Part shown: piece after piece, positions 1-64,000 of the stretch
Layout: every line of letters starts with the position of its first letter
Position numbering within the stretch: position 1 is the stretch's first letter
Source of the DNA: a virus
Virus genome (UHGV): UHGV-1368455
Strand: one strand, 5' to 3'
Length of the DNA: 64,000 nt
Program-made: the position numbers and the translations under genes
Notes under the pieces: generated by a model
The model's input: the letters and a program-made list of their open reading frames with translations, nothing else
Databases searched by the model: none
Told to the model about the DNA's origin: nothing

Positions 1-1
1 T

Positions 2-265
2 AATAATAATATAATTTCTATGTCTCAAAAGATGCTTGTATCAGGTATTATCAATCCTACTCATATAGCTGCTGTTGCCGCTGGTGATACAACATTTGAC
101 CAACATGTAGTTCTCTGTAATATTACTAATGATAATATAAGTGTAACAATTATGGCAGCTGATGATAGTCAAAATACAACTATTATTCTTGCTCCTGGCT
201 GGAATCCTGTTGTAGTTAAATCTATTACTGGTGCCGTTGAAAATACTTTAGTTTATGGCTATTAA
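2..265 (+). CDS. hypothetical protein, probably the C-terminal part of an ORF that begins upstream of the window
   Basis: Open frame runs from nt 2 with no upstream stop in the window. The ORF track gives 81 aa from 20. It is followed immediately by the next + gene. Confidence 0.4.
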   Translation, partial: NNNIISMSQKMLVSGIINPTHIAAVAAGDTTFDQHVVLCNITNDNISVTIMAADDSQNTTIILAPGWNPVVVKSITGAVENTLVYGY

Positions 266-1241
266 TGCTATTTGTAATGGAATACCTTTTCCAAAAGGAG
301 AAGGTATTTCTTCTTCAATTAAGAAGGCAATGGTTCTTTGGTATGACCTTAAAAGACAAGGTGCTACTAATGAAACAATGAAAGCTAATCCTAAACTTAT
401 AGATTTAAGTGGTAATGGACACGATGCTACTTGTTATAATTTTGCTTGGAGTGGAATGAGTAGTATTGGTGGATATGTACAAGTAAATTTTGATGACACT
501 CATACTATACAGAATAATGCAGGATGGAAATATTTATTTTCTGTTGCCCAATATGTTCCACAAGAATTTCAAATGAAAGTAATTTGTAAAAATCCACCAA
601 TAAAAACAGTTAATATTATTGGAGCTTGGAATGAAGGATACGAGTCTTTTTCAGAAGTCATTACTACAATAAAAATAAATGAAGTACAAACTATTCCAAT
701 ATTAAATCTTGACCCTAAATATAAAAAGATACATATCTCATATAATAATCTTATAGGATATGAAGTAACTACTAAACAAATTCCTGAATATCCTAACACT
801 CTTGTAGCTGATGGTGTAGATGATTATGCTTTATGTTCTACGTTACCTACTTTAGATGATTTTACCATTGTAGCGAAAAGGAAAATTTTGAATGATTCAT
901 TTTGTTTTGCTTCTGCATCAGATGTAGTAAATAAGGGGGCTTTTGTTCTTGAAAGTGATTATTCTACCCAATTTATGGTATATTCATTTGGAGCTGGTAA
1001 TTCTACGTCCAGGGCAGTTGATGATATTATTTATATGACACCTACTTCTTATAATGGTACTGCTATTACAAGAGGTACTAATAATGAGGGGAATAACTTA
1101 AATTTATTCCGAGTTAGGAATGGTGATAGCAGATATATGAAAGGTGTATTATACTCTTTCATTCTATTTAACCGTACTCTTACTACTAAAGAAATTAATT
1201 GGGTTAAACATAATCTTATTGAAGGAGATACTGAATTATGA
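255..1241 (+). CDS. hypothetical structural protein (N/T/S-rich, possibly tail-associated)
   Basis: 328-aa ORF in the + strand structural block. Tightly packed with its neighbours. Confidence 0.5.
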   Translation: MAINAICNGIPFPKGEGISSSIKKAMVLWYDLKRQGATNETMKANPKLIDLSGNGHDATCYNFAWSGMSSIGGYVQVNFDDTHTIQNNAGWKYLFSVAQYVPQEFQMKVICKNPPIKTVNIIGAWNEGYESFSEVITTIKINEVQTIPILNLDPKYKKIHISYNNLIGYEVTTKQIPEYPNTLVADGVDDYALCSTLPTLDDFTIVAKRKILNDSFCFASASDVVNKGAFVLESDYSTQFMVYSFGAGNSTSRAVDDIIYMTPTSYNGTAITRGTNNEGNNLNLFRVRNGDSRYMKGVLYSFILFNRTLTTKEINWVKHNLIEGDTEL

Positions 1242-1504
1242 GATTTATAGTTATTCCTATTGAAGATATGAAAGTTATGTTTACTAAACAAGAACTTTCC
1301 ACTATGAGAAAATCTATTGATGGTACTAAAGTTATTGTTCATGAAGAAGTATTAATTGATAAAAGAAATACTCTTGGTCTTTCTACTTTGCCATCAGAAG
1401 ATACTGGTATTATTGAATGGACTTATCCTACTTATACTTATAATTCGAATGAGTTAAATAATTTATTAAATAGTAAAGAATGGTATAATGAAGTAAATAT
1501 TTAA
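1238..1504 (+). CDS. hypothetical protein
   Basis: 88-aa ORF. Its start overlaps the upstream stop (ATGA), typical of translational coupling. Confidence 0.45.
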   Translation: MRFIVIPIEDMKVMFTKQELSTMRKSIDGTKVIVHEEVLIDKRNTLGLSTLPSEDTGIIEWTYPTYTYNSNELNNLLNSKEWYNEVNI

Positions 1505-1507
1505 GTT

Positions 1508-1831
1508 ATGAACACAGTTGAAATTAAAGCTAAACTTGAACATGTTTTTAAGTCATTTCCTATAAGTAGAGAACAGAAAGAAGCTCTATTTGATATTTAT
1601 ATTCAACTTATGAATGCTGCTCTTGAAGGAGTTAATCCTGACATGACACAGTATGCTAAAAAGACTGATATAAAAACTTATAATGCTGCTACAAAAGAAG
1701 CATTAGGACTTGTTAAACAAGCTGCTACTATTGCACCTCTCGAAGGTGAGGATGAAATTGCTACGGTAATAAGTACAGTTAATACTCTTATTGCTAATCT
1801 TAAAAGCGCAGGTATAATCTCAAATTCATAA
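1508..1831 (+). CDS. hypothetical protein
   Basis: 107-aa ORF, same strand and phase pattern as neighbours. Confidence 0.5.
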   Translation: MNTVEIKAKLEHVFKSFPISREQKEALFDIYIQLMNAALEGVNPDMTQYAKKTDIKTYNAATKEALGLVKQAATIAPLEGEDEIATVISTVNTLIANLKSAGIISNS

Positions 1832-1835
1832 AGTT

Positions 1836-1952
1836 ATGGGACGTCCAAATCGTGGTACAGGAACTGCTGGTCCAAAGAGACATTATAGTGGTTCAAATGA
1901 GAATAAAGAAAGTAATTCTCAAAGTTCTGAAAAGAAAGATAAGTCTAAGTGA
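1836..1952 (+). CDS. small basic disordered peptide (38 aa), hypothetical
   Basis: ATG at 1836, TGA at 1950-1952. Not in the ORF track because it is under 60 aa. Directly followed by the terminator hairpin at 1981. Confidence 0.25.
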   Translation: MGRPNRGTGTAGPKRHYSGSNENKESNSQSSEKKDKSK

Positions 1953-2323
1953 AACAATTATTCTTATTGTTAATAAAGTTCATACCCATCATTCAGTTGA
2001 TGGGTATGCTTTTAAATAATATTTGTTATTATTTTAATCTTAATGATTATATTAGTTATACTTTTGATTTACTTGTTGGTAATTCTATTATTGTTATTAT
2101 ATTACTTTATGTGGCAAGTTATACTTTTTATTTTTGTAAATGGCACAGATTAATTATTAGTGCTAATTTAAGTAATGTCATTATTGCTAATGTTGATATT
2201 TATTTTAGAATACCTATTACTGATTTACAATTACTTATAGTTTATCATTTAATAGCTGCTATATTTATAATTGCAGCAACAATTTCACATATAAAAGAAA
2301 ATAATCATGGACGTAAGACTTAA
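1949..2323 (+). CDS. possible small membrane protein with three predicted TM helices; doubtful
   Basis: Hydrophobic 124-aa ORF with a GTG start. Its first internal ATG (2000) lies inside the terminator stem, so expression is uncertain. Confidence 0.25.
   Translation: MKQLFLLLIKFIPIIQLMGMLLNNICYYFNLNDYISYTFDLLVGNSIIVIILLYVASYTFYFCKWHRLIISANLSNVIIANVDIYFRIPITDLQLLIVYHLIAAIFIIAATISHIKENNHGRKT
1981..2015 (+). terminator. rho-independent terminator-like hairpin
   Basis: Perfect 11-bp stem CATACCCATCA / TGATGGGTATG (1981-1991 and 1998-2008) with a 6-nt loop, then CTTTTAAAT. Confidence 0.55.
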
Positions 2324-2648
2324 ATTAATCAGAAAACTATTAGTTGAAGCTATAAATAAAATTGATAGTGGTAATAGTAATCATAATTCTGACGAACTCG
2401 ATATTATAGTTAAAGATTTAACTAAGTTAAATAGAGGTATTAAACGTATTAGTAAACGTTATACTTGTGATAAAATTTTACATTGTAGTTCAAGCACGTT
2501 TGATAATTATCTCAAACTTGGTCTTATTCCTCCTGGTCATAAAGAAGTTGGTTTCAAAGAATTAAGTTGGAGCGAAAAAGATTTTGATGAAATGACTTTA
2601 CATAAAATTGGTAAATATAGAGCAACACGTGTTGGAGCAACCTTATAA
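2307..2648 (+). CDS. hypothetical protein
   Basis: 113-aa ORF followed by a terminator-like structure. Confidence 0.45.
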   Translation: MDVRLKLIRKLLVEAINKIDSGNSNHNSDELDIIVKDLTKLNRGIKRISKRYTCDKILHCSSSTFDNYLKLGLIPPGHKEVGFKELSWSEKDFDEMTLHKIGKYRATRVGATL

Positions 2649-2676
2649 CTATTTCATAACCTAATTGATTGATATA

Positions 2677-2718
2677 TGCGCACTTACAATTAAATTTGTA
2701 GGTGTGCATTTTTATTTG
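2677..2718 (+). terminator. rho-independent terminator-like stem-loop
   Basis: TGCGCAC (2677-2683) pairs with GTGTGCA (2702-2708). An inner TACAA/TTGTA pairing extends the stem. Followed by TTTTTATTTG. Confidence 0.5.
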
Positions 2719-2792
2719 CTATTCATTCTTATCTTTGTGCTGTAATCGGTTACAAATAACTTAATTTATTAACTAATTAAAGTACAAATGTT

Positions 2793-3749
2793 ATGAGTGA
2801 AGCAAAAACTTATGTATTTGGACAGGACGCTAACAATGGCGTTCTTAATGCACTTATTCCTCTGCTTAATCAGCGAGGTATTGACCCCAATGTTCTTCTT
2901 GCTATGAACAATAATGACTTTGGAGGAAATAATGGTGGATGGTTCTTTTGGGTAATATTGCTGTTGTTGTTTGGCTGGAATCGTAACGGTTTTGGTGGTA
3001 ATGGTGATGGAACTGCTTATCTTGGCAATATGCTTAATAATGATACTGGACGTGACTTGTTGATGCAAGCAATACAAGGAAATACAAGCCGTATAAGCGA
3101 ATTAGCCCAAATGTTTAACTGCTCTACACAAACCATGCAAAATGCTATCTGCCAGCTGCAAACAGCTATTAACGGGGTCGGCAATCAGGTCGGAATGTCA
3201 GGTTTGCAGACCGTCAACGCCATACAGGCCGGCAACGCTTCTCTTGCTTCTCAACTTGCTAAATGTTGTTGTGATAATCAGCTTGCTATGTGTCAGCAAA
3301 CTAATACTCTTCAACAAGCTATTAACGGTGTTAATATTGGTCAAGAACGTGGTTTCTCTCAACTTGGTCATGAGACACAGCGTCAAACTTGTGAACTGCG
3401 TGACGCTATACGTGAAAATACTGCACAAGTACTTGCTGGTCAACGTTCTGCTGAAATGCGTGAAATGCAGAGGGAACTTGCTGAACGTGATAGGAAGATT
3501 GCTGAGCAAGCTGTTGTTATTAACAACGGACAGCAAACTGCTGTATTCGGTCAGATGATACAACAAGCTACTGCACCTATTGCTGCTGCTGTTGCTGGTT
3601 TGCAAAAAGACGTTGATGGTGTTAAGTGTAAACTTCCTGAGACTACTACTATTCCTTACTCGCCAGTAGTAGGAGTTCCTACTTGTGTAGCTGCTCAATA
3701 TGGTCTTGGTTTTGGTCTTGGTGTAAATCCTTTTGGTGCTTGGGGTTAA
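2793..3749 (+). CDS. hypothetical virion protein: Gly/Asn-rich N-terminal part, one TM-like segment, Gln-rich coiled-coil-like C-terminal part
   Basis: 318-aa ORF with visibly higher GC than its surroundings. Contains GGWFFWVILLLLFGW and repeated Q-A-I/Q-L-A segments. The alternative-frame ORFs 3142-3558 and 3198-3698 lie inside it and are treated as shadows. Confidence 0.6.
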   Translation: MSEAKTYVFGQDANNGVLNALIPLLNQRGIDPNVLLAMNNNDFGGNNGGWFFWVILLLLFGWNRNGFGGNGDGTAYLGNMLNNDTGRDLLMQAIQGNTSRISELAQMFNCSTQTMQNAICQLQTAINGVGNQVGMSGLQTVNAIQAGNASLASQLAKCCCDNQLAMCQQTNTLQQAINGVNIGQERGFSQLGHETQRQTCELRDAIRENTAQVLAGQRSAEMREMQRELAERDRKIAEQAVVINNGQQTAVFGQMIQQATAPIAAAVAGLQKDVDGVKCKLPETTTIPYSPVVGVPTCVAAQYGLGFGLGVNPFGAWG

Positions 3750-3768
3750 TTTTTAATATATAGAGGAT

Positions 3769-4098
3769 ATGTCTTTACTTAATCCTTTTATAATGGCTAA
3801 CAGAAATGGTATTCCTCGTATTGAAGCTACTGGAGTAAATGTTAGTACTACTGCTGTTACTTTTAGTTTTCAGAGGAATGCTTTTTATAACAGAAATTTT
3901 GCTGGACTGATTATATTCAGACTTCCTGCTTATACAGCTCCTGCAACTGCCGTTCCTGTTATTTTTGATACCGATGGTGAAAGTCAAGCTGTTACTACTC
4001 TTGGTGGTGCTGCTGTTACTTCTGCTGAACTTAATCAATCTGGTATCTATCTTGGATTTTATGACGGAAATACTCTTCAACTTTTAACTGGTATTTAA
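3769..4098 (+). CDS. hypothetical protein
   Basis: 109-aa ORF. Confidence 0.5.
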   Translation: MSLLNPFIMANRNGIPRIEATGVNVSTTAVTFSFQRNAFYNRNFAGLIIFRLPAYTAPATAVPVIFDTDGESQAVTTLGGAAVTSAELNQSGIYLGFYDGNTLQLLTGI

Positions 4099-4101
4099 TC
4101 T

Positions 4102-4593
4102 ATGTTTAATAATTTAGGCAAAAATAGTGTATTCTATATCTTAGATAAGAATAATGAAAAACCTATTCTAAAAGTAGGTAAAGTTACTGATACTAAAATT
4201 AATCCTCAATTTTATGGACTTACTAATCAAGAAATGGAAATTAGTGCTGTTGCTGATGGACAAGAATATATATTTAAGAAAATTCCTACCAACATTTCTA
4301 TTGTTAGTCCTTCTGCTGGCATTGTTATTTCTGACAATCCACAAGATATGATTAATGAATATGAAAGTATGGTATCTGTTAGTCAACAAGCTCTTAAGAT
4401 GGTAGACTATAATAAAGCTGTTGTTGATAGTCGAGACGAAATTATGTCTATACTTAATCCTCGATTTGCTAAAGAAAAAGAACAAGAAAATAAACTAAAT
4501 GCTCTTGAGGGTAGAGTTGGTAATATGGAACAAGGTATAGGTGATATAAAAACTATGTTGTCTAAACTTATTAACGTTAAACAAGGAGAATAA
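4102..4593 (+). CDS. hypothetical protein
   Basis: 163-aa ORF, 3 nt after the previous stop. Confidence 0.55.
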   Translation: MFNNLGKNSVFYILDKNNEKPILKVGKVTDTKINPQFYGLTNQEMEISAVADGQEYIFKKIPTNISIVSPSAGIVISDNPQDMINEYESMVSVSQQALKMVDYNKAVVDSRDEIMSILNPRFAKEKEQENKLNALEGRVGNMEQGIGDIKTMLSKLINVKQGE

Positions 4594-4597
4594 GATT

Positions 4598-4834
4598 ATG
4601 TATATGATAGAAATAAGCGAAGATAAAATTGATAGTCTTGTTGAACACGTTTCTAAGAGTATCAAATGTCTCGGTAAAGTTGCCGAATGTCTTGAAGAAA
4701 TGCGTAGTGAAGGCTATGAAGATGAAGATGAATATGACGAGCGAGACAAATACGCTGCCGGAGGTGGTAGAGAAATGTATCGTCGTGGAGGTCGCAGTCG
4801 TTATGCTCGCGGTGGTCGGTATAGTAATTATTAA
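4598..4834 (+). CDS. small acidic protein with an Arg/Gly-rich tail, hypothetical
   Basis: 78-aa ORF with an EDEDEYDERD stretch followed by an RGGR-rich C-terminus. Confidence 0.45.
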   Translation: MYMIEISEDKIDSLVEHVSKSIKCLGKVAECLEEMRSEGYEDEDEYDERDKYAAGGGREMYRRGGRSRYARGGRYSNY

Positions 4835-4882
4835 ACAGTAGGTAATAGGAGCTATAATGCTCCTATTACTTTTTATAAAGCT

Positions 4883-5305
4883 ATGAAACATAATCCGTTA
4901 GACGCACATGATGATATGCCTGATGGAATGAAAAGGTATATTAGTAATTATGGCTTTCACTTTAATAAAAAAGCATATAATTACGCTACTTCTTATATGA
5001 CTAAACGTAATCCTAAAACTAATAAAGAAGAACATATAAAACCTTATACTAAAGAAGAAGTAGATAATCTATTAGATACATATAATATTGAACTTAAAAA
5101 TAAAATAATGTATGACTATGTTTATGCTGCTACTATGGCTAAAGCCGATTATTTAGGCTCTACTATTGAAGATGATTTACATTTAGCTCGTTACATTAAA
5201 GATACTATTGATGATGTGGATGCCAGCTCCGAAACTACATTTAGACGTTGGATGGCTACTATGATTGGAAATGGTATGCCCATTGATTGGTATGAAATTG
5301 TTTAA
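4883..5305 (+). CDS. hypothetical protein
   Basis: 140-aa ORF followed by a strong terminator. Confidence 0.55.
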   Translation: MKHNPLDAHDDMPDGMKRYISNYGFHFNKKAYNYATSYMTKRNPKTNKEEHIKPYTKEEVDNLLDTYNIELKNKIMYDYVYAATMAKADYLGSTIEDDLHLARYIKDTIDDVDASSETTFRRWMATMIGNGMPIDWYEIV

Positions 5306-5335
5306 GTTAATTGTGATAATAAAGTTTGTTTTTTA

Positions 5336-5384
5336 ATTGCAATAGTTAGTCGTGATGACTAAGCTATTGCAATTTTTTTGTTTA
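5336..5384 (+). terminator. rho-independent terminator
   Basis: Stem ATTGCAATAGTTAG (5336-5349) pairs with CTAAGCTATTGCAAT (5359-5373), about 13 bp with one bulge. Followed by TTTTTTTGTTTATTG. Confidence 0.7.
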
Positions 5385-5404
5385 TTGACATTGTATAATT
5401 AAAT

Positions 5405-5425
5405 AAATGTTTTATATTTGTAGTG
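5405..5425 (+). promoter_or_regulatory. candidate Bacteroidota-type promoter -7 element (TAtaTTTG)
   Basis: TATATTTG at about 5413-5420 matches the TAnnTTTG -7 consensus. It sits between the terminator and the ATG at 5467. No clean -33 TTTG was seen. Confidence 0.3.
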
Positions 5426-5466
5426 ATTATCGTATTACATTATTTATTAATTAAACTATTGTTATT

Positions 5467-6150
5467 ATGAGCAGTATTGCACAACTTGTTTCAGAGATTG
5501 CTCATTCCGTAAAGCAACCTGATAGTGTTCCTGTTCGTAGAGCTATTAAACTTGGTATAATTCATGCTCGAAACGAAGTCATAAGACGTAGTTTTGCTAA
5601 TCATAATTATACTGACAAAGTTCTACAACAACGTTTTAAACTTACTCTTATTGATGTTCCTGACGGTGACCTTTATGGTTCTGATAAAGTTGTTACATCT
5701 CAAGTTAAAAGAACTATTAATAAAGTTCCTCGTCCTGTAAGACTTACTAATAATCTTCCTTTTCATTCTGTTCGTACTGCTGGTGTACGAAATCCTATTG
5801 AAATAGCTTTTGTTAAAGAAGCTACTGCTAAATATTATAATGCTCTACCTGGGTTTTGTCCTAATGTTAGTTATGATTATATTAACGAATATATCTATGT
5901 GAACTCCCCCGTAGAGGGACAACTTGCTTCAATTAGTGCTATTATTGTTGAATCTGTATTTGAATATCCTCATATTATAGAAACTGAAACTGTTGAAGGT
6001 AAACTTGATATAGATACTATTGATGATAATGATGAATTTTTACTACCTGAAGATATGATTACTACTGTTAAACAACTTATTCTTTCTACTTGGAATCCAG
6101 ATATTATTCGTGATACTAATGAAGTTCCTACTCCTAATATAGTACAATAA
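5467..6150 (+). CDS. hypothetical structural protein
   Basis: 227-aa ORF. Contains one in-frame copy of the dispersed repeat (NSPVEG). Confidence 0.6.
   Translation: MSSIAQLVSEIAHSVKQPDSVPVRRAIKLGIIHARNEVIRRSFANHNYTDKVLQQRFKLTLIDVPDGDLYGSDKVVTSQVKRTINKVPRPVRLTNNLPFHSVRTAGVRNPIEIAFVKEATAKYYNALPGFCPNVSYDYINEYIYVNSPVEGQLASISAIIVESVFEYPHIIETETVEGKLDIDTIDDNDEFLLPEDMITTVKQLILSTWNPDIIRDTNEVPTPNIVQ
5902..5921 (+). repeat. dispersed CCCCGTAGAGGG element, copy 1
   Basis: AACTCCCCCGTAGAGGGACA. In frame in the CDS at 5467-6150, encoding NSPVEG. Confidence 0.9.
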
Positions 6151-7079
6151 TGGTAGTAGATATTAAATTCAAAGACTTTTATCTTCAATTTATTGGTTCT
6201 ATAAAAGAAAATATTAAAAAAAATCAAGAAATAATAGAAGATACTACTAAAAAGCGTGATGAAATCTATAATGAAATTAATAACGCAAAAGATTTACTTA
6301 AAGATAAACTTAATATAGAATTAGATAAATATACTGAATGGAAAGATAAAATTTATAATTCTACTCTTGCTTTATTCGGCGTTGCATATTATTATATAAA
6401 TCGAACGAGTGATACAATTATTAAACATCATCTCGGTAATATTATTCAGTTTACATATTGTCTAAAAAAGATTTATATGGCTGAACATCGTATTGAAATT
6501 AATAATAAAGCAAGTAAACTTACTTATCGTCAATATACTCTTATAGTAAGTAGTTATTACAATAAAGTTCATAAATTTCTTCTTAATGGTTATGGTTATA
6601 AATATCAAGGAGGTATTGGAACTTTTATTATTAATCATTGGAAATTTGATAATACTAAATCTAAACGTATGGTATTAGATTATAATGCTACTAATAAACG
6701 TAAAAAAGAACTTATAGCGAAAGGTCTAAAACCTTACGATGATAAAGAAGCCGCATGGTATAAAGCTCGTCATATTCCTTATGACGGAATTGATTATAAA
6801 GTATATCAAACTAATAGTAGTTATTATGAATTTTGTTTTATTAAATCGAGTTTAGTTCATAGTAAACGCGGTTATGATTATAAACGTACTGAATATGTTT
6901 CTGCTAAATATAGAGGTATGAGTTATCAAAAAATTGCTGATACTTTCGTTAAGAAAGATGAAGATGTTTATGATATGCAATTGGATATTAAATATAAACT
7001 TAATATACTTCTATATCGTAATCCCACAATATATCTAAACTTTGTTCGTAATGCAGAACAAAACCGTTACAAATATTGA
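6150..7079 (+). CDS. hypothetical protein (K/Y/N-rich)
   Basis: 309-aa ORF. The start overlaps the upstream stop. Confidence 0.6.
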   Translation: MVVDIKFKDFYLQFIGSIKENIKKNQEIIEDTTKKRDEIYNEINNAKDLLKDKLNIELDKYTEWKDKIYNSTLALFGVAYYYINRTSDTIIKHHLGNIIQFTYCLKKIYMAEHRIEINNKASKLTYRQYTLIVSSYYNKVHKFLLNGYGYKYQGGIGTFIINHWKFDNTKSKRMVLDYNATNKRKKELIAKGLKPYDDKEAAWYKARHIPYDGIDYKVYQTNSSYYEFCFIKSSLVHSKRGYDYKRTEYVSAKYRGMSYQKIADTFVKKDEDVYDMQLDIKYKLNILLYRNPTIYLNFVRNAEQNRYKY

Positions 7080-7893
7080 GCGTATAATTGCTAAAATAGA
7101 CAATGATTTCAATCCTGATAATAGTGATTGGATTCCTCGTGTTGGAGCATGGTGTATTGACGCAATGTCTATGCTCGATTGTCTTTGTACTAAACGTACT
7201 AAGAAAACTATTACTGTTAAAAACAGAATAGCTTATGTTGGTTGTCCTATTAATAATATGAATATCAAAATATATGATTCTAATGGTTGTGAAATAGAAG
7301 AAGCTAATAATAAGAAATGCGGATGTAATAATCCCTCTACGGGGGAGGTTGAACAATCTACAACGACAAAAATTAGTACGGCAGTTAGTCGTTATGAAGC
7401 CAATGCGCCTATTACAAAAGCTCCTGATTATTTATTAGCTGAAACTCTTAATGATAAAGAATGGCCTGGACGTTATAGAATTAATGAATTTAATTATGTT
7501 AATGGACAACAAAATATTAATAAAAATTATGTTATTACTGGAAATGATAAAATAGAACTTAATTTTGATACTAAATGTATTACTCTCGAATATGATACTA
7601 TTGAAACTGCTCAAACTCAATTTGGTTGCGAACTTCCAGTTATTCCTAACAATGGAATACTTATTGAAGCTCTAACTTATTATTGTATGTATAAGATGTT
7701 ATGTAGAGGTTATAAACATCCTGTATTTAATCTTGCAGCAAGTCAATATGGTACTAATCCTTATTATATATGGACACAACTTAAAGATGAAGCTAAACGT
7801 TCTGTTATAGCTAATAGAGTTGATACTGATGAAGATATTAGTAAAATGTTTCGTAGTGCTTTTTATATTGATACTTTTGACCCTCGTAGATAA
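7042..7893 (+). CDS. hypothetical structural protein
   Basis: 283-aa ORF that overlaps the upstream ORF by 38 nt. Contains one in-frame repeat copy (NPSTGEVEQ). Confidence 0.55.
   Translation: MFVMQNKTVTNIERIIAKIDNDFNPDNSDWIPRVGAWCIDAMSMLDCLCTKRTKKTITVKNRIAYVGCPINNMNIKIYDSNGCEIEEANNKKCGCNNPSTGEVEQSTTTKISTAVSRYEANAPITKAPDYLLAETLNDKEWPGRYRINEFNYVNGQQNINKNYVITGNDKIELNFDTKCITLEYDTIETAQTQFGCELPVIPNNGILIEALTYYCMYKMLCRGYKHPVFNLAASQYGTNPYYIWTQLKDEAKRSVIANRVDTDEDISKMFRSAFYIDTFDPRR
7329..7355 (-). repeat. dispersed element, copy 2 (reverse orientation)
   Basis: TAATCCCTCTACGGGGGAGGTTGAACAA. In the CDS at 7042-7893, encoding NPSTGEVEQ. Near-identical 27-mer to copy 5. Confidence 0.9.
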
Positions 7894-10800
7894 TGGCACA
7901 AATAATTCCCAAACTTAATCTTAACAAACATCCTTCAGAAGTACTTAATGGAAGTTTGATAGATGCTACTAATATTATTGTTAGTAACGACAATGCTGTT
8001 ATACAAACTGAGCCTCAACTTGATACATCTGACATTAATAATCAACTAATAAATCTTATTGGTAGTCGTTCTTATTCTATTAAATATTGTATTAATTGTA
8101 ATAAAGAATTAATTATATTTGTATTATTTAATGATGATGCTGACAATATATCTTTATATAGATATAATGAAGATTATAATGAAATTAAATATGTTACTAA
8201 AACAGATTATCATGGAGGTGAATTACTTGGAACTTTTACTTATAATTTTAATAATCTTATAATTGCTTTTAGCGAATACTTTGAAGATGATAGTAAGAAC
8301 GTTCCATTAAAAACTATTAATCTTGGCAAGTGGAACGAAACTATAAATGATAATGATGTTAATCAATTAAATAATTCTAAAATACATCCTTGTAATCCTG
8401 AAGTTAAAATTCCTAATATTACTACTTCTTATGTTAAAGGTAATTGTTATAAAGGATGGTATTTTATTTTTATTCGTTATAAAATTGATAGTAATACTTA
8501 TACTCAATGGTTTAATACTAATGAATATATTTTTATAGATACTTTTACTAATACTAATTTATATAAAAGTTATATCAGTTCTGATGTTAAAAATATTGGT
8601 AATAAGAAAAATACTTGGAACTCTTTTTATAATTATATATCTGATGATACTGATATAAGTTTAATTACATTACAATGTGATGTAACAAATAGGGATACTA
8701 AATATAAATATTATCAATTAGGTTTTGTTATTAATAGAAAAGATACAACTAAATGTTATCGAAGTGAAGATATTGATATTAATAATAGTACTTTTATATT
8801 TAATAATAATTTAGTTGTAGAAGAAGGTTTAATCAATATGATTAATACCTATACTAATTATTATAATGTTAAATCATTAACTGCTGTTGGAAATAGATTA
8901 TTTATTGGAAACTATAAAGAAAATAATTTTGAAAAAGATATTATTAATTCACTTAAAAATATTAATTTATCAGTTTCTTTTATTCCTTCTGAAAATAATA
9001 CCGATACTCAAGATATAGAAACAAGAGCAGAACAAGAATTAACTTGTACTGTATATTGTACTAACAGAACAAGTAATAATCAAGTTAATCTTATTGCTAA
9101 ACTTTGGAATAATCAACAAGATGGAATGATTTATTATACTGGTAGTCAAATGCCTCTTGTTAATAAAAATCATGACGATGTAGATATACATACTATGGGT
9201 CAATGTAAAATTAAATATCATTATCAAGGTAAAGATGTTACTGAAATTGTTGATGCTAAAAATATTATAGTTGCTCCATTTGAAAATAAAGTTATTAACG
9301 GACAATCTAATCAAGGACGTATATTTATTCTTAAAGATGGAGAACTTATAGAACATGAGCCAGATGGTCCAGATATAAATACTGTTAGTTTATTAAGTTT
9401 CTATACTAATAAAGTTTTTGGAGAAATAGCTATGTCTTATACTAATTGTGATTTTACTCATACAGAAGTTGGTGTTGATGGTGGAGAGATAGAATCTTCT
9501 ACTAATATACTTAATACATCAGGTTTAAGACCTAATAATCCATATAACTTTTTTATTCATTTTATTGATAAATATGGATTATATACTGATGGTTTTAATA
9601 TAAATAATTTTAATCTTAATACTTCTGAAAATAATTTTATTAATAATATAGGAGATAAAATTATTATTACTCCTAATGATGATAATTCATATATTGCTAA
9701 ATTTGTTCTTGATAATATTCCTGAACAATATGTTGGATGGTTTATTTCTTATGAAAAAATTGAACGTTATATTAAATATACAGGATTTATTGGAGGTAAT
9801 GGTGAAATACAAGAAGATAGTGAAGATGCGAGTATTGAAATAAATAAAACTTCTTATATAGCTGAAGATATTAAAAGAGATTCTACTAATCCTTGGCAAG
9901 GAAAACGTGGCAATAATCAAAATTTTATTAGCAATGAACTTAATTTTCTTGATAGTATTATTACAGATTTTGATATTGCAAGATTTTATAATACTACTGT
10001 TACAAGAACAAAAGGAAATAATAATATAGCAAAACTTACCTATAATAAAACTGATAATGCATATATAGATATTCCAATTATTAGTAAACATTTATTAGTT
10101 GCTGATAGTTATAATAATATTGGAGGTGAAACTAAATTTCAATTAGAGTTAAATGGTGTCGCTGAAGTTATTACTTATTCTTATATAGTTGAACTTATTA
10201 AAAGTGATAAAACTAATATTTATAATAATATTAATAAAACATTAATTCCTTGTTCTGAAATTAAATATGAAACTGGAGAAATAAATGTAAATACTAAAGA
10301 TTCTTTTCATAGTGAAATTCATGTTTACGACTACAAAGAAAGTACTTATTGGAATGATACTCTTAAATATTTTCAAAGTTCTGGTGATTCAAGACCTGTT
10401 ATTCATCCTGTTTTTTGTAAAGTTCAACAAGCGTTTGTAGATATTCCTTGGGAAAGTTTACAAATTAATAATAAACCTGAAATTATATTTTTTCCTAATA
10501 AAGGACTTAATACTACTGATGAATATAAAAAATCATTTATAATCGGAACTATTATTGAAGCAAAAAATACTGTTGATTTATTTCAACAGAAAAATAATAC
10601 TGTTTGGAATGCTTGTCCAAAAACTATTACTAATTATTATGAAAGTAAAAACTACGCAAAAGATTATCCTAAAACTATTCGTCGTAGTAATATTATTCAA
10701 GATGAATCTCGTAATAATGCTTGGAGGCAATTTAAACTTGAACAATATAAAAATATTACTGAAAATAAAGGCGATGTAACCAAACTTATTGCTATCGGTT

Positions 10801-11777
10801 ATTATTTTATTGTTCACTGTCAGCATAGTATGTTCTTATTTAATGGTACTGATAGTATTGAAGCTAAAGAAAATAATATTCAACTTTCTTCTGTTGATTT
10901 TTGGGATACTCAATATAAAGAAATTGTTACAAGCGATTTAGGTTATGCCGGACTGCAAAAAGAATACTCTGGTATAGTTGGTAGCTTTGGTTATATATTT
11001 TATGATTCTGATAGGCAGCGTTTTTATCGTTATGATAATGGTCAAGTAGCTTATATTGACGACGATATAAATAATTATATTCGTAAACTTAAAGGATATA
11101 ATGTTCATCTGGTTGATGATAAACGTCGTTATAGAATACTTATTAATTTTAATAAAAATGGTGAAAACGATATAGTTATAAGTTATAACTATCATACTAA
11201 TACTTTTGTTTCTCGACATACGTATAATTATGTTAGAGGATATAGTACTAAAGAAAATACTTATATAATTGGTAAGTATGATGATAATATTGGTAGAACT
11301 AATATCAATATTTATAAAGAAGCATTATATTACAACTCTGTTGTTAATGTAATGCTTAATGCTAATTATATAAGTATGAAATATATTGAATACATACTTT
11401 ATAAAGTTGCCAAAGTTACTCCCGTTGAACTTAACAATTACTCCCCCGTAGAGGGATTGAATGACCTTTATGCTGCTGATGGAGTTCGTGTATATAGTAC
11501 TCATTGTGATACTGGTGTACTTGATACTACTTTCAAAGATGCAACTATCGAAGTTAATAAAGTTATGAATTATGCTAAACCTTATTGGAGATTTGGTAAT
11601 TGGCATCTTAATGCTCTTCGTAATAGACTTGCTGAATATCTACAAAATAAATATGGGGATGATGAATGTAGTCGTATATTTGGTAATTGGTTTGTAGTTG
11701 AATTTCATATTAATTCTAACGAGCAAGTTGAGTTAGAAACTCTCGATGCAGTTTATAATAGTGCTGAAAATAAATGA
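7893..11777 (+). CDS. large structural protein of 1294 aa, putative tail fiber or tail-associated protein
   Basis: Long uninterrupted N/Y/T-rich ORF. TAATG stop-start overlap with the upstream gene. Contains one repeat copy (YSPVEG). Function inferred only from size and position. Confidence 0.6.
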   Translation: MAQIIPKLNLNKHPSEVLNGSLIDATNIIVSNDNAVIQTEPQLDTSDINNQLINLIGSRSYSIKYCINCNKELIIFVLFNDDADNISLYRYNEDYNEIKYVTKTDYHGGELLGTFTYNFNNLIIAFSEYFEDDSKNVPLKTINLGKWNETINDNDVNQLNNSKIHPCNPEVKIPNITTSYVKGNCYKGWYFIFIRYKIDSNTYTQWFNTNEYIFIDTFTNTNLYKSYISSDVKNIGNKKNTWNSFYNYISDDTDISLITLQCDVTNRDTKYKYYQLGFVINRKDTTKCYRSEDIDINNSTFIFNNNLVVEEGLINMINTYTNYYNVKSLTAVGNRLFIGNYKENNFEKDIINSLKNINLSVSFIPSENNTDTQDIETRAEQELTCTVYCTNRTSNNQVNLIAKLWNNQQDGMIYYTGSQMPLVNKNHDDVDIHTMGQCKIKYHYQGKDVTEIVDAKNIIVAPFENKVINGQSNQGRIFILKDGELIEHEPDGPDINTVSLLSFYTNKVFGEIAMSYTNCDFTHTEVGVDGGEIESSTNILNTSGLRPNNPYNFFIHFIDKYGLYTDGFNINNFNLNTSENNFINNIGDKIIITPNDDNSYIAKFVLDNIPEQYVGWFISYEKIERYIKYTGFIGGNGEIQEDSEDASIEINKTSYIAEDIKRDSTNPWQGKRGNNQNFISNELNFLDSIITDFDIARFYNTTVTRTKGNNNIAKLTYNKTDNAYIDIPIISKHLLVADSYNNIGGETKFQLELNGVAEVITYSYIVELIKSDKTNIYNNINKTLIPCSEIKYETGEINVNTKDSFHSEIHVYDYKESTYWNDTLKYFQSSGDSRPVIHPVFCKVQQAFVDIPWESLQINNKPEIIFFPNKGLNTTDEYKKSFIIGTIIEAKNTVDLFQQKNNTVWNACPKTITNYYESKNYAKDYPKTIRRSNIIQDESRNNAWRQFKLEQYKNITENKGDVTKLIAIGYYFIVHCQHSMFLFNGTDSIEAKENNIQLSSVDFWDTQYKEIVTSDLGYAGLQKEYSGIVGSFGYIFYDSDRQRFYRYDNGQVAYIDDDINNYIRKLKGYNVHLVDDKRRYRILINFNKNGENDIVISYNYHTNTFVSRHTYNYVRGYSTKENTYIIGKYDDNIGRTNINIYKEALYYNSVVNVMLNANYISMKYIEYILYKVAKVTPVELNNYSPVEGLNDLYAADGVRVYSTHCDTGVLDTTFKDATIEVNKVMNYAKPYWRFGNWHLNALRNRLAEYLQNKYGDDECSRIFGNWFVVEFHINSNEQVELETLDAVYNSAENK
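11440..11458 (+). repeat. dispersed element, copy 3
   Basis: ACTCCCCCGTAGAGGGATT. In the CDS at 7893-11777, encoding YSPVEG. Confidence 0.9.
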
Positions 11778-12358
11778 AACGCAAGAAAGTTAAAAGAGAC
11801 AAAGCCTTTTTAGGTGCAATCATTGGAGCTGTTGCTGGTCTTGCAGGCTCTGCGATTGGTGGTTCGATTAGTAATAATAAAGCTAAAGCTCAACTTCGTG
11901 CTCAACAACGAGCACAGAATAAACAAGATACTCTCGCTATGGCTCAAAATCTTAGTGCAAGCTATGGTAATCAAGAGTATGTAGATGAATTTAATAAACG
12001 TGTAACTTTTAAGAATGGTGGTAAAATGAAAAAACGTAAATGTAGTGCTGGTACTAAAGTTTCTATTGCAAAAAGATTTGCTTGTGGAGGACGAAAGAAA
12101 GCCGAATGGGGAGCAAGCGATACTTCTGCTCTTATTAGCGGTCTTAGTAGAGGTCTTGGTAATATTGTTTCTGCTTCTTTGTCTGGCAATACCGGTATAG
12201 TAAAACAAGGAGATATGTTTGCAGGTACTCCTAAAGAACATCTTGAAAAACCTGATTATATTACTACTCCTGCTAATAATGTTTCTGATAATGACTATTT
12301 GTACCGTGTTGGTGGATGCAAACGCCGTAAGGCTAAATGTGGTACTAAAAAGAGCTAA
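11774..12358 (+). CDS. basic Lys/Gly-rich protein, possible internal virion or ejection protein
   Basis: 194-aa ORF with ATGA overlap to the upstream gene. N-terminal GAIIGAVAGLAGSAIGG segment and a K/R-rich remainder. Confidence 0.55.
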   Translation: MKRKKVKRDKAFLGAIIGAVAGLAGSAIGGSISNNKAKAQLRAQQRAQNKQDTLAMAQNLSASYGNQEYVDEFNKRVTFKNGGKMKKRKCSAGTKVSIAKRFACGGRKKAEWGASDTSALISGLSRGLGNIVSASLSGNTGIVKQGDMFAGTPKEHLEKPDYITTPANNVSDNDYLYRVGGCKRRKAKCGTKKS

Positions 12359-12386
12359 TATCAGCTCCATATTCCTATATTAATTT

Positions 12387-12435
12387 TGCCCCGATTAATT
12401 TATCCAGCCATGATAATTTAACATGGCACAGGGCA
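12387..12435 (+). promoter_or_regulatory. nested stem-loop in an intergenic region, regulatory or terminator-like
   Basis: Inner stem GCCATG (12407-12412) / CATGGC (12422-12427). Outer stem TGCCC (12387-12391) / GGGCA (12431-12435). The T8 run is about 25 nt downstream, so this is not a canonical terminator. Confidence 0.3.
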
Positions 12436-12472
12436 TGAGAATGTTTCATAATAAATAATATTTTTTTTATTT

Positions 12473-14089
12473 ATGACTAAAGTTAAAAGACCTAATATAG
12501 TGCGTGGAGGAATTGCTGTTCCTCTTGGACGTAACTATTATTATATGCGAGGTAGAAAACATGAACAAGGTGGTATTGATATTGGTAAAAATCCTCGTAC
12601 AGGACTTGAAGTTGAAGACGGTGAAGTTATGCACGTTGGTTCTAAAGATATTAAAATATTTAGTTCTCTTCCTTTTCTTAATGGTAAATCCCCAGCTCAA
12701 AGAGTTATGAGTGGTGAAAATTCTAATGCTGTTTTTAATGCTCAGGAACGTTTTAAGAAAAGAAATAAGATTAATGATGATGGTACTAAAAAGAAACGTA
12801 TGGGAGGATTAAATAGAAGTAAAGATTATGGTTCAAAATCTAAACCTTATCCTAATGTTAAGAAAAGCGATTTTGCTGGAGGTGGCAGAAGTTATCCTAT
12901 TCCTACTAAAGCCGACGCTCGTGACGCATTAAGACTTGCTGGACTACATCATAGACCTGATGTTAAAGCTAAAGTTTATCGTAAATATCCTGAACTTAGA
13001 AAGAAAGCTAAAGTTGGTGGTTTATATTCTGTTACAGTTAATGGAGAAACAAAATTATATCAATATCCCTCTACGGGCAAGATAAAGAAGTCTAAAACGA
13101 CTAAATCGGCTGGACGTTCTAAATTTGCTGGAGGAGGTGATACTAAAGATAAAGATAAAGAAAAAGATAAAGTAAAAATTATAACTGCTAAAACTTTTCC
13201 TGAAGTTAATCCATTTACTTTTACTGAAAATCCTCCTGCTACTACTCCTACCGAAAATGTTGAAGCAACTATTAATGCTAATGTTCCTCGTGCTTTTGCA
13301 AAACGTAATAGAGATATAACTGACCCAGAAAAACTTAATATTGCTTATCAAAAAGCTTCAGGTACTTATCCTAATTGGTTTCAACGTACTTATAGAAATA
13401 TAAGAAATTATGTTAATGAACACCCCGATACTGTCAATGAAGGTATTGGACTTGCAAGTAATGTTGTTTCTTCTCTTATAGGTAATAGTATAAATAGACG
13501 AGTGCTCAATAGTCTTCGTTATTCTCCTGCTCCTATTCCTCAACGTGCTGCAAAACTTAAAACTCGAATCAATATTAATCCTCAACTTGATAGAATGAGA
13601 GAAAGTCTTGCTGCTTATGAACGAGCTATCGATACAAATACTGGTAGTTCTCAAGTTGCTCTGGCTCGCAAACAGAGAGCAAGGTTAGCAAATGTTCTTT
13701 CTACTAATGAACTTTATGGTAATAAAGAAAATACTGAGACTTCTCTTATTAATCAAGATAGACTTAATCAACAAGAAGTTGCTAATAGAAATATTGATGC
13801 TTATAATACTTGGGCACAAGGTAAAGCTGATTTTGAAAATAGTATAAGACAACAAAAAGCTGAAAATAATATTGCTTTGATGAATAATCTTAATGCTGGA
13901 GTTCAAAATGTTATTAATAATATTCAGCAACGTAGAACTGAAGGAAGAAATATTAAAGCAATGCTTCTTGCTTATCCTGATTTACCTGCTGAACAACTTC
14001 TTGCTTCTGGTCTGATTACACAGAACGAATACGATACTTATCGTAAAGGTTATCCTCTTAAACGTAAAAAGAATAATAATAACGAATAA
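12473..14089 (+). CDS. Lys-rich basic virion protein, hypothetical
   Basis: 538-aa ORF. Contains a degenerate repeat copy (YPSTGK). Confidence 0.6.
   Translation: MTKVKRPNIVRGGIAVPLGRNYYYMRGRKHEQGGIDIGKNPRTGLEVEDGEVMHVGSKDIKIFSSLPFLNGKSPAQRVMSGENSNAVFNAQERFKKRNKINDDGTKKKRMGGLNRSKDYGSKSKPYPNVKKSDFAGGGRSYPIPTKADARDALRLAGLHHRPDVKAKVYRKYPELRKKAKVGGLYSVTVNGETKLYQYPSTGKIKKSKTTKSAGRSKFAGGGDTKDKDKEKDKVKIITAKTFPEVNPFTFTENPPATTPTENVEATINANVPRAFAKRNRDITDPEKLNIAYQKASGTYPNWFQRTYRNIRNYVNEHPDTVNEGIGLASNVVSSLIGNSINRRVLNSLRYSPAPIPQRAAKLKTRININPQLDRMRESLAAYERAIDTNTGSSQVALARKQRARLANVLSTNELYGNKENTETSLINQDRLNQQEVANRNIDAYNTWAQGKADFENSIRQQKAENNIALMNNLNAGVQNVINNIQQRRTEGRNIKAMLLAYPDLPAEQLLASGLITQNEYDTYRKGYPLKRKKNNNNE
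13065..13079 (-). repeat. dispersed element, copy 4 (degenerate)
   Basis: ATCCCTCTACGGGCA. In the CDS at 12473-14089, encoding YPSTGK. Confidence 0.6.
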
Positions 14090-14095
14090 ATTACT

Positions 14096-16783
14096 ATGGC
14101 TCAAGTACAATATATAACTCGTGATTTTATACCTCGCGTAGACTTAACTACTCTTGGTAATACATTTAATACTCTTGAACAAGGTCATCAAGCTGCCGTA
14201 CAGGCAGCTTCTGACCTTAAAGCTACTATTGCTAAATTGCCGATGGATGCTCAAGAAGATGGTTTTAAAGAACAACTTGTTAATGAAATAAATCAAACTA
14301 TTGATGATAATACTCTTTATGGTAATTCTTATGGGGCTTTAGACAATCTTGTTACACAAATTGGAGATATTCAATCTGATGGTAGAATTATAGGTAGACT
14401 TCGTAATCATCAAGCTAAAGTTGAATATGATGCTAAAGTAGATGCTATGGCTATTCCTGATGGAATGAAGCAAATGTATAAAGAAGAAAATCCTTATTAT
14501 TATGAAGACGGAGAAGTTGATGCTAATACTGGACGTGTTCTTCCGGGTGAGATGTGGGAAGCTAAAACTAATCCTGTTACTACTGTTCCAGAAAATCAGA
14601 TTCAAGCATATGCTTTACAAATAGCTGCTAAAGATGCTGGTAGTGGAGAAACTGTTAGTTTTCTTGACGTCAATGGCAATCCTACTACTGACCCAAATAA
14701 ATCTGAAGACGGTTCTATGTACAAAAAAGTTGGAACTCGATGGGAACGTCTTAGTGAAGATAAAATTAGAGAAGCATATAGAGTAGCTATTAATAGTATT
14801 CCAGGAGCTAAAGATAGTCTCGACCAAGATTATCGTTATGCTACTTGGCAATATGATAAACTTGTTAAAGATGCTGAAGCTAAAGGCGGGAATATCGCTC
14901 CTTATGTAAAAGGATATACTGATAAAAATGGTAATATTTATACAAGAGACCAATGGCTTAATAATAAAATAAATAATTTTGCTGATGTTGCTGCATATAA
15001 TCATGTTTATAGTTCAGTAGATTTTGGTACTGCTTTACAAAATAGAAAAGCAAGACAATCTGCTGCATCTGCATCTGGAAGTGGAGGGCTTATAGGAGCT
15101 TTACAAGGAAATAATAGACAACTTGGAAATATTATTAGTGGTACTGAAGAGACTGAAAGCAATGCTTTTGCTGGAGTTACTAAAGCTAAAAATGATGCAA
15201 ATAGAACTGGTCTTAATATAGCTAAAACTTTTGGAGGTAATCTTTTTAGAGAAGCTGATAGTATTAGCGATATTATTAGAACTGTTCGTCAAAGAGACCC
15301 ATCTGTTAAAGGTCCAGGAGGTACAGCTAATTATATTATTAGTCATTATGGCAAAAATATGACTCCACTTCAAAAGTCTCAACTTAGAAATGCTCTTGTT
15401 GGTTATGTTCAAGCTAACAAACAATATAACCAAATGATTAAAAGTGCTGGTGGTAATGCTGATGGACTTAGATTTAGTGCCAATGCTGCTAATAATGAAT
15501 ATACTAATGACAATAAATATGGTAGAGCTGTTATTAGAGAATTAAATAATATATTTTCTAATAATAATAGTGTAGATTATGAAATAGGTTCTGATGTATT
15601 TTCAGCTCTTAAACATTTATATAAAACTGATGACCTTAGAAAAGTAGGTCTTAATTATTCTCGTAATGAAGATGGAAATTATATTGTTACTTTTACTCCT
15701 CAAAATAGAAATTTAATGCCTAAATTTGACAGTCTTATAGCACAAGCTGATAGTCAAGTTGATGGTAGTTTTAGTGGATGGTTTAAAAAAGCATTTACGG
15801 GCAGAGCCGCTTCCGGTAATTATGTAGTTCATTTTCATAATAAGAATGGAAGAACTAATACAAGAAATATTAGTGGAGGAGGAGCTTTAGCCAATGCTTA
15901 TGAAAATGGTAGTAATGCTGCTTCTAAAGCAGAAAGTAAAGCTGGAGTTGCTAAAGGAACTCGTAGTTTTAGTACTGGTAATTATGCAAGTTTTGGTGCT
16001 GCTTATGCTGCTATGCATCCAGAAATAGCTCAACAAACAGGTGAAACTCTTCAACAGTTTATAGATAGACAAAATGAACAAGTTGATTTAGGTTTTGCTC
16101 AAGGTAATTTTGATTCTGGCCAAATACAGTATCTTGATGAATCTGGTAGAGCTTTTATTGATATTTCTAAAAATCAAGATGCTAAAACTCTTATACAAAA
16201 TATGTATGCTGATGATACTCAGCGTAAAAAAATAAAGAGAGCTATTAAAATTCCAACAGGTACTGAAGCTGGAGGAACACAAGGATATGTTCTTTCATTT
16301 ACTGTACCTAAAGGATTTGGCAATAAACATTTTAAAGAAGGACAAAAAGTAAATATAATTGTTAGTGGTGTTAGTGAAGAAGAAATTAATTTTAATCCTT
16401 CTATGAATCCATCTGTTCTTGCTTCTAATGCTATTGTTACAAGTAGAGCTACTGGAGGTCCTGTTGAAATTCAAGGTTATGACGCCAATCTTGGTAATAC
16501 TGATTTAGTTCCTACTAAAAATGGAAAATATGCATCTACTTTTATGGGTAATGCAAAGAATATGACTCCTGAAGAAGCTGAATATTATATTACTCTTATG
16601 TACACTCTTCAACAATTCAAAGGACAACTTGAAAGTGGAGCATATAATCTTGCTGACCCTAATCAAGTAACTCTCGTTAATAATAAATTTGACAATCTTG
16701 TAAATGAATTATCAAAAGTTACAGATACAAGTAGAAATAGTGTTGCTACTGCTGTCTTTAATATGATTAAAAATGGAGAATGA
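14096..16783 (+). CDS. large hypothetical virion protein (895 aa)
   Basis: Uninterrupted ORF directly upstream of the giant proteins. Confidence 0.65.
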   Translation: MAQVQYITRDFIPRVDLTTLGNTFNTLEQGHQAAVQAASDLKATIAKLPMDAQEDGFKEQLVNEINQTIDDNTLYGNSYGALDNLVTQIGDIQSDGRIIGRLRNHQAKVEYDAKVDAMAIPDGMKQMYKEENPYYYEDGEVDANTGRVLPGEMWEAKTNPVTTVPENQIQAYALQIAAKDAGSGETVSFLDVNGNPTTDPNKSEDGSMYKKVGTRWERLSEDKIREAYRVAINSIPGAKDSLDQDYRYATWQYDKLVKDAEAKGGNIAPYVKGYTDKNGNIYTRDQWLNNKINNFADVAAYNHVYSSVDFGTALQNRKARQSAASASGSGGLIGALQGNNRQLGNIISGTEETESNAFAGVTKAKNDANRTGLNIAKTFGGNLFREADSISDIIRTVRQRDPSVKGPGGTANYIISHYGKNMTPLQKSQLRNALVGYVQANKQYNQMIKSAGGNADGLRFSANAANNEYTNDNKYGRAVIRELNNIFSNNNSVDYEIGSDVFSALKHLYKTDDLRKVGLNYSRNEDGNYIVTFTPQNRNLMPKFDSLIAQADSQVDGSFSGWFKKAFTGRAASGNYVVHFHNKNGRTNTRNISGGGALANAYENGSNAASKAESKAGVAKGTRSFSTGNYASFGAAYAAMHPEIAQQTGETLQQFIDRQNEQVDLGFAQGNFDSGQIQYLDESGRAFIDISKNQDAKTLIQNMYADDTQRKKIKRAIKIPTGTEAGGTQGYVLSFTVPKGFGNKHFKEGQKVNIIVSGVSEEEINFNPSMNPSVLASNAIVTSRATGGPVEIQGYDANLGNTDLVPTKNGKYASTFMGNAKNMTPEEAEYYITLMYTLQQFKGQLESGAYNLADPNQVTLVNNKFDNLVNELSKVTDTSRNSVATAVFNMIKNGE

Positions 16784-16786
16784 GAT

Positions 16787-19700
16787 ATGCCTAATAATGT
16801 AATTACAGGAAATTCTTTCGTAGATAAAATACGTCCTTATATTCCTAATCCCGAATATAATCCTAAAACCAAGAAAGGTCGTGTTCAACCTCCTATTCTT
16901 GTTGATAGTTCTGCTCCAGCTATTAATGATAACTTTATGTCAAGAACTATGAATAGTGTTAATAGACTTACTTTTACTGGAAGAGAACTTGGTTTTACTA
17001 ATGAAGAAATAGAGAGTGATGCCGATTTAGGCATTACTCTTTCTCCGTATAATACTGTAGATGAACTTAATAAAGCAAGAGCAGATAGTCAATCTGCTCT
17101 TTCTCAGTTTGGTAACTTTCTTGCTCAAGCTGGTTTAGGTGAAGTTCTTGTTGGTACTATGGAAGGATTTGGTAATATCTTTGATGGAGCCAAACAATTT
17201 GTTACTGGAGACAATTATGAATCTTCTGCATGGACTCGTTTTTGGGAAGATATACATAATGATATTAAAGATAAATTTAAGATTTATCGTGAGAACCCTA
17301 ACGCTGATTGGGACTTGTCTGACTTTGGTTGGTGGATGGATAATGCTGTCAGTGTTGCTACTACTGCTTCACTTATGATACCTGCTGCTGGTTGGGCAAG
17401 AGGTATTTCTATGCTTGGTCGTATAGGTAAAATAGGAAAAGGAATTAATGCTGTAACTCGTTGGGCAAGTAAAGGTCTTAGTAATTGGAGCAAAGCCGCA
17501 AGAACTGGTAATAAGTATGCTCAAATAAGAGCTGCAGCTTCTATTAATAAAACAATTAATAATGCCGCTGAAATAACTGGTACTGCTCTTCTTAGTAGAA
17601 CAGGTGAAAACTATATGGAAGGTCGTCAAGTTTATGATGAAGTTTATACTAATAGTAAAGAGAATCTTGATAATATGCCAGATACTGAATTTCAGAAGTT
17701 TCTTGCTCGTCATCCTGAATTTAGAAACCAATCTAAAGATGACATTGCCAAAGAAATAGCTCGTCAATCTGCTAACGAAACTTTTTATAATGATTATTGG
17801 ATGTTACTTATGGATATTCCTCAGTTCAAAGCTCTTGGTAGTTTATGGGGAAAACCTATGCAACGTGCTTCTAAAGCGTCTGAACGTATTGCTGCTGAAA
17901 ATGTTAGACGTACTCTCGCTGGTAAAAAAGCTGAAGACCTTATAAAAAATAATCTTCTTAATAGAACAAAAGAAGGTTTCAAATATGCTTTCAAACATCC
18001 TACTAAAAGTGCTGTCATTACTCAACTTGGTGAAGGCTTTGAAGAAATGTATCAAGGTATTCAAAGCGAAAAAGGAATGGAAGTTGCTACTAAATATTTT
18101 GACCCATCTTTTACTCCTCGTTCTCTTACTTCTTATTTTACTGACGGCAGTATATGGGAACAAGGATTTTGGGGTTGGATTGGTGGTATGGCTTTTACTC
18201 CTGCCGGACAAGCAATTCAAAAAGGCTCTCATGCTATTAAAGGTTTATATAATAAAAAACACATGACTGCCGAAGAATATGAACAATGGCAACGTGCTAA
18301 TCGTAATATAGGAGCTGAAAAAATTAATAATGTTACTATTACTGCAAAAGAATTTATTGACAATATGAATAAAATTAACGAAGGAAAAAATCCATTTAAT
18401 TTTGTTGTCAATAAAGATACTGGTACTAAGATTATTAAAGATGGTCAATTAGTTGAAGAAACTATTGACGATGAACAAAAAGAATTACTGAAACAAGAAG
18501 CTATTGATAAATTTGTAACAGATACAGCTTTCGATGCTATTGATAGTGGTGTTTATCCACTTATGCAAGAAATACTTAATAGTTCTGAATTTGACCAATA
18601 TCTTACTAAAAATGGTGCTACAGTTAACGGCAATGATAAAGCTATAAGCAAAGAAATTTCTAATCGTATGGAAGCTATTTCTGATATGTATCAGAACGAA
18701 CTTCGTAACGTCAATAATCTTACCGATAAAGCAAATCCATTTGCAACCATTGCTGCTGCTCGTAGTTTAGTTAGAACTAAATTACAATTAGAAGATTATG
18801 AAAATCAGTTAGGTAATATCGCTGCTCGAATGGAAGAAGCTAACGATAACCAAACTGATTTTAATCCTTATATTGAACGTAGAAAATATAATTATGCTAA
18901 ACGTCAATTAGATAATATTGAAAGACAAGAACAAATTATTGCTACTCAATATGCCAATAAAGAAATTGGTGCATCTGCTCGTGACCAATATATGAAAGAA
19001 CTTGATGCACAAAGAAAAGTATGGCAAGATTATATTATGAATAATACTTCTAAAGGTGCGATAGAAGAAACTATGAGAACTATTCAGGAAGATGAGAGTA
19101 TTCCTGATAATATGAAAAAAGATTTTTATACTATTATGAGAAACTTGGATAAACAAATTGCTTCTGCTACTGAAGTGTCTATTCCAAGTGATACTATTAA
19201 AGAACTAATAGATGAAGAAATAACTATTGAATCAAGACGTAATTATACGCAAGCTCAACTGCCATTAGATGAAGCTGATTATAAAAATGTTTATAATGAG
19301 TTTGCAATGGCTATGGACCAAATGTATCGTAAACGTATTGATGGAGATATTGATACTGTTAAAAATTATCTTAATAATGCTAAAGATTTAGATGAGGCTA
19401 TTAATAATGTTCTATCTGAAAATACAGGTATTAGTAAAGTCGATAACGCTCTTAAATCTATTCGTTATGGTTATTTTAATCAAAACAAAGATATGAGAGG
19501 TCAAATTACTAATAATCTTCAAATGGAACTTATTATTGAAGAAGCTCGTAAAAATCGTAAAAAAGCTGAAAATTTACAAGCTGAAGCTGAACAAAGTGGT
19601 ACTGTTCTTCCTGAAAGCGAAGCTGGTCAACAACAAGAGCAAGAAGAAGCTGCTATTAATCAACAAGAAACACAAGATGAGAATGGTAATCCCTCTACGG

Positions 19701-22700
19701 GGGAGGTTGAGCAAACAACAACAGCAAATACTGACACAACTATTGCAACAGATAATACTAATCTTGAACGTGCAGAATCTCAACAAGCACAAGCAACTGT
19801 TGGTGCTCCAGAGCAAGAAGTTGAAACTCGTCAAACAGGACATGAACATGATGTTAATCCTATGCAAGTTGATGTTGCACAAGATGAAGCAGAAGTACAA
19901 CGCAAACTTGCTCAAACAATAGATGCTAATTCTCTTAGAGCTGAACTTGCTGCTCGTAAATATGTTATGCAAATAGGTTTTAAAGAAGGTGCTAAACTTG
20001 ATGCTATTACACAAGCTTTACAAAATAAAGACGAAAGTAAACTTGCAGAGTTTATTCAAGAAATTACTGATTTCCTTACTAAACAAGGTTTTGATGATGA
20101 TATTTCTAAAATAATGGCGCAACGTGCTCTTGTTAGTACTATAAATATGTATGGCGCTATGAATGAAAAAAGTGCATTTGGAAGACTTGCGACTCAATTA
20201 GCAATTGGTCTTAATGAAGCTGCTGCAAAAAAATATAGTGCTACTGAACTCATTAACGGAAAAGGTCTCGATGAAGTAGTTGATGCCTTTATGGAAGAGT
20301 TTGTTAAGGTTACTAATAATCTCAAACTTAGTAATGGCAAATATATTATTAATCTTAAAACATTATTTAATTATCTTATTCATAATGAAAGTATTGATGG
20401 CAAGACTGCTGTTCAAATTTATAATAATCTTAATGAATATATAGCTTCGTCAGTTAATACTAAATATATATTTACAGGTTATGATACTAAACGCGGTCTT
20501 TATCAAACTGGTGAAGAGTTCATTCATCAAGTTGAAGAACAACGCAAACAAGAGATTTCTTCTCGCAATCAAATGCACATTCATCTTATTGAACCTGAAC
20601 AAAGAAATAAAGAGTTCAATGATGCAATGCTTGCTGCTGCCAACGGCGCCCCATCGCATATTGAAGAACAAAGAAATAAAGCAGGCGAACTTACTAACTT
20701 AAATGTTATTGTTGATTGGGAAAAGAATGGTAAGAAAAAATCTACCAAAATAGGTATTCTTCGTACTGTTCATTATTCACAAGATGCTCGTAAGATATAT
20801 CCTAATTCTCATTATAGCGGCTTCAGAAATGAAATTACAAGAAATGATGATGGTACTGTAAGTCTTGATTGTGATAATCTTTTCTATGCTATTTGTGATG
20901 CAACTACTACTGATGGATTTAATCTTCGTAATGCTATTGCTGATTATTTTGAAAAACGTTTAGCTTTACTTCAAGATGAAAGTCTTACTCCTGCCGGATT
21001 AAATAAAGCTCTTAATGCTCTTATTACTCCTGAATTTATCAGTAGTATTGTAGATAATCCGCTTATTGAAGAACTTATTAATCAAGGTAGATATAAACCT
21101 TATGTTGAAGCTGAAGATATAGAAGATATACATGACGACGAGAAGAGTATGCGACGTCTTACTGCTATTCGTCTTGCCGAAGATATTTCTAAAGTACTTT
21201 TCTATGCTGATGGTTATGCTGAAAATAATGTAGCTTCTGAAGTTAACGATTTCGCTGTTGATAGTTATACACTTCGCGAACGTTATAAAACATGGAAAGA
21301 TAAAGTATATGATAATTATACTCATACTTATGAACTTCAAAAAGCTATAAATAATAATGAAAATAAAAGTGCAACTATTAATGTTAATGTAGGTTTTGTT
21401 ACTCGATTAAATGAAGCTCCAGAAGATTCTCAACCAAATATTGCCGACCAAGATTTTAATCCTATACCTAATACTGATGGATACACTCCATTTGTTTATT
21501 ATAGTAATGGAAAACTTGTAGATGAATATGGTAACGATTATGGTTATGCTCCGTCTGGATTTGGTGATTATTCTATGGGTTTTATTGTTCATACTGATGG
21601 AGTTCAATCTTTTATAGCTGCTTGTAGAACAACTGCTAATGTTAAAAATACTAAAATGCATAAAGCTGTTATTGCCGAAGTAGCTGATATTATTACTGCT
21701 CAAATTAATAATATTAATAATTCTAATCATGCAGATAATTTTAATGTTGTCAAAGAAAGATTAGAAGAACTTTTTGGTCCTGGAGGTCTTTTCTATTTTG
21801 GTAATATTAATCTTGTTACTGATTCTAATGAACGATTTATTACTATACAATATAAACAAGGTAGAGGTAAAGATGCAAAATATACTAATATAACAACATT
21901 TCATTCTATTAATAAAGATGGAATTACTCCAAGTAATGCCATAACTATATATGATAACGCCGGTAAAGTACTTACTAATATTACTTCTATTAATGCTGAA
22001 ACTCAAGGAATACTTAATAAACTTACTCAAACTTTGACTGATAATTTTGTTATTAATAGAAGTCAAATAGGCATGACCAAACAAACTAAATCTGGTGGTA
22101 CTCCTCGAATATTTACTTGGAATGGCGAAAACTTTATTGTTCATCTTGGCGCTAAAGATTATACTTATAAAAATTATGGAGATTTTATTTTTCAAACTGC
22201 CGGTTTTACTACCAATCTTGTGAGTAAAAATGGTAGCTTTGTTACGAGATATATTGATACTCGTCATGTTACTATGGATACTCATATTAATAAAAAACAA
22301 AAAATTACTCAAAAAGCTAATACAGCTGTTTCTGATTATCTTTATAATGAACGTAATCCAAAACGTAAAACAGCCGATACCGAAGAAATACTTAAACGTG
22401 CTGGTGTTCCACAAGAAAAAATAGATATACTTCTCGGTACTAATAGTAAAATTCCTTTTGTTACTAAACAAATATCTTTATCTAACGTTGATGATGGTAA
22501 GACTAATGCTTTTTATAATAAAAAAGATAAAAAGATATATATAACTCCTCGTGGAGCTTCCGTTATGAATGGTAGTTCTACTAATGCTATTCGTATTATA
22601 TTACACGAAAATATACATAGATTATTTAATAGTAGTAAATATACTAACGCTGAACGTCAACGAATTGTTACAGAACTTGAAGATGTTTATAATTTTGTTA

Positions 22701-23500
22701 GACAAAAATTTATCGAAGAACATGATAATGGTAAAATTAATGATGCTTTTTTCAATTCTGTAAATAAAGTTCTCGATACTACACAAAGTTATGACAATCA
22801 ACAAACTCGTATGGAAGAATTTGTTGTAGAATGTCTCACTCAACCATTATTTACTGAATGGCTTAATAATACTCAATATGATAATGAAAGTAGTGTTCAA
22901 GGTATTAAACAAAGCAAAAAATCTATACTGCAAAAATTAATGGATATTTTGCTAAATTTATTTGGTATTAAAGACCGAAAAATAAATGATTTTAGTATCT
23001 TAGCACGTGAATATGTAATACTTGGTAAAGGTAATAATCCTACTACTAATAATGATTTATTTAGTCAACATCTGACTACAACATCGACTGCTGCAAATAC
23101 TGTCGATACAGATAACACAAACTCCCCCGTAGAGGGACAGCCGGCATCTCCTACTGCTATTGATAATCAACCGCCTGCTATTAACCCTGCTACTGGTGAA
23201 AATGTAGAAACTACTACAAATGATTATATTCCTATTGATGAAGACGGTGTATTTACTATGCCTGACGATGAAGATTATGACCCTGCTGATGGTCTTAAAG
23301 CTGCTACTGATTTGATTGAAAATAATGATACTACTGCTGAAATATATTCTGTTCCTATTGCTGATGGTGCTGATATTAGCACATTTGGCGTTCGGACGGT
23401 TAACGATATGAGCGATTTTGTTAATACGTTCCCGATGCAATATCGTGCCAATATTAAGCAAATACTGGCTTCTAATGAACTTAACTATACTTGTGCTTAG
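16787..23500 (+). CDS. giant virion or cargo protein (2237 aa) with a zincin-like HExxH motif
   Basis: Uninterrupted 6.7-kb ORF. HENIH at 22604-22618, with E residues downstream (…ERQRIVTELEDV). Two in-frame repeat copies (NPSTGEVEQ and NSPVEGQ). Its size and position next to the RNAP-like giant protein resemble crAss-like ejected-protein modules. Confidence 0.65.
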   Translation: MPNNVITGNSFVDKIRPYIPNPEYNPKTKKGRVQPPILVDSSAPAINDNFMSRTMNSVNRLTFTGRELGFTNEEIESDADLGITLSPYNTVDELNKARADSQSALSQFGNFLAQAGLGEVLVGTMEGFGNIFDGAKQFVTGDNYESSAWTRFWEDIHNDIKDKFKIYRENPNADWDLSDFGWWMDNAVSVATTASLMIPAAGWARGISMLGRIGKIGKGINAVTRWASKGLSNWSKAARTGNKYAQIRAAASINKTINNAAEITGTALLSRTGENYMEGRQVYDEVYTNSKENLDNMPDTEFQKFLARHPEFRNQSKDDIAKEIARQSANETFYNDYWMLLMDIPQFKALGSLWGKPMQRASKASERIAAENVRRTLAGKKAEDLIKNNLLNRTKEGFKYAFKHPTKSAVITQLGEGFEEMYQGIQSEKGMEVATKYFDPSFTPRSLTSYFTDGSIWEQGFWGWIGGMAFTPAGQAIQKGSHAIKGLYNKKHMTAEEYEQWQRANRNIGAEKINNVTITAKEFIDNMNKINEGKNPFNFVVNKDTGTKIIKDGQLVEETIDDEQKELLKQEAIDKFVTDTAFDAIDSGVYPLMQEILNSSEFDQYLTKNGATVNGNDKAISKEISNRMEAISDMYQNELRNVNNLTDKANPFATIAAARSLVRTKLQLEDYENQLGNIAARMEEANDNQTDFNPYIERRKYNYAKRQLDNIERQEQIIATQYANKEIGASARDQYMKELDAQRKVWQDYIMNNTSKGAIEETMRTIQEDESIPDNMKKDFYTIMRNLDKQIASATEVSIPSDTIKELIDEEITIESRRNYTQAQLPLDEADYKNVYNEFAMAMDQMYRKRIDGDIDTVKNYLNNAKDLDEAINNVLSENTGISKVDNALKSIRYGYFNQNKDMRGQITNNLQMELIIEEARKNRKKAENLQAEAEQSGTVLPESEAGQQQEQEEAAINQQETQDENGNPSTGEVEQTTTANTDTTIATDNTNLERAESQQAQATVGAPEQEVETRQTGHEHDVNPMQVDVAQDEAEVQRKLAQTIDANSLRAELAARKYVMQIGFKEGAKLDAITQALQNKDESKLAEFIQEITDFLTKQGFDDDISKIMAQRALVSTINMYGAMNEKSAFGRLATQLAIGLNEAAAKKYSATELINGKGLDEVVDAFMEEFVKVTNNLKLSNGKYIINLKTLFNYLIHNESIDGKTAVQIYNNLNEYIASSVNTKYIFTGYDTKRGLYQTGEEFIHQVEEQRKQEISSRNQMHIHLIEPEQRNKEFNDAMLAAANGAPSHIEEQRNKAGELTNLNVIVDWEKNGKKKSTKIGILRTVHYSQDARKIYPNSHYSGFRNEITRNDDGTVSLDCDNLFYAICDATTTDGFNLRNAIADYFEKRLALLQDESLTPAGLNKALNALITPEFISSIVDNPLIEELINQGRYKPYVEAEDIEDIHDDEKSMRRLTAIRLAEDISKVLFYADGYAENNVASEVNDFAVDSYTLRERYKTWKDKVYDNYTHTYELQKAINNNENKSATINVNVGFVTRLNEAPEDSQPNIADQDFNPIPNTDGYTPFVYYSNGKLVDEYGNDYGYAPSGFGDYSMGFIVHTDGVQSFIAACRTTANVKNTKMHKAVIAEVADIITAQINNINNSNHADNFNVVKERLEELFGPGGLFYFGNINLVTDSNERFITIQYKQGRGKDAKYTNITTFHSINKDGITPSNAITIYDNAGKVLTNITSINAETQGILNKLTQTLTDNFVINRSQIGMTKQTKSGGTPRIFTWNGENFIVHLGAKDYTYKNYGDFIFQTAGFTTNLVSKNGSFVTRYIDTRHVTMDTHINKKQKITQKANTAVSDYLYNERNPKRKTADTEEILKRAGVPQEKIDILLGTNSKIPFVTKQISLSNVDDGKTNAFYNKKDKKIYITPRGASVMNGSSTNAIRIILHENIHRLFNSSKYTNAERQRIVTELEDVYNFVRQKFIEEHDNGKINDAFFNSVNKVLDTTQSYDNQQTRMEEFVVECLTQPLFTEWLNNTQYDNESSVQGIKQSKKSILQKLMDILLNLFGIKDRKINDFSILAREYVILGKGNNPTTNNDLFSQHLTTTSTAANTVDTDNTNSPVEGQPASPTAIDNQPPAINPATGENVETTTNDYIPIDEDGVFTMPDDEDYDPADGLKAATDLIENNDTTAEIYSVPIADGADISTFGVRTVNDMSDFVNTFPMQYRANIKQILASNELNYTCA
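19688..19714 (-). repeat. dispersed element, copy 5 (reverse)
   Basis: TAATCCCTCTACGGGGGAGGTTGAGCAA. In the 2237-aa CDS, encoding NPSTGEVEQ. Confidence 0.9.
23120..23140 (+). repeat. dispersed element, copy 6
   Basis: AACTCCCCCGTAGAGGGACAG. In the 2237-aa CDS, encoding NSPVEGQ. Same extended form as copy 1. Confidence 0.9.
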
Positions 23501-23531
23501 TGATTAATCAACTATATATACTAAATGGATT

Positions 23532-26500
23532 GTGGGGCTAATAACAGCTTTCACAATCCATAATATTTTTTCAAAACAACAAATTCAAACTATTGTTCAT
23601 TATAGTGATGAATCTTATAACGGAGATAGTAATATGAATTGTACAATTAATGACCTTAATTTATCATTTGATAAAGATAATCGGCTTCGTACCACAATTG
23701 GACGTGTGGCTGGTTGGAGTGTTGATAAGGCTTATGTCCTTGCAAGTTTTCTTCAAGATGAAAGTTTTAAGAAGTATCTTTCTAAAATGCTTACAGATAA
23801 AGATATTATAGGAGGTGCTGCTATTGACTTGAAGAATATAACCGATAACGATTATATAAATATTAATCAGAATAAACTTGGTAGTCTGCTTAATGTTTAT
23901 TATATTGACCATTATCATAGTGTAAATAATAGTAAAACTAATAAAGCTCTTGGTAGACTCAATGGCTTTAGTAGTGGTACAGCTAAAACTGTGGGCTTAA
24001 ATTATACAGCCGACCGTATTATTGATAAATACTATGACGAATTTGGTAAAGCTAAACCTAAAAAATCACAAGAAATAATTGCTGAAGTTATTAATGATAT
24101 TGAGCATGAACTTTATAAGCAAGTTAATTTATTTGCAAATAATGTTATTAGTAGCGATAAATATTCTAAAGCAGCTCGTGATTATGCTCAAAAATTTATA
24201 GATATTATTAAACGTATTGAAGAAAATAATAATAAAATAAAAGAAACTACTATTTTCGCCAATGCTAATAAAAATCAACTTCGTCAATATAATGGTAAAA
24301 AAGTTACTGAAGAAGAAAAATCTATAATTAAACGACTTACCGATATTGATAAACAATATAAAGAAGAACTCGCTTCGCTTGGTAAAGATAATGCTCGCGC
24401 CGCGTTAGACCGTTATGTTATTGCACAAAACTTAGTTAATCTTTATGCAAACAATGTTGATGGTGCTTTGAATAAACGTCTTCGTAACTTTGCTAATCTT
24501 GTTGCTCAAATGAAAGGAGATACAAATGGTTGGTTCTTTCAAGTTATGAATACTAAACGTATGACTTCTATTGTTAAAGAATTTAATAATATTGGTGACA
24601 TAGAAGAATATATTGAACAACAAGACGAAAATAATGACAATATTATTGATAAATATAATGGTCAAGATGTAGACCAAACTACTAAATCTTGGGAAGATAG
24701 TCTTTATAAATCTTTTAATTCTGCCATTAGCGGAAAGATGAGAATTATACTTTCTCGTGTTCCTAAACTTTCTTCTCCTTTTAATCCTACTGCTGAAATA
24801 CAATCGCTTGATACAGAAAATGAACTTGGAGTTAAAACCTATATGGATGCTCAATTTATTACTGTTCAAATGTTTAGCTTTGGTGATTTCAGTGATATTG
24901 AATCTATGGTTAGAAGCATTGAACGTAGAGCCAATACTGTTGAAGAACTTTATGGTATTGGAATGCTTGTTAATCAAATGAAACAAGATAAAGTTTTTGC
25001 TAATTATATGTATGCCAATTTCGCTAAACCTCTTGTTAATAAAACAATGTGTGTTATTAGCGATTTAACTAAAGAAAGTGGTATTACTTTTAATTATAGT
25101 AATGCTAATGCTTTCTATTCTACTAAAATGGCATTTGATATGATGAATAAACTTCGTGCTTCTTATAATACTCAATATGATATTAACGATTATAAAACTA
25201 TTCAAGCCCTTGGTAATAAACTTCGCAATCCTAAACTACCAATAGAATTTGATGATACTGAAATTATTTACAATACTTTACTTAAATATTTTCCTAATAT
25301 TAAACGTGAAGTTTATGATAATTTTTTACGTGGAATTAAAGATGATAAACGCAATGCTTTAATTAATTTTACTCAAAATCTTATAGCTATTATTAATGGC
25401 GCTGGTGCTCTTAAAACTAAAATTAACACTGCTATTGAAGAATCTAATAGAAAATATAATAATGCTAAGAAAAAGTTTAATCAAGATTATAATGCCTATT
25501 TGGAAGCTGGAGATACTCAAGCTGTTAAGCAAATGAAGTATCCAACTTATCAAGGAGTTGATTATACTGAATATGATTTAGACCCTAATACTCTTAAAGC
25601 TGTTATTAGACTTGCAGAAAATCTTTCAGATTATTCTGCTTCTAAAGCTCGTCTTAATACTGCTAACGCTGAGGGCAATACTGCTTCTGATGTAACTAAA
25701 AACTGTTATATAACACGTTTCTTTGAACAAATTAATGCTGGTACAGAAGAAGATTCTAATGCTGGCCTTCATGCTTTATTAGATTATATAACACAAGGTA
25801 CTGAAAATGGTAAAGAAAATCAATATTCTAATAATCCTCTTTTCTTTGGTGTTAAAGATGAAAATGGAAGAGTAATTATACCTGGCATGTTTACTCGTGT
25901 CGGAGATATATTTAATATTAATAAAAACGCTAAAGAAATACTTAATTATAGTCTATTTGACGGTACAAAGAATACTCAAAGCGGAAATGGTAGTGGATAT
26001 GCTTCTATGTCTAAACTTGATTTCTTTGTTACTCAATATATAGCTTATGCTAATAGCGTTGGAGATATTAATGAGAATGGTATAAATAAGAAAATAGGTA
26101 ATCTTGACAGTTCTGTTTATGCTATGCGTATTGGCAGTGATGCACCTAAAATTTATATGATACGCGCTCCTCGTTATAATTATCGCCAACTTCAATATGC
26201 TTTCTATAATCATCTTATGGATGAACTTAATATGTATGTTAATAGTCTTAATAAGATATTTAGAAAGAATAATGCTGGAGAATATAAACTTATTACTACT
26301 ACTAATGGTCTTTATGGTAGAGCATTCTTTGATGAAGGTGCTGCTGATAATCTTCGTAAAGACGGAAAGAAAGATATGTCTAAAGCATTTGTTGAAGAAA
26401 ATAATGGTAGACTTCAACTTGCTGGTAAAATGTTTAAGTTTCTACGTCTATTTGATGCTAATGGACATAGTGCAGCAACAGATATTGAAACTGTACTATC

Positions 26501-29500
26501 TCTCTACGGGGGAGTTGATGCGAATGCAACGTCGTTATTTATCAAAGACGGCAGAACTAAACTTAAACTTAATAAAGATTATATTAATAGTGAAAATGGT
26601 TTTATTAAAGAATTAACTGATGAACAAGGTACTCGTTTTGTACTTGATTTAGGTGCTACTCAAAAGAAAGCTCTTTTGAACATTGTCGATAATTGGATGA
26701 AAGATGTTCTTCAAGAATCTACTGCGAGAACAAGTGATTTCGTTCAAGCTATGGAACATAATAATATTCAATATACTCAACCTATGATTCAAAGTTTTAT
26801 TCTTAACGCTTTGAATATGAATATGAATTATGATGATATGTTTGAAGGAGATTTTAAGTTTTATAATAATGCTCGTGATTTCCTTAAACGTACAAAAGAA
26901 AGTCAAGCTGGAGGAGATGGTTGTAGCGGTTATAGATTAACGGAACTCCCCCGTAGAGGGATAACTGAGAATACTTATTTTGGCGAGCCTGAAATTATAA
27001 ATGTTAAGACTGCTAAAAATACAGAAGCTGGGACTTATATTGTTCCTACTTATGATAATGGTAGTATTGTTAACAAGCCTATGACTGCTCGTAATGGTTT
27101 TAGAGCTGTTACTATTCATAATACTATTAAACCTTCTGATGTTGCTATGGACTTGCAAGAAACTCTTGAAGAGGAATTTATTTCTCAAGGTATGAGTAAA
27201 GAGGACGCTCATGCACGTTCAGTTAAAATCGCTGGAGGTTATTTTGCTCAAACAAAAGTTAATGATGCGCAGTCATTTATTACTCTTGAAGAATTTATAC
27301 GTCGTAAATATGCTGATGGTACTATTGGCAATTATCAAGATTTAATTGCTCAACTTCTTGACCCGAATGTTAAAGCTGAAGATATTGATGTAGACGCTGT
27401 TAATGCTCGTATTCAAGTTCAAAAGAACTTCTATTTTGATAAGCAATTCGACCCTTATACTGGAACTTTTGTTCCTCGTCAAATTAAAAACGCTGAATTT
27501 GTACTTATTCCTAAATTGCTTCCACAAGATAGCGATTTAATAAAAGTTTATGAGTGGATGCGTGCTAATGATATTGGACAGCTTAATACAGCTGAAACTG
27601 ATAAAGCCGCTAAGAAAAATATATTTACTATATGGAGTGAAGATACAGGTGAATTTATTGACCCTCGAAATAATAAAAAATTTAGAGAAGATTATATTCA
27701 AAATTATTATTATCAATATCTTTATAAACAACAAGATGTTCCTCAACACATGATTAATGAGGAAAATAAACTTGGAGCACAAATTCAAAAGAAGATTATT
27801 GATAATGTTTCTACTGCATCTAAACAAGTTCAAGATTGGGCTAATGAATATCAAGAAGCTCTTGTTGAAAATATTAGAGAAGATTATATTAGATTTCTTG
27901 ATAGAATGGGATGGGAATATGATTCTGAATCTGGTCATATTGTCAACAGCGAATATGCTACAAAAGATGCAAATGGCAATCCTCTTCCTGCCGAAGTTAT
28001 TAAATCGAATAGAGAAACATTAAATCTTACTGATTTTTATACTCGTGCTCGTGAAGAAGCCGCTCGTTTAGGTATGGATAGTAATTTTATAGAATATCTT
28101 ATTCCCAACGAATTTGGTGTTACTACTATGCCTAACTTAATGAATAATGTTGCTTCTAAACTTGAAAGTGTAGCACAAGCTTTATTTAATAGAACTGTTA
28201 CTCGTCAAACTATGCCTGGATGGCATGCTGCTCAAGTTACTGATGTTGGTTATAGTCGTCGTCTTCTTAAATTTGACCCTAAAACTGGCGTTATGGAAGT
28301 TTATCTTCCTCGTTGGAGTAATCTTCTTCCTAAACCTAAAAATGCTGAAGAAGAAAAGAAACTTCTTGAACAAATAGCTAAAGAAGGACTTGATATACAT
28401 CTCGGTTATCGTATTCCTACTGAAGGTAAACAATCTATATCTGTTCTTAGAGTAGTAGGTTTTACTAACGATGCGCTTGGTTCTACAATAATTGTTCCAG
28501 AAGAATGGGTTACTCAAACTGGTTCTGACTTTGACGTTGATAGTATATATGGTATTAGTTATGAAATATATGCTAAGAAAGATAAGAAAGGTAACATAAC
28601 TGTTTATAAAATACCTTGTGAAGAAGATAAAGTAGATAACGACAATCTATATATTAACTATGTAAACTCTCGTCTTGAAGATAAAGTTAAACGTAGCGAT
28701 ATAGGTGAAGAAATTGAATCTCGTATTAAAGAACTTCGCGATAGTCTTAAAGCTCAAATTGGAGATAAACTTAATTCTAATAACGCTGCATTTGTTGCAG
28801 TTGATACTCAACGAAATGAATTATTTAATAAACTTCCTGCTTGGGCACGTGGTATTATAGTTAATGAGCAAACAAAAGCTAAACGTGTTGCTAAGAAAGA
28901 TAAAGTAAGTGTTGATTTGCGTGGTGAATATCAAGTGATTAATAAATTGTTTGATGAACAACTTACTAAACGTAACTTAGATGATGCTACTGCCGATATT
29001 ATTAAACAATATATGGACTATCAAACTTCGTTGATTAATATAATGAACGAACAAGATGGTATTACTACTTTTGATAAAGACGAATATATTAGTTCTAAAA
29101 AAGATATAATTGCTACTGCTGTTGAGAATGCTCGAAAAGAACAAGTTAAACTTTGCGAAAGTAAAGCTAATGAAGTCGGGTTAATGAGTTATGACGACTT
29201 TATTAAACAACCTCTTATTAAACGTCTTTCTCGTAAAGCTCGCAATAATTATATTCTTGATAGAATGATTAATATTATGAACGATAGAAGTTCTCGTGAA
29301 GAACAGTATGGTCGTTCACAATTTGAAGGTATTGCTGGTGAAGAAACTTCTGCTAATGATATTATTAATAAAATAAGTGGTCAATCTAAACGTAGTTATA
29401 GTCCTTATAATCCTCTTGACCAACTCGATTACTTTGAAGATGCAATGGGGGGCGCTCGTCTTAAAGCTCTTTCTGTAAATTGGGATACATTTGTTAGTAA

Positions 29501-32500
29501 ATGTAATAGAACTCATCCAATTCTTAGTGAAGAAGATGCTGTTGAGTTTGTACTTCCCGATGAACACATAGAAGATAGCGCTATTGATTATGATATTAAA
29601 TCTATAAAGAAAGCATATCCTGATGCTATTAGGAAAAAAGAAATTAAATATGATACTTCTAATATAAACATAAATTATAATACTATTAGTATTGATGACG
29701 CTTATAAGATTTTTGAAAATTTAAGATGGACTGATGAAAATGGTAAACATCATTCTTTATATATGAATTTCAAAGATGATACAATAAGTCTTCAAGAAGC
29801 TATTACTTGTGCAAAAGCTATGGCGTATAGTACTATTAATGGAAATTATAGCGATACTGTTGTTAGAAATATTTGGTTACATAAATATAATAATGAACAA
29901 TTAGTTAATCTTGAAAAAGCTCTTAAAGTTGGCGATGATATAGGTGCTCAAGCCGATGAATGGCCTGCTATTAGAGAAAAGGTTATTGATACTTTTAAAG
30001 AAGCTGCTAATAAACAATTTAGCCCTAAAAGAGAATCTACTGCTCGTAAACAAACTATATTTACAGCTAATAAAATAGGTTGGTCAGATACTAATAAAAA
30101 TCTTGTAGGTGATTTTGTTACTACTTATACAGCTCAAACTACTGCTCATCATCTTGACGCTGTTAAACAAGGGTCTATTCCTAATGTTAATGAATATACT
30201 TTTCATGTATATAAATTCCTTACTACTATTGGTCTTGACCATGAAACTTCTGTAGGTTTTATTCGTCAGCCTGCTATTACTAAACTTGTTGCCAACAATA
30301 ATCTTATTAATTCTGTATTCTTTAGTAGCAAAAATGATGCTGTTAAAATGACTTTAGCTGATATTGCTACAAGATTGGGTCGTAAAGCTAAAGGAAAATA
30401 TGATATAACTCATAATACTTCTCTCGGAGTTATATTGAATAGTCTTAAAGAAGATGGATGGTTTGTAGAAGAGTTCAAATATCAAACAGGTATTGATATT
30501 ACTAAAGTAAATAATAATAAAATTCTTAAACTTAGAATACCTCTTAATAAAGCTGATATATTTAAACGTATTAAAGATGAAGCTACTAAAACTGGAGATG
30601 TATATGAAAATGCTGTTCAAGACGTTATAGTTCTTATTCAATTTAGTCAATATAAACGTACTACTGATAAACTTAATGAGTATATACAAGCTCTCAATGC
30701 TGACAAGATAGGTGCTGCTCCAAGTATTCGAGAAACACGTCAAATGAGAGACAGAATTAATAAACTTCGTCAAGATTCAACTCTTACTATTGATGGAGAA
30801 TCTATGATTAATAAAATTTATCCTGCTGATAAATATAATTCAAATGCTATTAAAGTAGATGAATCTGTATATGCTCCTATTGCTGCTGTTTATTCTATGG
30901 CTACTCTTCCAAGTATTGAAGTTGGTGGTAAAATCTTTACTATGGAAAATGAAGATTTTGCTATTGCTGAAGAAACAGTCCAACAAACTATTCATAAAAG
31001 ATTAAATATCGAAGAGTATAAAGAGTATAAACGTTATGCCGTCGCCACATTATATAATACGATTAGCAAGCTATTGACGCCTTTGACGGTTGATGAACGA
31101 GGACGCATTATACCTTATTCAGAAGAGATAGTTAATGAGGACACAGAGCTAAAAACAGCTTCACCATACTGGGATAGAGAACGTTCTCGTATTGTTGGTT
31201 ATGGTATTACTGATGAAGGTAATTTCAAATGTGCTAATGTTAATGCTCCTACTGCTGATGAAATTAAAGAATATCTTAAACTTACTCCTGCACAAAAAAT
31301 TATATTTATACAACGTAATTTCTCTGATAATCAAGGAGTATTTAATAATATAAAAGTTACTCTTATTAATAATACTGACGTTCGTAATAAAGGTATTAGT
31401 AGACAATATCTTAATTATGATGACCAAGTTGATAGTATTGAGGATTTGTTTAGTATGTTTGAAAATAGTTTTAGTAATCATAATCCTCTCATTAAACTTG
31501 CCGCTGTTGATTTAATTAAATACGCTTTTATAGCTGAAGGATTTAATTTTAAGTCTGGTTATATTACTAAGATAATTCCTAACGATACTCTTTACTCTGA
31601 TATTAATGACGGAGGTATGGATATTATTGAAGATATTAAAACTAAAGGCGAAGCCTTATATCATATTATTCAAAGTGAAGAATTTATTAATAATTTTATG
31701 CGCAGTCATAGCGGACTTGCTCCGCTTTTTACTTTAAGTCCAAAAGATAAAACTACTAATATATTTATATCTTGTAGTAATATTGATGGACTTGTTTCTT
31801 TCGATATGACTACTGAAAATACTCAAGCTACATGGTTGCATAGTCAGCTTATGCTTCAACGTTATATTGATGGTTATATAAGAGTTACACATCCTGTTGG
31901 AGAAAATAAAACTCCTGTTACTACTTTATATAAAGTTCTTGGACGAAATGAAATTACTGACGAAAATGGATTTGTTAAAGGTTATAAAGACATATATCTT
32001 GTTCCTCTTAATCTACTCGATAAATATGAAAGTTATGATATAAGTTATAATCAAAACTATAATCAATTTAATGATTATTCTTATTATGTAGACAGAGTAG
32101 ATAATCTTGCTAATGAAACCGAAAGTTATCGTTCTTATAATATTAATAAATTTCAGGAATATAAGGAAAAAATGCTTACTACTGATAAAAATGATATTAA
32201 TACTCGTGCTCAATATTCTAAAATGTCAGAACAATATTTACGTGAAAGTCAACGAGCAAGAAGTAAAGCTATTGATAAATATCCTGGCAAATCTAATCCT
32301 ATTGGTAAGTTTAATCCTACTACTAATAAAACTTTTAACAATCCTAATGCTTTAATGGAACTTGCTGAAAGTTCTGATAAATATTTAGCTGGTGCTGTAT
32401 CTAAATTTATTAATGATATTAATCAAGCATTTATTTCTAAACTTGCAAGTGGAGATAATATTGGTATGTTTGTTGTTAATAATTCATATCAACTTAATAA

Positions 32501-35500
32501 TCTTATACCTGCTGGCACATTTATAATACAAGATTTTACTAATGAAGATGGAGATATTGTTAGATTGCAAATCGGTCATACTCCTACTAAAAATTTACTT
32601 AAAACTATTTATAATATTACTCATGGCAAAAATGATAGTAACATAAATCTTAAATATGCTATTAAACAACTTGCAGAAACTAATACTCGACCAAATGCTG
32701 CTAATTATTTCTATATAACACAAGTTCCTCTTACTAATGAAGAAGCTGAAGAAAGATTAAATGCAGCAACCGATTTAATTGCTGATGATTCTGTCGTTGA
32801 AGACGCTGGGCTACCCCGTAGAGGGACATCTCGTGTCAATATTGATGTTGTTAGTGCTTCTGTTATGAAACAAATTCAATATGAAGCTCTTAAAAACAAT
32901 AATGCTATTGCAAGACGTTTTATTCAAACTATGGAACGTCGTGGTATTAATAGAAATTATCGTAGTTCTCTTGCTGAACACCGTAAAGATATTTATCGTG
33001 CTGCCGCAAGATATTATCAATCTGCTGCAAATAGTCTTATTAATGCTCTTAATGGTTATGAAATAGCTGGACAAACACTTCGTATGGATAGTCCTGAGTT
33101 CTTTGAAGAACTTGCTAAACATGATGAAGAATTTAATAAAGTAGCTAAAATTATTCTCGACGCTGTTACTTTTGGCAATCGTATAGCTCCTATTATGCAA
33201 CTTGATATTGCCGCTGAAGATAAAGAAACTAAAGAAGGTATTCAATCTATTCAAAATAGTATTAATTCTATTAGAACTAATACAGGATTTAAGACCGCTC
33301 TTGCTAATATGTTTAATATATATTTCAAAAAATATTCTACAAATCCTGACATTAGTGATGGTATTCTTAATCTTCGTGACCAATTTGGTGATATAGATAC
33401 CATCGTTGCTCTTATTTCTGACCCTGCTGAAATTAATAATAATGAAGTTCAAGTTATTCTTAAAAACATTTATAGTATGTTTAGTAAAGCAGAAATGTTT
33501 GATACTGAACGTAATATAAAAGAATGGAAAGAACAACTTACTAAAATTGATGCTATGACTGAAAGTCTTGATATGGATAAAATTATAGATTCTGAACACG
33601 GTATGCTTCGTCAAGACTATAATGATAAATACCTTGAAGATAAACAAAAAGTTATTGATGATTTTAATGAGGCTCGCAAATATAAAGATGAAAGTCAAGA
33701 AGCATTTACTAAATATATTAAAGCTAAATATGCTCGTGATGAATTTATGTATAAACATCAACATCAACTAATTGTTGATGATTATTATAAAGAAGATTTG
33801 GCTATGCGTAAAGAAGTTATGGATAAAGCCAAAGATTTATATTATGAGTATATGCGTTATATTACTGAACTTTATAATTTGAATACTGGAGAAGATGAAG
33901 ATAATGAAGATGTTAAGAAACGTAAAACAGAACTTATCAATCATATTACTGCAATACGTGCTGACAACGATATAACAGGAGAACTTAAACCTATTCAGCA
34001 ACGTATGAAAGTTAAAGCACTTAATGATTATATTACTAAACATAGAGAACTTGCTCATAAATATTTTAATACACAAGAATATGATGGTTTTCAAGAAGAC
34101 TATAATCGTTATAATGATTATATTAAATATCATGATAAAACTCATAAACGTTTAAGTCTTGAAGAAAAACTTGATGACCCAGAATATCGTGAAGCATATA
34201 ATTGGATTAAAAATAATGGTAAACTTAGATATACTGATGAAGCCGCTGTTAAAATTGCAAACGCTTTTGATGTATTAACTAAACGTCAAACTGCTATTTC
34301 TAATAAGACTTTGCATGCTATTCGTAAAATGGAAGGTGTTATTGATGATAATGGTATTATTGATGGACGTAAGTTAACAAATGAACAAATTGCTCAACTT
34401 CGTGAAGAAGAAATGGATGAACTTGCTACTAAATATGAGAATGGAAATGGAGAAATGATGCTTATCAAAATGATTTCCGTTCGTCCTCCTATTATGAATA
34501 GTCGTCCAAAGGATGATGAAAGTAAAAAAATACTTATGGATTTACAATATAAAGATAATAAACTTAAATTTAAGATTATTCAAAATATTAACGAAATACT
34601 AATGAAAGCTGTTGACGCTGATACAGGAGAAGTCAATATGGTTTATTTATTTAATAATAATTATGTTACTAATGAAGATAGAGAAGAACTTGCTGAACTT
34701 TATAATCAATTACGTTCTTTAAGAAGTGAATCTCTCCGTAAGTTTAAGAAGAGAAAAAACAAAGTTTATGAAGATATTATTGACAATAATGCTTATAATA
34801 AAGCTAAAATATTTTATGATACTCTTCCAAAAGGTTCTATTCAAGCCAAACAATGGCTTAATATATTTACTGAATTAGATGCAGACGGCAATCTTGTTCC
34901 TAACAGTAATTTATTTGGTTATCATCAAGCTAAAGAAGATTTTATTGACCATGATAAAACTAATGCAAGAGATTTTATATTTGATAATATAGAGTTTGTT
35001 CCTAATGAATATTATTGGTTAGCTGCTGAAGAACATAAAGAAAAAGGTGATTATGATGAATGGTTTAGACAAAATAATGTTTATAATCCTTATACTCATA
35101 AATATGAGCCTTTGAAAATATGGACTACAATGCAAGCTAAACCTGATAGCGAACTTGCTAAATCTATTGAATATGTGCCTACGTTTGATAATATGGAACG
35201 TAGTGTTAAAGAAGAATATATCAATACTAATTTCAAAGAATTTAGTCCTAATTATAAGAAAGGTGATTCTAAATATGATACTAATATTAAACTTAATCTT
35301 AAAGAACAAGCACTAAAAGATTTAATTCAACAAACGTTGAATAAATATGCTACTACTTATCAAGGACGTAAATTTGTCGGACGTGGATTTTTACCTCGTT
35401 CTCGTTCTGTACAAATTAATCCTCGTTGGGCTGGTGGTCAATTAATGTCTTTATTTGGTGTTAGTTGGCATAGTGGTGCCGATAGTGATAGTTTCCATGA

Positions 35501-37700
35501 TATTGTTGACTATTCTCATGATAGAGAAGCTGATATGAAAATGCTTTCTCTTCTTAAAGGTAAAGGTACTAAAGATTATATTCCGTCGCCTAAACGAATG
35601 GAATATAAAACAGCTGAAGAATATGAAAAAGCTGTTGAAGAAGTTCGTAAACAAAATCATGAGATTTATCTTCAAAATCTTGCTATTGATAATAAAAATC
35701 TTAATCGTAATTGGCGTAAAGTAATGGAAGACTTTGTTTATAACGCTACTATATTTAATTCTCGTCAAGCTGCCAAACCTTATCTTTATCTTCTTCTTGA
35801 AGACTTAAAGAATAATGATGCTTATAAGATTAAAGGTATGTGGAATAAACGTCTTCTTAAAGATGTTGATACATCTACAAAAGATGACCCTCAATATCAA
35901 AGACAAGCGCAAACTCGTACTCAGCAACTTATTCATAATCTTGCTCGTCGTTTATTATTTGACCAATATCATGAAAATAGTGTTGCTCGTTCTGTTGCCA
36001 ATCTTCTGCAAAATATTACTTCTGCTAAATATATGGTATTTAACTTATATGGCGGTGTTGCTAATATTACCACAGGTAAAGTTAATATTCGTGCTGAAGA
36101 ATTTGCTAATGAATATTTTGGTTTTAGAGAACTTAAAACTGCCGAAAAAGAATATCTTACTAATATATGTGCGTTCTTAGCTTCTCGTTTTACTGATAAA
36201 TCTCCTACTCTTGCAGCTGCATTTATTAAACAATTCCATGTTGTAGACTTTGACCAAGTTCTACAATTTGCTGCTAATGAAGGAGAACTAAATACTAAGG
36301 TTAGAGAATTTAGAGATTTTCTTTATAGTTTCCAATCTATGGGCGAGCACTATATGCAAAATACTGTTTTATTTGCTATGCTTAAATCTAATAGACTTTA
36401 TACTGATACTAATGGAGTTATGCGTATTGGTGATTTCAAAGATTTTACTTGGGATGTTGAAAAAACTGCTATGCGTAATATTCTTGCTGAATATCCAGAA
36501 GTTGCTACTGATTATGAAATGTATATAAAAGGAATACGTGAATACGATATTGAAACTAAACTTGATATTTCAACAGGTCGTAAAAATCTTAATCGTAATT
36601 TCCTTTATTCTATTAGAGATAATACTAATCAATATAGTCAAGCTTTATATAAAGAAATTGCTACTAAATATCATACAGAAGTTAAGAAACTTATGAAAGA
36701 AGCAAAACAACAATTCATGACTAATCCAACTGTTGAAAGTCTTTATGAATTTGTTGATGGACGCGCTGAACTTAAAAAAGAATATAAAGATAAAGTTCCT
36801 ACTGATAATAAAATTGGAGATTTAGAAACTCTTATTGCTCAGTTCAAAGAAAAAGTTAAATCTGTTAATAAAAAGATACACGGTGTATATGATAAAGATG
36901 GAGCTGCTCAAATAGAAAGTAAATGGTGGGGTAGTCTTGTAGCACAATATCATAAACATCTTCCTACTGGTATTTGGAAACGTTGGCGTCGTAAAGGTTA
37001 TTATTCTGAATTTAGAGGTTCTCGCGAACGTGGTTCTTATCAAACTTTTATTGATTTTATGGGAACTGAATTTACTAATTTTAATAAACGTATTAAACAA
37101 CAATCTGCTGATACTAATATAGCACTTGCATCTATTCAAGTTACATTTAAGTCTATTATTAACACTCTTACTAATTTACAATTTAATTATAATAATCTTG
37201 CTCCTTGGGAGAAAGCTAATATGCGTCGTAATCTTGGAGATTTAAGCGGTATTCTTATTGCTTGTCTTGTAGTTGCCGCTTTATATGGATTATCTGATGA
37301 TGACGATATTAAGGATGATAAATTTAAGGCTTCTCTACTTTATCTTGCAGATAGACTTTATAGTGATAGCTCAATGTATAGTCCTGTTGGTCTTGTTAGC
37401 GAATATAAGACAGCTTGGAGCAGTCCTATTGCTTCTGCTAATGGTCCAAGTGATCTTATGAAAGCTATGACTATTATTCCTCAATATCTATTTGACCCAG
37501 ATTATGATAAAGAATATACTACTGGACTTTATAAAGGACAAGATAAACTTATGGTTCTTCTTAGACGTAACCTTCCTGGTATTCGTCCTTGGGATAGAAT
37601 ACAAATGATTACTCGTAATAATAATTATTATAAGATTGATAGTTCACAAATAGGAATTAGTATTGCTAAAGATTTTGGTGAACTTCTTGCTGGTGAGTAA
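23532..37700 (+). CDS. giant protein (4722 aa) with a DxDxD motif, putative virion-packaged multisubunit-like RNA polymerase of the crAss-like type
   Basis: Uninterrupted 14.2-kb ORF. YRIPTEGKQS…GSDFDVDSIYG with DFDVD at 28527-28541 resembles the metal-binding aspartate triad of two-barrel RNAPs. Three in-frame repeat copies (LSLYGGV, ELPRRGI, GLPRRGT). Confidence 0.6.
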   Translation: MGLITAFTIHNIFSKQQIQTIVHYSDESYNGDSNMNCTINDLNLSFDKDNRLRTTIGRVAGWSVDKAYVLASFLQDESFKKYLSKMLTDKDIIGGAAIDLKNITDNDYININQNKLGSLLNVYYIDHYHSVNNSKTNKALGRLNGFSSGTAKTVGLNYTADRIIDKYYDEFGKAKPKKSQEIIAEVINDIEHELYKQVNLFANNVISSDKYSKAARDYAQKFIDIIKRIEENNNKIKETTIFANANKNQLRQYNGKKVTEEEKSIIKRLTDIDKQYKEELASLGKDNARAALDRYVIAQNLVNLYANNVDGALNKRLRNFANLVAQMKGDTNGWFFQVMNTKRMTSIVKEFNNIGDIEEYIEQQDENNDNIIDKYNGQDVDQTTKSWEDSLYKSFNSAISGKMRIILSRVPKLSSPFNPTAEIQSLDTENELGVKTYMDAQFITVQMFSFGDFSDIESMVRSIERRANTVEELYGIGMLVNQMKQDKVFANYMYANFAKPLVNKTMCVISDLTKESGITFNYSNANAFYSTKMAFDMMNKLRASYNTQYDINDYKTIQALGNKLRNPKLPIEFDDTEIIYNTLLKYFPNIKREVYDNFLRGIKDDKRNALINFTQNLIAIINGAGALKTKINTAIEESNRKYNNAKKKFNQDYNAYLEAGDTQAVKQMKYPTYQGVDYTEYDLDPNTLKAVIRLAENLSDYSASKARLNTANAEGNTASDVTKNCYITRFFEQINAGTEEDSNAGLHALLDYITQGTENGKENQYSNNPLFFGVKDENGRVIIPGMFTRVGDIFNINKNAKEILNYSLFDGTKNTQSGNGSGYASMSKLDFFVTQYIAYANSVGDINENGINKKIGNLDSSVYAMRIGSDAPKIYMIRAPRYNYRQLQYAFYNHLMDELNMYVNSLNKIFRKNNAGEYKLITTTNGLYGRAFFDEGAADNLRKDGKKDMSKAFVEENNGRLQLAGKMFKFLRLFDANGHSAATDIETVLSLYGGVDANATSLFIKDGRTKLKLNKDYINSENGFIKELTDEQGTRFVLDLGATQKKALLNIVDNWMKDVLQESTARTSDFVQAMEHNNIQYTQPMIQSFILNALNMNMNYDDMFEGDFKFYNNARDFLKRTKESQAGGDGCSGYRLTELPRRGITENTYFGEPEIINVKTAKNTEAGTYIVPTYDNGSIVNKPMTARNGFRAVTIHNTIKPSDVAMDLQETLEEEFISQGMSKEDAHARSVKIAGGYFAQTKVNDAQSFITLEEFIRRKYADGTIGNYQDLIAQLLDPNVKAEDIDVDAVNARIQVQKNFYFDKQFDPYTGTFVPRQIKNAEFVLIPKLLPQDSDLIKVYEWMRANDIGQLNTAETDKAAKKNIFTIWSEDTGEFIDPRNNKKFREDYIQNYYYQYLYKQQDVPQHMINEENKLGAQIQKKIIDNVSTASKQVQDWANEYQEALVENIREDYIRFLDRMGWEYDSESGHIVNSEYATKDANGNPLPAEVIKSNRETLNLTDFYTRAREEAARLGMDSNFIEYLIPNEFGVTTMPNLMNNVASKLESVAQALFNRTVTRQTMPGWHAAQVTDVGYSRRLLKFDPKTGVMEVYLPRWSNLLPKPKNAEEEKKLLEQIAKEGLDIHLGYRIPTEGKQSISVLRVVGFTNDALGSTIIVPEEWVTQTGSDFDVDSIYGISYEIYAKKDKKGNITVYKIPCEEDKVDNDNLYINYVNSRLEDKVKRSDIGEEIESRIKELRDSLKAQIGDKLNSNNAAFVAVDTQRNELFNKLPAWARGIIVNEQTKAKRVAKKDKVSVDLRGEYQVINKLFDEQLTKRNLDDATADIIKQYMDYQTSLINIMNEQDGITTFDKDEYISSKKDIIATAVENARKEQVKLCESKANEVGLMSYDDFIKQPLIKRLSRKARNNYILDRMINIMNDRSSREEQYGRSQFEGIAGEETSANDIINKISGQSKRSYSPYNPLDQLDYFEDAMGGARLKALSVNWDTFVSKCNRTHPILSEEDAVEFVLPDEHIEDSAIDYDIKSIKKAYPDAIRKKEIKYDTSNININYNTISIDDAYKIFENLRWTDENGKHHSLYMNFKDDTISLQEAITCAKAMAYSTINGNYSDTVVRNIWLHKYNNEQLVNLEKALKVGDDIGAQADEWPAIREKVIDTFKEAANKQFSPKRESTARKQTIFTANKIGWSDTNKNLVGDFVTTYTAQTTAHHLDAVKQGSIPNVNEYTFHVYKFLTTIGLDHETSVGFIRQPAITKLVANNNLINSVFFSSKNDAVKMTLADIATRLGRKAKGKYDITHNTSLGVILNSLKEDGWFVEEFKYQTGIDITKVNNNKILKLRIPLNKADIFKRIKDEATKTGDVYENAVQDVIVLIQFSQYKRTTDKLNEYIQALNADKIGAAPSIRETRQMRDRINKLRQDSTLTIDGESMINKIYPADKYNSNAIKVDESVYAPIAAVYSMATLPSIEVGGKIFTMENEDFAIAEETVQQTIHKRLNIEEYKEYKRYAVATLYNTISKLLTPLTVDERGRIIPYSEEIVNEDTELKTASPYWDRERSRIVGYGITDEGNFKCANVNAPTADEIKEYLKLTPAQKIIFIQRNFSDNQGVFNNIKVTLINNTDVRNKGISRQYLNYDDQVDSIEDLFSMFENSFSNHNPLIKLAAVDLIKYAFIAEGFNFKSGYITKIIPNDTLYSDINDGGMDIIEDIKTKGEALYHIIQSEEFINNFMRSHSGLAPLFTLSPKDKTTNIFISCSNIDGLVSFDMTTENTQATWLHSQLMLQRYIDGYIRVTHPVGENKTPVTTLYKVLGRNEITDENGFVKGYKDIYLVPLNLLDKYESYDISYNQNYNQFNDYSYYVDRVDNLANETESYRSYNINKFQEYKEKMLTTDKNDINTRAQYSKMSEQYLRESQRARSKAIDKYPGKSNPIGKFNPTTNKTFNNPNALMELAESSDKYLAGAVSKFINDINQAFISKLASGDNIGMFVVNNSYQLNNLIPAGTFIIQDFTNEDGDIVRLQIGHTPTKNLLKTIYNITHGKNDSNINLKYAIKQLAETNTRPNAANYFYITQVPLTNEEAEERLNAATDLIADDSVVEDAGLPRRGTSRVNIDVVSASVMKQIQYEALKNNNAIARRFIQTMERRGINRNYRSSLAEHRKDIYRAAARYYQSAANSLINALNGYEIAGQTLRMDSPEFFEELAKHDEEFNKVAKIILDAVTFGNRIAPIMQLDIAAEDKETKEGIQSIQNSINSIRTNTGFKTALANMFNIYFKKYSTNPDISDGILNLRDQFGDIDTIVALISDPAEINNNEVQVILKNIYSMFSKAEMFDTERNIKEWKEQLTKIDAMTESLDMDKIIDSEHGMLRQDYNDKYLEDKQKVIDDFNEARKYKDESQEAFTKYIKAKYARDEFMYKHQHQLIVDDYYKEDLAMRKEVMDKAKDLYYEYMRYITELYNLNTGEDEDNEDVKKRKTELINHITAIRADNDITGELKPIQQRMKVKALNDYITKHRELAHKYFNTQEYDGFQEDYNRYNDYIKYHDKTHKRLSLEEKLDDPEYREAYNWIKNNGKLRYTDEAAVKIANAFDVLTKRQTAISNKTLHAIRKMEGVIDDNGIIDGRKLTNEQIAQLREEEMDELATKYENGNGEMMLIKMISVRPPIMNSRPKDDESKKILMDLQYKDNKLKFKIIQNINEILMKAVDADTGEVNMVYLFNNNYVTNEDREELAELYNQLRSLRSESLRKFKKRKNKVYEDIIDNNAYNKAKIFYDTLPKGSIQAKQWLNIFTELDADGNLVPNSNLFGYHQAKEDFIDHDKTNARDFIFDNIEFVPNEYYWLAAEEHKEKGDYDEWFRQNNVYNPYTHKYEPLKIWTTMQAKPDSELAKSIEYVPTFDNMERSVKEEYINTNFKEFSPNYKKGDSKYDTNIKLNLKEQALKDLIQQTLNKYATTYQGRKFVGRGFLPRSRSVQINPRWAGGQLMSLFGVSWHSGADSDSFHDIVDYSHDREADMKMLSLLKGKGTKDYIPSPKRMEYKTAEEYEKAVEEVRKQNHEIYLQNLAIDNKNLNRNWRKVMEDFVYNATIFNSRQAAKPYLYLLLEDLKNNDAYKIKGMWNKRLLKDVDTSTKDDPQYQRQAQTRTQQLIHNLARRLLFDQYHENSVARSVANLLQNITSAKYMVFNLYGGVANITTGKVNIRAEEFANEYFGFRELKTAEKEYLTNICAFLASRFTDKSPTLAAAFIKQFHVVDFDQVLQFAANEGELNTKVREFRDFLYSFQSMGEHYMQNTVLFAMLKSNRLYTDTNGVMRIGDFKDFTWDVEKTAMRNILAEYPEVATDYEMYIKGIREYDIETKLDISTGRKNLNRNFLYSIRDNTNQYSQALYKEIATKYHTEVKKLMKEAKQQFMTNPTVESLYEFVDGRAELKKEYKDKVPTDNKIGDLETLIAQFKEKVKSVNKKIHGVYDKDGAAQIESKWWGSLVAQYHKHLPTGIWKRWRRKGYYSEFRGSRERGSYQTFIDFMGTEFTNFNKRIKQQSADTNIALASIQVTFKSIINTLTNLQFNYNNLAPWEKANMRRNLGDLSGILIACLVVAALYGLSDDDDIKDDKFKASLLYLADRLYSDSSMYSPVGLVSEYKTAWSSPIASANGPSDLMKAMTIIPQYLFDPDYDKEYTTGLYKGQDKLMVLLRRNLPGIRPWDRIQMITRNNNYYKIDSSQIGISIAKDFGELLAGE
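26499..26518 (-). repeat. dispersed element, copy 7 (variant)
   Basis: TCTCTCTACGGGGGAGTTGA. In the 4722-aa CDS, encoding LSLYGGV. Confidence 0.7.
26943..26967 (+). repeat. dispersed element, copy 8
   Basis: GAACTCCCCCGTAGAGGGATAACTG. In the 4722-aa CDS, encoding ELPRRGI. Confidence 0.9.
32808..32828 (+). repeat. dispersed element, copy 9
   Basis: GGGCTACCCCGTAGAGGGACA. In the 4722-aa CDS, encoding GLPRRGT. Confidence 0.9.
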
Positions 37701-37726
37701 GTTTATATAATTACTCAAAACTTGTT

Positions 37727-37780
37727 AAAAAAAGGCTCGCGAAGCGGTTATTAAACCACTCCACGAGCCTTTTCTTGTTG
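37727..37780. terminator. bidirectional terminator between the convergent gene blocks
   Basis: A7 run, then stem GGCTCG (37734-37739) / CGAGCC (37764-37769) with an internal CGCGAAGCG mini-hairpin, then TTTTCTTGTTGTTG. Lies between the + stop at 37700 and the - stop at 37802. Confidence 0.6.
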
Positions 37781-37801
37781 TTGCCGAAGCAAATGTTTTA
37801 A

Positions 37802-38275
37802 TTAATCATTGTGTTTAGGATGTGCCACAGGTTTAGCAACCTTATGCGGACGGCTGCTATTTTTAGCTGTTATTAGCTTTGTATTACATTTATTTATTTG
37901 AGCTGATAACTTATCCAACTGAATAACTATATCGCTTGTATGCTCATAATTTGAGTGCAACTTATCTTTAATTTCATTATGATTATTAGCAATATATTCA
38001 TTAATATTTTTAATTAATTGAAGAGTAGCATTTATAGTAGTATCTGCACCTTTAATATAATTATGAATTATATTTATAACACTATTTAATACACAAATAT
38101 TGCTATCAATCTGTTCACAATTACTTTTAATAGTATCAATATCTTTATCTATTTCTTTATAAGTATCATAAACATTATTATTTAATTCGATTATCTTTTT
38201 CTCTAATCGCATTAACGTAATAGCCATTATTATAACTATTACTAATATTGTTCCTATTAAAAAATACATAATCAA
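37802..38275 (-). CDS. hypothetical membrane-anchored coiled-coil protein
   Basis: 157-aa ORF with an N-terminal hydrophobic segment (FLIGTILVIVIIMAITL) and heptad-like N/I/K-rich regions. Confidence 0.5.
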   Translation of the reverse strand: MIMYFLIGTILVIVIIMAITLMRLEKKIIELNNNVYDTYKEIDKDIDTIKSNCEQIDSNICVLNSVINIIHNYIKGADTTINATLQLIKNINEYIANNHNEIKDKLHSNYEHTSDIVIQLDKLSAQINKCNTKLITAKNSSRPHKVAKPVAHPKHND

Positions 38276-38293
38276 TCACAATTAAAGTGCATC

Positions 38294-38320
38294 CATCCCT
38301 ATACGGGGGAGTTCGACGAT
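38294..38320 (-). repeat. dispersed element, copy 10 (variant, intergenic)
   Basis: CATCCCTATACGGGGGAGTTCGACGAT. Left arm of an intergenic inverted pair with copy 11. Confidence 0.75.
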
Positions 38321-38379
38321 TAATACCGACAATAACAATAGTATTAATCGCCGTAATAGCACTAGACGTTATTGACGTT

Positions 38380-38402
38380 GGGCTACCCCGTAGAGGGATA
38401 AA
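38380..38402 (+). repeat. dispersed element, copy 11 (intergenic)
   Basis: GGGCTACCCCGTAGAGGGATAAA. Right arm of the pair. Same GGGCTA-prefixed form as copy 9. Confidence 0.9.
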
Positions 38403-38428
38403 TAAAGTCAATTTGTTATTTATAGCTT

Positions 38429-38800
38429 TTAATCAATATTTGCGCCTTTGGGATTACGAGCTTTATCAATACATTCATCATCATAATGAATAATATCAAG
38501 CCCATAACTTGCGGCAGCCCTATATTCTACAAGACAGCCGCGAGCAAATTCCCAACCTTTACAGAAATAAACTGCATCACAAGTAGACATTTTAGCAAGA
38601 GACTGAGCAAGAAAATAAAGAGGAATATTTTGAACTCCAATATTTCTAAGACTCTCAGGCTTATCGAAATCATCACCAAAATAAGTATTAACTATTTCAT
38701 ATCCTTTTTCTTTAAGGACTTTAACAGCTTTAGCTTTTTCAGCTAAAATTTCTTCTTCTGTTTTACCAGCCATAGGCTGACTAATCATTGCTTTCTTCAT
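38429..38800 (-). CDS. DUF4406-like protein (nucleoside 2-deoxyribosyltransferase-like fold)
   Basis: 123-aa ORF. The pattern MAGKTEEEI…KGYEIVN…CDAVYFCKGWEFARGCLVEY resembles DUF4406 proteins common in phages. Judged by eye only. Confidence 0.45.
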   Translation of the reverse strand: MKKAMISQPMAGKTEEEILAEKAKAVKVLKEKGYEIVNTYFGDDFDKPESLRNIGVQNIPLYFLAQSLAKMSTCDAVYFCKGWEFARGCLVEYRAAASYGLDIIHYDDECIDKARNPKGANID

Positions 38801-38833
38801 AATTTAATCCTTTCTAAATTTAACAATAAAATA

Positions 38834-39283
38834 TTACTTAGATAATCCATTTTTAGCCCATTGAAGAACAAAACCAAGATAACTCCAAAGATTACTTTTA
38901 ATTGTTTCAAGAGCATACTTTTCTCCAAGTTCTTGAGAATAATTCTTAGGGTCTACACAAGCAGAAGCATTAACCATATCGAAACCTGTAACAGTAGTAG
39001 CAAGAACAACAGTAGTTTTAGGTCCTAATGTAGAAGTAACGTGAGATTTAAGAAAATTATCTACGTCAGCTTCATCAATCTTAGAACCATCATTGTTTTC
39101 ATTAAGCTTAAAATAAGCTTTATCAGCAACATCTTTAGGACACCAAGATTTATATCCATCAGGATAAGTTACTTCGTATCCTTCATCGTTACCTTCATGA
39201 CCATTAGTTTTATAACCTTTAAACTGAGCTGCTCCTGCAAGCATAGGAGTAAGTTCAACCATTTTAATTCCAATCGCTTTCAT
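38834..39283 (-). CDS. hypothetical protein
   Basis: 149-aa ORF. Confidence 0.5.
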   Translation of the reverse strand: MKAIGIKMVELTPMLAGAAQFKGYKTNGHEGNDEGYEVTYPDGYKSWCPKDVADKAYFKLNENNDGSKIDEADVDNFLKSHVTSTLGPKTTVVLATTVTGFDMVNASACVDPKNYSQELGEKYALETIKSNLWSYLGFVLQWAKNGLSK

Positions 39284-39322
39284 ATTAGTTTTATTTATTT
39301 AATTATTTATTTTTATAACATA

Positions 39323-39862
39323 TTACTTTCCTGTAGAACCAAAACCACCAACTCCACGTTCTGTATTACCAAGTTCTTCTTGAGTTTCAACTTCGTCCCA
39401 AACTATACGTTCACGTCTACAAACAAGTATTTGAGCGACTCTATCTCCAACTTTATATTCGGCACAAGAATTTGTTGGGTCATCTATCTGACGATGAACA
39501 ATCATAAGTTCACCACGGTAACCTTCGTCAAGAGTACCGGGAGCATTTTGCATAAGAGCAAGAGTTTTAGTAATACTGCTACGAGGACGAATTTTCATTT
39601 CGTAATCTTCAGGAAGAGCAAAATGAAGTCCAGTATGATAAACTACTCGACCATCATCTTTATACTCAATTTTATGAACATAAACGTCCATACAAGCATC
39701 ACCGTCTTTTCCATAAGTAGGAAGTTTAACAGTATCGTCTTCACGCCAAACTTTAACTTTACACTCGTCAAGTTGGCTAAGAATACCACACGCTTCTTCT
39801 ACATTATTGTTGTAATGAAGAGTGCGAAGTGCTTCTGAAATTATTTCTACAACTTTACTCAT
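39323..39862 (-). CDS. dut: dUTP diphosphatase (dUTPase)
   Basis: Conserved dUTPase motifs: LDEGYRGELMIV (motif III-like) and ERGVGGFGSTGK (motif V) at the C-terminus. Confidence 0.85.
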   Translation of the reverse strand: MSKVVEIISEALRTLHYNNNVEEACGILSQLDECKVKVWREDDTVKLPTYGKDGDACMDVYVHKIEYKDDGRVVYHTGLHFALPEDYEMKIRPRSSITKTLALMQNAPGTLDEGYRGELMIVHRQIDDPTNSCAEYKVGDRVAQILVCRRERIVWDEVETQEELGNTERGVGGFGSTGK

Positions 39863-39863
39863 A

Positions 39864-40904
39864 TTATTTACCTAAAATTAGATTACCTGCAAGTTCAATT
39901 TTACGTGCTTTATCTCCATAAAGAAGACTATCCATACGCTTAGTACCTTCTGAATTATCTCTATTTGAATAATAACCATTAACGGCGTTATAAACACCAT
40001 ATCCAGTACCAAGATGTTGTTTTTGTCCAATACCTCCGAAATAATAAGCATTCATTTCATTAAGAATATTTACTTTTTTCATACTAATACCACTATCATT
40101 AATGGCGTTAACATCTTTCATGATAATTTGTTGTATAGTATGACCAGTATTACCTATACTCAATTCTTCACTTTCAGTAAGAACAACATTAGCAAATAAT
40201 TTTTGTGCTTCATTATCAGTAAATTTAATTTCACTCATTTGTTTAAGAGCTTCTTCAAAGTATTCGATTTTCTTTTCACTAATACCAAGAATTTCGTGAG
40301 CAATATCTAATTTATTATGTACAGTAGCAGTATGCCGAATACTAATATAATTAGTAGCACCTTGTATGGCGGCATTGAGAGTATTTTGACAAACAACTCT
40401 AATAGGAGTGAAAAGAATTTTAACGCCAGAAGTTCCATCATGAGAAGTAGTAAAGACAAGATAATTTTCAACAGGGTCGCCATTTACAAGAATATTTTTA
40501 GGAAGTTTAGCGCTAACAAATATACGTTCACCATTACCAAAATATCCAGCAGTTTGCCATATAGCACTATTTTTACCAATAGCTGTATCAAAGAACTTAA
40601 AAGCTTCAATATTTTGAACTGGAGTATAACGGTCTTTTACAATACCAAGAGGAATATTATAATCAGTACGATATGTAGCAAAAGCATTTGCACATTCAGT
40701 ATAAACATTTGACCCATGGATAAATCCACCATTACCTATATTATCATTAATCATAGGCATTTCTGCAACAAGTTTACATTTAGCCACAGTCCAATTAAGA
40801 CCGGCTTTTGTCATAACTTCTCGTGAAGTATTACAATCTTCTACATTTTTAGCACCTTGAAAATTCCAAGGTTTGCCTTTGGCAACATAACCATAAATAG
40901 CCAT
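39864..40904 (-). CDS. DUF932-like phage/plasmid protein
   Basis: 346-aa ORF. …VFTTSHDGTSGVKILFTPIRVVCQNTL… matches the characteristic SHDGS…RVVC core of the DUF932 family. By eye only. Confidence 0.5.
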   Translation of the reverse strand: MAIYGYVAKGKPWNFQGAKNVEDCNTSREVMTKAGLNWTVAKCKLVAEMPMINDNIGNGGFIHGSNVYTECANAFATYRTDYNIPLGIVKDRYTPVQNIEAFKFFDTAIGKNSAIWQTAGYFGNGERIFVSAKLPKNILVNGDPVENYLVFTTSHDGTSGVKILFTPIRVVCQNTLNAAIQGATNYISIRHTATVHNKLDIAHEILGISEKKIEYFEEALKQMSEIKFTDNEAQKLFANVVLTESEELSIGNTGHTIQQIIMKDVNAINDSGISMKKVNILNEMNAYYFGGIGQKQHLGTGYGVYNAVNGYYSNRDNSEGTKRMDSLLYGDKARKIELAGNLILGK

Positions 40905-40907
40905 ATC

Positions 40908-41639
40908 TTAAAACTTTTTGAATTTACGAATATCAATATTAAGTTTGTTTATTTCTTCACTATAATTAATAGGAACATGATAAAATTCTTTAAGAACTTT
41001 AAGTTTAGGTTCACGATGGTCAACAGTAAGTATTATTTCAATGCCTTTGCCATAAATAGCAGATACAGGAATACTAACTGTACTTTGAATAGTATAACAA
41101 TGTTTATCAACTATTTCTGGACGAATACGACATATATCAATATGTTCACCAGTAATTTTACCTCCTTTATTAATGAATATAGTAGGACAAAGATTAAATT
41201 CTTTTTGAGTAATTTGCGTTTGAGAATTATAATTATAATCATATTGTTTTCTAACAATAGCTTTATAAGCACTACGATTATAAATTATATATTTTCCATC
41301 TTTATCGACAGTATTAGACTTATAAATATTATAATATCGTAAATTATTAGCAATACCGTTAAGATTAAACTCGCTAAATTCATCATCATTAAGAGTAAGA
41401 GGACTTAAAATACCTTTATCCCATATAGTATTAATAATATTAAGAACAGAATCAACTTCTTCTTGATTTTGAGGTTCAATAGAATCAATAACTTTAGCTA
41501 TTCTAATAGCATTTTGACAATCATAGAAAGTTTTAGTTCTTTCTTCATTATTAGAAAGAGAAGCTAACTTAATATTAGCTTCTCTTTTAAGTAAAGTAGT
41601 TAAACTACCATCTTCTCTTCCAATAACAAAATTTTTCAT
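40908..41639 (-). CDS. hypothetical protein, paralog of the ORF at 43089-43904
   Basis: 243-aa ORF. Shares SPLTLNDDEF and an IYK.D.KG segment with the 271-aa ORF. Confidence 0.5.
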   Translation of the reverse strand: MKNFVIGREDGSLTTLLKREANIKLASLSNNEERTKTFYDCQNAIRIAKVIDSIEPQNQEEVDSVLNIINTIWDKGILSPLTLNDDEFSEFNLNGIANNLRYYNIYKSNTVDKDGKYIIYNRSAYKAIVRKQYDYNYNSQTQITQKEFNLCPTIFINKGGKITGEHIDICRIRPEIVDKHCYTIQSTVSIPVSAIYGKGIEIILTVDHREPKLKVLKEFYHVPINYSEEINKLNIDIRKFKKF

Positions 41640-42401
41640 TTATTTAATCTGAAGATTATCTTTATATTTAACCGCAGCAATAGTAGGAATACTTGTATTA
41701 TATTCTTTTGCAATTTGAAATTTAGTTTTCCAATCATCAAGAGGAGTATCTTCTTTCATAGTAGTATGAAGAGGCTCTTTACCATAAAGATTAAGAGCAC
41801 CACCTCTACGAAACAAATCATATACAGATGCAGTTTGACTAATAGTAATTTTCATAGTAGTCAAATCTGCAATAGTAAAACATTCAAACTCATCACCATA
41901 CATAGCCGCGCAATTAGCATTAATAGCGTCAAGTATTCCTTGAACATCAACGTCTTCGCCTGTATATATAACACCAGAGTCAACAAGTTCACGAACATAA
42001 CGTTCAAATTCATTCATAAAAGCAGTAACTCTAACTTTATCAACTTCAACAGATGCAGAAGAACGAGTTGATAAACGACAAGTAGGAAGCTCAATAAATT
42101 TATTAGTTTTGCCTTGTTCTCCAAATTCAATAACTGCATTAAGAACAGCATATTTAAGACGTTCTACGCGATTTTTATAAACATTTTGTCTGTCGTTAAT
42201 GCGTTTCTTTTCATCTTTACAAAGATTAGCATCACTTTCAAATTCTTTTATAGCTTTAACATATCCTTCAAGTTTGGTCTTTAATTCATCTTGACGAATA
42301 GTAAGTTGTTCGTATTGTTCATCTGTAATTTCTCCGTCATTAGCTTCCACATCTGCAAAGATACGGAGTATATCTTCTGATATATTATATAAACTTGCCA
42401 T
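41640..42401 (-). CDS. Gp157-like (Sipho_Gp157 family) recombination-associated protein
   Basis: 253-aa ORF. N-terminal MASLYNISEDILRIFADVE…GEITDEQYEQL…KRINDRQNVYKNRVERLKYAVLNAV matches the Gp157 pattern (MSLYEL…EE…L…RL…RLK.YL). By eye only. Confidence 0.45.
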   Translation of the reverse strand: MASLYNISEDILRIFADVEANDGEITDEQYEQLTIRQDELKTKLEGYVKAIKEFESDANLCKDEKKRINDRQNVYKNRVERLKYAVLNAVIEFGEQGKTNKFIELPTCRLSTRSSASVEVDKVRVTAFMNEFERYVRELVDSGVIYTGEDVDVQGILDAINANCAAMYGDEFECFTIADLTTMKITISQTASVYDLFRRGGALNLYGKEPLHTTMKEDTPLDDWKTKFQIAKEYNTSIPTIAAVKYKDNLQIK

Positions 42402-42413
42402 AGTTTTGTTATT

Positions 42414-42659
42414 TTATTTATTTAATAATTTAATAGGAGTAACAGAAATAGTATCAGGTATTTTATTTCCAACTTTAATATTAAAAGCAAAAGCAGATTT
42501 ATGAATTTCATATTCACCATTCATAACTTTATCAATAATAGTTTGAATAGAATATCTTTTATCACAAGGAATATAATTAGGCGTACCAACACATTCATCA
42601 TATCCTTGTCTATTATTAGTGCGCTGATAGTAAACTATCCAATATTGAGATTTGCTCAT
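42414..42659 (-). CDS. hypothetical protein
   Basis: 81-aa ORF. Confidence 0.4.
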   Translation of the reverse strand: MSKSQYWIVYYQRTNNRQGYDECVGTPNYIPCDKRYSIQTIIDKVMNGEYEIHKSAFAFNIKVGNKIPDTISVTPIKLLNK

Positions 42660-42823
42660 AATCTATAATCAACAGTTTCAACACGCTTGGTAGAAATTTT
42701 ACCGCAATGTTTACAACGACTAATAATAATAGTACCAATTTGATTACCTTTTACATTAAGATAAGGCTCTTCTTTATAAACTTCAAATTCATGAAGTCCA
42801 AATTTACATTTAATATTATTCAT
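42656..42823 (-). CDS. small Cys-containing protein (55 aa), possible zinc-binding
   Basis: ATG at 42821-42823 (- strand). Reads MNNIKCKFGLHEF…SRCKHCGKISTKRVETVDYRL. Its stop overlaps the downstream start (ATGA). Not in the ORF track because it is under 60 aa. Confidence 0.3.
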   Translation of the reverse strand: MNNIKCKFGLHEFEVYKEEPYLNVKGNQIGTIIISRCKHCGKISTKRVETVDYRL

Positions 42824-42826
42824 AGC

Positions 42827-43072
42827 TTAACGTCTTTTACGAGGTTCTGCATAACGATATTTAGGAGAAAGATATTCGCAACCTTTTATATTTTCTCTAT
42901 TTTGATTAAGATGTACTTTAACAAATTTATAACCACCACCAAAATAGACTAAACGCATAGAACTATCACGTTTATGTTCTTGTTCTCTACGAGAAAGTTT
43001 AGGACGAACATACATAGCTTTTTTTGCCATCAATTTCATCATCTCTTTGTTTAATTCAAATGTCTTTTTCAT
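42827..43072 (-). CDS. hypothetical basic protein
   Basis: 81-aa ORF. Confidence 0.4.
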   Translation of the reverse strand: MKKTFELNKEMMKLMAKKAMYVRPKLSRREQEHKRDSSMRLVYFGGGYKFVKVHLNQNRENIKGCEYLSPKYRYAEPRKRR

Positions 43073-43088
43073 ATTCTTTATTATTTAA

Positions 43089-43904
43089 TTAATTATGTTT
43101 ATTTTTAAGTTCTTCTTCTGCTTCATTCACATCATTAGGAATAATATTAAAAGCGCTTTTACCAACAATACTTTCTATTTTAATAAGATTGAGTTTATAC
43201 TTTTGGCTAAGTTTAATAAATTCAGCACTATCATCTCGTGTAAAAGTAATAAATCCATTAATTCCGTCATCAGAACCTATTTCATAACAATCAAGTATAA
43301 TAGTATTCTTTGGAGCATATTTATGTTCATCAATATTTACTTGTTTTATTTGACAGCAACTTAAATAATCTCCTGTAAAACGAAGATTAGCATCAACAAG
43401 CCAAGTACCTCCAGACCAAGTAGTATTATTACCTTGTATAAAATTAGTATCATTCCAACCTTTATGATATTTAATACGTTTACTAAACGAATCAATATCC
43501 TCTATAATAACAGTACCATCTTCATTAATACGTTTGAATATACTACTTTTTCTCTTGTTTTGATAATTTTTTCTTCCTTTATCATCTTTATAAATAAAAT
43601 GAAATTCATCATCCTTAAGAGTAAGAGGGGCAATAGGTTCAAACTTACAAAGTTTTTGAACAAGATTAATTTCAAAAGGAGCACTAAAACCTCTATTACC
43701 ATGACTACTGAAAACAGCAAGAGCTTCCATTACTTGTTCATACATCCAACTATTTGGATTATCTTTTTGTCCAGGTTTATAACCAGCAAGACGGAGTTCA
43801 TAATCTCCATGTCTACAAATATTACTATGAGCGATAATATATTGAAGAGCTTTCTTATTAATAAGACATTTACGCATCTTCTTATCTTTTCTTCTACTTA
43901 CCAT
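43089..43904 (-). CDS. hypothetical protein, paralog of the ORF at 40908-41639
   Basis: 271-aa ORF. Shares IAPLTLKDDEF and an IYKDDKG segment with the 243-aa ORF. Confidence 0.5.
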   Translation of the reverse strand: MVSRRKDKKMRKCLINKKALQYIIAHSNICRHGDYELRLAGYKPGQKDNPNSWMYEQVMEALAVFSSHGNRGFSAPFEINLVQKLCKFEPIAPLTLKDDEFHFIYKDDKGRKNYQNKRKSSIFKRINEDGTVIIEDIDSFSKRIKYHKGWNDTNFIQGNNTTWSGGTWLVDANLRFTGDYLSCCQIKQVNIDEHKYAPKNTIILDCYEIGSDDGINGFITFTRDDSAEFIKLSQKYKLNLIKIESIVGKSAFNIIPNDVNEAEEELKNKHN

Positions 43905-43907
43905 AAT

Positions 43908-44105
43908 TTAATAATTATAAAGTGTTACACCCTGTCCATCTGTAAGAATATCTTTAACAATATAACAAATACCTCTACTATCAGGAAGATAGTCTTCTTC
44001 ATCTATGTCCATATCAACTATTACGTTTCCATGTCCAATTTCTTGTCTAATAGCTTGAAGTTTATCTATAACTTCATCTAAAGTCATTGGTTTATTAGAT
44101 GTCAT
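43908..44105 (-). CDS. hypothetical small acidic protein
   Basis: 65-aa ORF. Confidence 0.4.
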   Translation of the reverse strand: MTSNKPMTLDEVIDKLQAIRQEIGHGNVIVDMDIDEEDYLPDSRGICYIVKDILTDGQGVTLYNY

Positions 44106-44967
44106 AACTTAAAGCGTTAAGTTCAGTTTTAATCATGCCAGCAATAATCTTAGCGTTAGGATGAGGATTACCAGTAGTACCATAATAACGAAGGTCAAGA
44201 ATAGCACGCCATTCATCTATAGAATAAGTATATACAACTTCTGTTGCAGTATCAAGAGGAAGTACACCACGAGCATCTTGACGAAGCATACCATTATCTA
44301 CAAGAAGTTTATATTTATTAAAAGAATCATTACAACTATCTCTAAAAATAGATGCTTTTTTATGAGAATCGCACCATTCTTCAAAAATAGGTTCATTATT
44401 TAAATAATTTACTTCTTCGTCAGTCATCCAATAAGGACGACAAATAGTACCATCTTCATAAACATATCTTGTAGACTGTTCAGCAATATTGTTAGGACTT
44501 ACTCTATTTAGTTCTCTACTTGTACTAATTTGAGTTGTAATCTTAAAAGTATATCGCATCATATTCCATGCCATAAAACAAGCATTAGCGAATACTTCAT
44601 CTTCAAGTTGATAATCAAGAATAGTATAAATTAAACATCGATGGTCAAGATTCCAATTACCATTAGTAACAACATAATAATAATTAGAATCAATCTTAAT
44701 ATCGATTCCTATTATGTTAGCTTCATTTCGAATAGCTATATAATAATATCTAACCCAATCTGGAACTTTAATTCTTGGAACAATAAAATAATATGTAGCA
44801 TGACGAAACATACTCCAATGTTTGTTTTTAAGAAGATTATTATAAGTAACTTCATCATTGCCAGTTTCTTTTTTATAACAAACTCTTGCACAACGGACAA
44901 TATGTTTAGCTATATCATTTTGTTCCCAATATTCAACGTTTGGTTTTATTATTTTCATATCTTGCAA
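44095..44967 (-). CDS. thyX: flavin-dependent thymidylate synthase ThyX-like protein
   Basis: 290-aa ORF. VRCARVCY, EQSTRYV and LRQDARGVLPLDTATEVVYT…ILDLR resemble the ThyX core. The canonical RHRx7S signature is not intact (FRHATYYF), so this may be divergent. Confidence 0.55.
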   Translation of the reverse strand: MQDMKIIKPNVEYWEQNDIAKHIVRCARVCYKKETGNDEVTYNNLLKNKHWSMFRHATYYFIVPRIKVPDWVRYYYIAIRNEANIIGIDIKIDSNYYYVVTNGNWNLDHRCLIYTILDYQLEDEVFANACFMAWNMMRYTFKITTQISTSRELNRVSPNNIAEQSTRYVYEDGTICRPYWMTDEEVNYLNNEPIFEEWCDSHKKASIFRDSCNDSFNKYKLLVDNGMLRQDARGVLPLDTATEVVYTYSIDEWRAILDLRYYGTTGNPHPNAKIIAGMIKTELNALSYDI

Positions 44968-45706
44968 TTATATTTTGATAAACGTCCAAAACTTTATAAA
45001 ATAAATTAAATAAAGTAGTATTATTAGTAATAGTATATTCGCAATCAATATCAATTTGTTCAGATATATGTATGGAATTGTCATCGTTGTGATTATTTTT
45101 TTCACGAGTGACCATAATAACTCCCCCGTAGAGAGGATGTTGTTGTATGGTTTTAGCTTCATTCGTAAATCTAACATCTGGAATAAGACAAATACCATAC
45201 AAACGATTAATATTGTCAACTTTATTCATAGTAGCTCGTATCCAAATGTCGTCACCAAGATATTTTCTACATATATCAGTTCCAAAAAATTGTAATATAG
45301 TTCTAATTTTTATAACACGAAGTTTTTTAGTATTTTCTAATTGATAACTAAAATATTCAGGAGAATTAACAAGAGAACTATATTCAATAATCTTATAAAC
45401 TTCTTGATGATGAATTACATCTTTACAATCATAAAATTTGCAATTATCAATACAAAAGAAAGAATTATCTTTATAGTATTCATCATCAAGATATTCTCTT
45501 GGTATATTATAAATAGCAGATACACAATCTCTAAGAGCGTCGGCAAAATGAACAGATTTACGTTTAGCTCTATCTTTATTAGAAACTCTATTAGCAATCC
45601 ATTCTTGATAATTAGCTTTAGTAACTCCAACAGTGTGTATATAAGCAATCATATTAGCAATGGTATCTTTGCCAGATTGTTTTTTACCACATATTCCAAT
45701 AATCAT
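44933..45706 (-). CDS. P-loop deoxynucleoside monophosphate kinase-like protein
   Basis: 257-aa ORF. N-terminal IGICGKKQSGKDTIANMI P-loop and LIPDVRFTNE resemble T4 gp1-type dNMP kinase. Contains a variant repeat copy (PLYGGV). Confidence 0.5.
   Translation of the reverse strand: MIIGICGKKQSGKDTIANMIAYIHTVGVTKANYQEWIANRVSNKDRAKRKSVHFADALRDCVSAIYNIPREYLDDEYYKDNSFFCIDNCKFYDCKDVIHHQEVYKIIEYSSLVNSPEYFSYQLENTKKLRVIKIRTILQFFGTDICRKYLGDDIWIRATMNKVDNINRLYGICLIPDVRFTNEAKTIQQHPLYGGVIMVTREKNNHNDDNSIHISEQIDIDCEYTITNNTTLFNLFYKVLDVYQNIIARYENNKTKR
45119..45138 (+). repeat. dispersed element, copy 12 (variant)
   Basis: AACTCCCCCGTAGAGAGGAT. Inside the - strand dNMP-kinase-like CDS, where it reads PLYGGV. 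Confidence 0.75.
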
Positions 45707-45709
45707 AAC

Positions 45710-46033
45710 TTAATTTTTAGAAGCAAATTGAAAACTTAATTTAGGCTGTTTATCTTTTATAATAATATCTTTATTACGATTTTGACCATGATTGAGATGA
45801 AATTTAATCATATCACGACATTGATTAATAGCGTCATTACATCCTTCAATAAAATACTTATGAACAGTTTTATTAATATCATTACGAATAGGAACAGGAC
45901 TATCTACAAAATTAATTTGTGTCATAAGTTCTTCAAGATGTTCAATAGCAATAGAATAAGACTGAACAATATCTACTTCATCAGTCATACTTTCAATATT
46001 CCATTTAATATTTGTTATATCCATAATTAACAT
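45710..46033 (-). CDS. hypothetical protein
   Basis: 107-aa ORF. Confidence 0.45.
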   Translation of the reverse strand: MLIMDITNIKWNIESMTDEVDIVQSYSIAIEHLEELMTQINFVDSPVPIRNDINKTVHKYFIEGCNDAINQCRDMIKFHLNHGQNRNKDIIIKDKQPKLSFQFASKN

Positions 46034-46246
46034 TTTATGTTAGGTTGGCACAAATATATAAAATTTTTCTGTAATCACAATAGAAAAATGTGAATTATTT
46101 TAAGGCAAAATAAAGCTGTTTTAAGCCCTCATTATCAATTTGCGATTAACAATACAACTGCCACAGACAAAACGAACAGAGAGCTAAAAACAGCTTTTAA
46201 TGGTAAAAAGACAGAATAGTGTACCGGCTATTTAAGCGGCCGACCA

Positions 46247-46594
46247 CTATGTAATAATATAAACATCATAAGTATTAGCACTTTCAAGATATTCAACATT
46301 AACATTGCCACGAGTTTTACATTCATTTTTAATATAACTATCTATTTCTCCATGAGTTCTAAGATGTAGACGACCATATTCATCCACTTTACATTTACGA
46401 CAATGCTCATCAAACTCAATAGAACTAAATAGAAAAAAGTATTCTCGATTTAATGTAATACTATTATATCTTGCAGCTTCAATATAGTATTTATAATCAG
46501 TACGAGTATTAGGAATAACAAACTCTCCTCGTTTATTATAATGTGGAAGAGTTTTAACAGTTTTAGGATTAATTACTTCATATTGATAAATCAT
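46247..46594 (-). CDS. hypothetical protein
   Basis: 115-aa ORF. Cys/His pairs present (HCRKCKVDEYGRLHLRTHG) but no recognised motif. Confidence 0.45.
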   Translation of the reverse strand: MIYQYEVINPKTVKTLPHYNKRGEFVIPNTRTDYKYYIEAARYNSITLNREYFFLFSSIEFDEHCRKCKVDEYGRLHLRTHGEIDSYIKNECKTRGNVNVEYLESANTYDVYIIT

Positions 46595-47805
46595 ACAAAT
46601 CTTGTAGTTTTAATATGCCATGGGAGTTGATTAACTCCACTTCTTTCGCCATACTCTACAAATACTTTCTTGCCAATATAATGATTCTTTGCTTTAAGTA
46701 TAGATTTTTGATAAGATTGAGTACCACCAATATGTATTTCAAAAGTAGCATCATTAATATCATTTCTACATACAAGAAGAGGAATATCTGGACGTTTAAT
46801 ACCTTCGGGTTTAATATCAATTACCTCAAATATACCATCAGTAGATTTTTTATACTTAATCATTATATTAGCAGAACGTTTACCAAAAGCATATTCGGCA
46901 TCTGGATTACGAAGAATAAGACCTTCAAATCCACAATTAATATTATTATTACGAGCAATTAATGCTTCAGTAGGAGTAGAAACTTCAACATGAGGAAGAA
47001 CAACTAATCTTTCAGTATTAGCTAAATGTTCTTCTTTATTAACAAAGGGTTTAACAAACCAACTCAATTTAGCTTCAAGTATTTCAGTACGATAATATTG
47101 TAGTATATCTTCAACAGCTAAATCATAACACCAAAATTGAATAAATTTATTTTCTTTACAATAAGGGTCTTTAATAAAATGATTCAGCTGATTAACAGTA
47201 TAACCGGGAATATATAATTCGCCATCAAGAACTATATTTTCAGAAGCCATACGAGCAAGAAAATCTTTTGGCATAATTTCGAGAAGATAATCTTCAAGAT
47301 AAGTAAGACTATTCCAAAATGTTCCTTCACGAGATTGAAAACGAAGTCCAATAGGCTTAAATAAACTACTTCCAATAAGATGAGCACTAATAAAACATCT
47401 AAGACCATTAATTTTATATTGTCCTATATAAGAACTACAACGGTCAAAGACTTTATCATCATAAACTTTAGCAAGCATAGCAAGTAAAGTATCATTAGCT
47501 CCAGCACGATTATAAGGCAGATATTTATCAAGATAAGATAACAATTCTTCCTCTACGGGGTAGTTCGTATTATCTTTAATATCAGCAAGAGTACGATAAC
47601 CAGTTTTAATCTTTGCTTTTATACGTGAGCTAATTTCATCTTCAACTTTACGTCGAGTGGCAACTACTTCATCAAGCATAGTTTTACCTATAATACCATG
47701 ACGAATATGTATAAAATGGTCATCTCGTTTAACAGCTTCCCATACACATATTTGTCCATAATTATTACGACGATAAAGAGCAGTTAAATAATTAAACGGA
47801 TACAT
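46591..47805 (-). CDS. ATP-dependent DNA ligase, with an atypical motif I
   Basis: 404-aa ORF. Motif I-like KINGLR (47404-47415 region), motif III IVLDGELYIPG, motif IV EGLILR, motif V IMIKYKK. Contains a variant repeat copy (NYPVEE). Confidence 0.65.
   Translation of the reverse strand: MYPFNYLTALYRRNNYGQICVWEAVKRDDHFIHIRHGIIGKTMLDEVVATRRKVEDEISSRIKAKIKTGYRTLADIKDNTNYPVEEELLSYLDKYLPYNRAGANDTLLAMLAKVYDDKVFDRCSSYIGQYKINGLRCFISAHLIGSSLFKPIGLRFQSREGTFWNSLTYLEDYLLEIMPKDFLARMASENIVLDGELYIPGYTVNQLNHFIKDPYCKENKFIQFWCYDLAVEDILQYYRTEILEAKLSWFVKPFVNKEEHLANTERLVVLPHVEVSTPTEALIARNNNINCGFEGLILRNPDAEYAFGKRSANIMIKYKKSTDGIFEVIDIKPEGIKRPDIPLLVCRNDINDATFEIHIGGTQSYQKSILKAKNHYIGKKVFVEYGERSGVNQLPWHIKTTRFV
47549..47567 (-). 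repeat. dispersed element, copy 13 (variant)
   Basis: TCCTCTACGGGGTAGTTCG. Inside the - strand ligase CDS, where it reads NYPVEE. Confidence 0.65.
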
Positions 47806-48405
47806 TTATTCTTTCTTTTTGAAACTAAACGTCATAGAACTAAGTGGCACAGTACTTTTCTTAATAGCTTTATTGATTTTACGAGCATTAAGTTCTTTAA
47901 GTTTATCGCCATCTTTACTTTCAATATGTTCGCCAGTTTTAGGATTATCATAATAATATATCTTTTCGCCAGTAAACATATCAATAGTAGTTTGCTTAAA
48001 AAACTTATTAGGTTTAGCACGTTTAGGTTTACGCTTAGGATTCTCAATATTAGCTACACAAGGATTTTCGTGTTCAAATATAAGATTATCTATATGACGT
48101 TTAATAAGCTTGTTTATGTATTGATTATAAATAAATTGATTAACAAGTTTAATAACAAACCAAAAATAAAAAGTACCATAAATACTATAAATAGGATATG
48201 TAGTCATCATAGGACGACCAGAACTATATTCTTTAGTACAATCCATATAAACAAGATATTTATCAAGTATATCGGTAATATCTTTATCGCTATTATAATC
48301 AGGAGTTTGTTTCCATTTCTGATAATTAATTATAGGATATTGAATAACTAATCTACTATGTTCATTAGTTATAGGATTATCAAAGTTTATCTTTAATATC
48401 ATCAT
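47806..48405 (-). CDS. hypothetical protein
   Basis: 199-aa ORF. Confidence 0.45.
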   Translation of the reverse strand: MMILKINFDNPITNEHSRLVIQYPIINYQKWKQTPDYNSDKDITDILDKYLVYMDCTKEYSSGRPMMTTYPIYSIYGTFYFWFVIKLVNQFIYNQYINKLIKRHIDNLIFEHENPCVANIENPKRKPKRAKPNKFFKQTTIDMFTGEKIYYYDNPKTGEHIESKDGDKLKELNARKINKAIKKSTVPLSSMTFSFKKKE

Positions 48406-48898
48406 GTTTAAGTCTATGTTTACCTGTTTTATAAACTATAATACGTTTAGGTTTACCAATAAGACAATGACAATAAGCAAACCAAAGAATTGCATCCCAT
48501 GTTTGAAACATTTTAGGTTTTCTATCAATAGTAGTAGCAATACCAGTTTCATAATCAAAATTAGAATAAATCCAATTACCACGTTCATCAACAAGATTGA
48601 ATTTTTCAATAATATCTAAATCGTCATCACTATCCAAATCTATTTCTCCATACATATAAATATCTTTTTGATTTATGATAGTACCATCTTTTCTTTCATA
48701 ACGAGTAACACCAAAATATTTAGACGATTTATCTATCCTATTTTCTTCTTCTTCGGTAATTGCTTCCATAACAACAGTAAAAGCGACTTTATTATCATTA
48801 GAACGGCAAAGAGTTATTGTTCCCGTCCGTATCCCTAACAGGTTTATTGTCTTCTCTTTTACTTTGTAATTCATTCGTTTTAATATATTTGATAGCAT
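48380..48898 (-). CDS. hypothetical protein (true start probably further downstream)
   Basis: 172-aa ORF. Its 5' 100 nt overlap the upstream primase-like gene, so a downstream start is likely. Confidence 0.4.
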   Translation of the reverse strand: MLSNILKRMNYKVKEKTINLLGIRTGTITLCRSNDNKVAFTVVMEAITEEEENRIDKSSKYFGVTRYERKDGTIINQKDIYMYGEIDLDSDDDLDIIEKFNLVDERGNWIYSNFDYETGIATTIDRKPKMFQTWDAILWFAYCHCLIGKPKRIIVYKTGKHRLKHDDIKDKL

Positions 48899-50025
48899 CT
48901 ATTATTAGTTCATAAACATTATTAATAGGAATAGATTTAACTAAATCAGCAAAATCTTTTGCTTTATATTTTTTATTAATAAGAAAAGGCTCGATTCCAA
49001 AATTACGTTTAAGCCAAATAGCTTCACGTTTACCAGTACTATCATTATCCATTAAAGATACAATACTTCCATTGATAGATTTATTTTTAAGCCAATCATA
49101 TTCATTTTGACGAAGACGATAAGTTTCATGAGGAATATTTATAACTCCAACTCGCATCTTATCAATATAGCCGATATTGTCAATACGAACTCCCCCGTAG
49201 AGGGATAATGCTTGCTTTATTGTGCATCCTAAGCTAACTCTATCTTTTGTAGACTTAGTAAGTACAATAATATCATAATCATTTCTGTTAAGATTATAAA
49301 TACCTTCGAGATGATTACAATTAGTTATAAATCTATCTTGACCTTTCTTACGTTTAGGAAAATATAATTTAATATTATATATACCATTTCTATCAATACC
49401 AAGGTTATAACCATAACAAGGGTCTTTTATGGTATAATAATATTTAGGTTCTGGATTAACTTTTCGATTAATATAATATTGTTCAACAGGATAAATAAAA
49501 TTAATATTAAGAAAAGAAATAGAAACATTAAATTGTTTCCAATATTCTATATCTTGATTATTCCAATCTCTAACAACAAGTTCTATTACTGGCTTTTTAC
49601 GTTTAATATTTGCAATAGCAGTATTAATGGAATTAATAAGAGTAATGTCTTTTTCTTGTCCATAAAATATATCCTTAAATGTAAAAGTAATATGCCTAAG
49701 AACTTTAATAAAATCATTTTTATTAGATATATCATAAGGTTTACTATACATTTCAGACATAATATAAGCAACAGTATCAAAACAATCGCCCCAAAATCCA
49801 TCATTACCAAAATCCTTAAATTTAAGTTTTCCTTTATTATTATATCTAAAACCAGCAGTAGGATGAACGTCTACACGAAGAGGATTACAAATAAGTTCTC
49901 CAGTATCTATACAACGTTGTATTTGTTCAATAGGAATACCAAGATATGTAGCAAAAATATTAACTTGTGATACTTTTTCAAGTATCATTTGTTTAGTAAG
50001 TCGAGAACTATTTATATTTCTCATC
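48798..50025 (-). CDS. putative DnaG-like TOPRIM primase
   Basis: TOPRIM-like DNDSTG…E pattern near the C-terminus (…SLMDNDSTGKREAIWL…). The track ORF extends to 50096 but its N-terminus would translate the terminator hairpin. ATG at 50025, or at 49988, lies after the terminator. Contains a repeat copy (SLYGGV). Confidence 0.45.
49186..49210 (+). repeat. dispersed element, copy 14
   Basis: CGAACTCCCCCGTAGAGGGATAATG. Inside the - strand primase-like CDS, where it reads SLYGGV. Confidence 0.9.
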
Positions 50026-50030
50026 GGTAC

Positions 50031-50077
50031 AAATAAAAAAATAGGGAGCAACCGCATCCGAAGATACAGCCACTCCC
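50031..50077 (-). terminator. rho-independent terminator downstream of the SSB-like gene
   Basis: On the - strand: GGGAG…CTCCC stem (50044-50048 / 50073-77 on +) followed by TATTTTTTTATTTG. Confidence 0.5.
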
Positions 50078-50098
50078 TTAATTTAAGCACTAACAATA

Positions 50099-51064
50099 TT
50101 AGAATGGCATATCATCTCCAGCCTCATTCGCAATAGCATCATAGCCTGTACCAAGACCAGAAGCTCCACCTGCCATCATTGGGTCAACAGGAATACCGCC
50201 AGCCATAGGACCGCCAACACCAGCACCAGCAGTTGGCATATTAGGAGCCTTAGCTTTCTCAATATTCTTAGGAATAATACATTCTTTAATAGCGTCAAGT
50301 TTGATAGATGGTAAAGCGTTCTGAACATAACGTTCTACACAGCCTTCACCAACAAATGTAGGAAATGCAAGTTCACCATTATTAACTGGTTGCCAACCTT
50401 TCTTGTTGTTCTTGATATAACGAATAAGTTTAATCCACACAGGAATAAACTTTCCATTTTTATCTTTGTAAATACAAACACCATCTTTTCCGCCACGATT
50501 CATAATATTTTCGAAAGCTTCAAAGAGACTTGTCCAACCAGCAATAACAGTTTCAGGCTCAATAGGTACATAATTACCATCTTCATCAAAGTCTTCAAAT
50601 GACAAAGAAAGAGCATTAGCTTCATCTTCGGTCAATTCACGGCCTTTAAGATAATAAACATTAAGAAGATGTTTAAGCCAATCAAATACAGCATTGACTT
50701 TCCATTCATCTTTGCCTCCAGGAATGGTGTTAGCGTTTGACTCAACAGCATTGAAAGAAAGATTAACATAATGACGTTTATTTACATCTTCCTCATTTGA
50801 AGCAAATGTTAATACAAGACGAGGAATATCCATACCATTAAAACTTGGCATACCAGTTGTATCTTCTCCAATAGTAATGGTAGAAAGAGTAACACTTTCT
50901 AAATGACCAATAAACAAACCATTAGGACGAGCAAGTTCATGACTGAATTTAAGTCTTGAAGTACCACGAGCACTTCCAATACCTCTACGAGTTACTTTCT
51001 TTGGTTGGTTCTCTGTTTGAGCAGCAGTTGCGCTTGTTGCTGCATTAACATTTTCTTTTGTCAT
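50099..51064 (-). CDS. ssb: single-stranded DNA-binding protein (SSB-like)
   Basis: 321-aa ORF ending in a Gly/Met/Pro-rich flexible tail and the acidic tip GDDMPF, like the bacterial SSB C-terminal DDDIPF. GC-richer than its neighbours. Confidence 0.5.
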   Translation of the reverse strand: MTKENVNAATSATAAQTENQPKKVTRRGIGSARGTSRLKFSHELARPNGLFIGHLESVTLSTITIGEDTTGMPSFNGMDIPRLVLTFASNEEDVNKRHYVNLSFNAVESNANTIPGGKDEWKVNAVFDWLKHLLNVYYLKGRELTEDEANALSLSFEDFDEDGNYVPIEPETVIAGWTSLFEAFENIMNRGGKDGVCIYKDKNGKFIPVWIKLIRYIKNNKKGWQPVNNGELAFPTFVGEGCVERYVQNALPSIKLDAIKECIIPKNIEKAKAPNMPTAGAGVGGPMAGGIPVDPMMAGGASGLGTGYDAIANEAGDDMPF

Positions 51065-51094
51065 GATAAATAATTTTTTAATTTAACGTTAAAC

Positions 51095-51141
51095 TATAAA
51101 ATAAAAGTCGGGAGAATAACCTTAACGATTACTCCCCCGAC
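51095..51141 (-). terminator. rho-independent terminator downstream of the gene at 51176-51979
   Basis: GC-rich stem GTCGGG(AG) 51107-51114 / CTCCCCCGAC 51132-51141. On the - strand it is followed by TTTTATTTTATAGTTT. Confidence 0.55.
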
Positions 51142-51175
51142 CATTAAGTTGAATAGCCAGATGAACAGAAGTCGA

Positions 51176-51979
51176 TTATTCAGCAGACTTACCAATACGA
51201 GCAGGCTCTTTATCAGTATAGTCACCGAGTATTATAGCCTTAACAGTAACGTCTTTATAACCATCGTTTATAACAACATCTTGCAGGTCTTCAACGTCAA
51301 CGTCATAAACACGATTGAACTTTTCAGCATCGTCACCAAGGTCAACTTTAAGCTGTTTCCAAACATTAGAATCAGTAAAGTTCAAAGAAGTACCAATACC
51401 TGTAAGACCGGCAGGATTAGCAACCTTAGAACCCTTAAACTTCGGCAGCTCGCGAGGAGTAACAAATGCGGTTAGAATTTCCATCTGTTCCTCTTTGGTA
51501 ACACCGTCACGAGAAAGAGCGTCCTTAGTAGCGTCATCAGCTTGTTCGAGAGCAGCTGCAAGCATTTCATCAAAATTCTGTGCAATAAACTTCAACTTAT
51601 CGTTCTTAGTCAGACGTTCGGTGATAGACTTAACATTACCTTTGGTATCAAATTCCTTAACACCCTTAGCAATAGCGAAAGCGTCAAACTCTTTATGGAT
51701 TGCAATAGCAGCTTCAGCACTTCCGAGTTCAAGCTCATTAGCTTTACAGAACTCAACAATCTGCGGGTCTTTCTGAGCAATAGCTGCGTCAATGTTGTCA
51801 ACATTGCTAAGAAACATAACATACTCACCGTTAGCAATACCAAGAGCACGAGAAACAGGAGCAGTCATACGGAAGTTACCTTCTGTACTAACAGCAATAA
51901 CCTGAGGTTCAACACTTACATTACGCTGACCAGCATTAACAGCACTAAAACCGAAATTCAAACTCTTAACAGTTTTCAT
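51176..51979 (-). CDS. hypothetical protein (Ala/Val-rich, GC-richer than neighbours)
   Basis: 267-aa ORF with a terminator downstream. Confidence 0.55.
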   Translation of the reverse strand: MKTVKSLNFGFSAVNAGQRNVSVEPQVIAVSTEGNFRMTAPVSRALGIANGEYVMFLSNVDNIDAAIAQKDPQIVEFCKANELELGSAEAAIAIHKEFDAFAIAKGVKEFDTKGNVKSITERLTKNDKLKFIAQNFDEMLAAALEQADDATKDALSRDGVTKEEQMEILTAFVTPRELPKFKGSKVANPAGLTGIGTSLNFTDSNVWKQLKVDLGDDAEKFNRVYDVDVEDLQDVVINDGYKDVTVKAIILGDYTDKEPARIGKSAE

Positions 51980-52051
51980 AATGATTAAATTTTTAATTGT
52001 GAAACAAATTTGTTTTTTATAAAAATTAATAGTACGAATACTAATTAAATA

Positions 52052-53026
52052 CTAAACATCTATAACATCTGCATCTTCAAAAGAAGAAATGTCGGCAGGA
52101 GAAAGGTCTTTACCATTAACTATTTTAAGTTCGGTAGTTTCCATAACTCCCATAAGAATATCTGATGCAATATCTCTTGCTCCAAGAGTAAAAGCTCTAT
52201 GAGAAATAAGAACTCGTGGGTATTTTTTATAAGTATCTTTTTCAAACATATCAGCTTGAACTGCATCAGAATATGTAAATCGAGAAGTAGCAGTCATTGT
52301 TTTACCATTAACAACTCTCTCGAACTTATATTCAGTAATATAATCAACAGGTTTATTAGGAATACGATATACAGGTATCTTACCAGTTTTAGCTACTTCA
52401 TTGGCTTGAAGACGATTAACAACAATAGTAAATTGTTTAGTATTAAGTTGATAATCTTTATAAAGATTGCCATTAAAATCTTGATACCACTTAACAGGCC
52501 AAACATAAACTATGTCATCATCTTTATTAGCTTCTTGTTTCGCTTTTGCATCTGCATGATTAGTACATCGTTTAACATAATCAGGAAAATTATTGTCAAT
52601 ATAAGCATTAAATCCATCTGTATATTCATACAGAGGAGTATAATCTTTTGTACAATCCCAAGTAACTCCTGCCTTTGAAAGTAATGCTTTGACAATATGA
52701 ACATCAATACCCGTTTTACCATTAATAACATGAATATGCTCAATACAAGTACTAAAAGGTAGTCCTAAATCTTGCGCTCTCATAAGAACAGCAAGACCAT
52801 CGTTAACACTTTTAATTCCACCTTTCTCACTACGCATAACTTTAGTTAAAAAGTTTTCAGCAGCAGCAAGTTGTTTTTCATCAAAGAAATTAATAGTATT
52901 AATACCACCGTTAATGCTTTGAATATTAGCAAGTTCATGCTTTTGAACAGGTTTGACTTCTTGGTGTTGAATAGGATTGTTAGCTTCAACATCAACATTA
53001 GGTTTAATCGTTTCTTCTGTCATCAC
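52052..53026 (-). CDS. RecT-like single-strand annealing protein
   Basis: 324-aa ORF. …GLAVLMRAQDLGLPFSTCIEHIHVINGKTGIDV… resembles the RecT core (…GLdP…a.lip..gk…). By eye only. Confidence 0.5.
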   Translation of the reverse strand: MMTEETIKPNVDVEANNPIQHQEVKPVQKHELANIQSINGGINTINFFDEKQLAAAENFLTKVMRSEKGGIKSVNDGLAVLMRAQDLGLPFSTCIEHIHVINGKTGIDVHIVKALLSKAGVTWDCTKDYTPLYEYTDGFNAYIDNNFPDYVKRCTNHADAKAKQEANKDDDIVYVWPVKWYQDFNGNLYKDYQLNTKQFTIVVNRLQANEVAKTGKIPVYRIPNKPVDYITEYKFERVVNGKTMTATSRFTYSDAVQADMFEKDTYKKYPRVLISHRAFTLGARDIASDILMGVMETTELKIVNGKDLSPADISSFEDADVIDV

Positions 53027-53080
53027 TATTTCAAAGAGCGGTTAATAATTACACTGCAAATATAGGAATAATTATATAAA

Positions 53081-54457
53081 CTACAAAACAATACCGTTAA
53101 TATTTTCATCATAATCAAAATTATTTTCTGTTTCATCTATATAATTGACAAACGGCAAAGGTTTATCCTTATTAATCTTTACTTGTTCGATAGTATTATT
53201 ACAATAAACACGATAAGTTTGTAGAGTTCCAGCACCAAAATTAATATTAGTAAAACGTAGCTTCAAATCTCTAATCGAATGACATAATGCTGATGTAAAA
53301 ATAACGCAATTACAAGCTATATTTAGCTTTGTATCGGACGCTTCTTTGATAGATAAGGCATTGATAATCTGATTGTTAAATAGCCGTTCATTAAGCGTGG
53401 ACTGGGCAGCCGATTTAATAATCTTTGGTTTACCCTTATTAACTCCACTCTTATAAAGCATAACATTACCAGTCATATCAGTAACAATAGCATCCTCAAT
53501 ACAATCATGATAATCTCCACATTTTATTTGTGTTTGATTATCATTGATATATTTAGTAATTTTAGCAGCATATTCTCCTCGCTTAGAAACTATGAGTATC
53601 TGTTTATCAAGATTAGCAAGTACAATATCTAATATAGTTTGAAATTTAGCTTCATTATCGCTAACAAAATCTCTTCGTTTTTTAGCTATATTAAAGAAAT
53701 TATACGCTTTCTCGTAAAGAGCATTAGGATTGTAAGTATCATCAATTTGTTTAATAAAATCAATATTAGTATCAAGAGTTTCATTCCATCCATTTTGTTT
53801 AGCAAAACTATCTCTAAATTCAGCAGCACTTATTCCAAGATTAGGAACACCAACTTTACATTTTTCAATAACATCTAAACTACCAAATATAGAAATACAA
53901 TTAGTAATATAATCGTCATATTTACTATATTGTTCTGCATCATCAATAGACAAATCAACCCCATACCGATGTTCCTCTACGGGAGAGGTCAAACGGTCAA
54001 CAGCAACAGTAGCAGAAATATCTGTTACCATTATATTTGGTAATATAGAACGAACATTATTAATAAATTCATTATTCATAATATTTTGAGTAAGAATACA
54101 AAGAGTAAATTTACTTTCATCAGTAAGATGCTTAATAATATCATAGTTATTAACTCCGATTATAATAGTAAAATGATAAGTATAGTGATACCTACCATTA
54201 ATAAATTGTTCAGTAAGTAACTTAATATTAGTCATATTAAGACTTTTATCTTTAAGATAACCTACTAAACGCATTCGCATTCGATAATCATTAAGAACTA
54301 TAAATGTATTAGCATTCGGAGTTTTATTTAATATTTTAGTAATAGCATTGTAAACAAGTTCAAATACAACTTCATCATCAAAACAATAAAGACTTGATTT
54401 ACCTTTATTATTTCGAAAACTATCGAGAACTTGTGTAAAATATGTATTTCGGTTCAT
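53081..54457 (-). CDS. hypothetical replication-module protein (458 aa)
   Basis: No clear Walker motifs seen. Contains a variant repeat copy (TSPVEE). Confidence 0.45.
   Translation of the reverse strand: MNRNTYFTQVLDSFRNNKGKSSLYCFDDEVVFELVYNAITKILNKTPNANTFIVLNDYRMRMRLVGYLKDKSLNMTNIKLLTEQFINGRYHYTYHFTIIIGVNNYDIIKHLTDESKFTLCILTQNIMNNEFINNVRSILPNIMVTDISATVAVDRLTSPVEEHRYGVDLSIDDAEQYSKYDDYITNCISIFGSLDVIEKCKVGVPNLGISAAEFRDSFAKQNGWNETLDTNIDFIKQIDDTYNPNALYEKAYNFFNIAKKRRDFVSDNEAKFQTILDIVLANLDKQILIVSKRGEYAAKITKYINDNQTQIKCGDYHDCIEDAIVTDMTGNVMLYKSGVNKGKPKIIKSAAQSTLNERLFNNQIINALSIKEASDTKLNIACNCVIFTSALCHSIRDLKLRFTNINFGAGTLQTYRVYCNNTIEQVKINKDKPLPFVNYIDETENNFDYDENINGIVL
53972..53994 (-). repeat. dispersed element, copy 15 (variant)
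   Basis: TTCCTCTACGGGAGAGGTCAAAC. Inside the - strand CDS at 53081-54457, where it reads TSPVEE. Confidence 0.6.
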
Positions 54458-54459
54458 AG

Positions 54460-56814
54460 TTAATCGAAGTCTTCATCATCAAAAAGAGATTGATATTGAC
54501 CACTCATTTGTTTAAGGAGTGCTTTACCACTTTTAGTACCTTTATTTTTATCTCCTTTCATATTAGGAGAAATACGTAGTTTGATAGGGTCAATAATTTT
54601 AAGAGCTTCTTTATAATAATAATTATAATTAATATTTCTAAACTCTATTCGCTTATCATCGAGAGAATTAAGAATTTGAACTTTTTGTCCAGCACATAAA
54701 CCATTCTTAGCAAAACTATCATTGTGAACTTTATAAATAAATCCACCTTGACTAGAAGCATAAAATCTTACATATCTTTGCATAGGAATAATTTTAGTAC
54801 CTTCAATATATTCAACATGAAATTGCTTACCAACATTTTGTGTAAGACAAAAATCAAGAATATTCTTACTATTATAAAGAGTTTCAAGTACAGGAATACC
54901 TTTGAAATAATTAACAACAGCACGAGCAACAATTGGCATAGAATAACCTTTTGATAAATCTTTAAGATACATAAATTCATTTAATGCACCTTTCGCATCA
55001 GTTTTACCATTAAGTTCTTCTACAAAATAGTTATTAATATCTCTATTAATATAATAAAGATATTCTTCACTATCTGCATCAAGACCAGTTAATTTCTTCC
55101 AATCAGCGGCAATTTTATCAAAAGTATCTTTTTTAGATTTATATAGTTTCACAACTATACCATCTGTATTAGCACTTATAACTTCAATACCATTAAGCTC
55201 AAGTTCTTCACATAGCATCATAATCATTAACTGACCATTAATAGTAACTTTGAGAGTGGCCATTCTATCAAATAAATCCCCTTTCTCAAAACCAAATTTA
55301 CCATAAATAGAATTAATGACAATTTTTAATACTTGAGCAAGCACATCAGATGGAATACCATCAATAGGTTCATTACTATGTTTAGCTTTAATACGAGTAT
55401 CTTTAATCCAAGTTACAAGTTTAGTAAAAACACTTTCAATCATGTGTTTAGGAGCAATATGATATACAGACATAATAGAAGGATAAAAGCTACTTATATC
55501 CCAATGTACATAAATATAACTATCATCAGCAATATGTTCCCAAATACTGTCGTTCTTGTTCGTAGCAATCTCTCTAATTCGTTCTATCTCCCCCGTAGAG
55601 GGATAATCGGTGAACATTATTTTACTTTTGAGTTCTCTTGGCGTATCTTGACTATGTAAACCGCCAGTTGCAATAGTATAAGTAAGATTACCTAATTTTA
55701 CTTCACGAATGAACGCATCTTTACCAACACTATATACAACAACTTTCTTCATATCTGCAAGCAAATCTTGAAGAGGTTTAGTCTTAAATTGAATAAACGG
55801 AAAAATAACACGTTTGAAAGCCATAGCAGTACGTTCAGTCTTTTGTCCACGCCATTGTTCAGGAGCAAGACCACTAAACTCACTGTAAAACTTAATAAAC
55901 ATTTTATCCGCAATATTACTTCGAGAACTACTAAGAACATCTATTTTATAAGCACGAGAAATACTATAACGCAATTTAATTTCATCCATGTAAAGTCTAA
56001 TCATTTCGCATACAATGAAAACATCATTTGCATTATAATACATAGTAGGTTCAATCCATTCGTCGATAATATATCTATCCCACTTTTCAACAAGTCTATT
56101 AACTTTATCTGCAGGAAGACCTTTTAATGTAAGATTATTTTGATATAAATGAATATCTTTATCGCTAATTGGAGGAAGCTCATATTCAAGAATTTCATAC
56201 CATTGTAAATTAATAGAAGTCTGTTTAAGACCTTTACCAAAATAAATAGTATCTCCTTTCTGATTTTTACCTTTACCAACTTTATTAAGTGCAAAGATAG
56301 TCATAATATCAATATCTACATAAGGTAGCTTATTCTTTTTAAGATTGGCAAGAAGATAATCATGACGAGCAAGTTCTTCATTATCTTGCATACTAATAAT
56401 ATGTTTACTCAACTCATATAATTTAGTAATAAGTTCTTTTGTTGAATTAACTTGATTAGCCCACATAAGTAAACCACTAACCATAAGTTTATCATATTTA
56501 GAACTATTATAACCAAACATATCAGTACGAATAGCTTTTCCATCATCATCAACAAATGGACGCATATTATTAATAGTTGCAAGCATTTGAAGTAATTGAC
56601 TATCGTCTTTATCAGTAATATAAAAAGAACAACGTTTAACAATAGCAAGTCGTTCTTTAATTTCTTTTACAGTAAGTTTTTGAACGAGAGGAATAGGTTT
56701 ACCTTTCTCGTTTACACAATCAGCAAATACTCTTAGATAATCATTAACATCAGTAATAGTAATGCTAAAGAAGTTAGGTAAAACTTCAACATCGTAAGAA
56801 CGAGAAAGTATCAT
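54460..56814 (-). CDS. family B DNA polymerase with a 3'-5' exonuclease domain
   Basis: 784-aa ORF. Exo I YDVEV near the N-terminus, PolB motif A HWDISSFYPSIM, motif B KIVINSIYGKFG, motif C ISANTDGIVV. Contains a repeat copy (YPSTGE). Confidence 0.8.
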   Translation of the reverse strand: MILSRSYDVEVLPNFFSITITDVNDYLRVFADCVNEKGKPIPLVQKLTVKEIKERLAIVKRCSFYITDKDDSQLLQMLATINNMRPFVDDDGKAIRTDMFGYNSSKYDKLMVSGLLMWANQVNSTKELITKLYELSKHIISMQDNEELARHDYLLANLKKNKLPYVDIDIMTIFALNKVGKGKNQKGDTIYFGKGLKQTSINLQWYEILEYELPPISDKDIHLYQNNLTLKGLPADKVNRLVEKWDRYIIDEWIEPTMYYNANDVFIVCEMIRLYMDEIKLRYSISRAYKIDVLSSSRSNIADKMFIKFYSEFSGLAPEQWRGQKTERTAMAFKRVIFPFIQFKTKPLQDLLADMKKVVVYSVGKDAFIREVKLGNLTYTIATGGLHSQDTPRELKSKIMFTDYPSTGEIERIREIATNKNDSIWEHIADDSYIYVHWDISSFYPSIMSVYHIAPKHMIESVFTKLVTWIKDTRIKAKHSNEPIDGIPSDVLAQVLKIVINSIYGKFGFEKGDLFDRMATLKVTINGQLMIMMLCEELELNGIEVISANTDGIVVKLYKSKKDTFDKIAADWKKLTGLDADSEEYLYYINRDINNYFVEELNGKTDAKGALNEFMYLKDLSKGYSMPIVARAVVNYFKGIPVLETLYNSKNILDFCLTQNVGKQFHVEYIEGTKIIPMQRYVRFYASSQGGFIYKVHNDSFAKNGLCAGQKVQILNSLDDKRIEFRNINYNYYYKEALKIIDPIKLRISPNMKGDKNKGTKSGKALLKQMSGQYQSLFDDEDFD
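55587..55607 (+). repeat. dispersed element, copy 16
   Basis: TCTCCCCCGTAGAGGGATAAT. Inside the - strand PolB CDS, where it reads YPSTGE. Confidence 0.9.
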
Positions 56815-56823
56815 AACTATTAC

Positions 56824-58287
56824 TTAATTACCATAAGAAATAATAAGCTGATTGTGAGCGCGAGAACAAGCAACATATAATCTACGAAGCATATCATCCA
56901 TGTCAGGATAAATACGTCCTCGTTTATCAAAAACAATATCATTCATATCAACAAAGACAATGTCATAAGTACTACCTTGTGATTTATGACTTGTTATAGC
57001 AAAACCATAATCAATATCACGAGGATATATAATTTTTCCAGCTCTATCAATTATATTGGCAGCCATAAGATATTTCTTTTTGAAAGAATAGTATTGTTTC
57101 CATTTAGCAGTACGAGTATTACCAACAGCTTTACGAGCCTCAGTAATAAGATTAGTGATAGTTTTATGATACATTTGAATAGTATATCTATCACGATGGT
57201 CTATAATAAACAAAGGCTTAGTAACACCGCCGCCATGCACCATTTGGAATTTAACAAGAAAACCTTTGAAAGAATATTTATCGTCAGTATAATCAACAAT
57301 ATCATTAATAATATATTCTTCACTGTTATTAATAACAGTATCAAGAAAATCATCAACAATAGTTTCATATGACATAATAAGGTCATTCTTGGTAATTATA
57401 TTCTTATCGGCGTCTTTAATAATACTATTACGAATATAATTATTCCAATTTGCTACACAAGCATTTGTATAAGCAATAATACGGTACATATCAATGTTCT
57501 TAGTATATTCTTCATTGTGAAACGACCTATCAATAATATTTTGAAACTCAGTTTTACCACAAATACTAAAACCTTCGTTTATATCATTATATGAATCAAT
57601 ACCTTTATGAGTAGAAACATATTGAATAAATGAAGTAGTTTTATGGTCTATATCATATCTAAGCATTTCAAGAATATTAGTAATAGGATTAGTTGCACCT
57701 TGTCGAACAATCTCTCGCAATTCATAACGTTCAAAACATCTATCAAATGCAATGGAACGTTTTTCATTAACAGGAGCAAGCTGATGGTCATCACCTATAA
57801 ATATAAGTTTGATAAATTGTTCTTTACAAATCTTACAAATATAAGTAACAAGTTTAGCAGGTATCATAGAAGCCTCATCAATAATTAAAACTCTGGTATT
57901 CTCATATATTTTAGGTTTACCAAGAGGATTAAATTGAGGATGTTTAGGGTCAAAATCTTCAAGTCTTAAATCAAGTCTTAATCCAAGAACACTTTGAACA
58001 GTATTAACTTCTTTTCCACCAATAGCTTGACTAAATACACGACACGCTTTATGAGTAGGAGAAGCACAAACAATTGCGCTATTACTATATTTACAGTTAC
58101 GTATAATATAGTTAGTAACAAATGTCTTACCAGTACCGCCAGCACCAATTAACCCCACTATATATTTAGTGGGGTCAAAAGGTTTGGCAATAAAACTGAT
58201 AATATTATCAACGGCATTTTGTTGGTCGTTGGTAAATTTAACATTACTTTTTATAGTTCTGTCTTTACCAATATTATCAAGTTCCAT
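56824..58287 (-). CDS. SF1B DNA helicase (Dda/RecD/Pif1-like)
   Basis: Walker A GLIGAGGTGKTF, Walker B VLIIDEASMI, C-terminal motif ITSHKSQGSTYDIVFV. Confidence 0.8.
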   Translation of the reverse strand: MELDNIGKDRTIKSNVKFTNDQQNAVDNIISFIAKPFDPTKYIVGLIGAGGTGKTFVTNYIIRNCKYSNSAIVCASPTHKACRVFSQAIGGKEVNTVQSVLGLRLDLRLEDFDPKHPQFNPLGKPKIYENTRVLIIDEASMIPAKLVTYICKICKEQFIKLIFIGDDHQLAPVNEKRSIAFDRCFERYELREIVRQGATNPITNILEMLRYDIDHKTTSFIQYVSTHKGIDSYNDINEGFSICGKTEFQNIIDRSFHNEEYTKNIDMYRIIAYTNACVANWNNYIRNSIIKDADKNIITKNDLIMSYETIVDDFLDTVINNSEEYIINDIVDYTDDKYSFKGFLVKFQMVHGGGVTKPLFIIDHRDRYTIQMYHKTITNLITEARKAVGNTRTAKWKQYYSFKKKYLMAANIIDRAGKIIYPRDIDYGFAITSHKSQGSTYDIVFVDMNDIVFDKRGRIYPDMDDMLRRLYVACSRAHNQLIISYGN

Positions 58288-58744
58288 TATTTATAAAATT
58301 TAGAAAATTAGCTTTGATTTCATCATAATTACGACGATAATATTCAAGAGCTTCATGAGATTCTGCGTCAGTTAAATCTATAAATATCTTTTTGACATCA
58401 AATAATTCTCGATTATCAATAAGTATAAGATTACCACTAACGATACATCCAGCAGCAAATGGACACCAATATCGAGTATCAAGTTCTCCTTTGTCTTCAG
58501 CACCACGAACAAGACAATATCTATTCCTGTCTTTGAAAGTATGAAAAACAAATTGTCTATCTTTACAAGAAAAACTTTCATTAGTAAATTGATAAACTTT
58601 ACCAAAAACTTTAACATAATATGTTGCGTTACGATTTACCCATACAACACCAGCAACATCTTTCTCTATAATTTGACTTGATAGAGGATTTTTATTTTTC
58701 TTCTTAGTCGCTTTTTTCTGAAGAGAAAAGTCAAAATATGGCAT
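58277..58744 (-). CDS. hypothetical protein
   Basis: 155-aa ORF. Confidence 0.45.
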   Translation of the reverse strand: MPYFDFSLQKKATKKKNKNPLSSQIIEKDVAGVVWVNRNATYYVKVFGKVYQFTNESFSCKDRQFVFHTFKDRNRYCLVRGAEDKGELDTRYWCPFAAGCIVSGNLILIDNRELFDVKKIFIDLTDAESHEALEYYRRNYDEIKANFLNFINNGT

Positions 58745-58753
58745 AAAAACATA

Positions 58754-59065
58754 TTATTTAGATTTAACACGTTTCATAGCATTTTTAGCCATAGCAGCCA
58801 TATTAAGTTTTCTTGATTTCTTAACGTCACGATAAGTTTGTCCATCATTATCATCAACAATTGAAGATTTAACAGTAGAAGTAGTAAAAACTACATGATA
58901 GCCATGTACATGACGAAGATAATCAATTTTACCCCAAGAGCCATTTCCTACATCAGTAGCACCTTTTTTAATTTCAATCCGCATGAGAGAAGGACTAACA
59001 CGAATACTACTTTTGCGAGAAAGAGAACGAGCAACACTCACTTCATCATAATGTTTTTTAGCCAT
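58754..59065 (-). CDS. hypothetical basic protein
   Basis: 103-aa ORF. Confidence 0.45.
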   Translation of the reverse strand: MAKKHYDEVSVARSLSRKSSIRVSPSLMRIEIKKGATDVGNGSWGKIDYLRHVHGYHVVFTTSTVKSSIVDDNDGQTYRDVKKSRKLNMAAMAKNAMKRVKSK

Positions 59066-59116
59066 AATTTTACGTAAGTTTTAATGTTTAACAAAATAAT
59101 AAATGATAACACTTAA

Positions 59117-59368
59117 TTAGATAGTAATTTCACGTTTTTGAACAAATGTAAGTTTACCATGATAACCTCTACAAGCAAGTTCTTCCATTAATTCACGAGG
59201 AGTAAACTCAGCAAGTTTAGGATTACCATCCTTACCTTTGGCTTTACAAGCATCGCAAACATGGCAATGACCATCTTTACTACGTGGGTCAATTCTAAAA
59301 GCACTAAACGGAAGAAGTTGACCACAACTTTTGCAACGTTTAGTTGCAATTTGCTTTTCATCACACAT
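59117..59368 (-). CDS. zinc-ribbon protein
   Basis: 83-aa ORF with CKSCGQ…CHVCDAC (CxxC…CxxC). Confidence 0.5.
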   Translation of the reverse strand: MCDEKQIATKRCKSCGQLLPFSAFRIDPRSKDGHCHVCDACKAKGKDGNPKLAEFTPRELMEELACRGYHGKLTFVQKREITI

Positions 59369-59858
59369 AATTTTAATTGTTTAATTGTTATTTATAAATA
59401 TAATCCAAAGTATAATTTGTAGTAGTAATGCAATAATAAATATAATTATACTATCTTTATTATAATGATTATCCATAAATAAATAATATTTAATTATTAA
59501 TATTCGATATAACAAGCGTAAGCTGTATAGTAGTATAAGTCATCAGCTATCATATATAAATACAATATAAAGCTAATAACAGCTTAAATATCGAATGTGT
59601 TGGTGCAGTCCAGTATCGGACAAATATAAAATCGCCATGACGACATTATTTGCGGCAACATTAAAAGCATAAGTTGGAAAGCTATTTGCGACAAGATAAA
59701 TATCATCATGGCGAACGATAAAACAAATCTATTAAAATGACTGCAATATACATAATAATTATTATCACAATAATCATTATATACAATATGATTATATTTC
59801 ACAATATAAGCATATTTTAGAATTAGCATTGTAAATATAAAACCAACACAAAAACAAG

Positions 59859-59929
59859 TTGGAGTAAGAGGATTCGAACCTCTACTAACAGAATCAAAAT
59901 CTGTGGTGCTACCGTTACACTATACTCCA
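59859..59929 (-). tRNA. tRNA-Gln (anticodon UUG)
   Basis: Folded by hand on the - strand. Acceptor TGGAGTA/TACTCCA with a U1:A72 pair, U8, D-stem GTGT/GCAC, anticodon stem ACAGA/TCTGT with loop TTTTGAT (anticodon TTG), T-arm AGAGG-TTCGAAT-CCTCT, discriminator A. No encoded CCA. Confidence 0.75.
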
Positions 59930-60100
59930 ATATTATCATCTATATTACTTAATACACCATACATTAACAATAACATATTTAGTATCATGATATGACGTTC
60001 AAAAAACATAATTAGACTTTATAGAAAGTTGCATACAAAGGCATTTAGTAGCAACAAGACTAAATAGTCTACATTTCATATAGATGATAATAGTAATATC

Positions 60101-60565
60101 TTATTTACGATTTCTAAGAAGAGCAATGAGTTCTTCTTTGCTCATAGTATCATAATCGTCAGAGGGTTTAGCAGCAAGAGCTTTTTGACATTTATCAGAT
60201 GTGCATTTCAATGTAGCATTAATCATACGATAAAAACGCATATTATCATTTATAATGCTTTTAAGCTCATCTTTACTCAAATTACTAATATTATTATCGT
60301 CTCTATTAAAGACAATTAAATTACGAATGACAGCTTTACAAATATCGCTCCAAGTGTCAACTTTATCATATTTACTATTATTGGCAAGCCAATCAACACA
60401 AGCATGATGTTCTTTAACAAAACGATGATTATCACTGGATAATGTACCAGCAAGCATCTCTTCTAAAATATCAAATATATTCTTTTTCATATTAATATCC
60501 AAATTCATTGGCAGCTTCTTCATCATTATCACCTTCAATAACTTGTGGTTCAAAACCGATTTCAT
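60101..60565 (-). CDS. hypothetical protein
   Basis: 154-aa ORF. Confidence 0.45.
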   Translation of the reverse strand: MKSVLNHKLLKVIMMKKLPMNLDINMKKNIFDILEEMLAGTLSSDNHRFVKEHHACVDWLANNSKYDKVDTWSDICKAVIRNLIVFNRDDNNISNLSKDELKSIINDNMRFYRMINATLKCTSDKCQKALAAKPSDDYDTMSKEELIALLRNRK

Positions 60566-60644
60566 CTAAATCAGTATCAAAGGCTTCACTATGAATAGCA
60601 ATACCATCATCTTCATAAATGTTATTCATACGAGATAGAATTAA

Positions 60645-60667
60645 ATACCCCGTAGAGAAGATAACTG
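60645..60667 (+). repeat. dispersed element, copy 17 (variant, intergenic)
   Basis: ATACCCCGTAGAGAAGATAACTG. Left arm of the second intergenic inverted pair. Confidence 0.7.
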
Positions 60668-60724
60668 TGTTTATTGCAACTTTACTAATAATAGTATGGC
60701 ACTAAGCAACAACTAAACATTAAT

Positions 60725-60746
60725 AATCCCTCTACGGGGTAGATTT
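60725..60746 (-). repeat. dispersed element, copy 18 (intergenic)
   Basis: AATCCCTCTACGGGGTAGATTT. Right arm of the pair with copy 17. Confidence 0.9.
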
Positions 60747-60747
60747 A

Positions 60748-61356
60748 TCAATCTACATCAGCAGTTGCGTTATCATCTGTCGCAACAGAAGAAGTAGCAT
60801 TACGTTCATTAAGTTCAACAATGTTATCAACCTCGTCTTGGTCAACAGCTTTTGTAATACCAACGCTCATTTCTTTATGACAGAAAGCGTCGATAGTGCG
60901 TTGAGCAGAAGCACTGAAAGAACTAAATGAAGCAACAAGTGCATTAAGAAAGAAAGGCTCATTGTAAGAATACTCACGCATAAGACCGTTACACTTAACA
61001 GCAAATTTATTCCACTTAAAGGTAACATAACGATGTTCACCACGTATTTCACCTTTTTGCAGAAGATAATTAAGAATACCAAGAGCAGTGAATCGACGAA
61101 TCTCTGCATTATTCTTAATAAGCAGAGCAATATTCACATAATGCTCAGGATAATTCTTAGCCGTATCAGGAATACCAGCTTTCTTACTCTTACGAGTAGG
61201 AGCTTGTGCTGGTTCAGCAGGAGCAGTAGCTTCTTCTGGATTAGCAACCTGTGCTGTTTCAACAGCATTTTCTTTGTTAGCACTTGCTGCAAGAGCAGCT
61301 TTCTTTGCTGCATAACGGCTACGTGCAGCAACACCATTTTTCTTTAATTCAGTCAT
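60748..61356 (-). CDS. hypothetical protein (Ala-rich N-terminus, GC-richer)
   Basis: 202-aa ORF. It is the last - strand gene before a 900-bp noncoding tract. Confidence 0.55.
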   Translation of the reverse strand: MTELKKNGVAARSRYAAKKAALAASANKENAVETAQVANPEEATAPAEPAQAPTRKSKKAGIPDTAKNYPEHYVNIALLIKNNAEIRRFTALGILNYLLQKGEIRGEHRYVTFKWNKFAVKCNGLMREYSYNEPFFLNALVASFSSFSASAQRTIDAFCHKEMSVGITKAVDQDEVDNIVELNERNATSSVATDDNATADVD

Positions 61357-62356
61357 GACTGTAAGATTTTAATTGTTAGTATAATTATTATTACTAAGAG
61401 CAATATTACTATCACTCTTACATTTGCAAAGATATAATAATATTATTATATAGCCAAATAATTAACAAAATAATTTCGACTAATAACAATTATATTGCCG
61501 ATAATAACTATAAAATTAGCTATTTTAATACCAGCAGTAATAACTTTAATAATATTGTTATTAATAGTGTTCATAATCAAACTATATATTATATTTGTCC
61601 TCCAAAATTAGAATGAACAAGTATTTTTAATTGATAATATAGTTGAGAATGAAATTTAGAACGTACAACAGGTGTAAGATGCAGCTGTTGGCAATATTTA
61701 CAATATAACTCATATTGATGATTATGAGTAATTGTGCTGTTTGTGTTGTTGTTTGAGTTGTTGTTTGACATTATACTATAAATTATATTAATAATTAGAA
61801 TTGAAGTCTTAATTATATAGTAATGAGAGATAAGGCTGAAAATATTATTAATATTAATAATGAATATTATATTAATAATAAATGAGAGAGTAATATTAAT
61901 AATAAATATGATGTTGTGGTATTATATTATTATTAATAATGTAGAGCGAGAACATACTGCATAATATAGACTGTAATGATAGTATGGCTTTATTATTGTT
62001 CTTTTGTTAATAATGTGTAGTAGAGAAATAAGGAGTAATAATAATAATGATATTATAGTTGAGTATTAATAATAAATATAATGTTTTATTATAATGTTCT
62101 TATTGTTCTGTTATTAAATAATGAATAAGGAGAACTTATTTATATTATTATTAATATAGGATATTAAGCAGTATGAGTAGTAGATAAGAGAAAGTTGCTG
62201 GTGCTGTTAAGAGAGTAGTAGTAGCGAGTAAGAGGGGGAGCTGTTCCTATTACTAATCATCGTGCTATTAATACTGCATAATATTATTACTATCATTATA
62301 GCTATTACTATTATTAGCGAGCGGGTCTTTAGACCCTTTCTCCCCATTAACCGCGT

Positions 62357-62590
62357 TTATAACGGATTACTTGCTTCAAATGTTGCCCAAAACTGTTCTG
62401 ATGATATTGTTGATGATGGTTCTGTGGTTATGTCTATAAATCGAGATATGACAACATCGTCTAAATCATTAATAAGATTAAAGATAGTATCAATATCTTT
62501 ACTATATTCATCAATATTAACATGAGCATTAATACGCTTAATTCTATTAAGCATTTGAATACAAGAGTTAATTCTATCAATATTATTCAT
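62357..62590 (-). CDS. hypothetical small protein
   Basis: 77-aa ORF with ATG at 62588-62590. Two promoter-like motif copies and a hairpin lie upstream. Confidence 0.4.
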   Translation of the reverse strand: MNNIDRINSCIQMLNRIKRINAHVNIDEYSKDIDTIFNLINDLDDVVISRFIDITTEPSSTISSEQFWATFEASNPL

Positions 62591-62687
62591 AGCTTTAATT
62601 ATTTAATGATTACGTGTTCTTAGTGGGAATGATATAAATATCAAGAACACTTAATTATATAGTAATAGTAGTTTTATCTCCCACCAA

Positions 62688-62713
62688 ACTTTTATCCGTT
62701 ATTTCACATGAGG
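62688..62713 (-). promoter_or_regulatory. promoter-like conserved motif, copy A
   Basis: - strand reads GCCTCATGTGAAATAACGGATAAAAG. Consensus CCTCAWGGAAATAACRAATAWAAT is shared by four copies. Confidence 0.3.
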
Positions 62714-62717
62714 CAAC

Positions 62718-62743
62718 ATTTTATTCGTTATTTCCTTGAGGTC
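62718..62743 (-). promoter_or_regulatory. promoter-like conserved motif, copy B
   Basis: - strand reads GACCTCAAGGAAATAACGAATAAAAT. Confidence 0.3.
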
Positions 62744-62839
62744 TGCCCGAACGAACAACAAGGAGCAAAGGTAATGTCCTTGTTATCAATAGCATAGCTG
62801 CCAGTAGTCCGAGGGCTACCAGCAGCTGTGCCGAGAGGA

Positions 62840-63556
62840 TTAGCCAAGCAAATATGCTTTGTAAGCATCGTTGCCGACTTCGCCAAAGCCAACACGAACG
62901 ACATGATGAATAATCTTGTCGTTATCGAATTGGACAGGCGTTTGGTCAGAGGCGAAAGGATTGACGTAATCAGTATGCGCAGGAACATACTGACAGATAA
63001 CATCAATCGTGCCGCCGGCAAACAACGTATTAGCAATATTAGCACGGCCGATGACAGCTGCACTTTCTTGGCCATCAGCCAAAGGTGCAGTCATGTCAGC
63101 AACATTCTGTGCGAATATGGCTTGCTTGCCGCTGTTTTTCATAACAGCGGAAACAGCGTAAGTCGAGGTGATAACATTGTGTGTACGACCGAGTTTGACA
63201 GTTGGCTGACCGAACGCATCAAGATTGTCATTGTCACGAACATCGCCAAAGACAAACTCTTTAACGACGAAAGTAACTTGCGTATAGGTTTCGTGTGCAG
63301 TTGCAACAACGTTGCGAACATGAAGCCCGTTAATACGCCGACAATTAGCGTCAAGTAGCAAATCTTTGATAATGTCGTCAGTTGATTTCTCAACTGGTGC
63401 ATTATCGGCAAGAGTGTCAAATATGGACGTTTTAGAAGCGTCAGCTTCGGGTGCATCCATAACAACGCCAGCTTGTTTAGCACTGTTACCTAACTCAACT
63501 TTGGTTGCAGCGTTACTGCTCTTCGCGCTTGCAGCCTTCTTAGTTGTCTGTGTCAT
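62840..63556 (-). CDS. hypothetical protein (GC-richer)
   Basis: The track ORF starts at a GTG (63577). The first ATG is at 63554-63556 (MTQTTKK…). A promoter-like motif and a 5' hairpin lie upstream. The overlapping ORF 62728-63075 in another frame is treated as a shadow. Confidence 0.55.
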   Translation of the reverse strand: MTQTTKKAASAKSSNAATKVELGNSAKQAGVVMDAPEADASKTSIFDTLADNAPVEKSTDDIIKDLLLDANCRRINGLHVRNVVATAHETYTQVTFVVKEFVFGDVRDNDNLDAFGQPTVKLGRTHNVITSTYAVSAVMKNSGKQAIFAQNVADMTAPLADGQESAAVIGRANIANTLFAGGTIDVICQYVPAHTDYVNPFASDQTPVQFDNDKIIHHVVRVGFGEVGNDAYKAYLLG

Positions 63557-63595
63557 GATAAGTATAATTAATAGCACATAACATCATGTGCAAAA

Positions 63596-63621
63596 TTATA
63601 TTTGTTATTTCCAATGAGGTA
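63596..63621 (-). promoter_or_regulatory. promoter-like conserved motif, copy C
   Basis: - strand reads TACCTCATTGGAAATAACAAATATAAT, about 40 nt upstream of the ATG at 63556. Ends in TATAAT. Confidence 0.35.
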
Positions 63622-63656
63622 AGCGGAAAAAGAAATAAGAGGAGCATTAGCTCCTC
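63622..63656 (-). terminator. rho-independent terminator downstream of the ORF at 63661-63864
   Basis: Stem GAGGAGC (63639-63645) / GCTCCTC (63650-63656) with loop ATTA. On the - strand it is followed by TTATTTCTTTTTCCGCTT. Confidence 0.55.
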
Positions 63657-63660
63657 CTAT

Positions 63661-63864
63661 TTAGCGTTTATTATAATAATCCATATATTCATTTGTACTT
63701 CCAGCTGTGTCATCAAGTTCATCTCCAACACATTCTTCAAGTACATCAATGTATGCAGTAGCTACATCGCTACGTTGTATCATACAATGAATACAATAAA
63801 CAAATACTACATTGAATAGAATACTAACAATGCTAACAACAATGATTAATTCTTTCTTTGTCAT
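63661..63864 (-). CDS. small membrane protein (hypothetical)
   Basis: The track ORF starts at 63915, but that ATG lies inside the conserved upstream motif. ATG at 63862-63864 gives MTKKELIIVVSIVSILFNVVFVYCIHC… with one TM helix, about 67 aa. Confidence 0.4.
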   Translation of the reverse strand: MTKKELIIVVSIVSILFNVVFVYCIHCMIQRSDVATAYIDVLEECVGDELDDTAGSTNEYMDYYNKR

Positions 63865-63895
63865 AATGTTTTCATTTAATAAATTATACATCAAG

Positions 63896-63921
63896 ATTAT
63901 ATTTGTTATTTCCATGAGGTA
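63896..63921 (-). promoter_or_regulatory. promoter-like conserved motif, copy D
   Basis: - strand reads TACCTCATGGAAATAACAAATATAAT, about 32 nt upstream of the ATG at 63864. Confidence 0.35.
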
Positions 63922-64000
63922 CGGGGGTATTCAAGATGCGTTCCGACAGCCGGGGGAGCCTACATAGTACCTCCCCTCTTATACTCATATATACCATTTT

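Follow-up and report, generated by a model that had tools for sequence, protein, structure and literature searches.

A conserved and evenly spaced DNA motif in the genomes of crAssphage and its relatives

Several kinds of short DNA signal are dispersed through genomes in many copies. DNA uptake sequences (DUS of Neisseriaceae, USS of Pasteurellaceae) are over-represented motifs of bacterial chromosomes with a conserved core and lineage-specific 'dialects', which occur on both strands, in permissive parts of coding genes in several frames, and as inverted intergenic pairs that form hairpins (PMC3630211; 10.1101/2025.10.24.684340); they are read by a competence pilin during transformation. Localized single-strand interruption sites of T5-, phiKMV- and LUZ24/tf-like phages are phage-encoded consensus sequences of 7-19 nt, located at similar positions in related phages, with single-base lineage variants attributed to co-evolution with the nickase; they are confined to one strand, number 4-14 per genome, are unevenly distributed and are dispensable in T5 (PMC3517423). 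Stoperators of Cluster A mycobacteriophages are asymmetric repressor-binding roadblocks, roughly 25-35 per genome, dispersed and sometimes located inside ORFs, with subcluster-specific variants that co-evolve with a phage protein; they are oriented with the direction of transcription and lie mostly at gene boundaries. Some bidirectional origins, such as herpes simplex oriL/oriS, are built from inverted initiator sites flanking an AT-rich palindrome and confined to the origin, whereas ColE2 Rep exemplifies an origin-specific primase with a long, specific DNA site. Chi sites (5-8 nt) are strand-specific, host-encoded signals over-represented in the host chromosome at roughly one per 5 kb per orientation. 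Finally, Rickettsia palindromic elements (RPE) are palindromic insertions of 100-150 bp with presence/absence polymorphism, found inside unrelated protein-coding genes without breaking the reading frame.

Here we analysed a 64,000-nt stretch (hereafter, the window) of the virus genome UHGV-1368455, in which the initial annotation had reported at least 18 copies of a 12-mer on both strands, 14 of them within CDSs. This observation is confirmed. CCCCGTAGAGGG or its reverse complement occurs 11 times exactly, rather than 13 times as initially counted, with five additional copies carrying one mismatch and two carrying two mismatches, for a total of 18 copies between positions 5907 and 60739, 10 on the plus strand and 8 on the minus strand (Table 1). 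Dinucleotide-preserving shuffles predict 0.00 exact copies and 0.31 copies with up to two mismatches. Two further hits with three mismatches (12593 and 50981) lack the flanking consensus and look like chance occurrences. Fourteen copies lie in the CDSs named in the initial annotation and four are intergenic, in two inverted pairs. The encoded peptides, (S/Y)PVE(G/E) (x6), PRRG (x2), PSTG(E/K) (x4) and (S/P)LYGG (x3), represent four of the five stop-free frames, and the extended peptides reported to be shared by unrelated proteins were confirmed as well (NPSTGEVEQ.TT at 7333 and 19691; NSPVEGQ.AS at 5907 and 23125). Alignment of 116 non-redundant copies revealed a conserved block of ~17 nt, aCTCCCCCGTAGAGGGA, with sharp edges; the window lineage additionally displays a weak 5' block, G.CG.T...GA, at positions -23 to -13. 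The scores in a position weight matrix scan of the window are bimodal, with 17 sites scoring at least 22 bits, one scoring 13.5 bits and only chance-level background otherwise.

Table 1. Motif copies and motif-bounded inverted pairs in the window. Orthologous crAssphage sites are in the coordinates of prototype crAssphage; L020, L044 and L047 are relatives of the window phage.
Position	Strand	Core	Location and coding sense	Peptide	Conservation and structure
5907..5918	+	exact	gene 5467-6150 (homologue of crAssphage gp52), sense	SPVEG	lineage-specific; unrelated sequence of the same length in five relatives; no counterpart in prototype crAssphage
7333..7344	-	exact	gene 7042-7893 (homologue of the tail tubular gp50), antisense	PSTGE	orthologous to crAssphage site 58727; conserved in L020 and L044
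11444..11455	+	exact	gene 7893-11777, sense	SPVEG	conserved in L020 and L044; no counterpart in prototype crAssphage
13067..13078	-	1 mismatch	gene 12473-14089, antisense	PSTGK	orthologous to crAssphage site 51406
19691..19702	-	exact	giant gene 16787-23500 (homologue of gp45), antisense	PSTGE	orthologous to crAssphage site 44953 (proteins only 26% identical)
23125..23136	+	exact	near the 3' end of gene 16787-23500, sense	SPVEG	region cannot be aligned to prototype crAssphage
26500..26511	-	1 mismatch	virion RNA polymerase gene 23532-37700, antisense	SLYGG	orthologous to crAssphage site 39092; inverted pair with 26949
26949..26960	+	exact	gene 23532-37700, sense	PRRG	absent at the orthologous place in L047 and in prototype crAssphage
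32814..32825	+	exact	gene 23532-37700, sense	PRRG	
38290..38405	.	1 mismatch (38297-38308, -); exact (38386-38397, +)	intergenic inverted pair, end of the replication-gene module		bounds a partly palindromic spacer; RNA fold -46.5 kcal/mol, z = -5.5; same gene interval in crAssphage holds the 121-bp palindrome 28070-28190
45124..45135	+	1 mismatch	dNMP-kinase-like gene 44933-45706, antisense	PLYGG	young site, present in only 8 of 39 relatives
47549..47560	-	1 mismatch	DNA ligase gene 46591-47805, sense	YPVEE	retained in 41 of 42 relatives; orthologous to crAssphage site 18157
49193..49204	+	exact	primase gene 48798-50096, antisense	SLYGG	retained in 43 of 43 relatives; orthologous to crAssphage site 16626
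53973..53984	-	2 mismatches	458-aa gene 53081-54457 (homologue of crAssphage gp17, annotated SNF2-like), sense	SPVEE	retained in 50 of 50 relatives at 33-54% protein identity; orthologous to crAssphage site 11765
55591..55602	+	exact	PolB gene 54460-56814, antisense	PSTGE	retained in 42 of 45 relatives; orthologous to crAssphage site 10169
60640..60747	.	2 mismatches (60648-60659, +); exact (60728-60739, -)	intergenic convergent inverted pair, head of the replication-gene module		outer arms of an AT-rich imperfect palindrome, candidate origin-like element; fold -36.8 kcal/mol, z = -6.0; a convergent pair recurs upstream of the replication module in many relatives

To assess how old the motif is, we examined 51 relatives selected by PolB homology alone, and all 51 carry it. 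It is present in 32 copies in prototype crAssphage (18 on the plus and 14 on the minus strand), where it accounts for the top k-mers of the genome, and in ~30 copies in the cultured crAss002, with lineage dialects surrounding an invariant core and a conserved unit of 16-26 nt. Eight of the 14 genic sites of the window sit at the orthologous position and in the same orientation in prototype crAssphage, although the respective proteins are only 26-55% identical, and the sites in the PolB, 458-aa, primase and ligase genes are retained among the relatives (counts in Table 1) at 33-68% protein identity. The genic copies use four to five reading frames and, within the core, synonymous positions never vary, except for one R position, whereas the surrounding protein diverges. 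The pattern that had been singled out beforehand as indicative of a peptide motif, namely, the same peptide at the same positions encoded by divergent DNA, is not what is observed.

The initial interpretation is partly supported. It correctly held that the DNA rather than the peptide is the conserved entity, and its alternative, a genome-wide recognition site for a DNA-binding, nicking or modifying activity, is the one that the evidence supports. By contrast, the favoured reading, a selfish in-frame mini-element akin to RPE, is not supported. When orthologues were inspected for an indel of 21-30 bp coinciding with the element, as the initial annotation had suggested, none was found: at 5907, relatives contain unrelated sequence of equal length, and at the other sites, the motif is present in the orthologues. 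Most sites are fixed at orthologous positions and orientations across family-level divergence. The ~17-nt unit is far from the 100-150 bp of RPE and is non-palindromic, with no compensatory covariation between the flanks that would indicate a hairpin. The terminal inverted repeats, target-site duplications and decayed copies typical of MITEs are lacking as well, given that the flanks carry no information and the scan detected no relics. The copies in coding regions do keep the reading frame open, as RPE do, but this is trivially true of any conserved intragenic DNA site.

The distribution of the sites is not random either. Eleven of 32 sites lie in the 6.3% of non-coding DNA (p = 2e-6), and the sites are evenly spaced (gap CV 0.46 vs 0.95, p = 1e-4), including on each strand separately, with one site every ~5-7 kb (CV 0.26-0.36, p about 0.002 or lower), although the null model was uniform placement and did not account for coding tolerance. 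With positions held fixed, the assignment of orientations is also non-random (p = 0.0007, 0.0015, 0.0017 and 0.0001; Fisher combined 8e-8). The periodicity is not strict, however, because the two double-length gaps in the window hold no weak sites. Close pairs were inverted in 24 of 24 cases, 20 of them convergent and four divergent, including the window pair 38297/38386. The intergenic pairs bound AT-rich palindromes of 60-145 bp with stable predicted folds (z from -4.5 to -11.9). One of these, at 95738-95882 in crAssphage, lies upstream of repL gp88, where a published study appears to place an origin, directly upstream of the first repL and supported by a coverage peak (PMC10983915); because the study gives no coordinates, we matched its verbal description to the sequence by inference, and its origin is itself largely a prediction, so that this correspondence does not decide whether the palindrome coincides with an experimentally mapped origin. 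Host and other bacterial genomes lack the motif: in a search of 185,579 species genomes with the window's 17-mer only, we found just 18 isolated hits, none in Bacteroidales, suggesting that the factor reading the motif is probably phage-encoded.

Taken together, these results show, with high confidence, that the motif is a cis-acting DNA signal under purifying selection, and neither a mobile element nor a peptide motif, which the family Intestiviridae has kept at fixed positions for a very long time. Each genome carries about 30 copies of an 11-nt invariant core (CCCCrTrrAGG) with lineage-specific flanks, located in intergenic DNA where possible and otherwise in tolerant stretches of genes, in whatever frame avoids a stop codon. 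What follows is inference. Because each strand carries its own evenly spaced series and neighbouring sites are never direct repeats, it appears somewhat more likely than not that the signal is read strand-specifically by a phage-encoded factor that co-evolves with it, although the alternation of orientation could also result from selection against neighbouring direct repeats in a RecT-encoding phage. More tentatively, we favour the possibility that the sites are defined start points for DNA synthesis. In this view, a primase or initiator would recognize the C-run-GT-purine block on the template strand and lay down a G-rich primer that is stable in a 30% G+C genome; solitary sites would start lagging-strand fragments for forks moving in either direction, and convergent inverted pairs flanking AT-rich palindromes would act as bidirectional origins.

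Some features are in line with this scenario. The inverted recognition sites around an AT-rich palindromic spacer recall the herpes simplex origins, although about 25 further solitary copies are spread through the genome; the 5' flank, which is the direction in which a primer laid on the motif strand would be extended, is hypervariable at 7 of 7 sites regardless of coding sense; and the GT(A/G) step preceded by a C-run resembles the extended template sites of the T7 and T4 primases (5'-GGGTC and 5'-GTT). However, known primases recognize 3-5 nt rather than 11-17 nt, a spacing of 5-7 kb per strand is long for Okazaki fragments, and the four divergent pairs do not fit an origin layout. The flank asymmetry has other possible causes, with only a weak lineage-specific 5' signal detected, the protein that reads the motif is not identified, and no biochemical or read-level data were included. 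A bolder version of this scenario, which is not excluded but appears unlikely, is that Crassvirales replicate with hard-wired start sites, whereby a phage primase or initiator would begin DNA synthesis only at an 11-17 nt signal, written every 5-6 kb on each strand even through essential genes, with convergent pairs serving as bidirectional origins and different families using different words (CCCCrTrrAGG in Intestiviridae and CTTCTGG[A/T]G in Steigviridae). If so, this would be the first genome-wide, sequence-defined priming code in any replicon.

Intestiviridae include the most abundant virus of the human gut, yet how these phages replicate and organize their DNA is essentially unknown. The motif is the strongest sequence signal in these genomes, is better conserved than the proteins it runs through and appears to be undescribed, as no account of it was found in the searched literature. 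It shows that a virus can maintain a spaced, strand-aware punctuation of its genome inside coding sequence, a kind of pattern that has so far been discussed mainly for bacterial chromosomes (DUS, Chi, KOPS). The ~26-mer offers an experimental handle on the protein that reads it, two cultured systems are amenable to mapping of nicks, primers or protein binding at the sites (crAss002 on Bacteroides xylanisolvens and C. communis on Phocaeicola vulgatus), and the motif-bounded palindromes are specific origin candidates. On the practical side, the sites must be preserved when these phages are recoded or engineered, the dialects are simple lineage markers, and motif density can flag mis-binned crAss-like contigs.

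Among the alternatives, a double-stranded 'self tag' or architectural binding site analogous to DUS is unlikely but survives best. In this case, a phage DNA-binding protein, for example, a virion cargo, packaging, ejection-ratchet or genome-organizing protein, would bind the motif irrespective of orientation and need a site every few kb, whereas the intergenic inverted pairs would be secondary features also acting as RNA hairpins or terminators. The motif shares with DUS the conserved core with dialects, the roughly equal numbers on both strands, the location in permissive coding regions in several frames and the inverted intergenic pairs forming stable hairpins, and the absence of hairpin covariation suggests that it is read as a linear duplex or single strand; overall even spacing is compatible as well. 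Nevertheless, an orientation-blind binder does not predict a regular series on each strand, unless this arises from avoidance of direct repeats, flank divergence follows the orientation of the motif, and no candidate binding protein was identified. The motif also differs from DUS in being viral, with about 30 copies per 95 kb fixed in position over deep divergence and with pairs bounding palindromes of up to 145 bp; given that the carrier is a virus, it cannot, by context, belong to the DUS family, and the resemblance is one of pattern only, reading by a competence receptor not having been assayed.

Site-specific nicking of virion or replicating DNA at the motif by a phage nickase, here on both strands, appears more doubtful. 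The short consensus at conserved positions with lineage variants matches the described nick sites, the signal is strand-specific, and the phage encodes a DNA ligase and nucleases. However, all described systems nick one strand only and are unevenly distributed, whereas the sites reported here are on both strands and evenly spaced, and dispensability in T5 does not match conservation this deep. Moreover, tight inverted pairs 27-36 bp apart would yield opposed nicks amounting to a double-strand break in AT-rich DNA, and no nickase conserved across the family was recognized; physical nicks were not looked for. Similarly improbable is a Chi-like control signal or 'self' mark, such that a helicase-nuclease translocating along either strand would meet a correctly oriented site within about 6 kb and switch from degradation to recombination or protection. 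The density per orientation (about 1 per 5-6 kb) is similar to that of Chi in Escherichia coli, and the phage encodes RecT, a PD-(D/E)XK nuclease, an SF1 helicase and a Gam-like inhibitor, but the 11-nt core plus flanks is far longer than any known Chi, the motif is specific to the phage family and, in the search with the window's 17-mer only, is not over-represented in any bacterial genome and hence is not a host Chi, there is no precedent for a phage-private Chi, and the palindromic origin-like pairs are left unexplained.

A transcription or RNA-level signal (promoter, terminator, pause site, RNA-processing site or stoperator-like roadblock) is very unlikely. Although the intergenic pairs fold into very stable hairpins in transcripts and lie between genes or modules, and the number of asymmetric sites with lineage variants is reminiscent of stoperators, the orientation of the motif is unrelated to the direction of transcription (8 sense vs 7 antisense genic copies in the window and 10 vs 11 in prototype crAssphage), and no repressor was recognized among the genes scanned, which were only part of the gene set. 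Most copies lie deep inside ORFs rather than upstream of genes, the non-transcribed strand carries an equally regular series, and the promoters described for the crAss-like phage phi14:2 are of a different kind, being host sigma70-like, intergenic and sense-oriented, with early transcripts sharing no motif. Finally, the selfish in-frame mini-element is largely refuted by the evidence outlined above, and no transposase was found, even though the copies occur in many unrelated genes, the encoded peptides look like loops, the flanks are rich in indels and a few sites (5907, 26949 and 45124) are lineage-specific.

The motif CCCCGTAGAGGG or its reverse complement occurs 11 times exactly in the window, and 18 copies are found when up to two mismatches are allowed, whereas dinucleotide-preserving shuffles, a comparison proposed beforehand in the initial annotation, yield expectations of 0.00 and 0.31 copies, respectively. 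The observation made in that annotation thus holds: its total of 18, the coordinates and the genomic context are right, although the split into 13 exact and 5 inexact copies should read 11 exact, 5 with one mismatch and 2 with two mismatches. Fourteen copies are located inside the genes that it named and four are intergenic. The genic copies use four of the five stop-free frames, encoding SPVEG-type (six), PRRG (two), PSTGE-type (four) and LYGG (three) peptides, and are split about evenly between the sense and antisense orientations. Alignment of the copies shows a sharply bounded block of ~17 nt, aCTCCCCCGTAGAGGGA, and pooling of 116 non-redundant copies from relatives leaves essentially no information in the flanks. 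A weak additional 5' block, G.CG.T...GA at positions -23 to -13, is specific to the lineage of the window and explains the longer peptide matches seen previously, but does not support the existence of a long bipartite element. A weight-matrix scan is bimodal, with 17 sites scoring at least 22 bits, one scoring 13.5 bits and the rest being chance background. There are no eroded copies.

The motif is a family trait rather than a peculiarity of this genome. The exact 16-mer occurs many times in about ten ~90-kb IMG/VR contigs that are roughly 70% identical to the window at the DNA level, and every AT-rich locus carrying the motif is an Intestiviridae relative. Given that these contigs were ascertained by the motif itself, we additionally retrieved 51 loci by PolB homology alone (53-68% protein identity); all of them carry the motif, at recurring offsets and orientations. 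The prototype crAssphage (Carjivirus communis, BK010471) contains 32 copies of gg.tagACyCCCCGTrGAGGATGgA, which make up its most over-represented k-mers, whereas the cultured crAss002, from another subfamily, has about 30 copies of TTCCCCC[G/A]TA[A/G]AGGAG. Hence, the invariant part is CCCCrTrrAGG, and the flanks represent lineage 'dialects'. A scan of bacterial genomes, made with the 17-mer of the window only, returned only 18 isolated hits in 185,579 species and none in Bacteroidales, indicating that the signal is private to the phage and arguing against a host repeat or a host Chi. Two AT-rich hits look like mis-binned phage; two contigs of 26% G+C binned as 'Bacilli bacterium' MAGs (JAZNJG010000062.1 and CALVIP010000007.1), each with two motif sites within a few kb, are probably mis-binned crAss-like phage DNA. 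No relevant paper in the literature searched contains the motif strings, and searches on crAss repeats, motifs, promoters and origins found no description, although coverage of the literature was incomplete and a prior description is not excluded. The motif is a real feature that appears to be undescribed in a very well-known phage, and it comes with directly testable mechanistic hypotheses.

The motif behaves neither as an insertion nor as a peptide motif. Alignment with orthologs, which had been suggested as a way to detect in-frame insertion of an element, showed no indel: at 5907, five relatives have unrelated sequence of the same length, whereas at most other sites the relatives keep the 16-mer intact while the flanks diverge. 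Gene-by-gene mapping to prototype crAssphage places eight of the 14 genic window sites within a few nucleotides of a crAssphage site, with matching orientation, although the host proteins are only 26-55% identical. Across the 51 PolB-selected loci, the core is present at the orthologous position in 42 of 45 cases for PolB, in 50 of 50 for the gp17-like 458-aa protein (at 33-54% protein identity, 43 of them with a perfect 11-mer), in 43 of 43 for the primase and in 41 of 42 for the ligase. By contrast, the site in the dNMP-kinase gene is retained in only 8 of 39 cases and so is young. In crAssphage, five of the six frames are used, and only the frame that would read TAG is never used. The single variable core position (A/G) is often a synonymous third-codon position, whereas the other third-codon positions in the core never change, which shows selection acting on nucleotides; the pattern that would have identified a conserved peptide, namely the same peptide encoded by divergent DNA, was not observed. 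Nor is the site a hairpin or structured element, because no compensatory covariation links the flanks in 306 distinct copies, and Rfam and tRNA scans of the window recovered only a tRNA-Gln. As for the prediction that the encoded peptides fall in surface loops, the PDB alignments of PolB cover only aa 470-612 and not aa 405, so that the PolB site was not mapped onto a solved structure, and the indel-rich flanks are only an indirect proxy.

In crAssphage, 11 of the 32 sites lie in the 6.3% of the genome that is non-coding (p = 2e-6). The sites are far more evenly spaced than random, with a gap CV of 0.46 versus 0.95 (p = 1e-4) and a largest gap of 7.5 kb versus about 14 kb expected, and the window behaves in the same way. 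The null model for spacing was uniform placement, rather than a model of where coding sequence can tolerate the motif. The periodicity is not strict, as the weight-matrix scan found no weak sites in the two double-length gaps of the window. The regularity also holds for each strand separately (CV of 0.31 for the crAssphage + strand, and 0.36 and 0.26 for the strands of the window). With positions held fixed, the assignment of orientations is non-random in four of five genomes (Fisher combined p = 8e-8 over the independent set), and each strand therefore has its own series, with about one site per 5-7 kb. Tight pairs (250 bp or less) are never direct: 20 are convergent, 4 divergent and 0 direct. 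Several of the pairs and sites counted across loci are orthologous and hence not independent; collapsing obvious orthologs gives about 12 versus 4. A link between tight pairs and the physical ends of the genome was not checked, the culturing paper giving no coordinates for the termini. The intergenic pairs form the GC-rich outer arms of long AT-rich palindromes.

Coordinates of motif-bounded palindromes and other features in the window and related phages
Genome	Coordinates	Strand	Feature	z
crAssphage	28070-28190		AT-rich palindrome with an intergenic motif pair as outer arms	-11.9
crAssphage	95738-95882		AT-rich palindrome with an intergenic motif pair as outer arms; in the intergenic region upstream of repL gp88	-11.4
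crAss002	64733-64794		AT-rich palindrome with an intergenic motif pair as outer arms	-10.9
Window	38290-38405		AT-rich palindrome with an intergenic motif pair as outer arms	-5.5
Window	60640-60747		AT-rich palindrome with an intergenic motif pair as outer arms	-6.0
crAssphage (BK010471)	96000-96085 (46000-46085 of locus L110, drawn from this genome)		Two 27-bp direct repeats, tttataccatacatggaatagatttcg, immediately upstream of repL gp88; candidate RepL iterons	
Window	59858-59929	-	tRNA-Gln (anticodon TTG); the only RNA gene found in the window, by both ARAGORN and Rfam	
Window	38429-38800	-	Small protein matching DUF4406 and the PHROG family 'nucleoside 2-deoxyribosyltransferase', next to the intergenic motif pair; may bear on nucleotide or base metabolism	
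Window	7333, 26500, 45124, 47549, 49193, 53973, 55591		Motif sites with ortholog divergence and indels concentrated in the 40-60 nt on the 5' side	

One crAssphage palindrome lies in the intergenic region upstream of repL gp88, and a published study (PMC10983915) places an origin of this phage, largely a prediction but supported by a coverage peak, directly upstream of the first repL. That study gives no coordinates and does not mention the motif or the palindrome, and the matching of its description to these coordinates is our inference. In crAssphage, motif pairs lie near both repL genes, which prompted us to consider RepL as the reader of the motif. However, RepL itself cannot be the family-wide reader, because the window has no RepL among the genes scanned, which were only part of the gene set, and crAssphage repL has its own 27-bp direct repeats, which are distinct from the motif-bounded palindrome located about 120 bp further upstream. 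Other candidate readers are the primase (window 48798-50096), the helicases, the gp17-like protein (53081-54457), the DUF932 protein (39864-40904), the zinc-finger protein and the virion cargo proteins.

Conserved sites sit in a hypervariable, indel-rich island, and when the sites are oriented by the motif, the divergence is asymmetric. At all seven sites examined, the 40 nt on the 5' side of the C-run are less conserved than the 40 nt on the 3' side, for sense and antisense copies alike (sign test p about 0.008; seven sites only). A lineage-specific 5' consensus is present but weak, so that the asymmetry is only partly explained; it could reflect either a fast-evolving part of the site or local mutagenesis directed by the motif.

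Of the two interpretations offered in the initial annotation, the leading one, a selfish in-frame insertion, is rejected, whereas its alternative, a recognition site, is supported and considerably extended, so that the interpretation as a whole was partly right. What the analysis demonstrates is that the motif is a DNA-level signal under strong purifying selection, which is ancient, positionally stable with some turnover, preferentially intergenic and evenly spaced, with non-random strand assignment and lineage dialects. That a phage-encoded reader co-evolves with the signal and reads it in a strand-specific way is an inference. No experimental data were examined. Our preferred reading is that the sites are defined starts of DNA synthesis. 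In this model, a + site would template synthesis towards its own 5' flank, solitary sites on the two strands would start lagging-strand fragments for forks moving either way, and a convergent pair around a meltable AT-rich palindrome would launch two divergent leading strands, that is, act as a bidirectional origin. The model fits the per-strand spacing, the absence of direct neighbouring pairs, the predominance of convergent pairs, the palindrome at the predicted crAssphage origin, the direction of the flank asymmetry and the C-run-GT-purine layout, which recalls the template sites of T7 and T4 primases. However, known primases read 3-5 nt, the spacing is long for Okazaki fragments, a few pairs are divergent, and the alternating orientation could instead reflect avoidance of direct repeats in a RecT-encoding phage.

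An orientation-blind DUS-like self tag, nick sites and a phage-private Chi-like signal all remain viable. In pattern, the closest match is provided by the bacterial DUS/USS, which have dialects, occur in permissive coding positions and form inverted terminator-like pairs. Among phages, the closest match is provided by localized nick sites, which show a consensus at conserved positions and single-base lineage variants, but lie on one strand only and are unevenly spaced. Chi as such fails on length and on absence from hosts, and stoperators fail on orientation. The promoter or terminator reading is disfavoured by the orientation test, and the promoters described for the crAss-like phage phi14:2 are different, being host-type, intergenic and sense-oriented. 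The selfish-element and peptide readings are likewise disfavoured, with RPE and MITE failing on every structural criterion.

Outside Intestiviridae, crAss001 (MH675552; Steigviridae) lacks the motif but carries a different dispersed 9-mer, CTTCTGGAG, in 27 copies (about 2 expected), on both strands, in all six frames and with per-strand regular spacing. DAC17 (MT074138; also Steigviridae) has 22-24 copies of the variant CTTCTGGTG (1.6 expected), a one-base lineage switch, but shows no regular spacing. Only 2 of 7 alignable positions are shared between the two phages, indicating that the positions turn over fast. In cr1_1 (NC_055873; Suoliviridae), only a weak candidate was found, with TTACTTTGG and related 9-mers being moderately over-represented (19 copies versus 1.9 expected; whether this is a DNA-level signal or a codon or peptide effect was not checked), and phi14:2 shows nothing clear. 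Dispersed strand-mixed words may therefore be general in Crassvirales, but the evidence outside Intestiviridae is much thinner than that within the family, where the motif was recovered from all 51 PolB-selected loci.

In many of these PolB loci (L064, L067, L071, L073, L081, L083, L085, L086, L090, L091, L095, L097-L099, L101-L103 and L105), the PolB match spans about 1 kb more DNA than in the window, which is consistent with intron- or intein-type insertions in PolB of many relatives. The insertion lies between the PolB-internal motif site and the next site downstream.

Follow-up and report, generated by a model that had tools for sequence, protein, structure and literature searches.

In the 64-kb window (the whole stretch of viral DNA that was analysed, 64,000 nucleotides), a 153-bp gap at 38276-38428 separates two minus-strand genes and contains two oppositely oriented copies of a short motif. 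At 38291-38402 the sequence reads ...atccatCCCTATACGGGGgagttcg...(spacer)...gggctaCCCCGTAGAGGGataaat..., with the 12-nt core of the motif present as CCCTATACGGGG (38297-38308, +, one mismatch) and as CCCTCTACGGGG (38386-38397, −, exact). The original prediction described an inverted pair about 106 bp long across a 59-bp spacer, and its coordinates and sequence are confirmed by the present analysis. The 12-nt cores are 77 nt apart; the figure of 59 bp holds if each arm is counted as about 25 nt. A plus-strand ORF at 38287-38493 (68 aa, GTG) exists mechanically; the suggestion that it is spurious is reasonable, but was not tested beyond showing that spacer length is not conserved in relatives. 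The features of the locus, and the other copies of the motif in the window, are as follows.

38296-38312 (+): left arm of the pair, motif copy TCCCTATACGGGGGAGT, with one mismatch in the 12-nt core
38382-38398 (−): right arm of the pair, motif copy TCCCTCTACGGGGTAGC read on the minus strand, with an exact 12-nt core
38314-38353 (no strand assigned): inner hairpin in the spacer, CGACGATTAATAC / GTATTAATCGCCG, 12 of 13 positions complementary, 14-nt loop; specific to the window and not conserved in relatives
37802-38275 (−): downstream gene, encoding a 157-aa N-terminal hydrophobic plus coiled-coil-like protein; the last gene of the minus-strand block, its start lying about 20 nt from the pair
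38429-38800 (−): upstream gene, encoding a 123-aa nucleoside 2-deoxyribosyltransferase-like protein (phrog_355, E=4e-20)
60644-60660 (−): second intergenic pair, degenerate copy (TTCTCTACGGGG core, two mismatches), divergent geometry
60727-60743 (+): second intergenic pair, exact-core copy
5903-5919 (−): intragenic copy (ORF 5467-6150, antisense, reads SPVEG), lineage-specific, arisen by in-frame substitution
7332-7348 (+): intragenic copy (ORF 7042-7893, sense, PSTGE), 100% conserved in six relatives, where flanks are 64% identical
11440-11456 (−): intragenic copy (ORF 7893-11777, antisense), orthologous in relatives
13066-13082 (+): intragenic copy (ORF 12473-14089, sense, variant GGGC), orthologous in relatives
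19690-19706 (+): intragenic copy (2237-aa ORF, sense)
23121-23137 (−): intragenic copy (2237-aa ORF, antisense)
26499-26515 (+): intragenic copy (4722-aa RNAP-type ORF, sense, SLYGGV), orthologous in relatives, forming a 449-nt convergent pair with 26949
26945-26961 (−): intragenic copy (4722-aa ORF, antisense, LPRRG)
32810-32826 (−): intragenic copy (4722-aa ORF, antisense)
45120-45136 (−): intragenic copy (ORF 44933-45706, sense), orthologous in five relatives
47548-47564 (+): intragenic copy (ORF 46591-47805, antisense), orthologous in relatives and, by gene order, in crAssphage (ligase gene)
49189-49205 (−): intragenic copy (ORF 48798-50096, sense), orthologous in seven relatives
53972-53988 (+): intragenic copy (ORF 53081-54457, SNF2-type, antisense)
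55587-55603 (−): intragenic copy (ORF 54460-56814, family B DNA polymerase, sense)

The motif has 18 copies in the window at two or fewer mismatches, against 0.21 expected by chance, and none of 100 shuffles reached 18. Across 117 distinct instances, only positions −1 to +15 are conserved, that is, 16-17 nt (T-CCCTCTACGGGG-G-A-G), and information content falls to background outside this range. Fourteen of the 18 copies lie inside long ORFs, in four reading frames and both orientations. Most copies that could be mapped sit at the same position and orientation in relatives whose flanks are about 60-75% identical; this was seen for nine copies. For the nine copies that could be scored, the motif is 79% identical against 61% for the flanks; site 7333 scores 102/102 against 64%, and site 49193 scores 91% against 49%. 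The lineage-specific copy at 5907 aligns to relatives without any gap, indicating substitution rather than insertion.

Sister motifs occur in prototype crAssphage, with 17 copies against 0.04 expected in 50 kb and 32 copies genome-wide, and in cultured crAss002, with 13 copies against 0.04 expected in 50 kb and 27 genome-wide. The motif is absent from the first 50 kb of crAss001 (Steigviridae), where an over-represented CTCCAGAAGGAG looks codon-driven. A clade of ~50-kb contigs also lacks the motif and has other GC-rich repeats. Exact-sequence searches of the literature with four variants from the window and four from crAssphage, together with keyword searches, found no description of the motif in the papers searched, and the 2014 crAssphage paper mentions no such repeat.

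The second intergenic pair (60648-60659, −, two mismatches; 60728-60739, +) is real, but its geometry is the opposite: the first pair is convergent, with the motif 3′ ends inward, whereas the second is divergent, so they are not two copies of one composite unit. The original prediction had named the comparison of the two spacers, and the search for similar pairs elsewhere, as tests of its reading. The spacers proved to be unrelated (local alignment P=0.07 against shuffles), and in relatives spacers vary from 59 to 103 nt without conserved sequence or fold. A similar paired arrangement, however, was found: an inverted pair in the last intergenic gaps of the replication-gene block, either convergent or divergent, is present in about 65 of 80 related IMG/VR loci, and an inverted pair lies in the same genomic neighbourhood in prototype crAssphage and in crAss002. 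The two copies are therefore a genuine, non-coincidental arrangement.

The interpretation offered in the original prediction, a composite MITE-like unit or a paired protein-binding site, is partly supported: a paired binding or recognition site remains a live reading, whereas the mobile-element reading is effectively refuted and very unlikely. A multi-copy GC-rich motif in an AT-rich genome, in an inverted arrangement about 100 bp long, would suit a MITE or two adjacent insertions. However, there is no element body, no direct repeat flanks the pair, the copies occupy orthologous fixed positions across relatives that are only about 65-75% identical at the nucleotide level, a new copy arose by substitution without an indel, and copies are in frame inside essential genes. 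No transposase is annotated in the crAssphage or crAss002 records. The intragenic location of most copies also does not fit REP/BIME elements; no RAYT (Y1/HUH) transposase is annotated in the same two records but, since not all of the window's proteins were scanned, this leaves an association with such an enzyme undecided. An invertible segment was also rejected: in the roughly 45 crAss002-like loci with a divergent pair, the bases flanking the arms on the spacer side always occur in the same arrangement (gtggaa next to the − copy, acc..c next to the + copy), and inverting the kb-scale intervals would break ORFs.

The region folds strongly as a single strand, at −47 kcal/mol (z=−5.9) on the minus strand and −41.8 (z=−4.5) on the plus strand; the second pair folds at −36.8 (z=−5.2). 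In the minus-strand mRNA the two arms could form a 12-19-bp GC-rich stem between two genes, acting as a processing site, a partial terminator or a stabiliser ahead of the last gene of the block, with the intragenic copies a separate matter. The outer stem is kept in all seven convergent-type relatives folded, despite unrelated spacers; in the related locus L278 both arms carry the same G-to-A change, which keeps them complementary, and the tolerance of G.U-type pairs is a classic RNA signature. This RNA-level role is nevertheless doubtful, since any inverted pair of the motif would fold this way automatically and since it does not explain 14 intragenic copies, half of them antisense to the mRNA. 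No T/U run follows the stem, and a scan for terminators and sigma-70 promoters found nothing at the pair, although it does not model Bacteroidetes promoters; relatives use a canonical A-run/hairpin/T-run terminator elsewhere. Nor is this an RNA gene: ARAGORN found only a tRNA-Gln at 59858-59929, and Rfam gave nothing at the gathering threshold and only E>3 noise in a permissive search.

Several features point to strand specificity. With an unbiased anchor on the loop plus the 3′ arm, the five preceding positions are at least 97% pyrimidine, a C/T mix, whereas the 3′ arm stays G; every stem pair is therefore C-G or T.G on this strand, but would be C.A on the other. The loop centre is A in 117 of 117 instances. 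Orientations alternate more than in shuffles, in 13 of 17 transitions in the window (P=0.037) and 22 of 32 in crAssphage (P=0.039), and the largest gap is only 6.7 kb in the window (P=0.02) and 7.1 kb in crAssphage (P=0.005). These alternation P-values are modest, and in crAss002, where the largest gap is 10.3 kb, neither alternation (P=0.08) nor spacing (P=0.16) is significant. All 11 close pairs (≤500 nt) in the three genomes are inverted. There is no clear sense bias relative to genes (43 sense, 34 antisense; 9:9 in the window, 19:13 in crAssphage and 15:12 in crAss002), which argues against an mRNA signal.

The surroundings of the pairs in relatives are origin-like. In crAssphage both RepL genes (PF05732) have a divergent pair upstream; in the crAss002-like clade the pair is followed by GCGAGC repeats, about 300 nt of AT-rich DNA, two 21-bp repeats and a RepL-like gene. 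All (NAGCG)n runs in crAssphage and crAss002 lie 4-8 nt downstream of a motif. The window's own pair lacks the GC-rich tails, and searches for a RepL-like initiator next to the window's pairs with PHROGs, Pfam and BLASTP against the RepL-like proteins of crAssphage and of the related locus L078 were all negative.

Taken together, the analysis itself establishes that the feature at 38294-38402 is two oppositely oriented copies of a 16-17-nt cis-acting motif, T-CCCTC-TAC-GGGGG-A-G, which phages of the crAssphage family (Intestiviridae) keep under purifying selection, mostly at fixed, orthologous positions on both strands about every 3 kb and largely inside protein-coding genes, and that it is neither a transposable element nor an RNA gene. 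Its purpose is not yet known, and how it works is an inference only. The preferred explanation, held tentatively, is that on one particular strand the motif folds into a 5-6-bp stem, in which every pair is pyrimidine:G, closed by a 3-nt Y-A-Y loop. When DNA becomes single-stranded, at replication forks or by supercoil-driven extrusion, this hairpin would mark a start site for an enzyme that begins RNA chains on single-stranded templates; two candidates encoded by these phages are the DnaG-type primase and the ssDNA-dependent virion RNA polymerase. Single copies, alternating between strands, would serve forks or unwinding in either direction, and the intergenic inverted pair, which in relatives lies next to GC-rich GCGNAGC mini-hairpin repeats, an AT-rich tract and a RepL-like initiator gene, would supply one start on each strand at the same spot, that is, a bidirectional start.

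There is a precedent in that the virion RNAP of crAss-like phage phi14:2 transcribes ssDNA but not dsDNA, with no early-promoter motif known (bioRxiv 10.1101/2020.03.07.982082), and N4 virion RNAP uses extruded template-strand hairpins with a GC-rich heptamer and a purine at the loop centre (PMC4496689). However, there is no direct evidence for hairpin formation, priming or transcription, and primer synthesis at the motif was not measured here. The stem evidence is weak as covariation, since one arm is all G and the other all pyrimidine, so any Y 'pairs'; true double changes are few (T-A 23, C-A 5) and phylogenetically confounded. The T.G pair in the middle of the stem is nearly invariant, which looks like sequence recognition rather than structure. 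DnaG and T7-type primases need only trinucleotides, and phi14:2 early transcripts showed no common motif.

The main rival, only slightly less favoured and likewise tentative, is a double-stranded operator or architectural site: a 15-bp imperfect palindrome (TCCCYC-N3-GRGGGA) bound as duplex DNA by a dimeric phage protein acting as a regulator, roadblock or genome-organising protein, with the pair as a double site allowing cooperative binding or looping. The quasi-palindromic 16-17 bp are typical in size of a dimer site, lineage-specific variants are consistent with co-evolution with a protein, the near-invariant T at stem position 3 and the invariant loop bases look like base-specific contacts, and paired sites lie in control-like intergenic regions upstream of RepL-like genes. 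On the other hand, the two half-sites do not tolerate the same changes, the left varying C/T and the right being invariant; a symmetric dimer site would not need the non-random orientation; and most sites are deep inside ORFs with no relation to gene starts. No candidate binding protein was identified. A scan of genome contigs, protein-structure tools and homology searches, none judged decisive for a DNA motif, were not employed. Such a site would work like the dispersed operators of phage P1 C1 or the 'stoperators' of mycobacteriophage L5.

A strand-oriented self-tag, working like Chi or uptake sequences and needed within every few kb on both strands to modulate a processive nuclease/helicase or to initiate recombination between co-infecting phages, is also doubtful. 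Even coverage with small maximum gaps, both orientations and inverted pairs in intergenic gaps would fit, as would copies embedded in coding sequence in several frames and created by point substitution, the pattern of USS/DUS. The phages encode RecT, a PD-(D/E)XK nuclease and a Gam-like inhibitor, although the latter would make Chi redundant. BLAST alignment breakpoints against relatives are mildly enriched within 30 nt of motifs (10 observed against 4.5 ± 2.1 expected), but this enrichment is weak and the data points are not independent. Chi sites are 5-8 nt and are not hairpins, whereas the motif is 16-17 nt (up to about 24 nt in crAssphage) and hairpin-capable; its distribution resembles these tags, so a comparable mode of action is still possible.

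Site-specific single-strand nicks in virion DNA, as in T5, phiKMV-like phages and phage tf, with close inverted pairs giving staggered double-strand breaks, are unlikely. A conserved, strand-specific consensus of about 17 nt is dispersed over the genome, and three independent, near-full-length IMG/VR contigs end inside the divergent pair of the crAss002-like clade; the one contig checked at both ends, however, is a circular assembly with a 99-nt overlap, an assembly break and not necessarily a physical end. In crAssphage PacBio and MiSeq data, read starts were reported to pile up only at the ends of the ~2-kb terminal repeats (PMC6712665). These repeats were not placed relative to the pairs, as that paper gives lengths only and the GenBank record of crAssphage LMMB carries no terminal repeat. 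A partial scan of metagenome contigs, mixed with chance hits, showed no clear excess of ends at the motif, and a 26-nt divergent pair (crAssphage 22901/22927) would break the genome.

crAssphage and its relatives are the most abundant phages of the human gut, yet how their genomes are replicated, and how their unusual ssDNA-dependent virion RNA polymerase finds its start sites, is unknown. A near-invariant motif that survives inside the DNA polymerase, helicase, ligase, RNAP and tail genes of phages whose surrounding DNA is only about 60-75% identical must serve an important nucleic-acid-level function, and its presence in cultured crAss002 makes the question directly testable. The motif is also a compact sequence marker for the family and a caution for annotation, since spurious ORFs such as 38287-38493 arise from it, and it means that coding sequence in these phages carries a second, non-protein layer of constraint. 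A more far-reaching possibility, unlikely but not excluded, is that the family carries a genome-wide set of strand-specific DNA-hairpin start signals, 18-32 per genome and written into coding sequence on both strands, with which its ssDNA-dependent two-barrel virion RNA polymerase, or its primase, begins RNA chains. This would be a convergent and far more extensive counterpart of the N4 hairpin promoters and would supply the missing 'promoter' of crAss-like virion RNAPs, with inverted pairs acting as bidirectional origins or early-transcription starts.

Among known systems, the early promoters of the phage N4 virion RNA polymerase share a small GC-rich hairpin with a 3-nt loop whose centre is a purine on one strand and, as is proposed for the motif, are read on single-stranded or extruded DNA by a giant virion-packaged RNAP; the motif, with 5-6 Y:G pairs and its Y-A-Y loop, fits the N4-type stem of 5-7 bp, and the GCGNAGC heptamers next to the intergenic copies in relatives are of the same class as the N4 hairpin core (PMC4496689). 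However, N4 has three promoters, all co-oriented and upstream of early genes, in contrast to 18-32 copies on both strands and mostly inside ORFs; the crAss RNAP is a two-barrel enzyme unrelated to the T7-like enzyme of N4, and no transcription start data exist. The RSF1010 ssiA/ssiB and G4-type single-strand initiation signals and mitochondrial OriL are hairpins on ssDNA that recruit a primase or RNAP, and ssiA and ssiB form an inverted pair on opposite strands inside an origin, next to repeats, AT-rich DNA and an initiator gene, resembling the pairs upstream of RepL-like genes in relatives. Those signals are confined to origins and are about 40 nt or longer, and the phage primase is annotated as DnaG-type, not RepB′; the inverted pair is present in the window while the origin-like context was seen only in crAssphage and the crAss002-like clade, so the observations do not settle whether the window's pair belongs with them.

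Mycobacteriophage L5 stoperators and phage P1 C1 operators are likewise tens of near-identical 13-17-bp sites spread over a phage genome, including inside coding regions, but stoperators are co-oriented with transcription and belong to temperate phages with a repressor, whereas here orientation is not tied to the direction of transcription and no repressor is known. Uptake sequences (USS/DUS) and Chi are over-represented oriented short motifs with even coverage, embedded in ORFs in several frames, generated by substitution and found as inverted pairs in intergenic gaps; they are, however, 5-12 nt, non-hairpin, and belong to cellular genomes with known machines (competence pili, RecBCD/AddAB), no such machine being known for these phages. 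REP/BIME elements and MITEs, including in-frame Rickettsia palindromic elements, are imperfect palindromes in many copies with inverted pairs, but REPs are extragenic and linked to RAYT transposases, and MITEs and RPEs are insertions with a body, whereas the copies described here arise by substitution, have no body and are positionally fixed.

The intergenic region contains two copies of a GC-rich motif in inverted orientation, so the arrangement described in the original prediction was confirmed. The features concerned are as follows.

38297–38308, plus strand, left motif copy, CCCTATACGGGG, with one mismatch
38386–38397, minus strand, right motif copy, CCCTCTACGGGG
37802–38275 and 38429–38800, minus strand, the two ORFs bounding the 153-bp gap that holds the pair
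38287–38493, plus strand, a mechanical ORF, present as described and regarded in the original prediction as spurious
60648 (minus strand) and 60728 (plus strand), the second motif pair

The window has a G+C content of 30.6%. The 12-mer occurs 18 times at ≤2 mismatches, against 0.21 expected from shuffles. The region folds into a long stem-loop on either strand (−47 kcal/mol, z = −5.9; −41.8 kcal/mol, z = −4.5). The second pair is real, but it is divergent, whereas the first is convergent. An alignment of the two spacers, proposed beforehand as a check on whether the pairs form one composite unit, showed them to be unrelated.

An alignment of 117 distinct instances from the window and from related contigs indicated that only positions −1 to +15 carry information (T CCCTCTACGGGG G A G); the flanks are at background and there is no element body. 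Fourteen of the 18 window copies lie inside long ORFs, in both orientations, and the copies are read in four different frames (PSTGE, SLYGGV, SPVEG, LPRRG). The genes containing them include those of the family B DNA polymerase, an SNF2 ATPase and a giant RNA-polymerase-type protein. The latter is encoded by a single 4722-aa ORF at 23532–37700, the counterpart of the crAssphage ‘RNAP catalytic subunit fused to unknown subunit’, which carries three motif copies (26500, plus strand; 26949, minus strand; 32814, minus strand). A motif conserved regardless of reading frame and strand is a nucleic-acid signal, not a peptide.

The exact 16-mer was found in about a dozen crAss-like IMG/VR contigs, 50–97 kb in size, which are only about 65–75% identical to the window. 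Nine window copies are located at the same position and in the same orientation in one to seven of these relatives. For the nine copies that could be scored, the motif is 79% identical and the 40-nt flanks are 61% identical; individual sites show a sharper contrast, with site 7333 scoring 102/102 against 64% and site 49193 scoring 91% against 49%. Two copies (5907 and 26949) are specific to the lineage of the window. Copy 5907 aligns to relatives without any gap (AATATTCCAGAAAATAGTAAA against AACTCCCCCGTAGAGGGACAA) and so was written in by substitution, which removes the idea of a MITE; a mobile element is considered very unlikely. The interpretation given in the original prediction, a composite MITE-like unit or a paired protein-binding site, is therefore only partly supported, since the second of these readings is still possible.

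The window belongs to the family Intestiviridae, and two other members of this family carry sister motifs. Prototype crAssphage (Carjivirus communis, BK010471.1, whole genome) has 32 copies of tCCA-TCCTC[T/C]ACGGGG[A/G]GT on both strands (17 against 0.04 expected in 50 kb), and cultured crAss002 has 27 copies of TCCT[C/T]TA[C/T]GGGGGA. By gene order, sites in the ligase, gp21, SNF2 and PolB genes correspond between the window and crAssphage. The first 50 kb of crAss001 (Steigviridae) lacks the motif. The most over-represented GC-rich 9-mer there is CTCCAGAAG (13 copies), and the 12-mer CTCCAGAAGGAG has 7 sites at ≤1 mismatch, which probably reflects coding for Pro-Glu-Gly.

The presence of similar pairs elsewhere, which had been named in advance, together with related spacers, as a point that would separate a real arrangement from coincidental adjacent insertions, was examined in 80 loci fetched using the neighbouring N4-gp49-like gene as the query. 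About 65 of them have a close inverted pair of the motif downstream of that gene. The pairs are either convergent, 80–122 nt apart, as in the window and in the related loci L028 and L047, or divergent, 32–44 nt apart. crAssphage has divergent pairs at 22901/22927, 28077/28172 and 95745/95864, the last two lying upstream of its two RepL genes, and crAss002 has one at 64739/64775. A clade of ~50-kb contigs with the same N4-gp49-like gene (loci L118–L130 and L132) lacks the motif and has other GC-rich repeats instead (AGCATGCGG, CACTGTGGC, GGCAATGCC).

In the convergent relatives the arms always pair, but the spacer ranges from 59 to 103 nt and has no conserved sequence or fold. Neither a tRNA nor an Rfam family matches the pair, and there is no terminator-like T run. 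An RNA stem-loop role, proposed for the pair only, is considered unlikely. The pair is best described as two motif copies placed on opposite strands in the last intergenic gaps of the replication-gene block; it is a conserved arrangement, not a gene and not a composite element. The second pair is poorly conserved, with only four relatives found. One of them (L278, 2010–2095) has an orthologous but degenerate inverted pair in which both arms share the same G-to-A change (TTCTCTACAGGG ... CCCTGTAGAGA), suggesting either that the arms must stay complementary or that they are homogenised.

Other features of the window include the following.

59858–59929, minus strand, tRNA-Gln (anticodon TTG), the only tRNA and the only Rfam match in the window
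37861–37920 and 59529–59588, the longest inverted repeat in the window, 60 nt, 82% complementary, arms 21.6 kb apart, one inside the small gene just downstream of the first pair and the other near tRNA-Gln
61360–62330, about 1 kb with no ORF of 100 aa or more, part of it only 20–21% G+C with strong positive GC skew (0.35–0.6), containing AT-rich repeats (61894–61934 and 62064–62104), possibly a control or origin region
62313–62345, AGCGAGCGGG plus a GGGTCTTTAGACCC hairpin, noted with the preceding region
62840–63577, minus strand, an ORF of 245 aa without a PHROGs or Pfam hit, in a stretch (62700–63580) of 45–47% G+C, far above the window average, and possibly a recent acquisition

The motif shows strand asymmetry. 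When instances were collected with an anchor on the loop plus the 3′ arm only, the five preceding bases were at least 97% pyrimidine, with a mixture of C and T, while the 3′ arm stayed G. On this strand every stem position is therefore C-G or T.G; on the other strand the T.G positions would be C.A. The loop centre is always A. This fits a hairpin read on one strand as single-stranded nucleic acid, but it is not strong covariation, because any pyrimidine can pair with G. Orientation is not random: it alternates in 13 of 17 transitions in the window (P = 0.037) and in 22 of 32 in crAssphage (P = 0.039), and all 11 close pairs (≤500 nt) in the three genomes are inverted. A duplex operator for a dimeric protein is a possible alternative, only slightly less favoured than the hairpin reading; the palindromic shape and the invariant T.G favour it, while the half-site asymmetry and the orientation rules weigh against it.

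The spacing of the copies is even, the largest gap being 6.7 kb in the window (P = 0.02) and 7.1 kb in crAssphage (P = 0.005); the largest gap in crAss002, 10.3 kb, is not significant. A Chi- or USS-like self-tag or recombination hotspot is considered unlikely, alignment breakpoints being only weakly enriched at motifs. There is no clear sense bias relative to genes (43 sense, 34 antisense), which speaks against an mRNA signal.

In relatives, intergenic copies are followed 4–8 nt downstream by runs of NAGCG. This extended form, with (NAGCG)2–4 runs, was found at six sites in crAssphage and crAss002.

6021–6075, 28172–28230 and 44905–44964, crAssphage, in which the runs are then followed by CTACTAAT
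4209–4250, 47839–47880 and 86170–86223, crAss002

All six such runs in these two genomes are next to a motif and sense to the local genes. They contain GCGNAGC heptamers, the class of GNA mini-hairpin at the core of the N4 virion-RNAP promoters (PMC4496689). In crAssphage both RepL genes (Pfam PF05732) have a divergent pair upstream. In the crAss002-like clade the pair is followed by GCGAGC repeats, about 300 nt of AT-rich DNA, two 21-bp repeats and a RepL-like gene; in locus L078 of this clade (5010–5290) the two copies of TTATACGCAAAACTGTATAAA lie directly upstream of a RepL-like winged-helix gene (5279–5770), and the layout looks like an origin or operator region. The motif sites of the window lack the extended form, and no RepL-like neighbour was found at the window's own pair.

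Three independent, near-full-length IMG/VR contigs end inside the divergent pair (3′ ends of loci L071, L134 and L088). The one checked at both ends (contig 3300045988_019421, other end L146) is a circular assembly with a 99-nt overlap. The break coincides with a hypervariable half of the spacer, and may reflect microdiversity, a coverage gap or something physical. crAssphage genomes are reported to be linear with ~2-kb terminal direct repeats (PMC6712665), which were not placed relative to the pairs in this analysis. The reading of the motif as a nick site is considered unlikely.

According to published work, the virion RNAP of crAss-like phage phi14:2 transcribes single-stranded but not double-stranded DNA, and no motif was found upstream of its early transcripts (bioRxiv 10.1101/2020.03.07.982082). 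We tentatively favour a strand-specific ssDNA hairpin that marks start sites for an enzyme beginning RNA chains on single-stranded DNA (primase or virion RNAP). In this view, the copies are distributed on both strands so that either direction of unwinding is served, and the pair provides one start per strand. The anatomy, conservation, distribution and context of the motif were shown by the analysis, while hairpin formation and the identity of the initiating enzyme are inferences.

Literature searches with the exact sequences and with keywords found no description of the motif, although subscription papers were largely not covered and a prior description cannot be excluded. We place the motif among dispersed cis-acting phage genome signals, a kind already known, as a form for which no description was found, with a real chance that it is something more novel. 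The motif works most like dispersed oriented recognition signals, namely N4 hairpin promoters, ssi priming signals, stoperators and Chi/USS. The origin-like context of a pair of ssi priming signals is present in crAssphage and the crAss002-like clade but was not found at the window's own pair, and the motif fails a defining feature of each of the other three families.
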